This document shows positions 1 through 64,000 of a stretch of 64,000 bases of DNA, piece by piece (positions within the stretch are counted from its first letter, which is position 1; each line of letters opens with the position of its first letter). The position numbers were made by a program, and so were the translations under genes. The stretch covers positions 13,482,920 through 13,546,919 of the forward strand of contig JAUZTB010000071.1 of NCBI GenBank assembly GCA_034780895.1. Direction: 5' to 3'. The notes beneath the pieces are model-generated. The model saw only the letters and a list, made by a program, of their open reading frames with translations. It made no database searches and was not told the origin of the DNA. This DNA comes from Rhynchobatus australiae. Taxonomy: Eukaryota.

Positions 1-110
1 TTATATATGACTGTGGCAATATTTGCAGAAGGGTACTTAATATAATGTTCCTCTTTATGATATTTTAGTGATGTATTTAGTAATAAATTGTTGGATGTGA
101 ACACCTTCAG

Positions 111-510
111 GTGTGAGTCAGTGGGTAGCTCTTTCTCAGAAGGTTGTAGGTTCAAATCCCTTTGCAGTTCCACTTAGAAATCTAGACTAATGCTCTTATG
201 CAATACTGAGAGAGTTCTGCACTGTCAGAATTGCTGCTCACTGACAATAAACAGAGGATCTGTCTGCTCTCTGGAGTGGGTATAAAAGATATGAAGAAGA
301 GAATGGAGTGTATTACTGATGTCCTGGGCAGTATTTATCCCTAAATTGATATGATAAAGATGTCACCTGGTCCTTATTGCTATGCTGTTTCTGGGAGCTT
401 GCCATGCACATATTGATGTGTTCCCTATATAACAAGAGTTACTATACTTCAAAAGTACTTCATGGGCTCTAAGGCAGTTTGGGATAACTTGAGGCTGTGA
501 AATGTGCAGC
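111..510 (+). mobile_element. DeuSINE (SacSINE1-like) tRNA-derived SINE, near full length, diverged
   Basis: tRNA-like head (tcagtgggtagc...ggttcaaatccc), Deu-domain-like body (tactgag...ctgcactgtc...gtcctgggcagtatttatccct) and L2-type tail (acttcaaaagtacttcat...tttggga...tgaggctgtgaaa). Confidence 0.75.
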
Positions 511-2436
511 ATCTCTGACCTGCTGTACTTTCAGTACTGTGATTTCTAAACATCGATTTCTAAATGGGACTGAAAAGGATTTGAGCCCACAACCTTTGGA
601 GAAAGTTTTTTATATACTACAAGTCTGTCTACTAATGTAGCTATCGATTATTTCCAACCTGATAAACTGCAAAGACATAAGTACATCTGTGGAGAATAAT
701 TTTGCTGAATGTGCCAAGGCAAGGAGGCTTTCACAAACATATTTACAGTGTTGCCCTACTCAATAACCACAGGATTTTTTAATCCTAAAATACAAGATCA
801 AATCTGTAATGATGTGCATGTCAGAAGATTGTGGAGATGCTACTACAATGTAATCACAGGTATTGGCTGTCAGTGAGGTGTCATGCAAAGTCTTACTTTT
901 TACAATGTAATCAAAAAGTTAAACAAAATCAGATTTTCCTATCCCATGGTGATGTTAGCAACTTATTTATTGATGTCCAAACTTTTGGAGCCAGCTTATG
1001 TTTGGTGTGCCTGCGTGGTTGGCGTGTATCCTGTAACAGATTGGAGGGGACAGTCTTTGACAGTGTGTTCCATTGTTTGGCTTTCATTGCTGCAGTGACA
1101 ACTAGGATTGGATTTGGGTTTCCGTCAGTGTATAAGATGACCACATTTTCTTTGGTTCATATTTGGCTCTCTGCATGCTGTGCAGAGGATAAAAAAGGAA
1201 ATTGTGAATGGTGTAAATCTGTAATAAAAATAGAAAATTCTCTGAATGTTCAAGAGGTTGTTCAGTTTATGAAAGTGAATATGAGACAGTAGGTTAACAT
1301 TTGGAATGGAATCTGCCTTGTTGCTTGCTGTCTGACCTGCTGTACATTTATAGCACATTCTGTGTTGATTTAATTTACACCTGCTGAATTCTAAATTTTT
1401 TTAGTCTCTCACTGTCCCTTTCCACATTTCATTATTTTGTTGAACTGGCTGTCTGTACAAAAGATGTTATGATGTTGAATACAGCAATTTATTCATTCAA
1501 AGGAAGCTTGCTGTGGATACAATTTACAATCACATTAAAACTAACTGCAAATAATTCAAATGGATTGCATGTTTTTACTTTGGGGAGTTTTGAAATAGCC
1601 TTCATTCCTGGGAGTACCAGACAGTTTGTTTTCTAAAATAAAAATTAAAGATGTAAATATAATAAGGGAATTCTTTCTCCCTAATCTATACAGCTCAATG
1701 TTTCTTCAGCCTATGTCTGGATCAGCTGGAGTACACTAAGAAGGCTTTTGCTTGCATCTGTCACTGTCATTGTGTAATGTGGTGCCTGGGAACTGGGGTG
1801 TGAGTTGCAGGTGGGCAGTAAGATACAGCTGTAGAGGACTGTGCACAGCTTGGCCCCATTCAATATGCCAGTCTTAGTGAGTTATCAAACGCTATTCCAC
1901 GGCAAGTTAATCTAAAGGGATTCTGCCACTAACCAAGTTGAATTAATGCGTGTTGTTCACTTCAACTTAGAAAATTTTCTCTCCCCTCTCTCACTATAAA
2001 CCAACCCCCTAACCTTTTTAAAAAAACTAATCATTGTCAGTGTGCGATGGAGGGAGAGTGAAGCCGATGGGGGGGGGAAATGTGTTATGTTGTAGTACCT
2101 ATCTTTTTTTATCCAAAGGATTTTACCATTGATCCATAATCCCACTCATCATGGCTGTAGGCCACAAATGGCTTTGAGTTTATCTCAAAAGTGCTGACCA
2201 AAATCACAGTATTTATTACAAGAAGAGGAAGGCACACCCTAAAAATAGACAGTGTCCCTCAAAGATGCCTGCTTCAATTTTCTAATAAATCATCACCAAG
2301 GTGAGGGAATTATTTTCAGAGTACCTCATTTTCACATTTCTGTTCCTTCCCTCTTTGTCTTCTTCTAAACAGGATAAACTGTGGAAATTACCATAATATC
2401 TATGGTGGTGAGAGGATTTGTGATATTGGCAAAATA

Positions 2437-2757
2437 CAACAACAACTTTAGATTATATAGCACCTTTAATGTGTTAAGACATCCCAAGGTGTTTCATTAA
2501 ACGAAAATTGATGTGGAACCACAGGATTCATGGCAGACATTCCAAAACTCAATCAAACAGGTAGCTTTAAGGAGTAACCTGGAGGAGGAGGGAGAGTTAG
2601 AGTGGGTTGGACGCCTAATTCCAGAGTCCTGGCAGCGCTATCATGGCTACCAGTGGTGGGGCAACTAAATTCAGTGATGATCAAGTAGCTAGAATTGAAG
2701 GAGGTCAGATATCTCCGAGGGTTATTGGACAGGAGTAGAATTACTGAGGTAGGGAGG
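2437..2757 (-). mobile_element. L2-like LINE 3' fragment
   Basis: Reverse of an L2 tail (aacaacaact...tatatagcacctttaat...catcccaaggtgtttca) followed by degenerate ORF2-end sequence; runs into a gap. Confidence 0.6.
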
Positions 2758-5700
2758 NNNNNNNNNNNNNNNNNNNNNNNNNNNNNNNNNNNNNNNNNNN
2801 NNNNNNNNNNNNNNNNNNNNNNNNNNNNNNNNNNNNNNNNNNNNNNNNNNNNNNNNNGTAGGGAGGTAGAAAGTCAGCTGCAATCTTCCTTTATCTGGGC
2901 TCGCCCCACAAAAGTTACTCATGAGTGAATTTTGTCTGTAATTAATTTGGCAACAGAGATCTTCTGTAAATAGGCTGTCTGTCTGTTTACACTGTCAGAT
3001 CCTAATTAACGTTAACTGAAAACGTGCAGCATGAGTCCCCATTTAAGTTGTGCAGAGTTTGTCACTGTGGAGTGATAATACTAATTTGTGGAGATGCTTT
3101 GAAAAGCAATCAGCAGTGTGGATACTTGCTTCAGACTGAGTTTGAATGAATCTATCGTTTTTGGTTTAAGAGAATGGGGAAAACCTTGCTTGCTGGAGTT
3201 GACAGATTTTTGCCACAGAAGCTTCAGTAACTCTTGGGATTTTTGTGCATGCACTGTTGTATGTGAAAGACTGAGACTGCTGAGTAACAGATGGTATTGC
3301 ATCTATCGCTATGATCCACTGCTAGACTCTATGTGGAGTCTAGCAGAGAGATCAGTCTTATTGGGATTTCCCAGTTTAATGCTGCAAAATCACCTCTCCA
3401 ATCCTATGCCAGATCAGGCCTGGTGTAGGATTGAAGACCGCGTAAANNNNNNNNNNNNNNNNNNNNNNNNNNNNNNNNNNNNNNNNNNNNNNNNNNNNNN
3501 NNNNNNNNNNNNNNNNNNNNNNNNNNNNNNNNNNNNNNNNNNNNNNNNNNNNNNNNNNNNNNNNNNNNNNNNNNNNNNNNNNNNNNNNNNNNNNNNNNNN
3601 NNNNNNNNNNNNNNNNNNNNNNNNNNNNNNNNNNNNNNNNNNNNNNNNNNNNNNNNNNNNNNNNNNNNNNNNNNNNNNNNNNNNNNNNNNNNNNNNNNNN
3701 GATGAACCAATGCATTGCATACCAATACCACAGAATGGGAACTGACTTTGAGCAAGAATACTGGCAAATATTATTGTAACTAACCACTGCACTATGTTCT
3801 CAGTGATAAGTTGCACAGAATGCTGGTTTAAATCCTACCATAGTAGATTGTGAATTTGTTTTAAGCGTTAAAAAGAAATTGGACAAATCCAAGTTGATGT
3901 TATCATTGCTGTTGTAGCAGTTGGCGTAAGTATGTCTTGAAGGGAAAATCTCATTATTAAAGCAACAAATTATTGAGATCATATTGAGCCCTTGTTGGTT
4001 ATAATTGAGTTTCTGCCAAGCTTTAAAAAGTTAAAATCACAAGATTAGACTACATAAACCAACTTTTTCACTGCCATATTGATGGAAGATTATTTTCTTA
4101 AATTGTCAAGTATATGATAAACTCTCATTGCATCTGAATGTTTATGGGTACTGGAGAACTAATCAGTTTATAGAAAATTGTGCAAAAGCCAAAGAGCTAC
4201 ACTGTGATGCTAAAGTGTGTGAGGGAGTAATATAGGCAAAAGGAAAAATAAAATCTCTTTGGAGATAGCAACTTAATTTCCTTGTGCCAGTGGAAATCTT
4301 GAGTTATGTAGCTCAGCATTATTCTTCAATTTCTTTTCCTAATCTATCACTGTCAGCTATTTATACTCAATTTAAAAAAATGCTGCACTGGAATTTTAGA
4401 ATGCTTGAGTATTCTAGAATACCATGAGAATAAAGTAGGCAGTGCTGTAAATAGCTCTCTCTATATAGTTGGACTGGGAAAAGTGAAAAGCTCAGTCTGG
4501 TATTTTACTGAAGTCATCCANNNNAGATTTAATAATGTTCTGACATGGTCTTTCCTTCTTTGGACTGAATTTGGGAAATGCATCTATTGGCTGTAGATAT
4601 GCACTGTAAGAAGATTTTACACCTAAAACCTTTCTCCCACCCATTTAGGTTGTTTAGCCTGTTAAGAACATTATGACATTCATGAAGCCATAAGACTTTG
4701 GCAAAAGAATATTGTGTTTCCTCATGTTGAAAGCATTCTGTTCACTAAATGATTGATTCCCTACTTCCCAAGCTCATAGACATTAAAAATCAATAAAGAA
4801 GTTGTAATGAAGCACAACCATTTGTGTTTTTTTCTGCAGATCTCATTTGTTATGTTTTAATTATGTATAAATGTGAAGTTGATGGTAACATATTCAGTGA
4901 CTTAATGACTTGTGTGCTGTGGAGTCTCCATTCCTCGAAATCAGAAAGGTTCAAAACATTGGCCTAAATCTGCAGCTTTAGTCAAGCTGAACCCCCTGAT
5001 GGTTTCAGTAAGGTTTACTGCATTTGTCGCTATGTCTAATTTACAATTGTATGAAGAAGATCAAATACTAAGAAACTACATGGTTAAAATGATTCTTGGG
5101 ACAAAGTCATTTATAAGTAGTCCCTTCGTATATGCTAACAGGGATATTAATCTTTTATCATAGTACCTGCGTAGGTGTGTTGGGTGGAGCTAGAAGTAAG
5201 CTCTTCGAAAAGCAACTGCTGGATTATGTCTTAACTAATTAAATATTATAGATTCTGCAGTGCGACGTGTTTTCCATGAGAACTGGAGGAGAGTGCAGAG
5301 GATGTGAAGGAAGATTAATTGACTGACCTCTGCCAATGACAGCGGGTGCATGACCACAACACAGTAAAGTCCATAGAGCAGAGCAGTATGTTCACCAATG
5401 CCCAGTTAGAGGGAAGCCATCAGCACACAGTAGGATATGGGAGAGTTTGGAGAGAAAAAGATCTTAGTGTTAAAGAGTATCATTAACATAGCCCCCCACA
5501 TATGAAGATTTTCACTTACTAAGCAGTCTCTAATGATAATGATATTATAGGTGTCAGGAATAGTTGCTTTGGTGCACCATTGTACTTAACTCAAATTAAT
5601 CAGTTATATTCTCTGAATACAACACAAATGGAGTTAACAATCAGAACACGATATCAGAGAATCTAGAATGATGGAGCTAAGAACAATTGAAGCCTATTCT

Positions 5701-6164
5701 GACAATTTCAGGTACTCAGCCAAATCTCAAATGTTCCCATTAACTCTCTGCATGCTTGGGGTGTGGCTTGCCTCATAATCAAAAGGTAGTTATGGAACGA
5801 GGAAGCCTAGCGACTCACCCACCTGGAAGGATTCTTAAATTCACCCGATTTGGCACCCAATTGTTTTCGATGTGATTTCAGGATTTTCACTTAAACCCTC
5901 ACCCTGTCTTCAGATCTCCTTTGCCTGAAGGCAGCAGACCTAAGCTGATGTTTTACTAGCCTGAAGCTAAGTAATGTTCTAGATGTATCTCATCCATTCT
6001 CTTGACGACCTACAGTATGTACTTTTGTAAGATCACCTTTTCAGACATTTCTCTTCCAGTTTAGGAAGCTTTGTCAGTCTTGCCTCTTCACCCTAGCTTC
6101 TGATGCTCTAGATTAGTCTGCTGTCTATTTATCTCCACAAACAGATCTGCCCAAAATAAAAATA

Positions 6165-6591
6165 GTCTTGCATTTGTATGACAGCTTTCCTATCCTTTTC
6201 AAACATTCCACAGGAATACTTCAAAGCTGTAGTCAAAGCTGTAATGTAGGGAACGTGGCAGCCAATTTGTGCTGTGCAAGATTTTGTAATCAGTATAGAA
6301 TTGCTAAAGGACAAAATGGGGCCATTCAGCCCATCAAAACCATGCCAGCTTCTTGAAGAGCAATATGTTTTTTCCCATGATCTCTCGTGCAACCTTTCTA
6401 GTTATTTTCTCATGAATGTGATAATGACCAGTTAATCTGTTTAAATGATGTTCATTCATGGATTAAATATAGTCCAGGACACAAGGAATCCTCCCTACCG
6501 CTTCTTTGAAATATTAGCCAAGGGATCATTTAAGTCCACCAAGAGAGCAGATCGGTTTAACATCTCATCCAAAAGATAGTATCTCCAACAG
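6165..6591 (-). mobile_element. SacSINE1-like DeuSINE interrupted by a short CR1-type tail (about 6295-6420)
   Basis: tgtaatgtagggaacgtggcagccaatttg and ataatgaccagttaatctg...ccaggacac...tttaacatctcatccaaaaga match the reverse of the family at 111-510. Confidence 0.7.
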
Positions 6592-7329
6592 NNNNNNNNN
6601 NNNNNNNNNNNNNNNNNNNNNNNNNNNNNNNNNNNNNNNNNNNNNNNNNNNNNNNNNNNNNNNNNNNNNNNNNNNNNNNNNNNNNNNNNNNNNNNNNNNN
6701 NNNNNNNNNNNNNNNNNNNNNNNNNNNNNNNNNNNNNNNNNNNNNNNNNNNNNNNNNNNNNNNNNNNNNNNNNNNNNNNNNNNNNNNNNNNNNNNNNNNN
6801 NNNNNNNNNNNNNNNNNATTAATGAAGTTATTAACATGCAACAACAATATTACATTGTGCAGTGGAGTGAAGCTCAGCTACCTCAGTTTGTCAACTTCAC
6901 CACAACATCATGATGCAAGTCTGCTCCAGATATTAGATTAGTGTGGATAATATCCAAGGAACCCGATCACTTTGACCTTTCCAGTGACTAATTAACACAT
7001 TTACTGTATGATTGGATGCCTCTTGCTCTTAATTGCGGGACAAGATCAGAGATTGTTTGCAAGTAAGAACAAAGACTACAATAGTTCTATATTTTAAAGT
7101 ATTACTTTGAAATAAACAGAGTCGATAATAAATATATGTTCTGAAATTCTTGGCTGAAATCTTGCCTCCAGTTGCAGAATTGGATGAATATTGTGTGACT
7201 TAATACCAATGTACCAAGCACTTAAACATGTGAACATTATGCTGCTGCTGGTTTGAACAAATGTTAATCTCCCTTCCCTACAGTCTTCACCCTACCTCAT
7301 GAATTTGCCTGAGGCGCACACCTGTCTGT

Positions 7330-7590
7330 TTTGTTTCTGTTCATTCCTGGGATGCAGTTGTTGCTGGCACAGCCAACTTTGGTGGCCCATCCCAAATTAC
7401 CCTTAAGTAATTGGTGGTGAGCCATCTTATTTGAACTGCTACTGTCCTTCTGGTATTTGTTATTGGGTGGAAGGTTCTTGGACTCAGCAAGGGTGAAACT
7501 CAAGCAATATATTTTCAAATTAGAATTGGTGAGGAATCTGGAATGGTGGTGTTCCAGTGCCTCTGCTGCCATTGTACATCTTGGTGATAA
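7330..7590 (-). mobile_element. CR1-group LINE 3' end, diverged
   Basis: ttcattcctgggatg...gcccatcccaaattaccctt...ggtggtgagccatctt...gaactgct...atattttcaaattagaat; same family as 16510-16775. Confidence 0.55.
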
Positions 7591-10019
7591 AGTTATTAAA
7601 GAGTAAAATAATATCTGTTGTGCGGTCTGTAGGTGCAAAATAAATGACGTCCCAAATACTCCGCTAAGAAGAGGGCTTAGTGCAATGGAACTGTTGATTC
7701 TGCACTCTCTTAGATTAAAATATTCAGCATCAAATCAGGACACTAGTGGGTAAATNNNNNNNNNNNNNNNNNNNNNNNNNNNNNNNNNNNNNNNNNNNNN
7801 NNNNNNNNNNNNNNNNNNNNNNNNNNNNNNNNNNNNNNNNNNNNNNNNNNNNNNNAGTGGGTAAATACATGATTTTCATAAGGGAATGTATGACTGACTT
7901 AATTTTCTTTTAGAAAAAGATGCATGTGCTAACTAATATGTAATAAATTAGATTGGTGTTCTGATCTTTCTGTTTACTTGTCAAATGCTGGATTAGTATT
8001 TTTGTACCAGTGCCATTTGGCAATTGTTTCAGTTAGCTAATGTTAAAAATATTGTTCCCAGAAAGGATGGTAGTCTGTGGTTTTCTTTATGCTGTATGCT
8101 GATTAGTTAAATATTAATTTATGAAAGTGCTTATGTCTGTACTTCAGCTTGAAAAGGGATAGATCTTTCAGAACTTACTAAAATACTGTTTTTTTGTTTA
8201 AATTCTTACGTAAGTATGCAGGCAGAATGTAAGTGTTCACACTTGTAACTTCTTTAACAATGTTACGGAAAGTGAATGCTATGCAGATTTAGGAATTATG
8301 CTTTAAGATAAATGGAAAAGAATCTCAGTCCTTTTGTCCATCTTGAGTGTTTCTAAATTGAACAGAATTAGTTTAATAACAAGTTATGTTATGTCAGCTA
8401 TCCCATTAAATTGGATTGGATCTCCTTGTCATTGGATTAAGACCTCATTCTGTCAAGACTGTGTGGTATCTGGTGTGTACAGCCATCCCACGTTAATAGT
8501 ATTCACTTCTTCTACATAGTGGATGAGAGCCATCCTTACCTGAGGGACTGCCAAAGAAGGAGAAAAGGATTGAAAGCTAAATTCCATTTACATTTTTTAA
8601 ATTCCAAAATCATTGGCTAAATCACTTGAAAGTTCTTTGGTATTCAAAGTAAGTTGTTGTGTCCATCAGTAACATTCCAACCTACAGGTTAAAGAAGAGC
8701 TAGAGAAATCCATGTGCTTAAATGTGTAGGCCCAAGAATATTCATTTCGAGTGCAACTGATTATCCAGATGCAAATCGCATTCTAGCTGCACCAATCTTG
8801 AGGAGTGTTAGGAGGGGGGATTGTCACCAGCACATTGAGGCTTGTAAATCCATTACTGTGTAGCATATCCACGACTCCACCGGATGTGGGCCAACTGCAT
8901 AAAGAATCAGTATCTCCTAAGGCTGGGACTGAGATGCTTTTCCTTTACTGTGCCGTTAAAAGACTGTGCAAAAATAGCAGATTAGCCCAGGATCACGGGG
9001 TGGTGAAAGGAAGAGGCCTGGTATTTGTACATCAGATCTTCCACTGGGGGTTTGGGGTCATGAAGGACCTGATCTGGGGAAATTGGCATTTTGGCTGAGA
9101 GTTTTGAGTTGGAGTGTGGGAGATCTGGACAGTGGAGTAAGATGGGATGGTGAGGGAATGAGGGTTGAAGAAGTTCAGCTTGATAAATAAAGAGGACCAT
9201 TCAGAGTCTGATTCTTAGAGCGAGGCTAAGGTCTGTTCAGGAAGCCTTTTAAATGGCGCTGATGCAAAGCAAATAGCTCTGTAAAACCCTTCCCACCAGC
9301 ATAATGTAGGATTGGAAATGGCCTCCCGAATTTCCAGAATGGTACAATTAGACTTTGAATCATGTCTGTACCAGAAGAAAAATTATTTTCATATATGCAG
9401 TACTGCAATCAAAAGCAGCCCTGGGCCTCTGAATTTCTAGGCTGCTTCATTTCAGGTTTTCACTAAAGCTTAAAAATGAAACTGTCAAAAATAAAACCTG
9501 CCATGAACAAGCAACATTGAATACTGTTTTAAAACACATGGTTTAATAAGCATCTGTTTGCTTTAAAAATATTTCTTGATGTAGTTGAGAATGGAACCTG
9601 GTGCAGTTTAACTAATATAGCTGATAAGGGGCTTATCACAAAGAAAATTTAAGCCTTTGAATTGGAGGGTCTAGTTCACAACCTGTGAATAACCAGAATT
9701 TAAGTGCTGAAAATATCTCCAAAAAAAATCTTCAAAATCAGTTGCTAGTCATATTGGTGTTTTGTATTCAATTTTTTAAAATGTTAAATTAAAAAGAAAT
9801 TTTAAAGTACTCTCCCCACAGCTTTAAAACAAAAGCTCTTTATGCTGGCAAATGTGCACAGTTGACAGAAATATGCAAAGATGATCTGGAGTCAAAAGGA
9901 GCTTGTGGGCTTCCAGTGTGACATTTCTTAAACTAATGCACAGAAATAGTGTCATCTGTTGTATCAGTGATATGGTCTATGAAATGTACGAACTGTGCAT
10001 AAAAATGTAAGATGTGGGA

Positions 10020-10546
10020 GCTGCTGTCAGCATCTGCAATTTTGTCTGCAGGTCTGGACTCCCTATCCAAGCAAGGATAGCCTTGCGAGAGAGGGACTGC
10101 AGCAAAGGTTCAGCATATTGATCCACGGGATGGAAGATTTGTCATATGAGGAGAGATTAAGCAGACTGGGTCTTTATTGTCTTGAGTTTAAAAGAATGAG
10201 AGGGGCTCTCATTGAAAGGTACAAAACTCATACAGGACTTGACTAATAGATGCGGAATCGATATTCCCCCTGTCTGGTGTGTCCAGAACCAAGGGCTAGA
10301 CTCAAAATGAGTGATCAGCCATTCAGGACTATGAAGAAAAGAACTTTCTTCACTCAGATGGGTGAATCTCTGGAATTCTCTACCCAAGAGATTCAGTCAC
10401 TGAATTTATTCAGGAAAGAGTTCGATAGATATCAAGGGATAGTGAGGTTAGTGTAGGAAAGTGACAAAATCAGTCATAATCTTATTGAATGCCAAAGCTG
10501 GCATGAAAGGTCGTGGCCAACTCCTGCTTCTATTTCTTATGTTCTC
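10020..10546 (+). mobile_element. CR1 (HER1-like) LINE 3' fragment
   Basis: Degenerate ORF2 C-terminus (QVWTPY...LQQRFSILIHGMEDLSYEERLSRLGLYCLEFKRMRGALIERYK) plus 3' tail ctcctgcttctatttcttatgttct. Confidence 0.9.
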
Positions 10547-11739
10547 NNNNNNNNNNNNNNNNNNNNNNNNNNNNNNNNNNNNNNNNNNNNNNNNNNNNNN
10601 NNNNNNNNNNNNNNNNNNNNNNNNNNNNNNNNNNNNNNNNNNNNNNNNNNNNNNNNNNNNNNNNNNNNNNNNNNNNNNNNNNNNNNNNNNNNNNNNNNNN
10701 NNNNNNNNNNNNNNNNNNNNNNNNNNNNNNNNNNNNNNNNNCCAACTCCTGCTTCTATTTCTTATGTTCTCACTTGGCCTCTTGAGCCTACTCCACCAGT
10801 CAGTAAGATTCCTGCTGATCTCATCTGCACCCTGCTCCATTTCTCTGCTGTTCCTCACAATCGATATTGTATTAGTAAGCAGAATATAAAGGTTGATAAC
10901 TGTTGCCCACTGTTACATTATAAGAAATAGGTTTAACACAGTTGTATGAAAGTTATTTGAATTAATTCAACTTAATGAAACTTTGAAGTCAATCCAAAAG
11001 CCTCTCCAAAGTCCTTCTGGCATGAAATTGCATTGAGATGATTCATTATAAATGCAGGTGTATATGTGCCAGATCGCACACCTGTTCTAACCTTTCATCT
11101 GAGTCATTTTGTTTGTCTTGGGCTTAATCAGATAGTAACTTCATTGTGATAAACTGAACACATGGATTTTTCCTTGGGTTCTTCCATTACTGAGATTTAT
11201 CCCCAAAGGCCATTACACCCGTACATTGCGAAAAAAATCTCAGCTTTTTAAAAAAAAATGATGATAACACTTTGAAATCCTTTGGTTTGGAAAATTTGGT
11301 TATAGCAAATCTGATATTCAACAAAATGCTCAAGCCTAGAAACTGTAGTGCATTAAGGTGGTGTTCAGTGGGGAGCCTGTGCCACTTTTGTGACAAGTCC
11401 CTTTGAAGCACTTAGCTATTGTGCATGAGACCAAAGACATTTGTGCTCCATAGTACCAACTTCATCTGCTAAAAAGCCTTTCATCTGAGAGCTTCTACTA
11501 TTGGGAATAGAGGATATAGCAGAGGAGGTTGACTNNNNNNNNNNNNNNNNNNNNNNNNNNNNNNNNNNNNNNNNNNNNNNNNNNNNNNNNNNNNNNNNNN
11601 NNNNNNNNNNGGTAGTTTAGGTGGGGAGAGGGATGGAAGATACCAGAGCTAGGTACCTAAGGATGTTGTCAGTGAGGTGGGGTGGCAGCTATCACCAAGA
11701 AAGAATGCTGAAAGAAGAATGCATCAGCAAAATAGACAT

Positions 11740-11850
11740 CATACTGTGATGCCATGTGCCCATGATGCTGCTGCAAATAAGTTTTTCATTACACCTGTGC
11801 CTAAATGTACTTGTGCATATGACAATAAGCTCAACTGTGACATTGACTTT
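11740..11850 (+). mobile_element. Rex1/Babar-like LINE 3' tail
   Basis: tgatgctgctgcaaataagtttttcattacacctgtgc...tacttgtgcatatgacaataa...gactt tail pattern. Confidence 0.45.
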
Positions 11851-12054
11851 GGCATCTCACATACACCAACAGTGGGCCAGTTAGGGTCAGGTCCCCCTTA
11901 ATAACATTGAAATGAGTCTCAGCTCTCTGATTATAAGAACTTCACTGAATCTGCCAGCTGCCTACCCATGGATGCACGTCATTGGCATGGAAGTCATGAG
12001 GGCTTTTGAAGAAACTCTACTTTGTAGTGTGTAATGATGTTACAGTACATCAGA

Positions 12055-12440
12055 GAATACCACCTCGTAGTGCATAATAATATAGTGCATAAGGGAATTT
12101 CTAGGTCACTCTATTTTGGAGCAGAGAAGTTTGATGGGGCTGTTAATAATCAGGAGGGGTTTTGGTAAATGGAGAGAAACTGTTTCTATCGGCGGGAGAG
12201 TTGGTGCGCAATGGACATATGGACAGAAGATTCCACAGGAAGATGAGAACTTTGTTTCCTTGCACTCACTGTGATATGGAATGTGATGTGTGAAAGGTTA
12301 AACAGCAAGTTTCAAAAAAGGGAATTGGATAAATACTTAGAAAGGAAAAAAAATGCTGGACTTTCAGACACTAATTGGATAGTTTGTTCAAGCCACTGCA
12401 GGGATGATGGGGAGAATGGCCACTTCCTGCTTTATGTGGT
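12055..12440 (+). mobile_element. Old CR1 3' fragment
   Basis: ctctattttggagcagagaag...gagaaactgtttct...tggaatgtg...ttcaaaaaagggaattggataaatactt...gatggggagaatggc. Confidence 0.6.
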
Positions 12441-12989
12441 TCATCATGAATGAGATTATACTACAAAAATCACAATTTTGCTGTTGGTCTCAAATCCATT
12501 GTTGCACAAACCTTGTGGTCCTATTGTGCTTACTACTGATGTAACATTACTCACTGATTTGAATGATAATGTCTGCGTAATTTCTGGACTCCAGATCAAA
12601 CAGGGGCCCCAACTGCATCTAGGCAAGGCATATTAAATAGGGGAACAAATAGAAGAGAAAAATTTCACAAACTGCAAATTTGAGAAGGCCAAATATTATT
12701 GCACCTCCCCACCTCCTGGCGCCCTCTATTTCTCACAAGCCCTCACCCCAACAGAAGTCAGCTGCACTAAGGATAATTGCAGCACACAAACGTTGTATCA
12801 TTGATTTACTTTATAGGATGACCCTTGCCTGTTTACTGTTTAGTTGGAAAACTGAGAAGTCCCTGTTTCCAAGTAGTAATTCCAAAATTCAGCTTGTAAG
12901 CATATGCTTCAAAACCTTCCCCACCAACCCCTCAAAAAACAAGGGTTGTGATCCTCAAGCAAAACCCAAAGCAGTTCATCATTGGGAAT

Positions 12990-13370
12990 AGCATTAAATC
13001 ATCTGACACCAAAACTGTACCCATGTCCCCTTGTTCTCTGCTGAGGGAGTGAAATAGGGTCTTTCCCTTTTCAGTCTATCTAGGCCCCTCATAATTTAAT
13101 GCACTTTGATTTAAGTCTGTCCTCAGCCTCCTTCTCTCCGATAACAACTCCAGCCTAGTCAGTCTCACCTCAGAGCAACATCTGGCAGCATCTTTTCAAA
13201 TCTCTGCTCCCCCACCACCACCCCCAGCCCCCCCCCTCCTATCACATCGTTTCTGTATTGTGTTGCCCAGAACTGTGCACAGTAACTCAGCATGGCTTCC
13301 CTGCTCCTATTATCTATGTGTCAACCAATTAAAGCATTTATCCTGTGTGCCTTTTTAACTACCTTTACGT
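12990..13370 (-). mobile_element. Old CR1 fragment
   Basis: tctatctaggcccctcataattt...cctcagcctccttctctcc...tgcccagaactgtgcacagta, the reverse of a CR1 ORF2 end. Confidence 0.6.
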
Positions 13371-14174
13371 GGACATGCACTCCCTCTACACTGCTGTATC
13401 AAATCTCATCCCTTTCTTCACATTACTGATTTTTTAAAGCTTGTTTTTGGGCACACACAGACTCATTCTTTTGTTCTTCCTGCTGTGCATAAACTTCAAC
13501 TCTGTGTGTATTTCTAAGGAATTGTATGCTGGGCCAGACATGTTTTTTTTCTCTCTCAGGAGCTAAGTGCTGCTTTCAGATGTCAGGATCTAAACCTCCA
13601 CATGTCGACCTAAAGTAATAAGATCTGTGTTGATGTTGGCAGCCGGAAAGATAGAGATGATTGTGAAAGAAATTCTGAGTGAAACTCTACTTGGGACTCC
13701 GATTCAAATGGAGTATTTATATTGACATTGAAGAGGGACAACGATGGCTGTTATTGTTGGGGGATATTGGGATGATTGCCAGGTGCTTTAATCCATCTGC
13801 CTGTAATCCAAGACTGAACAGTGGCTTTCTTCTCTAACATTCAAACGATACAAACACATTAGGTGTTATTCATGCGCATATCATTCTTTAAGGAAACAGC
13901 TTTTGTTTCCTTAAAGAATGCAAAGGCATTGACAGGAATTGGGGCGGATGGAGAGGCTAATTTCATCAGTGGGTTCTCTGTAACGGGTTGTGTATGTTTT
14001 CTAGTTTTAACATATCCCATTTTGTGATTTGGTTTGCTTGCACTGATATATATTTTAAGCTTGGTACTTTTATGGGATTCTTACTGAGTTTGGGAAACAA
14101 ATAGAAAGACTAAGAGAATTAAAGGAACTTGTAGATCAGTACATGGCTGAGTACAGTAAAATAGCAAGTTAAAT

Positions 14175-14420
14175 TATTGGACCAGTAGGAAGGGCCTGGA
14201 TCATTGATTCTGGAGATGAGCATGGGAATTTAAATTCAAGTAATTGATTAAAACTAGAATTAAAAGACTATCCATAATTGTCACCATAAATCTATTGGAT
14301 TGTCATTGAAAACTTACCTGGTTTGCTAATCTCCTCTAGGGATGGAAATCTACCATTCTTATCTGGTCTGGCCACATGTGACTCCATATTCCCATTTCTC
14401 TTGACCACTGGCAACGCTGG
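14175..14420 (+). mobile_element. Elasmobranch SINE-like repeat
   Basis: ggtttgctaat...tagggatggaaatctaccattcttatctggtctggccacatgtgactcca core; a related minus-strand copy is at 54920-55275. Confidence 0.5.
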
Positions 14421-14479
14421 CCTTGTGTATCAGGTTCTCAAAGAATTGTTCAGTAATGGATTTGAAACACAAAGTAACA

Positions 14480-15080
14480 ACCAGTAGTTAGGAAGGCAAA
14501 TACAGTACATGTTGACTTTATTGTAAGGGATGGTGTCAAAAGTAGGGAAGTCTTGACTCAGTGGAACATTTTGTACAATTTAGTCCTTTTTAAGAAAGGA
14601 TATACTTGCCTTGGAGGCAGTGCAGAGAAGACTCACTAGGTTCATTCCTAGAATGAAGGAGTTGTCTAATGGCGAAACATTTACCAGATTAAACCTACAT
14701 TCTCTGCAGTTTGGAAAGATGAGAGACAATCTGACTGAAATGTATACGATTCTGAGGTGGTGAGTGGGCTAACCAGGGTGGATGCTGAGGGAAGGTTTCC
14801 TTTGGTGGGTGATCTAGAAAGAGGTTTAATTTCAGAAAGAAGGATTGGCCATTTAATGGTGATGAGGAGGAATGGCTTCTCCAATGGTTGAGGAGTCTTT
14901 AGAATTTTCTACACCAGAGAGCTGTGGAGTCCAAGTCATTGAATACATTCAAGATGAAGATAGATTTTCAGATTTTCAGACATTAGGCAAACGAAGGATA
15001 TAGTGACCAGGAAGGAAACTGGAGTTGGGGGCCAAGCCACTGTCAGTCATTTGGCCTATTCTGCTCCTATTTTCTCTCAT
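14480..15080 (+). mobile_element. CR1 LINE 3' fragment
   Basis: aagaaaggatatacttgccttggaggcagtgcagagaagactcactagg (RKDILALEAVQRRLTR) running through to tail ggcctattctgctcctatttt. Confidence 0.85.
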
Positions 15081-15444
15081 TTCTAGCTCTGGACATTCCA
15101 AATCCTGTAAGTGAATAATAAATTTTAAAAACTGATTTGAAGAGATTATACAAGGACTGNNNNNNNNNNNNNNNNNNNNNNNNNNNNNNNNNNNNNNNNN
15201 NNNNNNNNNNNNNNNNNNNNNNNNNNNNNNNNNNNNNNNNNNNNNNNNNNNNNNNNNNNGGAAGAGGCAGTTATGAAGTGACTCCAATGAGTTTATGGCA
15301 GAACATAAACTTTATGACCAGCAACCTCAGGAAAGAGTTCAAGCCAGGAGATTGGTGTAGAGGCTTCTGTGCCTCACACATTTGGCAGAAAGGGCAATTG
15401 TGTGACTTACACTGGATTGTAGAGGACGGACCTCTCATATGGTA

Positions 15445-15665
15445 AAAGATGAACTCTTGATCTCCAATCTACCTCATCATGGCCCTTGCACTTTATTTGT
15501 CTAACTGCACTGCACTTTCTCTGTAACTGTAATGCTATATTCTACATATTCTTTTCCTTTTTATTGCCTCAATGTAATTCTGTATGGTATGATCTGTGTG
15601 GATGCTACACAACAAAAGCTTTTCACTGTACCTTAGTACATGTGACAATAATAAACCACTTCCAT
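15445..15665 (+). mobile_element. Rex1/Babar-like LINE 3' UTR
   Basis: ctgcactgcactttctctgtaactgtaa...aaaagcttttcactgtaccttagtacatgtgacaataataaacc. Confidence 0.6.
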
Positions 15666-15929
15666 TTCCAATTCCTTCATGTCCTGATCTGTGCCCCCAT
15701 GATGTGATGTTCAACTTGGACATCACCAAAGGCTGAACATCTATTCTCCTATGGTCAAGGTAATGATCATAATTGTGCTTCATGGAAGCTTGAATGATAT
15801 CTTCTCAGCGACTTAAGTGAGGGTATAAATTGAATGGAGTATCACAGGGAATTTCCTGTTTTACCACATACACTTCTATTGAAGGTCAACAGAATTTACA
15901 CATTTCCTTCAAAACAGAATGGTAAAACA

Positions 15930-16335
15930 ATGAAGCTGCACTTAGTTAAAAGTTTTCACAACTTCAAGCTATTCCAAAGGATTCCACCAGCAATGAAGTA
16001 CTTTTTGAAGAGTAATCATTGTTGCAAAGCAAGGTCTCACATTTGGCATCAAGATTAAGATCAGATAATCTATTTCAGGCATTTGTTGAAGAAATGAATG
16101 TTGGCCAGGAAATCAGAGGAAACTCTCCTACAATCTTTGAATAGATTTTTAGAGTATCATATGTCCATGTGAGAGAACAGGCAAAGCTTCAGTTTGGCGC
16201 TGCTTGCAAGACAAGGGATCTGTGACAGTGTAGCATAGCTCCAGCATTGTATGGAAGTGCTTGTCCATATGAGGGAGAATTGAACCTATGAGCCTTCAGT
16301 GTGAGAGATAAGACCGTTACTATCAAGTGATGGCT
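15930..16335 (-). mobile_element. SacSINE1-like DeuSINE, diverged
   Basis: caatgaagtactttttgaag...cagataatctattt...atgttggccagga...gacagtgtagca...ttgaacctat: reverse of tail, body and tRNA B-box. Confidence 0.7.
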
Positions 16336-16509
16336 GCTAAACTACAAAAGTTAATGCAGCCAGTCAGGAAAGCCCGCAAGGGAATTTCCAGCAATGTTCC
16401 TGGATAGCAAAAGAAGGTGGGAAAGAATATTTTGATATAATTTCTGCAGTGTCATCAAAGGGATCATTGGTAAAGTGGTGTAGGTCTGTCTTTTGATTTT
16501 TTTCAAATC

Positions 16510-16775
16510 TAAATCAGTCTGGATCCAGGAACAATAATGGAATGGTAAAATATTTCCAAGTTAAGATGGTGATTGATTTGGAAGAGAAAGTGACATTCCA
16601 TGTGCTTTTACCCATGAACTTTGAAGTGGTGGNNNNNNNNNNATGTACAATTGAAGAAGACTTAGCAAGTGTAATTTGTAGATGGTATGCAGTGGAGAGA
16701 GTGATTGCTTAGGGGGAATTGGGTGCCAATCAAGTGAACTGCTTTATCCTAGATAGTGTTGAGCTTTGGGAGCAG
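16510..16775 (-). mobile_element. CR1-group LINE fragment
   Basis: atatttccaagttaagatggtg...ttgtagatggta...gggtgccaatcaagtgaactgctttatcctagatagtgttgagctt. Confidence 0.55.
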
Positions 16776-19077
16776 TAAAAATCCTTTCACATTATATTTT
16801 CTTTTCACATTATGCACTATGCATTGTGATCAAATTTCTCTTTCCTGCAAATTGCTTCTCTCCAAAGGCAAATTTCCGGTTAAAGGAGAGAGACACAATT
16901 ATGGTAATCACAACAATCTTAATAGGTTATTGAAAGGCAGATATTGGGAATTTCTATATTAAAAACAGTCCAATGTGACAGATGATACTTTCCTGTGCCA
17001 TAGTCAAAGCCACTTGTAATTCTCATTATTGTGTTTCTGAGTACACCAACCATTTGTAAGACACTAGACATGACCAGCAGCAAAAGAGTCGAAACAGTTC
17101 GCCTCAAACTGTAGCCCCTCGGTGTCAATAACATCGGCCTAACATCACAAAAAAAATCAACCCAACAAGAGAATGCTATTCAAAACACCACCTGCAATCA
17201 CAGTGACTGAATACAACTTGATTCATGTTGAGATATATCCTTGGCATTTTGTCAACTTTTAATCTTTTAATAGCAGGATGTTGGTGGTAATCATGTGAAT
17301 TACCAAGGAATTATAAATATCTGAGGGTAAAATCTCTTCACTCAGTTTCTCATGCTCATTGCTGAGCTTGGTCAACAGTTGGTTTGGGAGGACTTCTCTC
17401 AAGGCTGCTAAGGCCGACCCTCCCCAACATCATACTTTCTCTCCACCAACCCTATTTTCCCTAGCATCCCCCAAATGTAAATTGTACATGTGTGGGACTG
17501 GGGTACAACCCTGAAGGCTGTTTGGACAAGTTGCTGGAAGGTTGCCAGTGCTCTGGTAATGCACTACCAGAATGCAAAGCCTGAACAACCAGTGCCTTCA
17601 GAAAGGGGCGACAAACAATGAGTGGATTGTCTTTTACTGANNNNNNNNNNNNNNNNNNNNNNNNNNNNNNNNNNNNNNNNNNNNNNNNNNNNNNNNNNNN
17701 NNNNNNNNNNNNNNNNNNNNNNNNNNNNNNNNNNNNNNNNGATTGTCTTTTACTGACCTTCTGGAAAACTCGTGAGGGGACAGTGGACAATGTTTTGCAT
17801 TCTCTATGCGTGAGTTCACTATGAACCCAAGTCTGCTTAAAATCTCTGATGCATGGTGGGATCCTCATCAAAAATATATTAATCATCTTCTATTGTAAGC
17901 CAGATTTTTCAGACTTGCAGAGACTGCCCTTGTCATGTGCACTGGTCAGAATATTCTAACTGTTCCAAGCTCCTTGAAACTCAAGACACCAATATACGTA
18001 TATACCACCTTCCTTTGACCTACCACTGTCATTGAATGATGACCAAAGTGGCTATTTGGCTCATCATGGTTGTAATGGCTTTTGATTTTTTTGAAAAGTA
18101 AAAGAATGTCAACTTACAAAAGGCACATTGTGCCATATGTGCTTATATATACACAGTGATGTTCAAGGTCCCCCTCCCCCCACCCTCCGATCCATGGGGA
18201 TCCTGCATCTGTAACAAGTTACTTTGACAGAGCACCTTTAAGAAAAGGTCCTAAAATTCTTCATGGGGTTAGGAAAGAGAAATAGTAGGAAACCATAAAG
18301 AGAGAGATTAGAGGGAATGTAAGTTTGGATTCTGCGAGGTTAAAATGAGACCCATGGAATTGAACCATTATGATTAAAGATCCTGCCACCAATCATGGAG
18401 TGAATAGCAGAGTAAACCTTCTGATAAAAATGGTGTAACGTTTGAGATGGCAATTTTAGCCAACATGCACTCTTGTAATGATGGTATCATCTGTAAATTT
18501 GTGTCTTGATGATAGGATAGCATGAATGTTGGCAGCTGTTCATTGGAAGAACTTTGAAAGGAAGAGAAAAAGAGACATATGTATTTGTATTCTGAAAATT
18601 AGCTTTAATGAGATTTGATTGCCAACTGCTTTGACAGTCACATTCCACACATGAAAGGCTAAAACTACTAAAAAGAACCATGATTAAACTAGCACCTGCC
18701 TTCTGTGGTAAACTTCAGTCAATCTATCACTGAGAAGTCTGCATTCAGTCACACGAGGTGTTACCATATTACTGTGTACTACTATGAAAAAGCATGCACA
18801 TCACTTCCTTCTCAGGCATTTTCATAAAAAAGACAATGGTATCTGTACATTGGTATCTGACTCTGGTTTGGAGAGTGACCCAAGATTGGAGACCTAGAAC
18901 TACATTTTTCAGCAAACTGAGCTGTTTTATTTATTTTCAAGTATATCTCCAATTCCCAACTGGTTGTTTGTTAACCCCTGGAAACCAATCAATAAATGCA
19001 TGGTAGATTTACTGTGTGAATTCCTTAAAACATATCTACTACTTTGTTAAACTTCCTAGACTTACAACACATTTATA

Positions 19078-19385
19078 CAACATAGAACAGTACAGCACAG
19101 AAATAGGCCCTTCGGCCCACAATGTCTGTGCCGACCATGACGCCAATTTAAACTGCATGTCTGCATATACGTGGTCTATGTCCCTCCATTCTTTGCTTGT
19201 TCATCTGCTTGGCTACATGCTTTTTAAATGTTGCTATCATATCTGCTTCCATCACCTTCCCTGACAGTGCATTCCAGGCACCTACCACTGTCTATGTCCT
19301 CCTCTCACCTTAAAGCTATACCCTATTTGACATTTCCACCCTGGGAAAAAGACTCTATCTACCCTATCTATGCCTCTCATAATAT
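19078..19385 (-). mobile_element. CR1 (HER1-like) 3' end
   Basis: catagaacagtacagcacagaaataggcccttcggcccac...ccctgggaaaaagact...accctatctatgcctctcataat. Confidence 0.85.
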
Positions 19386-19798
19386 TATATAGAGTAAACT
19401 TATTGTTAATACACTCAGGAAATACTGCAGTTTGTTTTTAATAAAATTCTCATCATAGTAATTGCTAAAAGGTATCTCATTGCTCATTTAAGATTTTCTT
19501 TTACCAGCTCAGCTTATTTAGTATTAAAAGTACATTCAAAGGTATTACCGGTCTTACTGTTTGGAATGGCTTTGTCTGTTTATGGATCTTTCATCTCTAC
19601 AGTCTGTCCAGGGCTTTCTTCATTAAAACTGTGCTTTCTCATAATGTTCAGGTGCTAGATGTAACAGTCTCACACTCCCAGCACACTCCAATCCCATTAG
19701 GCACTGATAATGAGAGCCAAATTAAATCATGTTTTTGGACAGTTGCCAAATTAAAAGATTATTTGGATGTATCATGAGCTTATGATATTTTTCTTGCC

Positions 19799-19860
19799 CA
19801 CACAAACACACATATATGTGCATGCACGCACAGTCACACGTGCATACACCCACACATGTG
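19799..19860. repeat. Degenerate (CA/TG)n purine-pyrimidine tract
   Basis: cacacaaacacacatatatgtgcatgcacgcacagtcacacgtgcatacacccacacatgtg. Confidence 0.6.
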
Positions 19861-21206
19861 CAGTTCTAAGACTAGTTCTGGTTTGACTGTTCAATCATAT
19901 TGTAACTCTCAGATTTCTATTTGTCATCTATTTGTTTGCAAGCCAGTCAGACAGGCCTGTCAGTCAGTGCAATCTGTAATGTTGCCAAGTGACAGATATG
20001 ACTCTGTCCTTTCTGCCAAGTCATGTAATTATCAGATTTGTTGGGAATAAGGTTTTTTCCTCGTCATTCACCGGGTGTTGTGCGGGGTTGGTTTTAGCAG
20101 TAATGACCCAGCAGGCTTTTATTTCAATCAGCTGTGAAATCATCAAAAACAGGAGGTAATTTCTATTGTTTGCACTTATTGTATTTCACAGCTCTGAAAT
20201 CCTTTTTAATATTTATTTCTTTCAAGAAATGCCTTTGCTGATGGTGCATAAAATCATGTCTCTCAGCTGTGACTGCCTCATTTGAAGAAAACTGACACAC
20301 TGGGACAAGCTTTTTGTTTTAATGAGTGATTTAAGGGAACTGTTTTGACATTAGCTGAATTTTGCAATGTATGTTTCAGTGTGAGTCATTCAGTTGGTGC
20401 TGAATTGGTTGGTCTTAGCAAGTGGTGACAGAAAGAGACCCTGCAATTGGTGTTAAGTGTATACAGCTTCCCCTCTAGGATATGGTGGGAGTAACAGTGT
20501 CTTTGATTCTGCTGGGTAATGCCTGAAGCACTCATCATTCTCAGCTGTAACACCACATGGGAGTGAAATTGCCTTCCAAGACTCATTTTCAATCACTGTC
20601 TATGATTACGGGTCCATACATTGAATGAAGATAGTGATGAGTGTCCAGAAACCATGGAATTGGAGGGCGGAATTAATGCGTCCAAGATATGAGAAATATT
20701 GTACTTTTGGTTTCAGTACACTTACTGCAAAGAATAATCAGTTGTCCCAGTTGATATGTGTTTATGCCACATCGGCCTTCTCCCACTCCACCTCATTCCA
20801 ACCTGGCTGCTTGTCTTTCCATTCCTTTTTCCCTCACATATTTATCCAGCTTTCTCTGAAATGCAGGTACGTGCAGAGCAGTTTTAAGTTTGCTGGGGTT
20901 TTTTCTGAGGACCATTTTGTGTGTTCTGTAATGTTAATATTTGTACGCTTCATGTGTAGCTCATGTTATTTGGATCATTTGGGGTGGGGTGGATTTCCAT
21001 GCCCTTGATAACCTCATCCTTGTACCTGAACTGGCATTGATGGCATTGCCTTGTTACAGTTCGCTGGATAAAAAAATGGATACACGAGGTAAGGCAATGG
21101 TAAAATTGGCATTCATAGTCTTTAGACACCACCGGTACCCCAGGCTTCTGAGATCTGTTCAATGGTTTAAATAATTTAAATGTTTGGTAATATGATAATG
21201 CCAATT

Positions 21207-21222
21207 TATGTATGTATGTATG
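21207..21222. repeat. (TATG)4 microsatellite
   Basis: tatgtatgtatgtatg. Confidence 0.7.
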
Positions 21223-21299
21223 TTGGATGCCACAAATACCAGTGGTGCCAGTAACACTCCAGGTGCTTATTGCTGTCTACCAGTTCAAGCAAAATAGTA

Positions 21300-21452
21300 A
21301 AGGAGATTGCAGATGCTGAAGTCTGGAGCAACCAGCTGCTGGAGGAACTCAGAAGTCTGAGCAGGGTCTCGATTCAAAATGTCCACGGTTCCTTTTCTCC
21401 CACAGATGCTGCTCGACCCGTTGAGTTCCTCCAGCAAATTGTGTGTTGCTTT
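21300..21452. mobile_element. Penelope-like terminal-repeat fragment, inverted pair
   Basis: tgctggaggaactca ... tgagttcctccagca inverted arms around a decayed hammerhead motif (gtctgagcagggtctcgattcaaaatgtc). Confidence 0.65.
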
Positions 21453-21992
21453 ATTGCAACAACAGGATTAAACTTTTGTTATAAAATTACTTTTCTTGAC
21501 CATGCTCTTTAACGGGCATTTAACATACAAAACTAATCCAGGGTTGATTTAAGTTCCCCTTTCTGCAAGAAAAGGCGCCCTTTCCGGTGTAGCATCCAAA
21601 TCAATAAAGAAACAAATGCCGAAATAAATACTACCTACAGGGGGCAGGTGTGAACTCAAAGTCCATCTGCCATCGTATAGGGTTGCCCTGTGGCCTGGAT
21701 GTGTTCCTCGTCTTACAAAGTGTCTCTGCAGTTCTGGCTGATAAAATTCAGCAGCGCTGCAGCTTTACATCTGCAAAGGCTCTGTGGTGAATGACCACGG
21801 TTTAGCGGCCGTCAGCTACTGGACATTGAGGAGCTGAGTCGGGTCAGAAAGCTCCTCAAACAGTGGAAGGGTGTATCACCCCAGGGAGCTACCTGAGTGG
21901 CAATGGTGCTATGTAAACGGGAGACACAGGAGAGACTACAGACGCTGGAAATCTGGAGCGAACTCAGCAGGTCAGGCTGAGTCCTTTAAGTC

Positions 21993-22553
21993 CTCGAGAT
22001 AGTGGTGGCAGATGTAAATGTTTTTAATTCAAAATTACATCTTATTCGTAATAAAAATACAAAAGAATAAACGCAGTNNNNNNNNNNNNNNNNNNNNNNN
22101 NNNNNNNNNNNNNNNNNNNNNNNNNNNNNNNNNNNNNNNNNNNNNNNNNNNNNNNNNNNNNNNNNNNNNNNNNNNNNTTGGTCAGGGCATTCAGTAGTGT
22201 GAAATCATATTTTTACATAGCATCACACAAATTGCTGGAGGAACTCAGCAGGTCAGGCTGAGACCTTTATTTTGATATTTCAGGCTGAGACCCTTCAACA
22301 GGACAAGAAACAGAAGGGTCTCGGCCCGAAACGTCGACTGTTCATTTCCCTCCATAGATGCTACCTGACCTGCTGAGTTCCTGCAGCAATTTGTGTGATG
22401 CTATGTAAAAATATGATTTCACACTACTGAATGCACTGACCAAACAACATGAAGAATGTGAAGAGCTTTGCACTGCGTTTATTTTGTATTTTTATTACGA
22501 ATAAGATGTAATTTTGAATTAAAAACATTTACATCTGCCACCACTATCTCGAG
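21993..22553. repeat. Large inverted repeat (fold-back) centred on two Penelope-like repeat halves
   Basis: 21993-22077 is the reverse complement of about 22472-22553 (one 3-nt indel). 22178-22257 is the reverse complement of 22364-22443 (2 mismatches). A gap at 22078-22177 lies inside the left arm. Confidence 0.85.
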
Positions 22554-24310
22554 CAGTCACTGTGGAGGTTCTCTGAGTCAGCCGGAGATTGGGGGTCTGA
22601 GCAGAGGAAGAGGGGCCTGTTGCTGGCTTCTTGTCCCTCCAACCCTACCACCACCCTCTTCCAGCTGCAGGACCTCGGTAGGCCCAGCAGCCAGAAAGGA
22701 ATTGGCGACGCTTGGAGTCGATACCCTGATTTTTTTTTCCCTTCTTTACTCCCAGATTACAGCATCTGCAGTCTCTTGTGTCTCTGTGCCAGAGTCCCTG
22801 TGGGAGCAGCGGCGGTCGATCCAAGAGGCAACAGAACTGGCCCAGTTTCCCAGGCCCCGATCCCCTGATGGTTTTAAAAGCAGGACAGGCGAGGGCAGCA
22901 GGTCAAACTTCCTGCCGGGGGTGGGAGAGGAAAATTCTCTGCCTGTTTGGTTGGGGGAGCAGGCGCTGCCTTGGTGTTCTATTTCCATATCTCAAACTCC
23001 TAATTCTGGGTCGTACAACGAAGGAAAACCCAGCCCCAAGCAGTGACATTCCCATGGGATGTACTACTGCTGCCTGCGTGTGGGAACCAGTCCGCCTTTG
23101 TTTCACCCCCGTCACTGGGACTACCGCAGCTACAGCTCGCACTTACAATGCGAGTTTGTTGCATCAAAGTCTCACGCCAGTCCCAAGACCAGCTTTTAGC
23201 AAAATCTTAATATTAGGAAAGATCATCAAGCAAAATTGTTACAAGGGGTAGATGTTAAGGCAATGGAAGGTAGTGTGTTAAGGGAGGGGGGAGAGGTGGT
23301 GAGTCTGCGGGTTGAGGTGAGGAAGTCCGGAGTTCAGCCACAGAACGATGCTCGGGAAAACCAGCAGAATGTAAAACTATTGCGAAGTTCTGTTCAAATC
23401 CGCCGTGTCTGCAGAAGCACAGAGTTGGGTTGGAGTGCACCGGGCGGTAATGGGATCTCAACACAACGGTGAAAGTTTTAAAACTAAACACCAGACTAGA
23501 AATGGGGAAACTAAAGTACCTTATTTCTTAAATGAAACGCCTTAAATTTTCGTCAGTGATCAAAAGCGGTATTAATTGACGGTGTCTGGTATTGTCGCGC
23601 TTGTTTCGGTTCAGTGGTGTCCCAACACTGTGAGGTATATTGTGCCATTGTTNNNNNNNNNNTGCAGCCGGGGGCACCCAGTCTCACAGGAGTTCCAGGC
23701 TTCAGCAGAATGGTTCCACTGGTTGTGGGTTTATTTTCCATTCTGCCGGGCCTCCTCGCGCTATTCACTCCACCTTCCCACAATGGAACAATTTTATACA
23801 TTATTATCCGGTAGAAAGAGTGTTGCTATGGCACGCCGCGGAAGAAATCCAGCAACTCAAAGCGGTCCAACTCTCTTTTTAACAATGATGACGGGTCACA
23901 TGCGCTTAATTGANNNNNNNNNNNNNNNNNNNNNNNNNNNNNNNNNNNNNNNNNNNNNNNNNNNNNNNNNNNNNNNNNNNNNNNNNNNNNNNNNNNNNNN
24001 NNNNNACTCTCCCTCTACCCTCTTTCACTCACACGCTCTCTCTATCTCCCTCTCTCCATTTCCAGTTGTCAGTTCTACTTTAACATTGGCAAGGAATTGC
24101 TGGGGGAAAAAAATGCATTGGTTTGTGTCCTTGGACTGCGACTGGGGTGCTGGCCTTTTGTTCAACGCTGGGGCGGCTGGAGCTGCTTCAGATTCAACGC
24201 TCACTGAATAGTTTAGTTATAACTGGTATGGCAGATTAAAATGATCCCACTCAATCACTGTTTTGTGAAGGACGACTTGGATCTGCAGTGCGTCACTGGC
24301 ACGGCTCCAC
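22550..24310. promoter_or_regulatory. CpG-enriched region, candidate RND2 promoter / first-exon region
   Basis: By eye, CpG density is several-fold above the strongly CpG-depleted background (e.g. gcggcggtcg, ctcgcg, acgccgcgg) and GC is higher. It lies about 10 kb upstream of the first visible RND2 exon and contains gaps at 23653-23662 and 23914-24005. Confidence 0.5.
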
Positions 24311-25019
24311 TTTCTTTACAAAAAGTGTTGCACGTTCCCAAATAACACCGTTACAATACTTTCAGAAATTTCTCATACATAACAGTGGAACAATTGCCAT
24401 TCCTCTTACTCCAAGGGAAATGAAAACAGTTTCATTATTGTAAAGATAAATTTCAGTGAGATGGGCTGGTTAAATGGAATAGTTTAAAATGAAGCTTGGT
24501 TCCTCATGAGGGTCAAACGATTTTACAAGGGTCAACCTGCTTGGTATAAGCCTGTTTCATTACTGAGTACAATAATTTTCCAAAAGTATGTTTTATGTAA
24601 TAAAAACAATTGGAAATACTTGTTCAGAGATTTTAAACATTTGAAGACTCAACAGGACAAATCATTGTGTGCAGTTATCCACAAGCCATACAGACTGAAG
24701 GCTTTTCAAGGAATATTTTATTTGTTGCCCAAAATCTGTGGGCCAGGATTGGGGAAATCTGCTGATGTTTGGACATGATATTTCTGAGTGGTTAGCGTAG
24801 GCCTGGCTCAGTGACTGGGTCCACAGAATGTTGATTCTGCTCCTCCTGTTTTTTTCCCCCGTTTCCCTTGATGTTATGTGGTTTAAGACCAGCAAGATAC
24901 TTGTTTTAGCATTAGTCAATGTAAGGTGGACCTGGGCAATAGCTTCCCCGGAATTAGTGTTGAATTTGCAAATCTTAACGTTTGGCTTAAGGACAATCTG
25001 AATGATGTGCTGGTTCGGA

Positions 25020-25135
25020 TCCTGATGTAGGGCCTCAACCCGAAACATCGAACACAGATGCTGTTGGACTCACTGAGTTCTTTCGGCATTCTGTTTCTTG
25101 TTCCAGGTTCCAGCACCTGAAGTCTCTTTTGTCTT
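25020..25135 (+). mobile_element. Penelope-like terminal repeat with decayed hammerhead
   Basis: cctgatgtagggcctcaacccgaaacatcga...cacagatgctg...ctgagttc...ttccagcacctgaagtctctttt. Confidence 0.65.
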
Positions 25136-26039
25136 CACAATATGCTGATTATTGTGTGATGCTTGGAGCTGCAGTGTGTGGTCTTACGTTGCATCAGGAT
25201 TCCCGTTTCTGCTATTTGCAAGTTCCCCCTTAGAAAAGGACATGGTTCCAGACATTTTAACAGGCATGCGGGAAAATTGATGATTTGTCTCAGGCCCCTT
25301 CCCCTCCATCACCCTTACTGATCTGCTAACATGCCCGCCTGCCCCATCTCCTCTCCCACCAACCTCATTCCTTTTCTCCCTCATATCTCTGCCTCTACCA
25401 CCCTCCCCCCACCTCATCAGCCATCAGATTCTGCCCTGGCCCCTGCATGTTGTCTTCGCGTGCTTTGTACAGGCACAGCACACAGAGGATAGGACTTCTC
25501 TCCAGGTGCTGTTGTGCTCAGGCAATACTGAAATTACAAGTGGCAGACCCCAAGCAAAGCAGTCACTGGGATGCCACATGGAGACTGATTAATGCATCAT
25601 TACAATGTATTTCTGGGCAACCCTTAATAAGTTCAGAGCTGGAATCTGCTGACTGATGGAATCTTTATGCTTGCACCTCAGTACTTGAAGATGAGGTGAT
25701 ATGGGTTATCCTCCATCTGTAGCATTCCAATATAAAGTGGCATCTTCAATTTTGGACAAAGAATGAAGAAAGTTTCATTATTAANNNNNNNNNNNNNNNN
25801 NNNNNNNNNNNNNNNNNNNNNNNNNNNNNNNNNNNNNNNNNNNNNNNNNNNNNNNNNNNNNNNNNNNNNNNNNNNNNNNNNNNNNNNNNNNNNNNNNNNN
25901 NNNNNNNNNNNNNNNNNNNNNNNNNNNNNNNNNNNNNNNNNNNNNNNNNNNNNNNNNNNNNNNNNNNNNNNNNNNNNNNNNNNNNNNNNNNNNNNNNNNN
26001 NNNNNNNNNNNNNNNNNNNNNNNNNNNNNNNNCTTGTTC

Positions 26040-26520
26040 TAAATCACTGTCAGAGGAAGCAATTGTTCTCTATTCTCTGGATTCTGTCTTACCATTTAAA
26101 TACAACTCCATTGCATCAATCCACTAAACTCAAGGGATTACATCCAGGCCTCATAATTTAACCCTTAGTGTTCCAGTGTAATTCTTTTGCAGTACATCTT
26201 TTCCAAGGCCAAGGCATCCATTCCAAAATTCCAAGCCCAAACCAAACCCACTACTTCAAAGGTGTCTGACCATGTTTCTATAGAACTGAAGCATCACTTC
26301 ATCGGTTTTATATTCCAAACCCCTTGAGATAAAGGGCAACATTCCATTAGTCTTTCTGATTACTTTATGTACCAGTGCACTAGCTTTTAGTGATTTGTGT
26401 CCATGGATACCTAAATCCCTTGATCCTGTTTCCAACAATTCTAATATATGTTCCCTGTTCCAAAGTCCATGACCTCACATTTTCTCATATTGAACTCTGT
26501 TTGCCCTAGATTTGCCCATG
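26040..26520 (-). mobile_element. CR1 LINE ORF2 fragment
   Basis: Minus-strand translation RDLGIHGHKSLKASALVHKVIRKTNGMLPFISRGLEYKTDEVMLQFY, typical of the CR1 RT C-terminal region. Confidence 0.85.
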
Positions 26521-27654
26521 TTCAATGTCTAATCAAAGACAACTAAATGCGTGGAAATTAACTATTAACAGAATTAATTTTCTGTGTAATTGAAGCTCTT
26601 AAATTTTATTTTACACGTGTTTTGTATTATAGACTGTTTGTCATGAAATTTTGTTTATCTTTTCCCACATTCAAAGTCAGCCCAGTGAAAGATGAGGAAG
26701 AAATTAATTCCTGGTTACTTGTTCCACATGTACAGCATGGTAGCGGCTGCACATTGTACTTAGCTTTGAAAATTCTTTTCCATTGAAGTCAATAGAATTC
26801 TATTTCCATGCAAAAAGAGTGTTTTACCATATAGTGCATTTGGCACAAGTGACTGAGGACAGGTTTCTATCTTACTGATCCTACATGTAGGTGTAAAACA
26901 TCAATAAAAAATTCTTATCTGCATCCATTTGTGGATAAAAATATGTACAATTGGTCCCATTCAACAAAACCAAGGGAACAATAAAAATACACAATACATC
27001 AGCAATATAACTGCCAACCCACAAGTGTGTTGCTGGAGTGTGCAGTATTTCTTCCATCCTTTAGCTTTCCAGTTCTAACATTTATTTTGTTTCGTGGACA
27101 ATAATAAATGCCACAAGGAAGGTCTACCTGGTGCTGACTGGCTTTTTCTGTAGCCAGGGTAAAGACTATAAATTCATCATACAATGAGTGAGAAATGGCC
27201 CTCTTTAAAGTGCTGACCACTGAAGAATGAAAAGACTATTAACATTCCAATCAACCCTTTCCAGACCTCCAGCATTGCCGTGTAGGATGGTTGATGCTGC
27301 AGAGAGAGCAAATAAAGGTGAACTTCAAGCAGCTCCCCAGAAAACCAGAATGTTTGTGCATGAGCCTTTCAGGAAACACTAGTTGACTTCCTGAGGTACT
27401 GCAGGTAATCTGTGGCTTGCTGATGTTTAACTGATAACCTGGTCTGTTCCTTTGAGACCACCTCTCAGGTACCCACTGTGAAGAATTGTGCAAATAGATT
27501 GTGAGGTCAGCCAGAGTTTAATTTCTGGGCGGTGGAGCAAGATGTAAAGAAAACAATTAGAGAGAAGTTCAGGGGAAAGATAGTCACCCAAAGAGATGTG
27601 TGGCAGGTAGAACTCCCTCATCGCATTTCCATCTGGATTTTATGTTGCCAGTGA

Positions 27655-28015
27655 CCCAGCAGATTATGGAATTAAGTCCCACTCTAGCCACTTGTGCACA
27701 TTAGATAGACTGCGAGTTGTGTGTACTGAAGGAGTATTGCCCTCGCAGTGGTGTGTTGGATTTGGATTTCATGCTTAACTGAATCCTTGTCTACTCTGTC
27801 AGATGGATGTAAAAATTATATGGTGGCATTTTGAAAGAGACCAGTGGGTTTATCCCTGGTGTCCTAAACAATATTCATCCCTTAATCAACACCACCAAAA
27901 ATAGATTATCTGGTAACGTTGCTGTTTGTGCGTGTACTTCATTGGTTATAAAGTGCTTTCAGCTGTGCTGAGGTTATGAGAGGTGCTATAGAAATGCCAG
28001 TCATTGTTTCTTTCC
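27655..28015 (+). mobile_element. SacSINE1-like DeuSINE
   Basis: aagtcccactc...tactgaaggagtattgc...gatggatgtaaaa...ccctggtgtcct...agattatctggt...tacttcattggttataaagtgcttt...ggtgctatagaaatgc. Confidence 0.75.
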
Positions 28016-28489
28016 ATCCAGTGACTATGAATGAGTGGAATTCAGTGATGATTCCTTCTGTAAAAAGATTAAGAATAGAATAAAAGCCCTGAGGCTGATA
28101 CTGCAATATGGCTACCATTAGCATCTTTCTTGATTAGCATATTATGAATATTTTAATTCATAATCTATTGAAATCTCAAATTTTATATTTACAGAATTGT
28201 GCATTTGTTTATTCATTAATGGTATAGGAAAAAATAACTCTCAGCAATACCACATTATGAATTCTTGTGTTTGCTAATTTTCTCAGTCCAGCCCTTTAAC
28301 AGAAACTTTTGTAGATCCAGTTAAGAAAGGAATATGACACAGGATTGGCACTGATGGCAGTCATTTCACTTATAGACATTTATATCATTAATTTTTTTTT
28401 GTACTTGATTGTTGTTGGAATGGTTTAGTAAAGTTTTGTTAACAGCTCTCTTTTATAATAATTAAATGTGCACATAACATCTCAAGACT

Positions 28490-28632
28490 GACATAAAAAA
28501 TTCTGCAGATGCTGGAATCTGGAGATGGAGCAATACACAAAAAGTGCGAGAGGAACTCAGCAGGTCAGGCAGCATTCGTGGAGGGAAAAAAAACAGTTGG
28601 TGTTTCTGGTCAAGACCCTTGATCAGGACCCT
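28490..28632 (-). mobile_element. Penelope-like short insertion with decayed hammerhead and TSD-like flanks
   Basis: Minus strand starts ggtcCTGATCAagggtcttgaccaGAAAcacc; flanks are tctcaagact (28480-28489) and tctcaaggct (28633-28642). Confidence 0.75.
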
Positions 28633-31359
28633 TCTCAAGGCTCTGCATTCTTCTATAAATACTGATGTTGCTCATTAAAGAAAACTTGACTTAAAAATGC
28701 CCAGAATTGGACAGCATTTCTTTATCATTGCACTCCTAACAGTCATGGAAATCTCTTGTTTTTTAAATGTATAAAATACAAACTCATCCTATATGAAATA
28801 TTTTACTGAGCTAATTAAATTAAATTTAGTTCCTCTTGCATGCTTACTGACGCAGAAGAGCAGGGTGTTTAAAGGGTTAATTGAAATTGGATCTATATTG
28901 AAGATTTTTTTTAGTTTGTAAACAACCAATGGAAATGTATTTACTGCAAAATTATTTTATTTTACCTGCCACTGTGTCAGAATTAATTCATTGTCCCAAG
29001 CATACGTATGTTTTTTCAGCTTCNNNNNNNNNNNNNNNNNNNNNNNNNNNNNNNNNNNNNNNNNNNNNNNNNNNNNNNNNNNNNNNNNNNNNNNNNNNNN
29101 NNNNNNNNNNNNNNNNNNNNNNNTCAGCTTCTCAAACAAGATTTCCTTTATTTATGTATAGTTGCCACAAATATATAGCTTAGAACTCATTAGTTTTTAA
29201 GTTTTTTGACGTGGTCCCAAGTTCTCATTCCACTGAAACTACTACAAATAGCTAATGTTGTGTTTATTGGACTAAGGTATTCTGTCTGAAGTTTTAAAAT
29301 TTATTTAAGACAAAGGCAACTTTGATCTTTGATGCAGTCATAAAATATTCTGATGTTATCTGTCTTTAAAAAGCAAATTATTGAATTTTTAAAGAATCAG
29401 TTCCTCTAAAATGTAGATTTGAAACTATAACATTTGTGTATCCAATATGTATATTTTAGCAGCTGCTGTGAAATTAATCATTGTTCTATTCCCCCCTGCA
29501 CCTGAAATCCTGGCCAATTGCCCAATGCCCTCTCACGTTAGTGTACAGACTTTGGTTATAGTGAAATTAAGTAAATGAATGATTTATGATGCCACTCTGA
29601 TTGCTCTTGCCTGATGTGTGTTCAGGCACTGCACAAACTTAGCTTTGTGTTATCACTCTCATCTTTAGCCGGATTAGTTCTAGATACCACAGTTAGGTAT
29701 TGCAATGTTTTTGCTGGATTTAGGGTTCTGTACTGAGAAACCCTGGTTTCCANNNNNNNNNNNNNNNNNNNNNNNNNNNNNNNNNNNNNNNNNNNNNNNN
29801 NNNNNNNNNNNNNNNNNNNNNNNNNNNNNNNNNNNNNNNNNNNNNNNNNNNNNNNNNNNNNNNNNNNNNNNNNNNNNNNNNNNNNNNNNNNNNNNNNNNN
29901 NNNNNNNNNNNNNNNNNNNNNNNNNNNNNNNNNNNNNNNNNNNNNNNNNNNNNNNNNNNNNNNNNNNNNNNNNNNNNNNNNNNNNNNNNNNNNNNNNNNN
30001 NNNNNNNNNNNNNNNNNNNNNNNNNNNNNNNNNNNNNNNNNNNNNNNNNNNNNNNNNNNNNNNNNNNNNNNCAAAAGCAGTCTGTTGAAACATTAACCTG
30101 GAACATTAACTATGTTCCCCTCTCCAGAGATATGGCCTGATCTGCTGACAGTTTCCAGTATTTTCTGTTTTTATCACGTATTACGAGTTTTCTCTATCCC
30201 TCCTGCAATGGAGCTGTTCAAATCATTTTCCTAAATTCAGCAATTCACCATCCATTGGATTTTTGGATTACGTGACTAGATCTAAAATCTCCTTGGATTT
30301 TGCAATCCAGCTGTACAGACAGCTCAGACAGATATATCTAAAGTTACCTAAAGATAGACAACACATGTCAAAGATGGATTTTTCTCTCTCCAGTGCTGTC
30401 TATTTAGTTGCCCAACCCCAATCTCCTATTGAATGAATCTCATAAAATATGATGTATTTTTGTACCAGAATCACTCATATGTCAGTTTACTCAGCAAAGT
30501 TGCTGTCAGAGTTAAATCCATAATAGATTTGTTTTGAGAAGATTTCCAATATCCAGTAATTCTGTGTAAATAGCAAGTTATCTAGAACTGGCCTTTTTGC
30601 TGCAGTCTTCCCTGGAGATTGTCAAAAATGACCTTGACAAAGAATAATGCAGCCTGTTTTTCACTTCCAAGTGAAAATAAATGCTTCATTTAATGGTTTC
30701 AAGGAAAGTACTCTTCATCGTGTAAGGTAATATATTGGGGGAAAAAATCGCCTTTTCTAATTTCATGAGTTTGTTAGAAAACTAGATTTTTTGGTTATCT
30801 GTTATTTGAAATTGCAAAGTTATTTTAATCCGTGGGTATTAATAGGAGAGATGGAATGTAGATTGATGGTGGGGAGGGGGCTTGATATTAAGACCAAAGG
30901 CGTCCACTCAACCGAAGCAGGATGTGACATTTTCCGAGCCACCTAGCANNNNNNNNNNNNNNNNNNNNNNNNNNNNNNNNNNNNNNNNNNNNNNNNNNNN
31001 NNNNNNNNNNNNNNNNNNNNNNNNNNNNNNNNNNNNNNNNNNNNNNNNGCATCATGTTAGCTCTGATAACATTATCTTCATCTTTTCAATATCGGCTTCA
31101 GCGTCTTTGCATTTATTTGGAGTTAGCTTTGGATCAGTGGTAGCATTCTGAGCAGCTTGATAGGCTATTTACATCATAGTACATTCATCTCCCATTCCTT
31201 AGTCTATTTGCATCCAATTCCACTGAATGCCAATTTATGAATTATATGAACTAGAGGATACCAAGGAATGATAAGGGCTCTGAACCACAGAACTGGACTC
31301 ATCATGACAAGAGAGCAGCAGTAAATGCTGTCATCTAAAGTTAATGGCTTTTCTTTTAG

Positions 31360-31525
31360 TTCTTAGGCCCTTCAGCCCACAAAAGTCCATGCCGACTATC
31401 AACCACCCATTTACACTAATCCTATGCTATCTTATTTGATTCTCCCCACATTCCTATCCACTCTCCCAGGTTCTACCACTCACCCACACAAAACTTGCGT
31501 AGCCTAATACACCTACTAACCCTCT
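31360..31525 (-). mobile_element. V-SINE (HE1-like) 3' part
   Basis: aggcccttcagcccac...gtccatgccgac...attctccccacattcc...ttctaccactcacc. Confidence 0.55.
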
Positions 31526-31899
31526 CTTTAAAGGAATGAAGGTCCTATTCACCTTCAGAACATAAAATAATTCAAACTGGATCAATATTTTGTGACAGGT
31601 CTTTGCACTCCTTAATCAATAATATTATTTTCCACATTGATTGCTTCAGTCTATCCAAAATAAGAGAAAACTAGCCTCTCTGTCGGAGGAAACATAAACT
31701 AACCATTACCAGTAGATCTGATGTGCTATTGCTAGCTGGTAGACCGTTGTGGTTTTTTGATTATAATCCAGTTTATATTTTGAAGGCTGTGGTCCGTATT
31801 CCAAATAGGCAGGTTGTCAAAATGGACTCTTTTGTGACTACAAAATGGAAGTAAAAAAGCATTACTGGTAGAATTTTCTGAATGATTTTCTTCTCTTTT

Positions 31900-32140
31900 T
31901 CTGAGGGTGGTGAATCTCTGGAATTGTCTACCCTAGAGGGCTGTGGAGGCTAGATCAGTGGGGATTTATTTAAAGAGGAAATAAATAAAGATTTGAAAGA
32001 TCAGGGAATAGAGAGCTATGGGGAGTNNNNNNNNNNNNNNNNNNNNNNNNNNNNNNNNNNNNNCCATGAACATCTGAATGACTGGACGGTCATGAAGGCC
32101 GTGAATGACCTACACCTGCTCCAATTTTCTTATGTTCTCT
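31900..32140 (+). mobile_element. CR1 3' end
   Basis: gagggtggtgaatctctggaattgtctaccctagagggctgtggaggct...cctacacctgctccaattttcttatgttct. Confidence 0.8.
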
Positions 32141-33712
32141 GGAGGGATAGACCAGATGCCTCAGGGTCAGAAAAATGTCTCCCATAAATGCCTGGCTTTA
32201 GTTTGCAATTTTTGCACAAGTCCTAAGCATGCTGGTTGTGATTTACTGCCTTACACAAAGTGACATCTGGAGTGTGATGGCCATCATGAAAATCTTCCGA
32301 TGACTGGATTGATGATGTCTTTGATTGTAGTTTGACAACCTTCAGCAATCATTTACATTGGCCAGAATCTAGTGGTGAAATGGTAGTGAAAACAAAAATG
32401 GATTTGATATAAATGGGAAACCTTTGTTAATAAACAGCTGCCCAACTAGATGTAAAAAGATGATTAGTTACAGCATCTTGTCCAAACTCTATATGCCTCA
32501 TTGTGAATTGTACAAAGCACAGTATTGGAAAGGTCTAGATGCAATATTGCAATAACCACCTCAAAAATTTGGTTGCACCTGAGGCCTCTATCACACCATT
32601 GGATAATGCACATTTTCACATTTGAATGGAGACACAAGAGACTGCAGGTGCTGGAATCTAGAGCAAAAAACAAGCAACCACTGATCCTACTCTGCCAGTG
32701 CTGGGTTTGTGGTGGGACCGGGAATGGAGGTGGGGGTGGCAAATTGGTTGGAGACTTGTAGTGTTCTTGCTGAAATGTTCTGACACTCTTCTGTGCGTGG
32801 GTAGTTGGGGTGGGGAGGGACTAGGAATACTGCAGATGTGAGGGTTAGAGGGAGGTGGGAATGAAGGTCCAGGAGATCAGCTTGGTTTGGGAGGAAAAAA
32901 AATTGGGGCTATTGCAGATCGCAGATCGGGGGCTTGTTGGAGACCAGACGGGGGTGGGGGGGGGTGGTGATGGGATATGCAATAGAATTTAATGCAGGGA
33001 AGGATCAAAGGTTTGGTCCACTTACTTGGCAGTCATTCCCATCCAGTTTTGTGCTGCAAGACCATGGTATCCCAGGGAAATCCAGTGATGGTACTTTGCA
33101 GGAAACGTGCTCAGGTTTCCCTGCACTGCTCCAAAAAGAATGATGTCAACCCATGCACTCCTGATGGAGAAATCTTGTCACCACTGGAAGGGTGACTCAC
33201 TGGTATGTGGCTGGTCGAATTCTTCAAGTGTAAAAAGCAACCTGGACTCATTCGATGTCGTGCTTCACTCATGGACAGACATTAGTTTTCCCATTAGATG
33301 ACATGTCAACAAAGGCCATCTTAGTGTTTACCAAATGCCTGTTAATGTGGGTGGCAAACTTGGAAAGTGTCATCTTGGCTGGAGATTGCTGATGGCAGAT
33401 TTTAACTACCCTTGGCATGTAAGAGGCAATATGCAGTGTTCATTTGAATTTTATTCTGGTTTTCCTAAGCTCCAAAACATTACGGTTTCCAGCAGCAATT
33501 ATTAAAATGTCTTGGCTACTGGATCGTTGGCCGTGGTGACCATGTTTAATTTTGTTTGCCTGGAATTGGATTACGTAATGCCATGTTTTCCTACACAAGA
33601 GGTTCAGTTTCATTGAAAGGTCAGGTATAAAGAAAAGATTGACATCTTTTTCTGTGTCCTTCCTGCTTCAGACATGCTGGAAATTGGAGGAGGGGAGGAG
33701 GCTGGATATAAG

Positions 33713-33860
33713 AGAGATAAGATATCTTTATTAACCACATGTACATTGAAACATACATCTTTTGCGTAGAGTGTCCTGGAGGCAGCCCGCAAGTGTCGCC
33801 ACACTTCCCGGGGTGCTCTGGTTTTCTCCCACATTCCAAAAGATGTATGGGTGAGGAAGT
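33713..33860. mobile_element. Composite of a Rex1-type tail (minus strand) abutting a V-SINE core fragment (plus strand)
   Basis: gataagatatctttatta...catgtacattgaaac followed by V-domain-like ccggggtgctctggttttctcccacattccaaaagatgt. Confidence 0.5.
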
Positions 33861-34565
33861 TGTGGGCATACTATGTTACAGTAACATCCAGAGTTATACA
33901 AGGCATTCTCCAACATCACTTCGTGATCTTGGATTTTTAGACCACTGATGTCCAGCTTTGTGCAGGGTTTGATCTACTCCCTGGTTCTCTCTCCTGAACC
34001 ACATCCCTTCAACTTCCTGGGCCACGTTCCCCCCTCCCACAATGACTTCCCCACCTTAGACCAGTATTTAATGTCCTTGGTCTGCTTCATAGTGGGTTTC
34101 AAGTGCCTCTGAATCCAAGGTGTTTGTCCTCTGAGCAGAACATTGGCATGTCTTCATTAACATACCTTCTTTAACATGCCTTTACTGGAGCTGTTATGAT
34201 GAATGGTAGAAAAAAGAAAACCAATGATTTGATAAAGTGGATTTTATTTCACTTTCTTATTTTTCAAATTCTCTTCCTCATTATAAACAATTGCATCTTA
34301 ATAGCCAATATAATCATGTAATCCAATGTGCCATTCACTTGTTGTTTTACAGGTGTACTCACCCAAGCATAAAGCTTTCTGACAAATGATATGCTCAGCA
34401 GTTTTCTGTTTTGCTGATGTCTACATCCTGCTGTGGAAAATTTCTGTTTAGTGCATTTGTTTTATTAAGAAACCATATATCGCTTAGTCATGACAGGGCC
34501 TGCATAAAATAACTCTCCTTCTACATCCCATTTTGACATCTTTGCTTTTTTTTTGTCCCCTCCAG

Positions 34566-34675
34566 GATCAGCATATTATGACAACGTTCGCCCGCTGGCC
34601 TATCCTGACTCGGATGCAGTGCTAATCTGTTTTGACATCAGTCGTCCGGAGACTCTAGACAGTGTTTTAAAGAAG
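34566..34675 (+). CDS. RND2: RND2 (Rho family GTPase 2) internal coding exon, equivalent to vertebrate exon 3 (110 bp)
   Basis: Polypyrimidine tract + CAG (AG at 34564-34565) and donor AAG|gttggt at 34676. Translates (G)[46 protein letters not shown] is the RND2 form (RND3 has LSYP, RND1 has LCYS). Ser replaces the catalytic Gln (Ras Q61 position), as in all Rnd proteins. Confidence 0.96.
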
Positions 34676-37600
34676 GTTGGTGTCTGCCTCTGGTTGTTTG
34701 AAGGAAGTAGACCAGTTGAGTTGCACTTGTATTTTAAAGGAGTTTAAAGGAAAAGTATCAGCACTGCTGGAAGGCAGAAATTACCTTCTGTATATGTTTT
34801 AGCAACATTGATTTGCACAATTGGGTGGAACTTCTGTCTGTGCTATTTTTATCTAGATTTTACTCTGAGGAATATATGTTCAAACAACATTAAAGTAGTG
34901 AACCTAGATACCTAATCAAGCAAGATAACCAGTTCATTTCTACAGAGTAATCCTTAAGATATTGCTTTTGAACATCTCTTTCTAATAATTTGAAGCATTG
35001 AAAATACAAAGCTTTGGGTAAAGAGAAGCATTTAGAATTAATATTGGAATACTTCCATAAAGTCCAGCACAGAAGCAGACATGATGGATCAAATGATAAG
35101 TGAAAAGTCAGATATATTAAATGGAATGTATTTTAACTTCCAGGACACCTCTGAGTCAGACATGCTAGTGAATGGAAGTGGTCAGATATTGTTACTTACA
35201 TAATTCTGCAGCTAAAATTTAGTTTATTCTTTTAAACAAGATTTTAAAACTGGAAAAATTTCTTCTTTCCTGAGAGGATGGTTGCATGTGTGAACCTGCA
35301 AGAATAAATTTTACTGTATAATCTTGGGACCCATCAAGAATAAAGTTCAAAGGTAATGACAAATACCCTTGAACTATATTCTTGAAGCCCAAGCAGATTT
35401 TGAGGCCCAAGCTTTAACTTTTAATTAAAAGTTGTGTTGGCCTGAGAGAATGCAGCACTGTCAGAACTGCTGTCATTCAGATGAGATGATAAAATGAGAT
35501 TTTATGAAAATTAATGTTTGAATGTAATTCACAAGAGAGGACAGATAAAAATTGATAATCAGGGAAAGGAGTGAGTCAGAAAGCAAATTTCAAGCTATAA
35601 TATCTCAGTGACATGTTTTTATAGGGTCATGTTATGAACTTTTTGTAATACCTAATGATTCAAGTTGATGGTTTCCTTGGCATTCAAATGTGTCAGTCAC
35701 AGCTTTAATAAGGGTAAAAAAACTCTAAGGCTGGAAACCAGAAAATGTTGCAATCTGGCAAAAGGTCAGATCTTAAATGTTAATTTCTCCTTTTGCATCT
35801 GCGTGTTTCTGGTACTTTTTGTTTTTGCCACAGTTGTGATGGTGGTCAATAGGCATATATTTTTTTTTTACCCTCTTCTTCAGGAATCAAATCCTAAACT
35901 CAAGAAAGCTCCCCACAGGGAGGGAGCAATATTTGAAGGTGGGAAAGTTTCATGCTAGTTTAACCCTACAGAAGAGCAGCATAATCTGGCAGAAAGTTAT
36001 CTGAACTCTTGATAAAGGAATACATGTGTGATATGGGAAGTGGCAACCGGTCTTAAAGGGTGAGAAATTCATCTTTGGTCGTGTGCATCAAACATGCAAC
36101 CTGTAGCATTATCCCGTAGATTCACATCTCTGCAGTTTGGTTCTATTGTTTTCAATGGAACCAAATTTTTAGAAGCAGAGTGCAGATTGAGAACAGTATT
36201 ATATCATGTATTCACTGTGTGCATCCAAGGGCAACTTTTGACCTGAGACGTTTTCTTTAAACGTGGAAGTTATTACAGTGGCTAAATACCTTGTCATTTT
36301 GGAATAGAAAGACTTCATCCTTAAATTGTTGTTGTTTTTATATTTTAGAAGGCTTTGCTGATTCATGTTGCTGAGGAAATACCTTGCCTTAAACTGTAAA
36401 TTATGGAATTAATATCAACCCAAATTTTGCTTTTCAGTAATGCAGGCAGGAGAATCTCTGGCCTATTGATCCAGTTAATCCTGCTAACTGAATCTGTAGA
36501 AAATCCTTCTAGCCCAATCATTCCCGCTATACTGCATTTTACAATAAAAAGTGTGATACTAAGCAGCAGACAAAGAGTGTTCAGATCAATCGGTGCATGT
36601 TTCAAACATGAGTGAATATAACTCCCTTGTGACAGGCATTTTAGGATTAATAGTTTGAGTTGTGGTCGACTCCCTGACACAACTAACATCTGAGAACACT
36701 TTTTTTTCTTGCAAGATCATCTCATTATCTCATGTCTAGCATGTCTCTCTGCTTTTTATGAGATTCATTTTTCCCTGAAGATTATCCTGCTCTTTAGTGG
36801 AATTTTGATAGCATGGTAAAATCATACCATATTAGCATTTGATGCTCTTACAACCTGCATAAATCTAATGTAAAATTGCAGTAAATGACACAGCACTGAC
36901 AGCATTTGTGAGCATTCTAAAAAAATGGATATTGAAATGTGTTTAAAAAATCATATTTTAAGACCAACTTATTTTCTAATTGGAGTTGTTAGAACAGTAA
37001 GATATTGTAGCGGTAGCATTTTCCAGTCTTTCAAGAAAAGAACACTGAAGACAGATTAATTCAGATAACTGGCCAGGAAGTTCTGCTAATTTGAGTATAA
37101 CTGCATTGTACAGTTGCGATTGAACAGAGAGCAAAAGAATGAAGGTTTATCCCAAGAATTTACACGCTTTGGAAAGCAAAATCTTTGTAAGAAAAAAAAT
37201 GATTGAATTCAGCCACAAATGAGTGTGAAGTGAACTTCTAAAGGTGAAAGTAGGCACATGTGGTTATTCTACAATGCAATCTCTTGTAGATTGCACATTC
37301 CTCTACCCACTATATTTATGTATGCTGTCCAAATTGGTATATGAGCAGATGGCCAAATTTTGGAAGAATATGTTGATGATATTAGACCACAGTTACTGTA
37401 GTTGCTTCTTGTCACTAATGATGAGTTATATTATTGAGACATTTGGAAGTTATGTACTTTTAATGCTGGGGCTGTGTGTGGTGGGGGAAGACAAGGGGAT
37501 GGTGTTTGAGTGTGTGTACATGTGTAAGATCAAATCTGTCAGCTTTCCAGCAAATAAACCAAACCACCTCCCTCAGCTCGCCTTTGAAAATGGTGCCAGT

Positions 37601-38141
37601 GTTTACTAAGAATTTCCATTGTAAATGCCAGCTGCACTGATGATCAGGATGGTCTTTCTCTGAAAGGGCTTTTGCTCCTATTGAAATTGATGAGAAAAGA
37701 AATCTTGGCAGTTTTTGTGTGTACCACTGTGATGTTAGCCCTGGCATAATAAAAATGAATGCCACCATTTCTTCTTGCAGTAATTCTAATGAAATTTTTA
37801 TTTAAATTTTTCAGCAGAGTACTACTGTATTAAATTTGCTAAACTTGTCAAAATGTAAAGTTGCTCAAAAGCTTATCAACTTTTTCATTCTTGCAGTTGA
37901 AAATTTACTGCATATGCATTATGGAGAATGTATTCTGGTAGGTGGCATATCCAGGACACACATCAACCCTGATCTCATACTTGAGATCTGTCAGGATGTC
38001 TAACTGAGCTAGTTAGACATCCTGACAGAGATAGCAATAAAATGCCAATAATCCACTATCTGACTATTCAGAAATCCCATCTGGCTCACTGGATGTTGCT
38101 TCCCATGTTTCCTTTCCACTTGCCAGAGCCCCAGTTCACTT

Positions 38142-38230
38142 ATATAAATACTAGAAATCCTCAGCAGGCCAGGCTGCATCTGTGGGAAGGGAAACAGAGC
38201 TAATATTTTAGGTTGAAGACCCTTTGTCAG
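38142..38230 (-). mobile_element. Penelope-like short insertion with decayed hammerhead and TSD-like flanks
   Basis: ctcagcaggccaggctgcatctgtggg...ggttgaagaccctttgtcag; flanks are cagttcactt (38132-38141) and cagttccctt (38228-38237). Confidence 0.7.
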
Positions 38231-39959
38231 TTCCCTTGCTCCCTTTCCACACACACAGACCCCAGTTTCTGCACTCCTTTTCATTGGTTCATTGGAAAAT
38301 TTATTGTAATACTGTGTAACATCTAAAAAAAATTGAAGGTGTGTTGGGATATTCATAAAAACAACATACAATAGTGCAGAAAATCTGCTAGTTCAGCATT
38401 GCAAATTCCCAAACGTGCCTGAATATCGGAGTTTCACTTTACTGTTAGTGTTATACTATTCAGTACCTAAAGTTTTTCATGTATTGAAGAAGGGGATGGG
38501 GGTGTAGTGGGATGATGGGGGGGAAAATTAGCTGGGTTTCCTGATCTTGCTAGCTGTCCAGGAACCCCAAATATAAACTGTCAGAAGTAGATGGCGTTTC
38601 ACCCCAGACCCCACCAATGTTGAGCAAATCGCTGGTGTTCTCTTTCATTGATTGAATTAAAATTGTAGCCTGTGGATGACCTATTGAAGGGCAACAGGCA
38701 TGCAAATCTGTAGCATAGCAAGGGGCTATCTCTTAAAGATGGGAGGGAGATGGATAAACTTAACTGAAGACAATTGATGCCAGTTGCAAATAACATACAA
38801 TCTAATGAATTTCTGCTGTGTGATTAAAATGGAGTTTTGGAGGGACTAGAGAGAAGCAAACTATGGAGAATCACCTTACTGGCCAACACTTAAAGAAAGA
38901 ATTGAACTCTGTATGAACTTGGGATGCGCTAAATGCATTGCGTTATCACTGGTGTAATATAGGTTCTTTGCAATTTAGCTCTGTGCTAGATTGTTTCAGT
39001 TCCACTGTTTGAATTTTTCAGCTTTTAAAACTGAGAAAAGTTGGTCTTCTATTGATCCAGCCCTACTGGTCTCCTACATTGGTTTTGACTAGTTAAAACA
39101 GTCAGAGTGGAATTTTTAAATCTACCCCCTTACCCTCCACCTCTGGTATCCCCATGGGGTTCTGTTTCTTGCCAGGATATCCAATCGCTTTTGTGCAGAA
39201 TGAGGAGTGTAGGTACTGTGATGCTCAAGGCATTACAATCATGTGAAACATGCTGGATGGGGCACAGGGCAATTTCCTGCCTGTCATTTCTTGTGTGATT
39301 TCAGACCCATTGTGTCTGGAAATGTAGAAACCAGTATTGTGAACTTGAAATTCCCAGGTGGGGTGGGCAGTGCTTGCATCTCAAGTGAGTTTATAAGCTT
39401 TTTATTTAAGTTTTGCTGGTAATGGAACTGGGTGCCTCTATCCTGTGCAGATGTTGTTTGGAGATGCAGGTAGTCTTAGCTGGTGGGAATGATTCCTGGT
39501 GAAGGTGCTATCAATTCAAGTTTTCCAAGTATCAGTTTCTTCTACAGCAGCTGCTTCAGTCAAAAGTTCCTTTACCATGTCAGTAATACACTATGCTAAG
39601 ATTCCTGAATCCCTCCATCACTACCATCATTGAAGTGGACAATCCAAATAACATAGCAAATAATGAGTAGGACCACATCGCCATCAAAACACATGACATA
39701 GACCCAGCAAGTTCTCCTCAAATGCACCTCCAATAGTGAAACGAAGGCCCAGAAAATTCCAGTCCCATATTTTTATATTTCAGTCCAAGAGTATTATCCG
39801 TGCTTGTACGTTTGCTAAACGTGTTCAGTAAATGTTGGTCAGCTCATGCAATTGTGTTACTCATGCACTGAGAAAGGACCAGCTTCCTCCAAGACCACCT
39901 ATTTCACCCTCCTTGACACTTGGCCCTTTTCCAGTTCTGCCTTATTCCTTGTCATCTTC

Positions 39960-40522
39960 TGAATCCCTCATCTGCCTTCAGATTAGATTAATCCAATGAT
40001 TACCTGGTGAGCCTCTGTTTTCCTTTATAAACAAATTGTCGTCAAAAGCTCTGCCTCTATCCTAATTCACATCATGCCCTGTTCAAAAATCATCCCTTTA
40101 CTTTCTGCCTGCCACTGTCTCTTGGCCAGAAATGTCTTCATTTTAAAATTCTCATTTCTGTTTTTAAATCCCTCATCACTATCTTTCCTCTATCTTTGTA
40201 ACCTCCTCCAAATCTACAACCCTCTGAGATCTCTATACTTGCATCTGCAGTATTTTGAGCATTCCTGATATTATTTGTTCTGCTATCAGCGAACATGCTT
40301 TCAGTGGCCATGTTCTGTAATTCCTACATTTAATCTCTTTGTCTTGCTACCTTGCTTTTCTCCTCATGCCACCCCTTAAAACCTAACCCTTTGATTAAGT
40401 TTTTGGTTGTCTCATAATTGTTTATATCTGGGTCACTGTCAAAGTTTTGTTTCCTAATACTTTTGTGAAGCACTTTGGGGTGGTTTGCTGTAATAGGACA
40501 TTGTGTAAATGTAAGTTGTTGT
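39960..40522 (+). mobile_element. L2-like LINE 3' end
   Basis: ttttaaaattctca...tttttaaatccctc...tatctttgtaacctcctcca...tgtgaagcactttgggg...taaatgtaagttgttgt tail. Confidence 0.7.
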
Positions 40523-42164
40523 GAGTCTGGACTTCTTGGACTAACAGGAGGACTGTTGACTCAATGAAGTAAATGATCTGTCAGAGTAGGGAAGAAATAT
40601 CCAAGTTACATTAGCCGTACAGTAAGCTGCAGGCAAGTTCAGAGCTATTTNNNNNNNNNNNNNNNNNNNNTTGGGACAATATTTAATAGTTCTGCTATAT
40701 TCCAATAAACACAGAGCATCTATCACACCACAGTCAGGGCTTCCCTACACTGAATCGAAGTCTTAATGCACATTGTAAGGTTAGCACGCAGGCTGCTCCA
40801 GATTACTCCTGCAAAACTTCACCTATACTCAGTGTATTGCTGGCTGGAGACCCTTCAGTGACGTAGGCTCCACTTTAAGTCTTCAATCTCACAAAATTTT
40901 GTTTTACCATTTCTTCCAATTTTCATTGCTGATATTGAAAACCAAATGCACTGGCCAGCTGTTATAAAATGAACATTTTCTGTAGATCTTTGAGTTGTTT
41001 TGATTTTGCTTTTCACTTGTGAAGTTAACTAAACTTCTTTACTTCATGGTCACTTACAGATTATTCATTGGCTTCAGCTCATTGGATTAATTATACCCCA
41101 GAAATCAACAAGTATCCTTGACACCTCTATTCATTTGTGCCAAAAATTAACACAGAAAACATAATAAGGGTTTACTCCAAATAATATTCCTCATTCAAAG
41201 TCCAGCATATCTCTGATAGACTTTGCATATCCCTATAAGGCTCAGCAAAGGCAATACATAAACGTGGGCTTAAACTGTTGCTTAGGCAACTGTGAGCAAA
41301 GCTTAGTTCCCACCAGCAGTGCGATTCAGTGTGTGGCCAGTAAGTTGCTTTTCCCATGGCTGAGTTGGTTTGCTGGGGTCTCCCAAGATCTGGTTAGATT
41401 AGAAGCTTCGACGATGTTAAGGCAAGGGAAATAGGTGAAAAATGAGCAGTGGGCCAATGCGGAGAGGAGGATGTGGGCATTTATTTCCCCTGTTCTCTTG
41501 TTGGTAATCATGAATTACCTTTCCCTCTGTGTTAATCTCCTTTAACAGCTGGTGTTGCTTTCTGGATTTAGCCTGAGCTCTGTTTTTCTGTAATGGGGCT
41601 GCTGCTCAGCTTCCCTGTGTGATAAAACATACCAGAAACAGACAATGGTTGGATCTGTTCTCCACATCCTTTTTCTCTGATCCCTAAATCACTTTAGTTC
41701 AACCTTTTGGTTGCAAGTAAATGAGCCTTGTCTCCTCTGACATCAGTCAGCATAAAAACTGTACTGTAGACTAGACATTAACATTTGACCTGGTTTTTCA
41801 GTGCCACTATGAACAGTCCTCTTAACCATTCTGGCTTGATTCTCTGAAATTGCAAATGTGCTGCAGGCTGTTTCTCAAGCTCACTTTGACACACACTGTC
41901 TCCTGTTCCAACTCTAAACTTACTAGGCCCTCAGCACTTTGGAGTTCCTTATTTTTCTCCATGATTTGAAACCAAAGAAGTGTGTCAGCTAAAGACTGCT
42001 TCCTGATTTATCATGTCTTTTGTCTTTTGATGCCTGTAAGTCATCCTTTTACCTAGGATCTTCAGTGTCAAAGAATGACTAGCCACTTGAAGGCTTGAAG
42101 TGAATACCTAGGTAGAGGCTCATTCAACAAATGAGAGGGGTTTTAAATCCCAGTCAAGACCAAG

Positions 42165-42510
42165 ATAACAGTGGTGCAGCAGTTAGGGCTGCTGCCTCAC
42201 AGCTCCAGATACCTAGGTTCAGTCCCGAGTTCTGGCACTCTCCTTATGGAGTTTGCACTTTCTCCCTGTGACTATATGGGTTGCCTTTAGGTGCTCCAGT
42301 TTCCTCCTTCATCCTGAAGACATGCTAATAGTTTCAGTGAATTGCCCCTGGTGTAGGTGTGTGACAGGAGAATTGGGAGGACTTGATGGGTACAGTACAG
42401 AAAGTAGGTTACAGGGAAGGAAGTGCCGCAGTGGGACTGATTGAAATGCTCTGAGAGCTAGCATAGATTTCATGAGCAGAATGGCTCCTATGTTGTAAGA
42501 AAGTATAGAA
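42165..42510 (+). mobile_element. V-SINE (HE1-like), near full length
   Basis: tRNA head gtggtgcagcagttagggctgctgcctcacagctccag...ggttcagtcc, V-domain ggagtttgcac.ttctccctgtgac...ggtgctccagtttcctcc, CR1-derived tail. Confidence 0.85.
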
Positions 42511-42799
42511 ATAAGGGTGCTGCAAGTTGGTCTCAGTACCATATATTACTCAGAATTCCTCTTATTCTCCCACCTCGCCTACCACCCTTACTGGAAATGC
42601 ATGGACGTCTGGCTGTCTGATGCCCTCTGCAGTCAAATAGACTGATGATGTCATTTTATATCCAAATAATAGCTACACAAGAAGATGGTCAGTCCCAAGA
42701 AACCTGTAACCCGCTTTAGCGCAAGAGGTTTATCTGTGCAGAACAGTTGACTGGTCAAGATGATTAGCGATGTATATGAAATCCCATTGTTAAAACCTT

Positions 42800-43020
42800 G
42801 TGAGGGAGTGACTGGGTGGATGCTGAGATTTCAGAAGCAGGGGTCATAGTCTCAGGATAAGCAGAAAACTTTTGGAACTGAGATGAAAATAGAGTTCTTT
42901 GTGCAAAGGGTTGTTACTGTGGAATTCTCTACTTCCAAGTACCATGGATCCTCAACCACTGGTTATATTCATGGCTGACATGAATGGATTTCCAGACAAT
43001 AAGAATATCAGAAAATACAT
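42800..43020 (+). mobile_element. Old CR1 3' fragment
   Basis: ggggtcatagtctcaggataag...actgagatga...tgtggaattctctac. Confidence 0.6.
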
Positions 43021-43844
43021 AGATTTACTTTCCCAGGACAAATGAAGATCCTTTATGGACATTCGAATTCTGATCTCTCACAGGCCTTCACTGGCAGGCA
43101 TTCCGAAGCTTTACATCATTTACTTATAACCAGTAGATATCATAATAATTAGTGTTGATGGAATTGTGAGCTTTAATCATGTGGGATTCTGGCCATTATA
43201 TGAAAGCGGTAAATTAATGACCGAGATAACAGCCTGGCAACAGTTACAGAGACGAGCAATCTGTCGGACACTGAGCTGGGAAAGAACGTTGGTATAAATT
43301 GCACCTGTTGAACACAAAAGGCAAAACATTCTGAATCTGATGTTTAAATGTGGAAGGTTAATTAAAATGACTTCAGTGNNNNNNNNNNNNNNNNNNNNNN
43401 NNNNNNNNNNNNNNNNNNNNNNNNNNNNNNCAATTGATATATTTTACAACCATTTTTACTGTTCTGTTACAAGTCTGTTCCACAAAGGCAGTCTGCACCC
43501 AGCCAGCCTGTGGATGCCATAGAAAAAGTCAGGAATTCAATAGTGGTGGTCCAGGATCACATATAGTGGGGTTGGTTTGTCACTGATGTATGTTTGACCT
43601 CTTCTGCACACCCCTCATTTTCTTTTACTTCCAGATACCTTGGGATTCAAACAGATTCCTGGAGATTTTCACTGTATTGTTGGATTGGCTTGATCACAAT
43701 TTGCTTATATTCATTGAGTTTAGAAATAGGAAGAGGTTGAGCTTATTTCATGAACAAGATCATCAAATGGATGACTGATTTAAAATGGATAGTTTTAAGA
43801 TAGATGCTGAGAAACTCTACCCTATATCTTCAAAGGGTTAAGGA

Positions 43845-44227
43845 TTATAAACTCAGGGTAAGGGGTCAGACATTAGGACTGAGATGAAAAAATGTGAGTG
43901 AGTACAAAGGGTCCTAAAACTTTGATATAAAAACAAAAAAGCTGGTGACACAAAGGGGCAGGCAGCATTGGTAGAGAGAAAAGCAGAATTAACGTTTTGG
44001 GTCAATAACCCATCATCAGAACTGTAAATCTTTGGCATTTTCTATCAGAAGGAACTGTGGATACTCATATTCAGTATACTCAAGGCTGAGATTGGTAGGT
44101 TCAAGGAAATCAGAGGATATGAGGATCAGGTGGCAAACTGGACCTGATCATCCACGATCTTACTGAATGGTGAAGCAGACTCGCAGTGTCTTTTGGCTTT
44201 TCTTGATCATGTTCTTAACTGCTTATT
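43845..44227 (+). mobile_element. Old CR1 3' fragment, split by the insertion at 43925-44024
   Basis: taggactgagatga...caaaggg | aaatctttggcattttcta...tcaaggctgagattggtag...tgaatggtgaagcagactcg. Confidence 0.7.
43925..44024 (-). mobile_element. 100-bp Penelope-like insertion with near-intact minimal hammerhead and TSD-like flanks
   Basis: Minus strand reads cagtt CTGATGA t ggg ttattga ccc AAAA cg tt aatt; flanks are taaaactttg (43915-43924) and taaatctttg (44025-44034). Confidence 0.75.
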
Positions 44228-44379
44228 NNNNNNNNNNNNNNNNNNNNNNNNNNNNNNNNNNNNNNNNNNNNNNNNNNNNNNNNNNNNNNNNNNNNNNNNN
44301 NNNNNNNNNNNNNNNNNNNNNNNNNNNGTCTTTTGGCTGTTCTTGATCATGTTCTTAAATGCTTATGTGTGGGTGGTAC

Positions 44380-44600
44380 TTTGGGATTGAGGGTGACTTG
44401 CTTCCTCTCGAGTTCTGAGGTGATTGATGAGGCAAATCTGGGACTTGCAGGTTCTGCCGCCTGTGGAGTTGGAAGTCTTTGACCAGGCAGGTGGTGAGCA
44501 GTTTGTGAGGTGGTGGACTCTTTATGCCAAGTTTCTGTGTGTTCCTGACGCATGAACTCTGGGTTCTCCATTCCATCCTGGATGCTCCTCCTTGCCATCT
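44380..44600 (-). mobile_element. RTE-clade LINE 3' fragment
   Basis: Minus-strand peptides RRSIQDG and GRTCKSQICLINHLRT resemble the RTE ORF C-terminal zinc-knuckle region; tail ggaagcaagtcaccctcaatccc. Confidence 0.7.
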
Positions 44601-46224
44601 GTTCTTACCAATGTTAGTAATGATAGCAAAGTGACTGGCAAGAGTTAATACATGTTCCAGATGAGCTTAGTGATATTGGTCTCAGCCTTTGTTGTTCATT
44701 TTGATCCTCTCTCTCCTCCCACTCTACTTTATACTTCTTGCCAGCTCGGCTGGGAACAATCGGCGAACCATAGCAGGAGTATCTGACTGACAGGCTGGAC
44801 TTTGAATCAAACTCCATAAATCTGAGCCTGTTGCTGATTGGTTTAATTAATGTTTGGCAATTTTTGTTGAGCCTCGGTTGCAATTATCAGGAAAATATTT
44901 AGATTTCTAATATTTCATTTGTGGTTTTGAACACAAGTCAGCAGTTATGTTCCTGTAAGTTGGAATTGGTCGAAGCTGTGTAAACTGAACTTTTAGTCAG
45001 CGCAAGGTGGCCGTCCTTAATCGTCTGTTCATCTGTGTGCGGGAAAATGCATCAAGGCAGTGTGCAATGAACTTCAGATTCAACAATGGTTCAGTGAAGT
45101 GACAGCCTCCGAGAATGTTTCTGAAGCCCAAGGTATTTGGGAGTAAAGGAAAATGATGAGGAGTGTGTGGAAGAGGTCAGGCACACAGCGATAACAAATC
45201 AACCCCGCTATACATGATCCGTGACCCATCATTGGCAAATTCCTGACTCAAATGCCCCTCTCTACGGGNNNNNNNNNNNNNNNNNNNNNNNNNCAACTTC
45301 CTGAACTGTCAACACTTATGGGAACCAACAGCAGGAAAACCAAGGGCTTAGATCATTATACAGGTCACAGTTCACATGGCAGGGTGTCCTTTGGGGCCAC
45401 ACCATGCAATCTACATTTAGTGGTATGAGAAAGGAGAGCTGCAGAAAATGGTAGGGACATGTTCATTACCAGTGAGCGAGTTGATTTACTTTCATCCTTT
45501 AACAGGATAAAACCAAAGCAAATTATGTTAAATAACATTATCTAATAACTGATAAAGCAACAAAGACGTTGTCCCTTATTAATTTTATCAGAGTGAGGGT
45601 AGGATTCTTTTAATAACAGAAGGAATGCTCTCCTGTTTTGTATGTGTCTATTCTACTTTCAAAACACATGCTTTGTAGGAAACATATTTATAACACTATT
45701 AGATTATAAAGACACAAAGCTCTTTCAGTTAAAAGGGGAGGGCTTGAGGGCACACGTGTGGATGATTAAACAGCGCACTTGCACTGATACCAGTGCCATC
45801 CTGTTGTTTCCAGTTTGACCTGCTCTTCTGGGTAAAGAGCATTTGTTGGAAAGTAATGGGGCTGCCATTTTAAATATGAAAATTGGATCTTCGTGATGAC
45901 CGTAACACTCAGAGTAAGGATATGAATGGGAAGCAAATTTGAGCTCTTGCCTGACCCATTGACACCCGTGGTTTCCACGTCCGAAGTTTCTCTCCCTTAC
46001 GTGAAGCCCACCCCATTTCATCCCTCCACTTTGCTGAGTGCCAGAGACCACTTCTTTGATGCCTCACCAGTCACACAAACCTCAATGTTGCCCCAAGCAG
46101 GTGTTGGGGTGGGGTGGCAAAGGGTTAAAATCCCTGCCTCACACTGGGTAGGGCCACTCTGCGTGCTGTTGGCCTCCTTCTGCAGTGTCTGTTTTACTGT
46201 TGTATGGTATGTAGCAACATGCCT

Positions 46225-47250
46225 TCATAGAGTCATAGAGCAATACAGCATGGATACAGGCCCTTTAGCCCAACCACTCCATGCTGACCACGGTGCGCAC
46301 CCAGCTAGTTCCAACTTCCTGCATTCAGTCCATATCTCTCTAAGCCCTGCCCCTCTGTGTACCTATCTTAAATTATACCATTGTACCTGCCTCAACCACT
46401 TCCTCTAGCAGCTCGTTCCATATACTCACCACCAACTGTGTGGAAAAGTTGCCCCTCAGGTCCCTTTTAAATCTTTCGCCTCTCACCCTGAACCTACGCC
46501 CCGTAGTTTTGGACTGCCCTGCCCTGGGGAAAAGACAGTTACCATCCACCTTATCTAAGCCTCTCATAAGGTCACTCCCATTCTTCTACGTTCCAACTGC
46601 TCCCTATAACTCAGGCCCTCTAGTCCTGGCAACATTCTCATAAATCTTTTTCCAATTTAACCGTATCCTTCCTATAACCGGGTGACCAAAACCTTACACA
46701 TTACTCAAAGTGCTGCCTCACCAATGACTTGTGCAACTGCAACATAATGTCCCAACTCCTCTACTCAGTGCCCTGACTGATGAAGGCCAACATATTAAAT
46801 GCCTTTTTCACCATCCTCAATGAACTATGCACTTGTACTCCCAGGTCCCTCTGTTCCATTACACTCCCTAGTGCACTACCATTCATAGGACATGACCTAC
46901 ACTGGTTTGGCTTTCCAAAATGCATCACCTCACACTTAACTGTATTGAAATCCATTTGCCACTCCTTGGCCCACTTCCCTAACTAATCAAAATATGTCAT
47001 CTGCAAACTTACTGATCAAGCCCTTGTGCATTAGCATCCAATTCATTTATATAACTAACAAATAACAAGGCTCTCAACACCTCAATGCCTGTAGCACACC
47101 ACGAGTCACCGGTCTCCATTCTGAGAACAACTCTCAACCATTACATTCTACTTCCTAGCTCTGAGCCAATTTTGAACCTACCTAACTAGCTCTCCCTGGA
47201 TTCCATGGAACCCAACATTCCAGACCAGCCTACCATGCGGAACCTTCATT
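46225..47250 (-). mobile_element. CR1 (HER1-like) LINE, about 1 kb 3' fragment
   Basis: Minus-strand peptides MDFNTVKCEVMHFGK, QRDLGVQVHSSL and MRGLDKVDGNCLFPR...RGERFKRDLRGNFSTQLVVSIWNEL; tail catagagtcatagagcaatacagcatgga. Confidence 0.92.
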
Positions 47251-47354
47251 TACATGTCATATATAAATAAAATGCCTTTAGCTGCAATCCTTCAGAACTT
47301 TATTATCCTGTCATTTTCAACAAATGATTACTTTAGAATAAAGTTTTTTTTTAA

Positions 47355-47521
47355 ACAATCAACAATCTGCTGGAGGAGCTCAGTGGCTTGAGCTGCATCA
47401 GGACTTCGACCTGCAACATCGACAATTCCTTTCCTCCCACAGATGCTGCTCGTACCTCTGAGTTCCTCCAGCAGACTGTTTGTTGCTCCAGACTCCAGCA
47501 TCTGTAGTCTCTTGTGTCTCT
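47355..47521. mobile_element. Penelope-like terminal-repeat inverted pair
   Basis: aacaatctgctggaggagctcag ... ctgagttcctccagcagactgtt, ending ccagcatctgtagtctcttgtgtctc. Confidence 0.7.
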
Positions 47522-47989
47522 ATTTTTTTAAGTCTTCATTTCTTGAAAATTCCATGGGTTAATTGGCTTGGTGTCTGTAATCCACATAAATCTGATCAGC
47601 AGTATACAAGTCCATTTTAAGAAAGTTGAAATGCAGTTCGTGTTAACTGAACCAGACAATGGAATATCTTTATCTTGTCTTGAGACTCCATATAAACACA
47701 AGCAACAGATAGGTAGTTACTGATTTAAATTATAGAATTTATTCTTCCAATTAGCAATTATGCCTCATGCTCAAAGTCAGGAGGACTGGGTCACCGAGAC
47801 TTGACCTGGAATATGTGGCTCCTTCCCAGAACATTCCCTCAAAAGAGTCATTTTCATAAAGATTGAAAATCACCAAATCCCTGTTGGAGCATTGTAACTT
47901 TTTTTGCTGTTCGTGAACAATTTGGAGATTTGTTATTTCATTGCCCTCTCAAATGGTCTGATGCACATCTTGCTTCTTTTTCCTTTCAG

Positions 47990-48124
47990 TGGCAAAGTGA
48001 GACCCAGGAGTTCTGTCCCAGTGCCAAAGTGTTGGTGGTTGGGTGTAAGATTGACATGAGGACAGATCTGAATGTCCTGAGGGAACTCTCCAAGCAGAGG
48101 CTTATTCCAGTTACACATGAACAG
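47990..48124 (+). CDS. RND2: RND2 internal coding exon, equivalent to exon 4 (135 bp)
   Basis: Acceptor ttctttttcctttcag|TGG and donor CAG|gtacgt. Translates [45 protein letters not shown], with the G4 motif CKxD and the RND2-diagnostic [16 protein letters not shown]. Phase 0 joins in frame with the previous exon. Confidence 0.97.
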
Positions 48125-48130
48125 GTACGT

Positions 48131-48440
48131 ACATATTATGATAGAAGAGGAGGCTATTTGGCCCATTGATTCCATGCTGGCTCTCAGCAGAGCAAACCTA
48201 TCAGTCCCATATTTCCCTGTAACTTATTGCCTCTCACTTGCCCATCATCTCTCCTTAGATTCTTTTGTTGCTTACCTACAGTCATCAGCACATCTTTGGG
48301 GTGTGGGTGGAATCTGTAGTATGGGCAAAAGTGCAATCATAGGGAGAATGTAGAAACTCCACACAGATAGCATCCTATTCTGAATTGAGCCCAGGACTCT
48401 GTAGCTGAGAGGCAGCAGCACAAACTGCAGTTCCACGCTA
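48131..48440 (-). mobile_element. V-SINE (HE1-like), directly after the exon 4 donor
   Basis: agggagaatgtagaaactccacacagatagca...aattgagcccagga...gctgagaggcagcagcac is the reverse of the head and V-domain seen at 42165-42510. Confidence 0.8.
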
Positions 48441-50568
48441 GATTTTTTTCTCTTTATGCGCTTGAGGTGGCTGAACTTTGAGGAGTATACCTGACCTTAA
48501 AAGTGAGTTTTATATAGAAAAGGTTGTACATTAAATAAGACAACTGGATAGACACAAAAGACCATATGGGGCAGTGGGGGCGGAGGTCAACATCTGCATT
48601 CTGTTGGAAATCGGAGTACTGACTTCTGTATACACTTCAGTCCGCTGAAGGTCCCATTGATTCTATAGACTCAACACTCAAACATATTCTAAACCACTTA
48701 ATTCAGCTGCTGAGGGAAATGCATACACTACCTGAAAGTTGTGAAGAACCTTGAGTACCTGAAGTTAATCCATAATGGGCAGATGTTTCTGTTATTGCTT
48801 TTAATTTTTTTTCTTTACAATGAACTCATGGTTGCCTGGTCACTGAAGTCACTTTTTCAATGGAGCAGAGTTTCTGAGCTGAAATGGTTCAGGAAGCTTA
48901 AAATGCTGCACATATTCTTTCATTAATCTGAGAAACCACAATGACATGGCTGGCTTCACAATCCCTGCAGGACAAGCCCTATGTGATCGTCTCACACACT
49001 GATGAACAAAAACCTTTGACTCTCTTCAGCACCCACACCTCTCCCCTTGCAGCAAACAGATTTGTAGAAGGAACCACTCACTGCGCTGAAGTACATTACC
49101 TTGGCTTTGGTTAAACAAGATAACTGTGGGATTTACCATCTGAATAACAAGAAGAGATTAGATTATGCATTTACCATAATTTCTGTCAGAGTTTTAAATT
49201 ATCATGGACTCCTACAGGACAGAAAGGACTACTTGATCCACATGTGAAGGAGCCTTTTAATTAGTCCCACTTCCCTGTCCCACACAGATCCTGGAGTTGG
49301 GGCTATTCAGTATGCTCTGTATGTCAGTGAAAGGTGTTTTTTGACATCAGCACTATCGATAAAAGATTAACGTTCTTATTGATAACTGCAAATTTATTGT
49401 GTTAAACAGCACCTAGTTCCTGAAAATAGCTGTATCAACTATATTAATTACTGTCATTTTTAAAGTCCCAAACAATGTGTAATGGTGTCTTGATTCAGAA
49501 TTCATTGGTTACCTCTTTTATCACACTGCTTTGTGTCTCTTTGTTTCCCTGTAAAGCTTCACAAAACAGCACAACTTAAAGAACTGGTTCTATCATGTTA
49601 TACAATTAACAAAGCATGTGGCTGTATTACATTCCATCTACTTAACTCAAACAGCTGCAACAGTACCTGATAGTCCACAGGTGGCTGTTTCTCTTTAATT
49701 ATACTAATATTGTTACACTGGGTACCAAATCTCTCTGCACAAAGGCTGGGCCTTATTTATTTACCAGACTGCTTTTCACAACTCAGTGCTTGGATTAAAG
49801 TCTGTTCTCTCTTTTGCAGATCAGTATGAAATTAGATAGCTGTTCCCTTAACAGGCATGAGGTTGATTGAAAGGATACAAACAATAATTTGATGTAACAT
49901 GTCTAGAATACTTAGAATTTTAATGTAATCTATTGAAGAGCCAAGTTGTTCCTATGTTTAAACATTAATTATTTTCTTCATTTGTCATGAGAGAATCCTT
50001 TCTGAAATGCAGCCTTTAAGAAACTACCCAATCATATGCGAGATGTGATGTTCAGAGGTCTCTAATGAGGTGTTCAACCTCACAATGGCCTCCTCTTCTC
50101 TTCCCCAATACCCTCACAACCCCCAAGCATTGAATTACATTCGCACATGAAAGTCAAATGGTTCCTTAATGATGCTTATGTTTGCAGGGAGGTTTCTTGA
50201 AGGGGAAGGAGAAACAAGAGCAAGAGGCAGATTGGAGGGAAAGACTCAGTTTGACTTTATCTGAATTTTCACAATAAAACATATTTCTCACAAATGAGCT
50301 TCTGTTCTCTTCAAAAAAAAAACCCACAAAGGTCATCTAGTTCCAAAAGCAGCACTTAAAACAAAGTGAAGCTAAGCCTTACTCTGGCTATTTTGACATG
50401 CTTTTGAATTAATGCTGCTTGGATGCCGTTTCATGCTGTGCTCAAATTACTTGTATTGGACAACATAATGGATGAAGGTTAATTAAATGTGATGCACACA
50501 TTTCATGCTTTTCTTTATGCTGTGAAGGTTAACATTATGACTTTTATCCCCCTCCCTCCCCTTTGTAG

Positions 50569-50772
50569 GGCAGTACAGTGGCTCGGCAAATAGGAGCAAC
50601 GGCCTATGTGGAGTGTTCATCTAAAGCTTCTGAGAACAGTGTCCGTGATGTATTTCATGTTACAACCCTGGCTTCTGTAAATAAGATGCAAAAAAATCTG
50701 AAACGCAGTAATTCCAAGCGGGGGTTAAAGAGGGTATCACAAATGCCTGCAAGGACAGACTTACTGGATGAG
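50569..50772 (+). CDS. RND2: RND2 last coding exon, 5' part (interrupted by the N gap at 50773-50782; CAAX and stop not visible)
   Basis: Acceptor ccctcccctttgtag|GGC. Translates [68 protein letters not shown], with the G5 motif [14 protein letters not shown] and a polybasic tail typical of Rnd proteins. Confidence 0.94.
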
Positions 50773-52334
50773 NNNNNNNNNNAGGAGCAACAGGATTGTT
50801 GCCAAGTCCAAGGTCGGTACCCAAGGCTTTTCCTGGAGCCTCGGCCTCAAAACTGGCGATTTCTGAATCCAGAGAGCTGTTGCTTATTTATGAGGCTTGC
50901 AGATTGACTGTTGCTGTGTTGGCTTCTTGTGGAAAGGAACTAATGAAGAGGAAGATTAACCAAGTGTTTGAATGTTTGTGAAGCTGTGTTGCTAAGGGAG
51001 ATGTGGGCTGTTTGTATTGAGAACTGAATTTCTACAGGGACTGTAGGCAAGATTGATGGCAGTGATAGTTTTTGTGTTGTGAAGTAAAAATGTATGACAG
51101 TCACTTTGGATATTGCCTTTTAAAACAAACTCTATATAGGACTCTAACAAATGCACACCAAATATAATATTCCCATTTTTTCATTACCTTCAGAATTTTA
51201 GCATTACATCAGTGTTTGCACTAAACTTTCATAGACTCTGATAGGGAATGTTGTACACACTTGGAACTCTTATGGATTAGGAGACATTGCATTCCTCATC
51301 CATTATAAAGAAGTTACATAAAGAACTAAAATTCCCTCTTGTCAAATTGTGCCTTCATCACCTGGTATTGGAGGATTTGCTGCTGATGCTGTTAACACAG
51401 CTACCCAGAGCTACAGAGAAATAACGCAGTGCTGGGGTTTCTACTGTTTCCTAATGTGAAGCTGAAAAGCTCTCTTATGGAAAATTAAAGTACTTAATAG
51501 GAATTCATCCTTGGTTGAATGTGCCGAAAGGATTCTGTAGTATCATCTGCGCATATGAGTTATTTCTGAAATTCAGTTCCATTGACTTAAAAGGAACTGA
51601 ATGTTGGATACTGACTCCAAAATACACACATTACATTGCCTTTTACCACATCAGTTGTTTGGTACATACAACAGAGGATGAATTTCAGCTCCATGTAAAA
51701 AAATTTTAATGTGTGTAAATTAACACTCTTTCCAAACGGAAGGAGACCAGGGCAAGTTTTCTGTGATTGCGTGTCTCACCAAAATCATTACTGGTTCAGT
51801 CAGACAACGGCTAAGGGTCAATCTTCACCTTTCACCTTGTCCTTTCTCAAAATATTCTGTTATATTCCTTACCACAGTTCAAATAGAATGAGTTTAAGTG
51901 TCCATTGATGCGTTTGCCCTTTCTACAATTCTTACAGAGACTCTCTGATACTTTGAAGCAATTAGTTGAATTCCTCTCACCATGTAGCATTTGTGAATGG
52001 CCTTTTTGAATACAGTTCTGGAAGTGTCCAATTCATCATTTGTCAGAAATGGTTAATGAACAGTTCCTAGTTAGATTCACTACATTTTTTATAACTCGCC
52101 TTAAGGTGCTTCTGTACTTTAACAACAACTGAAGGAAAAATCAAAGTTGACCTTATAGGTAATCTAAGCTTCCTGTGACAGTCAATGCTAGGTTTGTTCC
52201 ACTGGGGTGAAGTTCTGTGATCATTTTATGATGTACTTGAGCTGAGTATTGAACCACTTTGTCATTCTCCTAGGGGGCATGTAGAGAGGCTCAAATGGTT
52301 GTATCCTCTGCTGCTGTAAGTGGTTCAGCATAAA

Positions 52335-52845
52335 GGCGACAAAGTGCTGGAGATACTCAGCAGTTTGGGTACCTTCTGTGGAGTGAAAAATGCAGGGAAG
52401 GGGCAAGGGAGGAAGGTTCAAAAGAGAAGGCATGTGATAAAGTAGACAGCAAAAGTGAGATTAATGGTACAAAGTAAAAGGTGATATCGGGATGTAAAAC
52501 ACACAATGTAGTTCTAAAGGAAGTGTAGATGGAAATAGATGAATTGTATGTTTCTTTTCCCACACTTTCATGCTCACCCCCTTCCCTTCCCTCTCAGAAA
52601 CATAATAGGTTCCTTTGTCTTTCCATCCCATTGGCTTTTACATTCAGTGAATCATCCCCCACCATTCCTGCCACTCCAGTTTAGTAACATTCTCCCTTTC
52701 TTCTACCTATTGCTCAACTTTCTTTCTTCTCTTGCTTTCTCATTTTTTCTCTTGCTTTCTCATTCTCTGGATGCTGTCTGATCTGCAGAAGGTTCCCAGA
52801 ACTTCCTTCCTTTAATTTCAGGTTTCCAGCTTCTGTGGTACTTTG
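52335..52845. mobile_element. Decayed Penelope-like element: inverted terminal repeats plus an ORF remnant
   Basis: Left end gtgctggagatactcagcag; right end gatgctgtctgatctgc...ttcaggtttccagc. 52609-52680 translates VPLSFHPIGFYIQ*IIPHHSCHSS, resembling the RVPLVLTYHP...IQxII linker between the RT and GIY-YIG domains of vertebrate Penelope ORFs. Confidence 0.55.
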
Positions 52846-53055
52846 TAAGAGTTCTGACATTGGACTGAAATAGACAGCATTCCTTCAGTTTATCCCACAT
52901 TGCATTAATATTTTCCATTTTACAAGAAACTTATTATCAGTTACATGAACTTTATCATAAACCAGAATAGCATTGACCAAGGAATTGTTGCAATGTAATC
53001 GCTGGCCCTGGTTATGAGAATGTGACTTGACACAAATTCATATTCATGCATCTTC

Positions 53056-53061
53056 AATAAA
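53056..53061 (+). terminator. Candidate polyadenylation signal AATAAA for RND2
   Basis: First AATAAA I noticed downstream of the last coding exon, followed by T/GT-rich sequence; an ATTAAA also occurs near 51484. No transcript evidence. Confidence 0.25.
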
Positions 53062-53944
53062 ACAACAATTGAGAATTTCTAGCATTTTCCGTCTTTGTAA
53101 CAAGTAACTGGAGTTATGAATCCTTTCATCATACTAGATGGTGCTATCTTGGACTGGGAAATGGATCCATAAGCAATTATGACCCTTGAATGCACTACCA
53201 TAAAACTAAGTCTTGGCCTGCGAACCAAGATAATGACTGCTGGTGGGTTAACTGGATATGAGAGGCTTCACAATTGCTTCTGGTTCCCACTTTCATCCAA
53301 AATTAACACTGTTGTTCTTTCCAATCCTGCTGCAAAAGAAGAAAAAGGAGGAAATACAAATGGCACCCAACCCTACTTACATGCAAGTCTACCTTTAATT
53401 CACATGACATTCAAAAGCCACTCCCANNNNNNNNNNNNNNNNNNNNNNNNNNNNNNTCATTGTTCTTTCCATGCCTGGAAGTCCCCTGTAGCACAATCCT
53501 GATTTCTCATGACACATGACAGCTCGTCAACACATACATTCCATTGTAATCACTCTTCATGAGTTTACGAAACAATCACCTGTTAGCACTTGCGTTGTAT
53601 GAGTAGACCTGCCCTGCTTTCCCACAGAATTATGCTGTTAATTGGAGTGTATTGTAAATTTAGAAAAGCTATTAAGACTGCAAGCCTTTGCAATAAGTAC
53701 AATTTGCAGGTGGGAATAAGTGTGCGTTATTATACATCTGTGCAATTTGAGTCAAACAAAGGCCATTTTAACCAGAGCAGAATTTTGGAAATGCTGCTCC
53801 CACAGTTGGACAATATGAATGGAGTTTTGCCTCTGGAGCAAGACTCGGGGTCATGGAAGAGCCAACTGAAAATCATAAGCACATTCATGCAGAACGAATT
53901 TAAGTTTCTACTATAGATAGGGACAGGGAATATTTAACCTCAAA

Positions 53945-54083
53945 CAAGAGAGACTGCAGATGCAGGAAATCTGGAGCAACGCACACAGTCCTGATGAAGG
54001 GTCTTGGCCTGAAATGCTGACCGTTCATTTCCCTCCAATAGATGCTGCCTGACCTGCTGAGTTCCTCTAGCATTTCGTGTGCG
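53945..54083 (+). mobile_element. Penelope-like short insertion with 5' inversion, hammerhead motif and perfect 10-bp TSD
   Basis: taacctcaaa at 53935-53944 and 54084-54093; inverted segment 53945-53985, then cagtc CTGATGA a ggg tcttgg cct GAAA tg ct gaccg. Confidence 0.85.
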
Positions 54084-54282
54084 TAACCTCAAATATGTCA
54101 CGGGGCCCAAACACTCAATTGCAGCTCCCATCCAGTATGACAAAATATGTTCATTAAACTTGAGCGCTTTAAAAATCATTTTCATAAATGACAAAAATCA
54201 CTCATCTTGTCCTAAGTTGTGACTTACTGATGAATGTTACCTTGACTTTGTATAATGCTGCTCTGTCAACACATGCTCTTAA

Positions 54283-54385
54283 TTCTTAGGCGGTCCCTCG
54301 AGATTGAGGATGACTTGCTTCCACTATTGTTCAGGATTGACTAATAAGACCAGATTGGGACCCACAGATTCTGTCAACATTTCAT
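54283..54385 (-). mobile_element. RTE-clade LINE extreme 3' end
   Basis: ttcttaggcggtccctcgagattgaggatgacttgcttccact; minus-strand peptide DRICGSQSGLIS; same family as 44380-44600. Confidence 0.65.
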
Positions 54386-54919
54386 GCAGGAAGTACACCT
54401 TTAGTCTCAAAGAAGATGCTTTTCAAAGCATTTCCTTTTCTCCAGTGACTAAAACATTCAGAACTACAATCACCATGTTTCAATCATCTTAAAAGATTTT
54501 GTGCACATTGAAAGCTTTCCCTTTAACTTGGTCCGGAGCTACTGCCAATTCAAATTAGTTCAAATGGGAATGAGATGGCTCTCAACTGGAAGCAGATCAA
54601 TTTGAGAGCACCATCCCTTCTGCTTCTGCACAGGCTCCATTTAATAATAGGCCAGTCTGAGTTGAAATCCCATTTTTTCACTCCCCACTTACAGAATCAA
54701 TCAATCTTATCATTAATCTTTCAACAAAGTCTGATCTTTCGAGAGGGTTAAATACCCCTCGTTCATTTTTGTAATGTTTTTTCCACTTTTACTTCAGAGT
54801 CACTTACAACATTGGTCTGATAATTTGATTTTCTTTTCGGATCATTTACATTATGTAGTTACTGCACATTTCACTTTGTTCCAGCGCCAAAAGTCACTTG
54901 GTTTCCAGAAGTGATTTAC

Positions 54920-55275
54920 TTTTTTCCTTTCATTCATGGGATGCAGAGATTACTGTCATTGCCAGAACTTATNNNNNNNNNNNNNNNNNNNNNNNNNNNN
55001 NNNNNNNNNNNNNNNNNNNNNNNNNNNNNNNNNNNNNNNNNNNNNNNNNNNNNNNNNNNNNNNNNNNNNNNNNNNNNNNNNNNNNNNNNNNNNNNNNNNN
55101 NNNNNNNNNNNNNNNNNNNNNNNNNNNNNNNNNNNNNNNNNNNNNNNNNNNNNNNNNNNNATACATTTTATTCAACTACTTGCCCAGCTGAAACCATGAA
55201 ATTTGAACTTGTGTCTGCGGATCATTAGTCTGGGCCTTTGGATGTTAGTCCTGTAATGTAATCACTATGCTACTT
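54920..55275 (-). mobile_element. Elasmobranch SINE-like repeat, gapped
   Basis: Tail ttcattcatgggatg; tRNA-like head on the minus strand gtagcatagtgatt...ggacta...aagttcaaat. Confidence 0.5.
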
Positions 55276-55865
55276 CTATGGTGAATTTGTATTCCACACA
55301 TCTACCTTTGGTGTGAAACTGAAAACTCTTTGCACTGCTGCTAAGCTTGACAGAGAGTAAAGCAGGTGCAAAAGCCTGATGTGAAGCACCCCATAGTTCC
55401 TCTTTCGAAGAATTTTATTCTGGATTCTGGGTTTTTTATTTAGTGTTTAGATGTACTGCTGGTGTGCCAGTGACAAGTACTAGGAGGGACTCTCACTTTA
55501 AATGTGCTCAGATGTCCCATTAAAGCCATCACCTGCAAGTATTTACCCTTTTTATGCATTGAAATGTCACCATATAATTCAGCATGAATCTTTCAATAAT
55601 TGATGTCTGCCATTAATCCACCCACTATTTTAAAAAAAAAGATATTAAGTTACTGAAAACAAAGAGATAAAACTAATAGGCAGATATATTTCAATACAAA
55701 TAATTGAATTGTTACAATGCAGAAGGAGGTCTTTTGTCTCATTGGGTTTGTGCCAGGTCTTTGTTAAGCAATTCATTCAGCTCATCTCTCACTCTTTACC
55801 CCAAGCCTCTGCAATTTATTTTTCCTCAGCTGCCTTTCAAAAGCTCAGAATCTGTTTCTACCACC

Positions 55866-56400
55866 GATAGAATGTAGAACAGTACAGCACAGTACAGGCC
55901 CTTCAGCCCACGATGTGGTGCCGACCTATACAAACCTACCCCATGATCAATCTAACCCTTCCCTCCTACACAGACCACAAGCCTCCATTTTTCTTACATC
56001 CATGTGCCTATCCAAGAATCTTTTAAATGTCCTGATTGTATCAGCCTCTACTACCACTACCACCACCCTTGGCAGTGCGTTCCACTCACCCACCACTCTG
56101 TGTAAAAACAAAACCTACCTCTGATAGCTCTTAACTTTTATCCACTCACCTTAAATGGATGTCCTCTTGTATTGGACATTACCACCTGGGGAAAATGGTG
56201 CTGGCTGTCCACTCTATCTATACCTCTCATAATTTTATTTATAGAGATTTATACATCTCTATCAAGTCACCTCTCATCCTGCATCGCTCCAAAGAGAAAA
56301 GCCCCAGCTCGCTCAACCTTTCCTCAGAGGACATGTTCTCCAATCCAGGCCACATCCTGGTAAATCTCCTCTGCACCCTCTCTAAAGTTTCCACATCCTC
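55866..56400 (-). mobile_element. Relatively young CR1 (HER1-like) 3' fragment nested in an older CR1
   Basis: tagaacagtacagcacagtacaggcccttcagcccacgatgt...tctatcaagtcacctctcatcct...ccaaagagaaaagccccagctcgctcaacct. Confidence 0.9.
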
Positions 56401-56539
56401 AGAACAAGGTCATAAACACTCTTACAAAAAAAATCACACCCTTTTTGTATCCTTTGCACATCACTTTGAATTGGTGCTCTCTCCCCCCCCTCCCTCCAAT
56501 CCACCCCTCTCCCCGACCTTCAACCATCATCTAAAGGGG

Positions 56540-57640
56540 ACAGGTCTCCTCTATTTATTCTCTCCAAACTCATGGTTCTTAAAACATTTCTGTTGAATTT
56601 CCTCTCAACCTTCCCTCTGAAGAGGACAACCGTAGCTGCTCCAGCTTAACCATGTGGCTGAGAACCCTCCTCCCTAAACTACCCTATCAAATCTTTTCTG
56701 CAACTTTTCCAGGATCTTCACGCCCTCCATAAAGTGTTGGATGCAGTACTCCAATTGTGGTCAAATCAGTGGTTTTTGAAGGTTTAACATAACCTCCCTG
56801 CTTTTGTACTCTCTGCCTCTATTGAAGAGGCTCAGGATTCCATATATTTCTTTCAACACATTCTCCCACTTGCAAAGATGCGTGGACACAAACTCACTGG
56901 TCTCTCTATTCCTGCGCAGCTCAGGACAAGGCCATTTTCTTAGTGTCATCTCCTTTCCTTCCTGACCATCCTGCCAGCCTACTGCTTTCTTTTTGCAATC
57001 CATTAACAAGCATCCAAATTTTCTGTCATTTGCAAATTATGAAATTTCATCCTGCTCACTGATTTCCAAGTCTTTCATATATTTCTTAAAACATGGTGGT
57101 ATTGGTACTGACCTCCGGAGAACTCCACTGTCTGCTATCATCCAGTCTGAGAAACAAAGGTTTACTGTGACTCTCCAACTTCTATCCTTAATCCACTTTC
57201 TTATCCATACTGCCACGGACTCATAATTCCATGGGCTTCAATGCTGCTATCCAGAAATTCACACAATACCATCTGAAAATCCACGTAACCTTCCATTCTC
57301 TGTCCCCTCATCAAAAAATTTATTCAAGCTTGTCCGAAAAGAATTGCCTTTTCCCTGATCTAAGCCAGTTCTCCTTTAATAACACTGATTTCTCCAAATG
57401 CCGATTTACTTTTTCTTCTTCTTATTGCCTCTAGATTAGGTTAAAAACTGAGGTTAAGCTGGCTAGCCTGCAGGTGCTGGGCATGTGCTTCACCCCTATT
57501 TGAAAAAGTGGATAACATTTACCATTTTCCAGTCCTCTGGCAGCTCTCCTGAATGGGGAGGATCATTACATTATGGCAAGTCTTTCTGCAATTTCCACCC
57601 TAGCTTCCCTCAGCAGCACAGGAGCCGTCTCATCAGGACC
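56540..57640 (-). mobile_element. Old CR1 ORF2 fragment (its 3' tail lies at about 55705-55865)
   Basis: Minus-strand peptide YGILSLFNRGREYKSREVMLNL, plus tgtcatttgcaaatt, tccagtctgagaaaca and ttttccagtcctctgg landmarks. Confidence 0.75.
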
Positions 57641-60084
57641 ACAGTATGATTACTTTAAGAATACTCACCCTTTACTGTACCTCGTCCTCATTAGTCTTCA
57701 CCCCATTCATTATGTCTACTACCTGCTCTTCTGGGATTTTTGACAACATCCTCTTCCTTGATGTAGATTGATACATTCCATACTCCATGCGTGCACTCTG
57801 TCTCTATGCCTAGATCAATTTATTGATCCCTGATTGACCCCACCACTTTTCTTATGACCTACTTATATTTACTTCCCCACAGAAAATGATTAGGTTTCCT
57901 TATATGTTAGCTGCCATTCCATTTACATAGTTCCATAGTTTCCTATTTCCTATTCCTATTTCCATAGTTTGTTTCTGCCCTTCTTGTTATCATTTCACTT
58001 CCCCTCTCGTGCTACATTTAGCTTGTTTCTCACGTGAATTTTTCATAGATTGATGCTACACGGGAACAAATCCTTCAGCCTGCTATCTCCATGCTGTTCC
58101 TTCAATTACCCACCTAACCAATCCACTCACAAGCACTTGGTCCATAGTCTTCTGTGCCTTAGCTATTCATGTGCTTATCTAGTTCCTTCTTTAATGTTAT
58201 GAGAGTACCTACCTCCACCACCCCCATGAAGGCATTTTCACCTGATACGTCTTGTTTTCATTCCATCCTCTGTCTCCTTACTGATCCAAGGAGCAATGGT
58301 TTTGCTTTCCTTACATTTCCTCCAATTAGGAAGGTACCTGAAACATCTATTTAAAGTCACCCATTGTTCAGTTGTTTTATAATCTTTGGTTCCACTTTAT
58401 CCTAGCTTTATCCCATTAAAGTTAGTCTTTCTCCAAGTGCAATATTTAGATTACTCCTTGCCCTTCTCTGTTTGTAAAGTAAACCTTTTCATAGCCATCT
58501 CTCTTCAGCTGTTTACTCATTCTTTAGTGATTTCAGTGCAAAATCACAGCAGATGAGGGAAGCTTCTGCATGATGCCCACAGGCCACAAATCCAAACTCC
58601 TACTCACATTTGCTGCTTCTGTGATAAGTGTCCTAGCGTCAGTCCTAATACCTGCCAATAGTTACATCTTGCTCCCAGTTGAAAGAGATAAAAACTGGAG
58701 ATGAGATAGCAAATTTAAAGCATTATATTTTTGCACAGTTTTCAAAGGATGTGGGGTTTTCTGTATTTATTAGAATTCCTTTCTAATGTTTATCATGATT
58801 GTAATACTGTAATACCCAATTTAAATTCTGGTGGTGAAAGGAAGCAAACTTTAAGGGCCACAGAAATCTATCAGCTCTTTATCCAATTATGACACTAAAT
58901 GTCTGTCTTGGGAGCACTGGTCTTTGACAAGGATCTCCCCACCAGCTGTAGCCAAGATCATTTTATACTAGATTCTACTTTCTTATACGAACATGACAAT
59001 TGCTGTAAATAGATATTCATCCCCATTTGATTAAATAGCTATTGAGATACGTGGTAATCACACTGGTGTGTGAGGTAATGTGGCTTGAAAATTAAGATTG
59101 AATTGTTTGAATTAAGTGATTTGACTGGAACTGTAAAATATCTTGGCTAATTGCCAAATTTATTTAGGTGGCCAGCCCAGCTTCTAGTGGGGAAGTTTCT
59201 AACTTCTCTGGTATTGAGCTTCTCTGCAAAACATATGATCTAAATCATGCAAGTTGAAGGTACTTCTAGTGTGGCAGGATTGGGAATTTGAGGAGGTGTG
59301 TCAGTTTTGTACACTTCTCAAGATGGTCCAAAGAGATGATATTTCTTTCTGCCCTGTATTTATGTCACTGACATTTCATCCTGGTGTGTTCTTAGGAAAT
59401 GGCTCAGATAATCCCATTGTAAATGTGCTCTCAATAGATCTCCAGTGTGGCCTGACTTTGGAAAATGGAGCAGTGTTCTATTGACAGAGGACTGACTGGT
59501 ACACAGGAGCAATTTATTGTCCAAGGATAAATATCATCAGGGTCCATTCTCACAACTGCTTCTTCCCCCTACCCCTGCTCGTTGGAAGAGATCCCATGTT
59601 GCTACACACTTAGGTGACCATTCCCATTATCTAACTATCTCATTCCCAGTATTTGGCACATTGCTATATTTAGACACTCCACCCCATCACAATTTCCCAT
59701 GGCGCTGTTCGAATCTTTACCCAAGTGGTTTATAAGACAGTTGCAGTGATATGATCACTGCCAAACTTGGATTGCAGGATGCAGTAGCTTCAGGGTTTGC
59801 ACATAAGTGAAGAGACACAAACTAAACACTTCATCTAAACTGGTAAATTATAAAATGGAGAAAAATTAATCAACTCTGGTTTGGATCCAAGACTTGTTAT
59901 TTCAGATTCATACATGCCCATATATCCTCAAGACAGACATTCCAATATCATGTTTCATCAAACACAATAAAATTAAATGGATACACACTCTCTGCTTCTT
60001 TAAGAAATAAAAAGTCAATGGATTCCTCCAGTGAAGGTAGTTAACATTGTGCTGCAACAATCACTTACAACAGTCACTGTATTA

Positions 60085-60410
60085 AAGCCTGTGGATTCAG
60101 GTTCAACTCAAGGCCTATATTCTAGAGAGCCACTTCAGTGTATTACAAGGGAACGGAGGCTTTTGGATGAGTTGTTAATCTGTGAACTTCTCAGATGGGC
60201 ATAAAAATTCTAAGACACTACTTGAAAATGAAAGAGGGATCTCTTGGCATTCAGGACAGCATGTATTCTGCAAACAACATTACCAAAATATTATCTGCTC
60301 ATTTATCACATGCGGTGCACAGTTGACAACCATGCCACATTATAGAATAATGGTGGCCGTACTTCTAGAATAATTCTTGGCCAGTAAAGCTCTCTGAGAC
60401 ATTATTCTTC
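60085..60410 (+). mobile_element. Highly diverged SacSINE1-like DeuSINE
   Basis: cttttggatgag...ctcagatgggcataaaaa...attatctgctcatttatcacat...ttcttggccagtaaagc. Confidence 0.5.
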
Positions 60411-62224
60411 CTTTTCTCAGCTCAAGTTCCTTATGAACTGGAGATTTCAACTAAGAAACCATAATGCCCCTATGGCATTTCACACATAACGTTGAAGCTG
60501 CATCGTTTGAATTTTTTTAAAACCTAACATCCAATTAGGTTTTCAGCTGTGACTTCTTGTATAATACAGATTTAGATAATAAGTTCATTTGGCTGTTACT
60601 CAGCACCATTTTGTTAATTGTAAAGTTATTTTCATTAAGATTCCTGATTTAGCAATTATAGCCATGCCATTGTGTAACATGTTGTGCAGTGAGTTAGCAC
60701 ATTAGCCATTAGCACCATAATCATTCTACAGGGTTATACTCATCTGATTCTTCTCTTGGAATTCAGATTGCCACTGGGCATGTACAGGTCCTATGCACTG
60801 ATGTCANNNNNNNNNNNNNNNNNNNNNNNNNNNCCCTAACTTTCAACAGAAACTAGAAATATGTGCCCTTTGCCTCTATTAGTAACACACATTAGTAGTA
60901 CCTACTTTGACATGAATTTATCAGACTGAAATGATAGAGTAGGGGAACTTGTCACATAATTTCATTGCCCAATTCTGTAGTGCTAGATTACCCATTTAGG
61001 TGGATCTCACTATCTAGTTTAGTCACTGGGATAAACCAATTCATAATGTAACGATGTAAAGTTCAAAGGTGAAATCCCTTGCTATGGACTGCATGTTTGT
61101 TAGCTACAGGCCTTTTATGCAAAGGGTAACTTTTCCCACAAATGCTGTAATATTTGGTTTTAAATGTAATACAACCTCCATAACTAGTGATTTGTTAGCA
61201 CTAAGAAGCTAACTATTATATTTCTGGCAGAGCCTGTAGTGCTTATCTAGTGCCTCTATGTCTTTTCAAGGCACAAGCAACAAAAGGTTAGGCAGTGGCC
61301 ATTGATAATATCCTCACTTGTTTACGTCTAACCCATGACAAAGTTTAAAACTGCTGCTGTCTATGGTTGATACTGAGCTGTGAAATCTTCCTACTTGTAC
61401 TGATGCTGACTGACAGGTTTTAACTAAGAAGAGGCTCGGGAAATCAACTGCTTTTGTATGTTGTGCTAGTTCCAAAAATAAATGTTTGCTGAAAAACAAG
61501 TGAGCTTTTCTTGTGCCAAATAAAAATGCTAAAATGATTGCTGTTGTATTTCCTGTCTCCAGGAATTATCCTCATCTTCAATATGCGTGTCTTTATGTGG
61601 TGCCTCTCCCTTACTGTTAAAATCAATGGCGAGAGAAATTGTCACATTAATCATACGAGTGTGATATAAAAAACCCTCCCCATCCCTCTGCCCAATCTCC
61701 TACCAATTTTAGCAAATACTTTTCTTGGAATGAAATCTTTAGGTCAAAAACTTTAAAAATTAATTCCACTGGTTATGTTTTACAATGTCATTGTTTCAAG
61801 TAAACTTTCATAAAATATCGTCAGACATGAAAAAGCAAATATCAGCAAGAGCATGTTTTTCAAAGTAGTCATTGAATTCTACCAAGCCTAATTTCATCAG
61901 ACAAACACAATGGTGTAGAAATCACCACCTGCTCTCTCCTCATCTTCTTTGACTCTCCAATAATGCACAGAAAGTTGACATATACCAATTTTACAATAAT
62001 TACACCATCTCCTACACTCATTCATTTGCTCCAGAACTTCAAAACTGTGACTCTTCTTTCATGTTTTCTACTGTTTCTTCCACCNNNNNNNNNNNNNNNN
62101 NNNNNNNNNNNNNAACATTTGACATCGCCTAATTGTTAGTTTCTGATTTAAACTCCCCATCCAAGCTCGATGGTCTCCTGTACCAATAGCATTTTGTTTC
62201 ATACAAACTAAACATATTGGAACT

Positions 62225-62425
62225 TTGTGGCAGGTCAGGCAGCATCTGTAGGGATAGATACAGTTAACGTTCCAGATTGATGACTTTCCTCAGGACAGAT
62301 GAAAGGTCATCAACCTGAAACATTAACTCTGTTTCTCTGTCTACAGATGCTGATTGACCTCGTGTGTTTCCAATGTTTTCTGTTTTTATTTCAGATTTCC
62401 AGCATCTGTAGGTTTTTGTTTTTGC
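62225..62425. mobile_element. Penelope-like terminal-repeat inverted pair with two decayed hammerheads
   Basis: gcaggtcaggcagcatctgtag...agttaacgttccagattgatgac | gatgaaaggtcatcaacctgaaacattaact...ctacagatgctg...tttcagatttccagcatctg. Confidence 0.7.
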
Positions 62426-64000
62426 TTTTCCTTTATCTATTTCTCTCAATTTTTTTAAAGTGTTGCTTTGGGCTCAGTGAATTCTGGTTGAGACAAACTG
62501 TATGTGAACGATTGAAACTGCTAGGTTTATATTCACTTATTGCAGTACAATCAATGACATAAGCACAGCTAACTTAATGATTTAAGAATGTGCTAATTTG
62601 GCTAGACTCCTCACACTTGTTTAAGCCCCATACAAGGAATTGTGGAACTGATTCATTGTGGCAGTCCACAGATACGTTGCTCTGCCAATGATATGCAAAA
62701 TCTGGTTGCTGTCCACCCAGGCATTTGGTAAAAGCGCTAACAAAAAGTCACAGGGTAGTCTGGAAGAGTGAGATAAAATGGGCCAAATGGCATCTGAATC
62801 TGTCTTCTGATCGAAGGAAAGAAATGCATCAATGTGCCATTCTGAAAGAACTTGACCTCTGATACAGCATGCATTAATTATAGCCGTTGTGTGTGAAGTC
62901 ATTAAGGACTGCTGCAGCAGCTGCTAAACATTATGATGCAGAACACTGGATGAGGATCCTTTGCATAGGAAATCTCTGAGCAAAATGAGAGGACACCCAC
63001 ATGCACTGCATACTAACTCATTAGAAAACAGCATCAGTGAAGACCTAGGGCCTGGTTCACTAGCCACCCACTCATATGATGTTGATGGATACTTCAAGAA
63101 AGAAAAGAAATACATTTAAAATTTAAAGGAAATGTTAACTGCTGTATTAGAACCTTCTATGTACTATCCATTGTCTTTAAAAAAAAGGAAATTATTACAA
63201 CAAGCTTGTTCAGTTCTTTAAATTTGCCATTCATTATGTATTAATGACATTTTAGGGCATTAACATAACCACAAAAACAAACCTATTTTAATGACTTACA
63301 TTAATGCAGAAATGAATTCCTCAGGGAAGTCAACATTAGCACAGTAAATTGAAACAGACTATCATACATCCTATTGAGATGTCTGATAATTAGTTATTTT
63401 ACAAATTATTTCACAGAAGAGTTGGCTTCCTAAGATTCAGAATAGATTGATATGATTTATTGGTTTAAATTTAGGTTTGCAATGTTCCCATTTCTTCAAA
63501 AGGATTAAGCAGAGAGATATACTATATAACAATATTTTGTCAATGGGATCATTGTGGTGCTAAAGGTTGTTTGTCATAAATTTTACAGCAGTCCAATAAA
63601 ATATTATAACATCCATTAGTCTATTCAAACTGCAATTATTTTCCAATGCAACCTTTGAAAATGTTAGCAGGCTGAGATATAACAGTGAAATGGAAACAGC
63701 TGCTTGAAAGTAAACATTGTTAGGGCAATGGGAGGCATTCAAGGAGTGTGTTGTAAGAGTCTAGAGGATTTCCAAATCCAGGCACCTCCACCCTGTGCCC
63801 ATTTTCTTTGTGTCCATCTACCAAAGTCATGGATCCTTCCACTGGGAGGCTAAAAGATATTGATTGACATGGTAAATGGTGATAGCAGGATCACTAGTCA
63901 AGCTTATATCAACTATCAAGAGGGCAGTACTGCAAAAACTTAGAGGAGCATTGAAGGCACTAAGTCAAATTTAAAAAGGAAATTAACCAGCAAAGAGCAC

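Follow-up and report, generated by a model that had tools for sequence, protein, structure and literature searches.

Short insertions of the hammerhead-bearing end of a Penelope-like retrotransposon in Rhynchobatus australiae share a 5′ boundary

The four short hammerhead-bearing inserts described here, from a 64,000-nucleotide stretch of the Rhynchobatus australiae genome (the window; contig JAUZTB010000071.1, positions 13,482,920 to 13,546,919), are independent insertions of the terminal segment of an abundant Neptune-type Penelope-like element (PLE), each flanked by a target-site duplication (TSD). On balance we favour the view that the boundary these insertions share is the start of the element's mRNA, reached by the reverse transcriptase (RT) after priming at an internal site.

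Results

Four TSD-flanked inserts in the window

The original prediction rested on four pairs of flanking 10-mers, all of which are present as described, with 9/10, 9/10, 9/10 and 10/10 identity, and which enclose 143, 86, 100 and 139 nt in insertions 1–4, respectively. Element coordinates are given with the C of the CUGA-type core as 0; the four cores lie at 28626 (minus strand), 38230 (minus), 44019 (minus) and 53991 (plus). Insertion 1 (28490–28629, minus strand; subfamily A, 88% identity) extends from −3 to ~+127, includes the ‘tail' and has a decayed hammerhead core; its TSD copies occupy 28480–28489 on the element's 3′ side and 28633–28642 on the 5′ side, the latter separated from the element by three unmatched nucleotides. 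Insertion 2 (38142–38230, minus strand; subfamily D, 84%) extends from 0 to ~+84, lacks the tail and again has a decayed core. Its TSD copies are at 38132–38141 (3′ side) and 38228–38237 (5′ side), and as the latter shares three nucleotides with the start of the core, the boundary at 38228 is one of microhomology. Insertion 3 (43925–44024, minus strand; subfamily D, 75%), also tailless, runs from −5, the first base of stem I, to ~+94, and that base directly abuts the TSD (copies at 43915–43924 on the 3′ side and 44025–44034 on the 5′ side). Insertion 4 consists of two arms between TSD copies at 53935–53944 (left) and 54084–54093 (right): an inverted arm (53945–53987, minus strand) comprising a ~40-nt tail (~+85 to +126) with its 3′ end outward, and a tailless main arm (53986–54083, plus strand; subfamily A, 91%) that extends from −5 to ~+90. 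The −5 end is here the inversion junction, and the predicted cleavage site, at ~54018, lies ~30 nt into the main arm. That this inversion was a one-off event was considered and rejected, as the same arrangement recurs genome-wide with differing junctions.

Flanks matching at 9/10 or better within ±8 nt of both ends were found in 0.9% of 4,000 random flank pairs from the window, and the probability that 4 of its 17 insertions would have them by chance is ~1.4 × 10−5. Family-wide, TSDs were identified in 23 of 70 young copies, far above the swapped-flank background of 1.0%, and in 17 of 180 random loci (0.7% in the control), which supports the proposal that the units integrated one by one at staggered nicks. 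The fixed stagger of about 10 nt that was also proposed did not hold, since TSD lengths span 8–16 bp (median 11, with lengths below 8 bp concealed by the score threshold) and only 2 of 23 are exactly 10 bp. When contigs from five sequencing runs were compared with 27500–45500 and 53600–54400, no listed joint skipped an insert and no orthologous empty site was seen; the sole run with long matches was near-identical to the window, so that the comparison does not bear on empty sites.

Further copies of the same PLE end in the window comprise an inverted pair at 21301–21453 with 3′ ends outward, short plus-strand copies at 25020–25133 (starting at ~−2, with tail) and 30082–30172 (starting at ~0, without tail), and inverted-pair insertions at 47352–47519, which has a low-complexity, T-rich direct repeat of 9 nt on both sides, and at 62207–62420, both arms of which begin near −10. 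The density of 225 insertions per Mb extrapolates to ~4 × 10^5 footprints in the genome.

The element and its hammerhead

The predicted autonomous GIY-YIG Penelope partner was found in this genome. Copies run uninterrupted upstream from the hammerhead end into an ORF that encodes RT motifs, GIY-YIG and, between them, a CX4CxxC linker, and the order of the element is hammerhead, tail, ORF (RT, Cys-linker, GIY-YIG), 3′ UTR, hammerhead, tail. The hammerhead–tail unit thus follows the 3′ UTR and, in loci L361 and L353, also precedes the ORF, as in a pLTR; in these two loci the conserved sequence that goes on past +129 leads into the N-terminal region of a long copy that contains RT. The hammerhead segment is therefore the 5′ leader of the full-length ORF, and ORF-like sequence seems, by eye, to begin ~40 nt past the tail. 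In unaltered locus stretches Pfam returned RVT_1 (E = 6 × 10−4) on two of five stretches and GIY-YIG (E = 4 × 10−4) on one, all below the gathering scores. There was no Pfam match on the first RT-like frame (L016) and no match in a PDB sequence search with an RT stretch, and no intact full-length copy was seen among the loci examined. A CX2-5CxxC motif between RT and EN, by which the Neptune/Nematis clades are defined in PMC8557442, is present in the consensus and can also be read in individual loci, L165 and L354 among them; Neptune is preferred to Nematis because it is Neptune, and not Nematis, that is reported in vertebrates (bioRxiv preprint). In its ORF, pLTR, tails, inversions and TSDs this is an EN+ PLE. 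It is an unexceptional representative of an established class, and its TSDs, tails, inversions and hammerheads are all features already described for PLEs.

The four hammerheads in the window are fossils. The conserved core is altered at one or more positions in all four, and 18 of 88 anchored copies retain it intact. An Rfam scan of the window detected no hammerhead, its sole match being a spurious miRNA family on an inverted pair. The consensus sequences of subfamilies A and C conform to a minimal type I hammerhead, and a core base of subfamily E is non-canonical. Stem I is just 3–5 bp and is weak in subfamily E. Its first pair in the 88 copies is C-G (62), T-A (6), C-A (15), T-G (3) or other (2), and the covariation of this pair (p = 0.006, with related copies not being independent) points to probable past selection on the motif. 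When the four motifs and a reference copy were folded as single strands, an approach unsuited to a dimeric minimal hammerhead, two of the five gave z < −2.5.

5′ ends pile up upstream of the ribozyme cut site

Copies for the end-point analysis were chosen solely by their 3′ 84 nt, and subfamily D (30 loci), which has no reliable upstream consensus, was excluded from the statistics. The prediction of non-random 5′ ends was borne out genome-wide. Among arms reaching +4, 47 of 77 end at −9 to +4, around the CUGA core; the rate in this interval is 6.18 ends per 100 nt, against 1.0–1.3 in most other bins and 0.24 immediately upstream (rate ratio 5.6, p = 4 × 10−16 for all arms). The two arms of one insertion are not independent in these arm counts. 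Simple copies alone gave 18 of 43 ends in the same interval (ratio 4.6, p = 4 × 10−6). The pile-up spans ~10 nt and not a single base, is present in every family examined and lies ~30 bases upstream of the predicted ribozyme cut (+27/+28). At the cut itself (+25 to +30) there was no excess of ends (8 of 104 arms, 1.33 per 100 nt), and at +31 to +40, where the 3′ foot of the fold lies (~+32), the rate was at background (1.08 per 100 nt). In fixed-coordinate random loci, examined without alignment, the left TSD copy ends at −17 to −3 in 9 of 66 cases against 2.1 expected (p = 3 × 10−4 for that bin, one of nine). It could be argued that the pile-up is an alignment artefact of low-complexity upstream sequence; subfamily A copies that continue upstream, however, align there at ~75–90%, and the TSD-position test works without upstream alignment. 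It should be emphasized that most copies end elsewhere, as 49 of 184 single-fragment random copies start at −12 to +5.

The 3′ ends fall into two classes, at ~+85–100 and +120–128, and in inverted copies with a tailed first arm the second arm ends at +85 to +97 in 22 of 35. Among 223 random insertions, inversions have their 3′ ends outward in 34 cases and inward in 2, and same-strand fragment pairs within 40 nt number 2. At loci with two hammerheads the second unit begins at −5 to 0, directly after ORF-start sequence, in 8 of 19 (by eye); approximately 3 of these 8 tandem junctions are on microhomology, and they could be deletions.

Sequence around the boundary suggests that it is likely to be the start of the element's own mRNA. 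A TATA-like motif, from a list drawn up after viewing the families, begins 29–31 nt upstream of the −4 A in 86 of 114 upstream-continuing copies, and this A is conserved in 89% within an initiator-like YCAGTY context. At −5, 8 of 15 non-consensus bases are G against 27.5% expected, a weak excess of the kind that a cap might leave (p = 0.03), with at least three of the eight coming from the other arm. The start at −4 is a prediction from sequence.

Discussion

The original prediction offered a discrete RNA end as one origin of the recurring boundary. Such an end likely exists, as that of the element's own mRNA and not of a separate short RNA. The best reading is that the inserts are ‘strong-stop' products, in which two ‘tail' priming sites give ~95 or ~133 nt. 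Transcription would start at the A of the stem I 5′ arm (−4), directed by the TATA-like block that lies 30 nt before it, within the 3′ UTR that precedes. The protein would then nick both DNA strands 8–16 nt apart and prime reverse transcription within the RNA at ~+91 or +129, a step that is taken from published in vitro work on another PLE and is matched by the two genomic 3′ ends. In that work reverse transcription begins at two internal sites and both DNA strands are nicked and extended; a shorter RNA 5′ end gives a shorter product, and hammerhead cleavage is dispensable (PMC11167929). Priming at the first, 5′-proximal copy of the site would yield 95–135 nt before the RT runs off the end of the RNA, and priming at the downstream copy would yield the ordinary long, randomly truncated copies. 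A single cDNA joined to the far nick would produce insertions 1–3, cDNAs from both nicks joined through microhomology would produce insertion 4, and the ribozyme would be carried along uncleaved.

It could also be argued that the boundary is a structural or nucleolytic stop, at which the cDNA folds back or pairs by microhomology after the stem I 5′ arm, or the endonuclease resolves the intermediate. Indeed the two arms of stem I form a short inverted repeat, micro-inversions are found at the junction in copies such as L311, and self-priming at palindromes is proposed for rotifer PLEs (PMC3846280). Such a stop, however, would have to operate in each family examined on a stem of 3–5 bp that is weak in subfamily E, and it leaves the TATA-like block at its fixed 30-nt spacing unexplained; we therefore regard it as unlikely. 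More doubtful is a 3′ splice site at −2, through which spliced RNAs would exchange the upstream 3′ UTR for another exon. The stretch preceding the boundary does fit a branch point, a polypyrimidine tract and a CAG; 48 of 114 copies have a branch-like A at −29, and a 5′ UTR intron is described for Drosophila Penelope (PMC2377424). TSDs, however, adjoin the boundary with only 0–8 extra nucleotides, indicating that no upstream exon was copied there, and many ends fall at 0 to +3 or include −5/−4.

The original prediction also raised a discrete short RNA, SINE- or retrozyme-like, that is mobilized in trans. Such an RNA, whether resembling a SINE or a monomer of a retrozyme, would be non-autonomous, with short copies as its source and the PLE protein mobilizing it. 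The very high copy number of these insertions, the presence here of two-hammerhead deleted units and the proposal that animal retrozymes derive from pLTRs (bioRxiv 10.64898/2026.07.22.740005) are in keeping with it, as is a slight clustering of short copies on a tree of 120 rows and 95 columns, which, at low resolution, has 33 short/long label changes against a shuffled mean of 40.4 (7–8 of 500 shuffles were as low). At least eight of these changes, however, are forced by well-supported branches, and each subfamily holds both short and long copies, so that the short ones form no lineage apart from the autonomous partner. The same segment leads the full-length ORF, the short copies have lost the upstream TATA-like block, and a self-cleaved monomer would start at +28 and not −4. 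The four inserts are single or inverted, not tandem, and ends are not in excess where self-cleavage would place them. We thus consider a separate short RNA improbable. Arrest of the RT at the folded ribozyme, as also predicted, or an RNA 5′ end generated by self-cleavage, fits one edge of the motif and the covariation of the first stem I pair (p = 0.006), but is largely refuted here and very improbable. As the RT reads RNA 3′ to 5′, a stall would fall at ~+32; the rate of ends there, as at the cut, is at background, whereas the pile-up is on the 5′ side. In the anole PLE, cleavage mutants retain normal insertion, and none of the RNA-seq reads terminates at the cut (PMC11167929).

The footprints show that the templates which integrate end upstream of the ribozyme and not at its cut, and so lend in vivo support to the view that the RT initiates within an uncleaved RNA. 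They also predict the exact position of the start and the lengths of two products. The chances appear even that PLEs routinely integrate strong-stop cDNA as mini-copies of two fixed lengths (~95 and ~133 bp), each with a whole uncleaved hammerhead. If true, the large numbers of solitary minimal hammerheads that vertebrate genomes contain would be explained without a SINE or retrozyme RNA, PLE transcription starts could be mapped from DNA alone, and strong-stop cDNA would supply the template jump that rebuilds pLTR tandems. Literature searches, largely confined to freely accessible papers, found neither a 5′ hotspot nor a strong-stop product described for PLEs.

Comparison with known systems

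L1 twin priming leaves an inverted 5′ part flanked by TSDs, as here, and retroviral strong-stop DNA is a short cDNA primed internally and extended to the 5′ end of the RNA, as proposed here. By contrast, the sequences copied by the two arms here, which start at two fixed sites, frequently overlap, and the short cDNA would be target-primed and integrated.

Among EN+ PLEs, Neptune and Nematis elements (Craig et al. 2021, PMC8557442; Arkhipova et al. 2013, PMC3846280) resemble the present element in RT, C-terminal GIY-YIG and CX2-5CxxC linker, and in heavy 5′ truncation, partial tandems, an inverted 5′-truncated copy and an optional tail of 30–40 bp; TATA/Inr-like motifs are likewise noted in a rotifer pLTR. 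TSDs are 8–10 bp there and up to 16 bp here, and the available portions of these papers describe variable 5′ truncation with no sharp 5′ hotspot or run-off account of 95–135 bp copies. The anole Poseidon element PAc (Frangieh et al. 2024, PMC11167929) is similar in having two internal RT start sites approximately one tail apart near the 5′ end, in the nicking and extension of both strands and in not needing hammerhead cleavage. PAc, however, belongs to another clade, its ORF begins inside the hammerhead and not, as here by eye, ~40 nt past the tail, and the main text of that study contains no analysis of genomic 5′ ends or TSDs.

Non-LTR retrozymes (PMC7229834; bioRxiv 10.64898/2026.07.22.740005) are also pLTR-derived, non-coding and PLE-dependent, with type I hammerheads and dispersed monomers. 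They are defined as tandem repeats with units freed by self-cleavage, whereas each of the four inserts stands alone between TSDs and has its boundary 30 nt upstream of the cleavage site. The minimal type I hammerheads of PLEs (Cervera and de la Pena 2014, PMC4209133) share the core with a palindromic, loop-less stem III, and there too dispersed copies are many and those in full elements few. That study is a catalogue of motifs, and the present data offer a route by which solo copies with the whole motif may arise.

Flanking duplications and abundance of the inserts

The four hammerhead-bearing inserts in the window (inserts 1-4, at 28490..28629, 38142..38230, 43925..44024 and 53945..54083) are bounded, at the positions originally given, by pairs of 10-mers that match at 9, 9, 9 and 10 of 10 nucleotides, and the lengths between the pairs are 143, 86, 100 and 139 nt. 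As a comparable flank match occurs in 0.9% of random window flank pairs, the presence of four pairs among 17 window insertions (P about 1.4e-5) is not attributable to chance. With element positions counted from the C of the CUGA-type core (position 0), the 5' ends of the inserts lie at -3, 0, -5 and -5, the value for insert 4 being taken at its inversion junction; the flank pair of insert 2 overlaps the core by 3 nt. The hammerheads of all four inserts carry core substitutions, and none was detected by Rfam. The nearest of four consensus sequences tried was that of subfamily A for inserts 1 and 4, and D for inserts 2 and 3. Two other repeats occur in the window: one, at 42171-42228 and 48379-48436 in opposite orientations, appears to have a tRNA-like SINE head; copies of the second, an interspersed repeat (10361-10390 and 31909-31938), presumably resemble the 3' region of a CR1-type LINE.

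The hammerhead repeat is abundant, with 223 insertions in 992,573 non-N bases (120 fixed-coordinate 10-kb loci) and zero matches in reversed controls. At these random loci a flanking repeat score of at least 9 was found in 17 of 180 scorable insertions, compared with 0.7% when flanks were swapped. Younger copies were retrieved with queries of 71-85 nt lying entirely 3' of the hammerhead, and thus their 5' ends were unselected. Removal of 30 subfamily D loci and 4 query self-hits from the 150 recovered left 116, of which 70 could be scored, having flanks without gaps and ends in range; 23 of these displayed a target-site duplication (TSD) score of at least 8, against 1.0% of controls. These TSDs were 8-16 bp (median 11); those described for rotifer Penelope-like elements (PLEs) are 8-10 bp, with empty-site proof (PMC3846280).

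The short units are the end of an autonomous PLE

In longer copies the terminal segment is preceded by a C/T-rich 3' UTR and, upstream of this, by an ORF in which walking through such copies revealed reverse transcriptase (RT) motifs, a CX4CxxC linker and a GIY-YIG domain. The autonomous GIY-YIG Penelope partner sought at the outset is therefore present, and it is from the end of this element that the short units derive. On unaltered locus stretches Pfam identified RVT_1 in 2/5 and GIY-YIG in 1/5, all below gathering scores. Among nine longer homologues of the endonuclease stretch, seven are named from rays or skates and five contain PF26215. A CX4CxxC-type linker is described as a mark of the Neptune and Nematis clades (PMC8557442). 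The PLE endonuclease region also occurs in public gene models of rays and skates (P0003, P0004 and P0007) that bear the names of kinase-domain, mucin or receptor-transporting proteins, which probably reflects mis-annotation or exonisation. At least five subfamilies are visible. The consensus of subfamily E (copies L211-L240) has a non-canonical hammerhead core base and a weak stem I, yet the subfamily was amplified widely, suggesting that this lineage did not depend on cleavage.

A query comprising the tail (the optional 3' segment of ~40 nt, about +85 to +126) and adjoining sequence of one locus showed that many copies continue past +129. The continuation is common to locus L353, which was extended, and to all 19 loci retrieved, and in L353 it is followed by the N-terminal part of a long copy that carries RT. 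The hammerhead-tail segment is thus also the 5' leader of the element, the pLTR arrangement (a segment repeated at both ends) already known for PLEs. In compact two-hammerhead units (L362-L380), 100-250 nt of ORF-start sequence separate one hammerhead-tail from the next. Such units, from which an RNA of the retrozyme type could be released, are candidate ancestors of non-LTR retrozymes.

The 3' ends of random-locus insertions fall into two classes, about +85-100 and +120-128. Inverted pairs have their 3' ends outward 34 times and inward twice, and in 22/35 inverted young copies the first arm has the tail while the second ends at +85..+97. The two classes and the outward inversions are the published PLE tail signature, which Frangieh et al. 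traced to two internal RT start sites, together with nicking and extension of both DNA strands (PMC11167929). Insert 4, an inverted tail arm plus a main arm, is probably such a two-primer product. Inverted PLE-end insertions can form double-stranded RNA. At 47367-47474 the hairpin of an inverted PLE-end pair gives rise to a weak match (E=0.015) with an Rfam family of plant miRNA precursors. A near-perfect palindrome at 21993-22553 (arms 98-99% complementary, with an N gap within the left arm) is centred on an inverted PLE-end pair (22219-22402) and includes non-element flank; it arose by recent fold-back duplication or is an artefact of the assembly.

A 5' end hotspot and its origin

After removal of 24 loci with a boundary gap, 92 loci provided 127 arm ends. 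Per 100 nt at risk, these numbered 1.08 at +31..+40, 1.33 at +25..+30, 0.97 at +15..+24, 1.19 at +5..+14, 6.18 at -9..+4 and 0.24 at -23..-10, and about 1.3 farther upstream. The rate ratio for -9..+4 was 5.6 (p=4e-16) and fell to 4.6 (p=4e-6) when the analysis was confined to the 57 non-inverted copies; the modal end was -4. The left TSD copy, whose position can be scored without aligning upstream sequence, ended at -17..-3 in 9/66 random copies compared with 2.1 expected, the other eight bins holding 0-4 each. As the majority of copies have 5' ends outside it, the hotspot is superimposed on ordinary truncation.

It could be argued that the boundary is a 3' splice site, which its sequence fits; the TSDs, however, adjoin the boundary, arguing for a free end. 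The discrete short RNA originally proposed is not borne out, as short copies did not form a separate lineage on a tree of 60 short (from 97) and 60 long (from 102) copies; short/long labels changed 33 times, where shuffling gave 40.4, so that clustering is slight, and the tree has low resolution. Neither RT arrest at the ribozyme fold, the other cause originally offered, nor self-cleavage explains the boundary, as there was no excess of ends near +32, the approximate fold contact for RT travelling 3' to 5', or at the cut predicted by standard numbering between +27 and +28.

The free end is instead probably that of the mRNA. A YCAGTY motif resembling the initiator consensus lies at the boundary with its A at -4. 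In 86 of the 114 copies that keep upstream sequence, an AT-rich block begins 29-31 nt upstream of this A. The Drosophila Penelope promoter is reported to lie inside the pLTR (PMC2377424), and TATA and Inr-like motifs are described in the rotifer pLTR (PMC3846280). Transcription of the element thus probably begins at -4, and RT that primes on the first segment copy, at +91 or +129, would reach the RNA end and run off once some 95 or 133 nt had been copied. Inserts 2 and 3 (86 and 100 nt), insert 1 (143 nt) and the main arm of insert 4 (96 nt) agree with these lengths. RT could also jump templates at the RNA end, which would place a downstream unit starting at -5..0 directly after ORF-start sequence. 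This is the arrangement observed, by eye, at 8/19 two-hammerhead loci, as expected from such jumping; about 3 of the 8 junctions are on microhomology and may be deletions. A test for a cap-derived G was no more than suggestive: 8 of 15 non-consensus bases at -5 are G (p=0.03), for which the other arm accounts in part.

Relation to known systems

The element, its TSDs, inversions, tail and minimal hammerheads are all known PLE traits, and a 2026 preprint describes animal retrozymes, defined as tandem arrays, as derived from pLTRs (10.64898/2026.07.22.740005). In the literature searched, from which most subscription papers were absent, neither a 5' hotspot nor a strong-stop product was reported for PLEs. 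The shared boundary is genuine and belongs to an element of known type, to which the 5' hotspot adds one measurable, apparently unreported regularity that bears on the PLE mechanism.

What the first reader, a model, noticed from the sequence alone, without database searches (positions are those of the whole stretch)
53935..54093. Dispersed short mobile family built around a minimal type-I hammerhead ribozyme
Seen: combining 53986-54000 (CAGTC CTGATGA AGG) with 22313-22340 (GAAGGG TCTCGG CCC GAAA CG TC GACTG) reconstructs a complete hammerhead. It has stem I CAGTC/GACTG, core CUGAUGA, one extra A, stem II GGG/CCC, GAAA, a palindromic ACGU in place of helix III, and a GUC cleavage triplet. Variants of the motif occur at about 21356, 22280(-), 22313, 25021, 28600(-), 38205(-), 43987(-), 53986, 62263(-) and 62295. 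Established: Penelope-like retroelements and metazoan retrozymes carry such minimal hammerheads, which cleave as dimers via the palindromic helix III. Inference: this genome holds a very abundant non-coding, ribozyme-headed element (about 10 motifs in 64 kb). No single copy here is fully intact, and several lesions look like CpG decay.
Basis: partly seen in the sequence, partly recalled or inferred. Interest (0 to 1): 0.8.

Follow-up and report, generated by a model that had tools for sequence, protein, structure and literature searches.

The report
Ribozyme-headed stubs of a Penelope retroelement
These short repeats are pieces of a Penelope-type jumping gene that carry its small, already described hammerhead ribozyme motif, and many are likely copies of the very start of the element's capped RNA, which would put the ribozyme at the head of the transcript.

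Summary
Its stems covary across distant relatives.

It is not an independent non-coding element. It is the pseudo-LTR of a Neptune-type Penelope-like retroelement (RT, Cys linker, GIY-YIG), whose minimal hammerheads, inverted ends and tails are published. This scan has noted the same kind in three other genomes.

The flagged copy is a 139-bp insertion with a 10-bp target duplication, made of an inverted tail arm plus a decayed hammerhead arm. Roughly 600,000 fragments exist (extrapolated); most cores are broken at CpGs.

Added here:
- Short copies start about ten-fold too often at the ribozyme's first bases.
- Those starting at A+2 carry an extra G in 46 of 78 (25% expected; neighbouring starts show no excess in free copies).
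- The tail runs straight into the ORF start.

The likely reading is that transcription starts at the ribozyme, and RT started at the internal tail site runs off the cap of uncleaved RNA. Cleavage and the start site are untested.

The parts
53935..53944 (+). Left copy of the 10-bp target-site duplication (TAACCTCAAA)
   Evidence: identical to 54084-54093
53945..53987 (-). Inverted arm: pLTR positions about +87 to +134, with the long (tail) end
53986..54083 (+). Direct arm: hammerhead (+1 to +38; CUGAUGA intact, helix III palindrome and cleavage triplet mutated) and following pLTR to about +99 (short end)
54084..54093 (+). Right copy of the target-site duplication
21303..21452 (.). Inverted pair of pLTR fragments, decayed hammerhead on +
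21920..21985 (-). pLTR tail fragment
22224..22397 (.). Head-to-head pair; + arm 22313-22397 keeps the 3' half of the hammerhead, - arm 22304-22224 keeps the 5' half
22747..22787 (+). pLTR tail fragment (weak, E 0.009)
25017..25140 (+). Short hammerhead-plus-tail copy, 2 mismatches from an intact core, internal deletion
28486..28630 (-). Short hammerhead-plus-tail copy flanked by a 7-bp repeat (TCTCAAG), probable target duplication
30094..30176 (+). Older pLTR fragment next to a run of N
32626..32673 (-). pLTR tail fragment
38146..38230 (-). Old decayed hammerhead-plus-pLTR copy
43901..44024 (-). Old-subfamily hammerhead-plus-tail copy
47358..47524 (.). Inverted pair of pLTR fragments (its hairpin gives the chance MIR2118 hit in Rfam)
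52305..52395 (-). pLTR fragment without hammerhead
52759..52849 (+). pLTR fragment without hammerhead
62203..62419 (.). Head-to-head pair of an older subfamily, both arms starting at the hammerhead's 5' edge

Best explanation
The repeats are pseudo-LTR pieces of a Neptune-type Penelope-like retroelement carrying its minimal hammerhead, and the short ribozyme-headed ones are likely run-off copies of the 5' leader of the element's capped, uncleaved RNA. Numbering: +1 is the C of the CAGTC strand of stem I; the cleavage site is +33/+34. Shown: the element reads hammerhead, tail, ORF (RT, Cys linker, GIY-YIG), about 300 nt of pyrimidine-rich 3' UTR, hammerhead, tail. Copies end at about +100 or +140. 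Short copies are separate insertions with target duplications, often as head-to-head pairs with one long and one short end. Inferred: the pyrimidine tract plus an initiator-like CCAGTCC would start transcription at A+2. RT would start at the two internal tail sites, as published for the anole element. Started at the 3' pLTR it gives ordinary 5'-truncated copies with the tract. Started at the 5' pLTR it reaches the cap after 100-140 nt and copies it as an extra G, giving the stubs. Two such cDNAs primed from the two target ends and joined by microhomology give the hairpins. The stubs lack the tract and most lose the core by CpG decay, so they are likely dead ends. The ribozyme likely acts only in the parent RNA, where cleavage would remove a 32-nt capped leader.
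For: Parent element: a GIY-YIG C-terminus lies upstream of exact-hammerhead loci. A search with it gave 53,945 first-look candidates, 150 scored. In 12 of the 21 top loci with at least 400 nt downstream, a pLTR match follows on the same strand 230-480 nt after the endonuclease. Longer relatives match GIY-YIG (6 of 6 at E<0.1, 3 above the Pfam cut-off) and RVT_1 (2 of 6, below the cut-off). Inverted 5'-truncated copies flank ORFs in L112, L121 and L129. The tail continues into the ORF start in 5 held loci, and an ATG at about +56 opens about 190 codons in L533. 5' ends: 63 of 168 unbiased fragments start at +1 to +5. Of 89 starting at +1 to +14, 24 have a tract, 29 an inverted arm and 36 neither. 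Among 8,758 young copies about 2,800 end at -2 to +4 (about 400 per nt) against at most about 36 per nt at -3 to -100 (hand estimate). Extra G: 46 of 78 tract-less copies starting at A+2 (25% expected, p=3e-10). This was 25 of 42 in subfamily A, 21 of 36 in B, and 23 of 42 in copies with no inverted arm (p=5e-5). Controls: free copies starting at +3, 5 of 16 (30% expected); at +1 or before, 5 of 13 purines (39% expected). Tract-bearing copies with a changed +1 show T30 A7 G4. An extra G marks capped full-length L1 insertions (PMC11702581, passage). Target duplications of 7 nt or more in 28 of 68 free copies against 3.9% of shuffled pairs. 3' ends are bimodal, and 33 of 36 classifiable inverted pairs have one long and one short end (p=1e-7).
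Against: No RNA 5' end was seen. Three RNA-seq runs of an organism not known to be this species show the family in 0.1-0.2% of reads on both strands, with no pile-up of starts or ends; such libraries do not map caps. Apparent starts spread over +1 to +5, and +3 (about 880) outnumbers +2 (about 590). In subfamily A the G excess among free copies alone is modest (11 of 23, p=0.017). Part of the pile-up in old copies may be diverged tracts (threshold 68-70% pyrimidine). An extra G could also be untemplated addition at an uncapped end. In D. virilis Penelope the start lies about 120 nt upstream of the ribozyme with an intron between (PMC2377424 and PMC4209133, passages), so this layout is not general. 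6 of 48 inverted arms begin exactly at +34, which fits stem I microhomology but equally fits cleaved RNA as a template. No intact full-length copy was found.
Confidence: 0.62

Rival explanations
1. Same parent element, but the stubs are simply extreme 5' truncations of cDNA started in the 3' pLTR. RT stalls or switches template at the ribozyme's structure or at the start of the pyrimidine tract, with no RNA end involved.
For: 5' truncation is the rule for Penelope-like elements (PMC8557442, passages). Two thirds of young copies do run into the tract. Starts are spread over several bases. Three earlier scan notes read similar stubs this way.
Against: It does not explain a G that is specific to the +2 boundary in two subfamilies. 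In 6 of 7 G copies with a recognisable target duplication the G is not part of the target (one or two of these duplications are doubtful). RT has already passed the structured part when it reaches +2.
Confidence: 0.25
2. The pyrimidine tract plus CAG is a 3' splice site, as at the 5' end of helix I in D. virilis Penelope. Stubs are copies of spliced RNA, and the G is the end of an upstream exon.
For: Pyrimidine tract plus CAG precedes stem I in all subfamilies seen. The D. virilis intron ends at helix I (PMC4209133, sections read).
Against: No shared upstream sequence in G copies (positions -6 to -1 are mixed). The marine relatives whose hammerhead follows the endonuclease have no AG at this place. 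No spliced joint at this site appears among the joints listed (100 and 125 further joints were not shown).
Confidence: 0.07
3. The short copies form a self-propagating non-autonomous family (retrozyme-like or MITE-like) that is transcribed, cleaved as dimers, circularised and reinserted by the parent's RT.
For: Very high copy number, own target duplications, one 76-nt head-to-tail hammerhead tandem (L087/L088), and animal retrozymes derive from pLTRs (bioRxiv 10.64898/2026.07.22.740005).
Against: Inverted junctions differ from copy to copy (other-arm starts from 1 to 106). Tandems are rare. Free copies do not start or end at the cleavage site (3 of 168 starts at +31 to +35). The youngest exact cores nearly all sit behind the parent's tract. 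Only 1 of 168 unbiased fragments has an intact core.
Confidence: 0.06

Closest known systems
Minimal hammerheads (min-HHR) in pLTRs of metazoan Penelope-like elements (Cervera and De la Pena 2014, PMC4209133; introduction, results and discussion read)
   Same: Core CUGANGA and GAAA, an extra base before stem II, G10.1-C11.1, 4-5 bp helix I, palindromic 15.2-16.2, located in pLTRs, mostly as dispersed single motifs from truncated copies; reported for fish Xena, Poseidon and Neptune.
   Different: Copy load here is far higher (3,153 intact cores, about 6e5 fragments extrapolated, against about 4,000 and 9,000 motifs in coelacanth and Xenopus). The sections read do not name cartilaginous fish (supplements not read). 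They do not place the transcription start at the ribozyme.
Neptune-clade Penelope-like elements (Craig et al. 2021, PMC8557442, passages; Arkhipova et al. 2013, PMC3846280, passages)
   Same: RT, Cys-x4-Cys-x2-Cys linker and C-terminal GIY-YIG; DKG motif; 5' truncation; adjacent inverted copy; 30-40 bp tail at one end; pLTR overlapping the first codons of the ORF; initiator-like motif in the pLTR (rotifer).
   Different: No reference-based tree was made, so Neptune is assigned from the linker and the host group. The extra-G signature and the long/short asymmetry counts are not in the passages read.
Poseidon element of Anolis (PAc) in vitro (Frangieh et al. 2024, PMC11167929; main text read)
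   Same: Two internal RT start sites about 100-140 nt after the ribozyme that define the tail; both target strands nicked and extended; uncleaved RNA as the main template.
   Different: Different clade. Its ORF starts inside the ribozyme, whereas here the ATG is at about +56. That paper did not map the RNA 5' end in the text read.
Metazoan non-LTR retrozymes (PMC7229834, passages; bioRxiv 10.64898/2026.07.22.740005, abstract to discussion read)
   Same: Type I hammerhead, non-coding short units, pLTR ancestry.
   Different: Retrozymes are head-to-tail tandems of 150-450 nt, mostly with canonical hammerheads, and yield circular RNA. These copies are dispersed singles or head-to-head pairs attached to a coding parent.

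Membership tests
Minimal type I hammerhead | Conserved core CUGANGA / GAAA / UH with G10.1-C11.1 | tested here: met
   3,153 genome copies, control 3; invariant core in 16 aligned sequences
Minimal type I hammerhead | Stems I and II supported by covariation | tested here: met
   15 distinct sequences (3 from this genome, the rest chosen from 30 marine hits): 94% paired, 42 double changes against 13 shuffled, 0 of 500. The marine hits were picked by a descriptor needing 3-bp stems, so pairing is partly by construction. Within the genome, pairs 5:34 and 14:25 covary (p=0.008, 0.015; 59 copies).
Minimal type I hammerhead | Palindromic helix III remnant | tested here: met
   ACGT is the commonest form; ACAT and ATGT are its CpG decay products; CG or TG/CA in marine relatives
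Minimal type I hammerhead | Self-cleavage as dimer or with protein help | not testable with these tools
   Needs an in vitro assay
Endonuclease-bearing Penelope-like element | Single ORF with RT and C-terminal GIY-YIG | tested here: met
   seen across decayed natural copies, no intact full-length copy found
Endonuclease-bearing Penelope-like element | pLTR with hammerhead flanking the ORF, direct and inverted | tested here: met
   3' of the ORF, 5' of the ORF, inverted
Endonuclease-bearing Penelope-like element | Optional 30-40 bp tail at one end | tested here: met
   3' ends of 170 copies: 64 at 96-111 and 65 at 136-143; 33 of 36 pairs discordant
Neptune clade | CX2-5CxxC linker between RT and endonuclease | tested here: met
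   the linker is shared with Nematis
Neptune clade | Placement in an RT phylogeny with reference elements | not tested
Non-LTR retrozyme | Head-to-tail tandem units each with a hammerhead | tested here: not met
   3 of 60 loci have a second same-strand core, two of them one 76-nt tandem; none in the window
Non-LTR retrozyme | No coding parent sequence in cis | tested here: not met
   The same pLTR is contiguous with the ORF
Non-LTR retrozyme | Circular RNA intermediates | not testable with these tools
   Needs northern blot or divergent RT-PCR

The most novel reading that the evidence does not exclude
In this vertebrate Neptune element the capped transcript begins at the second base of the hammerhead. 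Hundreds of thousands of genomic stubs are run-off cDNAs of that uncleaved leader, complete with a copied cap G, and paired by twin priming at the two tail start sites. The genome would thus record where a Penelope RNA starts and that the ribozyme is a decapping switch at the head of the mRNA rather than a unit-length processor.
Probability: 0.55. Interest if true: 0.6.

Novelty: new member of a known kind. Interest (0 to 1): 0.35.

Why it matters
The ribozyme, the host element and the hairpin layout are all published, so the catch itself is ordinary. What could matter is the boundary signature. The role of the hammerhead in endonuclease-bearing Penelope elements is stated as unclear (PMC8557442), and the steps that give inverted pLTRs are unresolved (PMC3846280, PMC11167929).

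A start site at the ribozyme's first bases would explain why a lone full-length copy lacks its promoter and needs an upstream pLTR, and why ribozyme-headed stubs are so abundant. It makes cleavage a cap-removing step that can be tested directly. The G-at-boundary count is cheap to repeat in any genome with these elements. The family also makes up about one fragment per 4 kb of this genome.

Tried and rejected
- Rfam scan of the window: no hammerhead model matched; 5 chance hits.
- Pfam on the 204-aa endonuclease piece itself: nothing; family calls came from longer relatives.
- No remnant of the element's ORF in the window (best tblastn E 0.37).
- Search for starts at the cleavage site among unbiased fragments: none beyond background.
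- Sequencing-run search: no RNA holder listed on record. Laid RNA runs showed no start or end pile-up, which says nothing about caps.
- Folding: the intact 38-mer folds into stems I and II plus an inactive pairing over the core (z -1.6, not significant). Two-copy folding preferred a duplex through the near-palindromic stem II, and my hand-drawn dimer structure was not validated, so it is uninformative.
- A recalled link to a named ancient vertebrate repeat was not confirmed: the name gave 0 papers, and the Repbase review passages shown list only UCON13 as the human Penelope trace.
- Searches for a prior report on sharks or rays, or of a start site at the ribozyme, found none. Subscription papers, Repbase and Dfam were not searchable, and supplements of the cited papers were not read.
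- A downstream promoter element match at the expected spacing was looked for by eye and not found.

Full report
Numbering used throughout: +1 is the C of CAGTC (5' strand of stem I); the predicted cleavage site is between +33 and +34.

1. Observation. The quoted bases are in place, and all ten listed motifs lie in fragments of one family. A profile trained only on copies from elsewhere found 16 fragments in the window, covering 9 of the 10 positions, and none in the reversed control. The window has no intact core, and Rfam has no model that catches it. The flagged stretch is a 139-bp insertion (53945-54083) between two copies of a 10-bp target duplication. It consists of an inverted arm carrying the long tail end and a direct arm from +1 to about +99.

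2. Abundance and decay. In 552,326 unmasked bases taken without regard to the family (the window, 200 kb beside it, and 40 evenly spaced 10-kb stretches) there are 168 fragments, control 0. The 40 stretches alone hold 85 in 316,941 bases, 0.27 per kb, which extrapolates to about 6e5 in the genome (masked stretches excluded). One intact core lies in that sample. In 172 of 190 young copies in register, the eight CpG positions differ in 23-42% of copies and the other positions in 1-10%, apart from one subfamily variant. Three of the four CpGs sit on essential places: stem II base and G12, the helix III palindrome, and the cleavage site. At least two young subfamilies (A with a GUC site, B with GUU) and older ones exist.

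3. The parent. Loci with the exact hammerhead nearly all carry a pyrimidine-rich tract upstream, and several reach a GIY-YIG-type endonuclease C-terminus ending about 330 nt before it. That 204-aa piece gave no Pfam hit itself but has 53,945 first-look candidates in the genome (150 scored). Its best database relatives are from rays (68-73% identity) and whale shark (59%), so the host is likely a cartilaginous fish. Longer relatives match GIY-YIG and, below cut-off, RVT_1. Of 21 top loci with at least 400 nt downstream, 12 show the pLTR 230-480 nt after the endonuclease; several of the rest are masked there. RT motifs, the DKG motif and a Cys-x4-Cys-x2-Cys linker are present, which with the host group points to Neptune (PMC8557442, passages; no tree made). 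Inverted 5'-truncated copies flank ORFs in L112, L121 and L129. Walking 5' along natural copies showed the tail running straight into the ORF's start in five held loci. In L533 an ATG at about +56 opens about 190 codons, and the copy begins inside the hammerhead, with an inverted arm and no tract. The hammerhead therefore lies both behind the ORF and at its head, as a pLTR does.

4. Is it a real hammerhead fold? Among 80 marine metagenome relatives, 19 of 45 with enough downstream DNA have a minimal hammerhead 85-154 nt after the endonuclease, with no hit in 276,306 reversed bases. Aligning 13 of the 30 marine hits with 3 copies from this genome gives an invariant core and 42 double changes against 13 in shuffles (0 of 500). 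Selection by a stem-requiring descriptor inflates pairing, but not the invariance of the core or the position behind the ORF. Cleavage was not testable. The literature reports weak activity for such motifs and no monomer cleavage (PMC4209133), or activity only with the protein (PMC11167929).

5. How the short copies arise. They are true insertions: 28 of 68 free copies share a flanking word of 7 nt or more, against 3.9% of shuffled pairs. Their 3' ends fall at about +100 or +140, the published tail signature. In head-to-head pairs one arm is long and the other short in 33 of 36 classifiable cases out of 48 (p=1e-7 against 50%), and junctions vary from copy to copy. This fits two cDNAs primed from the two nicked target strands at the two internal start sites and joined by microhomology (inference from PMC11167929).

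5' ends crowd at the ribozyme's edge: 63 of 168 unbiased starts at +1 to +5 and 3 at +31 to +35; of 89 starting at +1 to +14, 65 lack the tract. Exact counts by the letter before the core (5,576, 300, 965, 1,023 and 894), each sampled at 30-70 loci, give about 400 ends per nt at -2 to +4 against at most about 36 per nt upstream (hand estimate).

Tract-less copies that begin at A+2 are preceded by G in 46 of 78 (25% expected from flanks), in both subfamilies, and in 23 of 42 when copies with inverted arms are left out. Free copies beginning one base later or earlier show no excess, and tract-bearing copies mutate C+1 mostly to T. For this count I examined the first 70 of 965 subfamily A matches and the first 50 of 451 subfamily B matches in genome order; 41 tract-bearing and 1 masked row were set aside. 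No shared upstream sequence accompanies the G. An extra G is the mark of a copied cap in full-length L1 insertions (PMC11702581, passage), and CCAGTCC / TCAGTCC fits the initiator consensus YYANWYY (consensus recalled) with A+2 as start.

The likely model is a capped RNA that starts at stem I and is copied uncleaved. RT started at the 5' tail runs off the cap and yields the stubs; started at the 3' tail it yields tract-bearing truncated copies.

6. Against this reading. No RNA end was observed. RNA-seq of a possibly different species shows the family in 0.1-0.2% of reads on both strands without pile-ups, as expected for passengers in host transcripts. Apparent starts at +3 outnumber +2. The G excess in free subfamily A copies alone is modest (11 of 23). 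Six of 48 inverted arms start exactly at the cleavage site, which fits either stem I microhomology or cleaved templates. D. virilis Penelope starts well upstream of its ribozyme (PMC2377424, passages).

7. Comparison and verdict. It works like, and is by the tests above, the pLTR of an endonuclease-bearing Penelope-like element with a minimal hammerhead (confidence about 0.95 for this identity). It fails the retrozyme tests. Three earlier notes of this scan describe the same kind in other genomes; they are unchecked and agree in kind. My searches found no report of a start site or cap signature at a Penelope hammerhead, within a library that lacks most subscription papers. Verdict: new member of a known kind, interest 0.35; the cap-at-ribozyme reading has probability about 0.55 and would merit about 0.6.

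Noticed in passing
window 50569-50772 (+): Coding exon of an Rnd-family Rho GTPase (best match Rnd3/RhoE, E 3e-11), probably the last one; the flagged insertion lies about 3 kb downstream.
   Followed up: partly
window 21993-22553: The hairpin at 22178-22443 includes about 45 bp of host-like flank in both arms, and 21993-22077 is repeated inverted at 22472-22553 (96%) beside a 100-N gap. Either an assembly artefact at a hairpin or a fold-back that took flank DNA along.
   Followed up: no
L087 1425-1610 (G000:C1:2828230): A 76-nt head-to-tail repeat, about 2.5 units, each with an intact subfamily B hammerhead, next to an inverted RT fragment: a retrozyme-like minisatellite in the making.
   Followed up: no
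G000:C1:86596057 (+) and 86596330 (-): An inverted pair of a third intact hammerhead variant with a different stem II, 273 bp apart; possibly another Penelope family.
   Followed up: no
L535, L533, L127: ORF fragments are joined directly to a hammerhead starting at about +1/+2 (with the extra G in L535), as if RT jumped from the RNA 5' end into the ORF.
   Followed up: partly
L007 1509-1574: In subfamily A the ATG inside the CUGAUGA core opens a short upstream frame of about 21 codons ahead of the main ORF; subfamily B has no ATG there. Read by eye from the sequence.
   Followed up: no
L447 121-164: A marine relative has a hammerhead with a longer stem II about 900 nt upstream of its RT match, possibly its 5' pLTR.
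   Followed up: no
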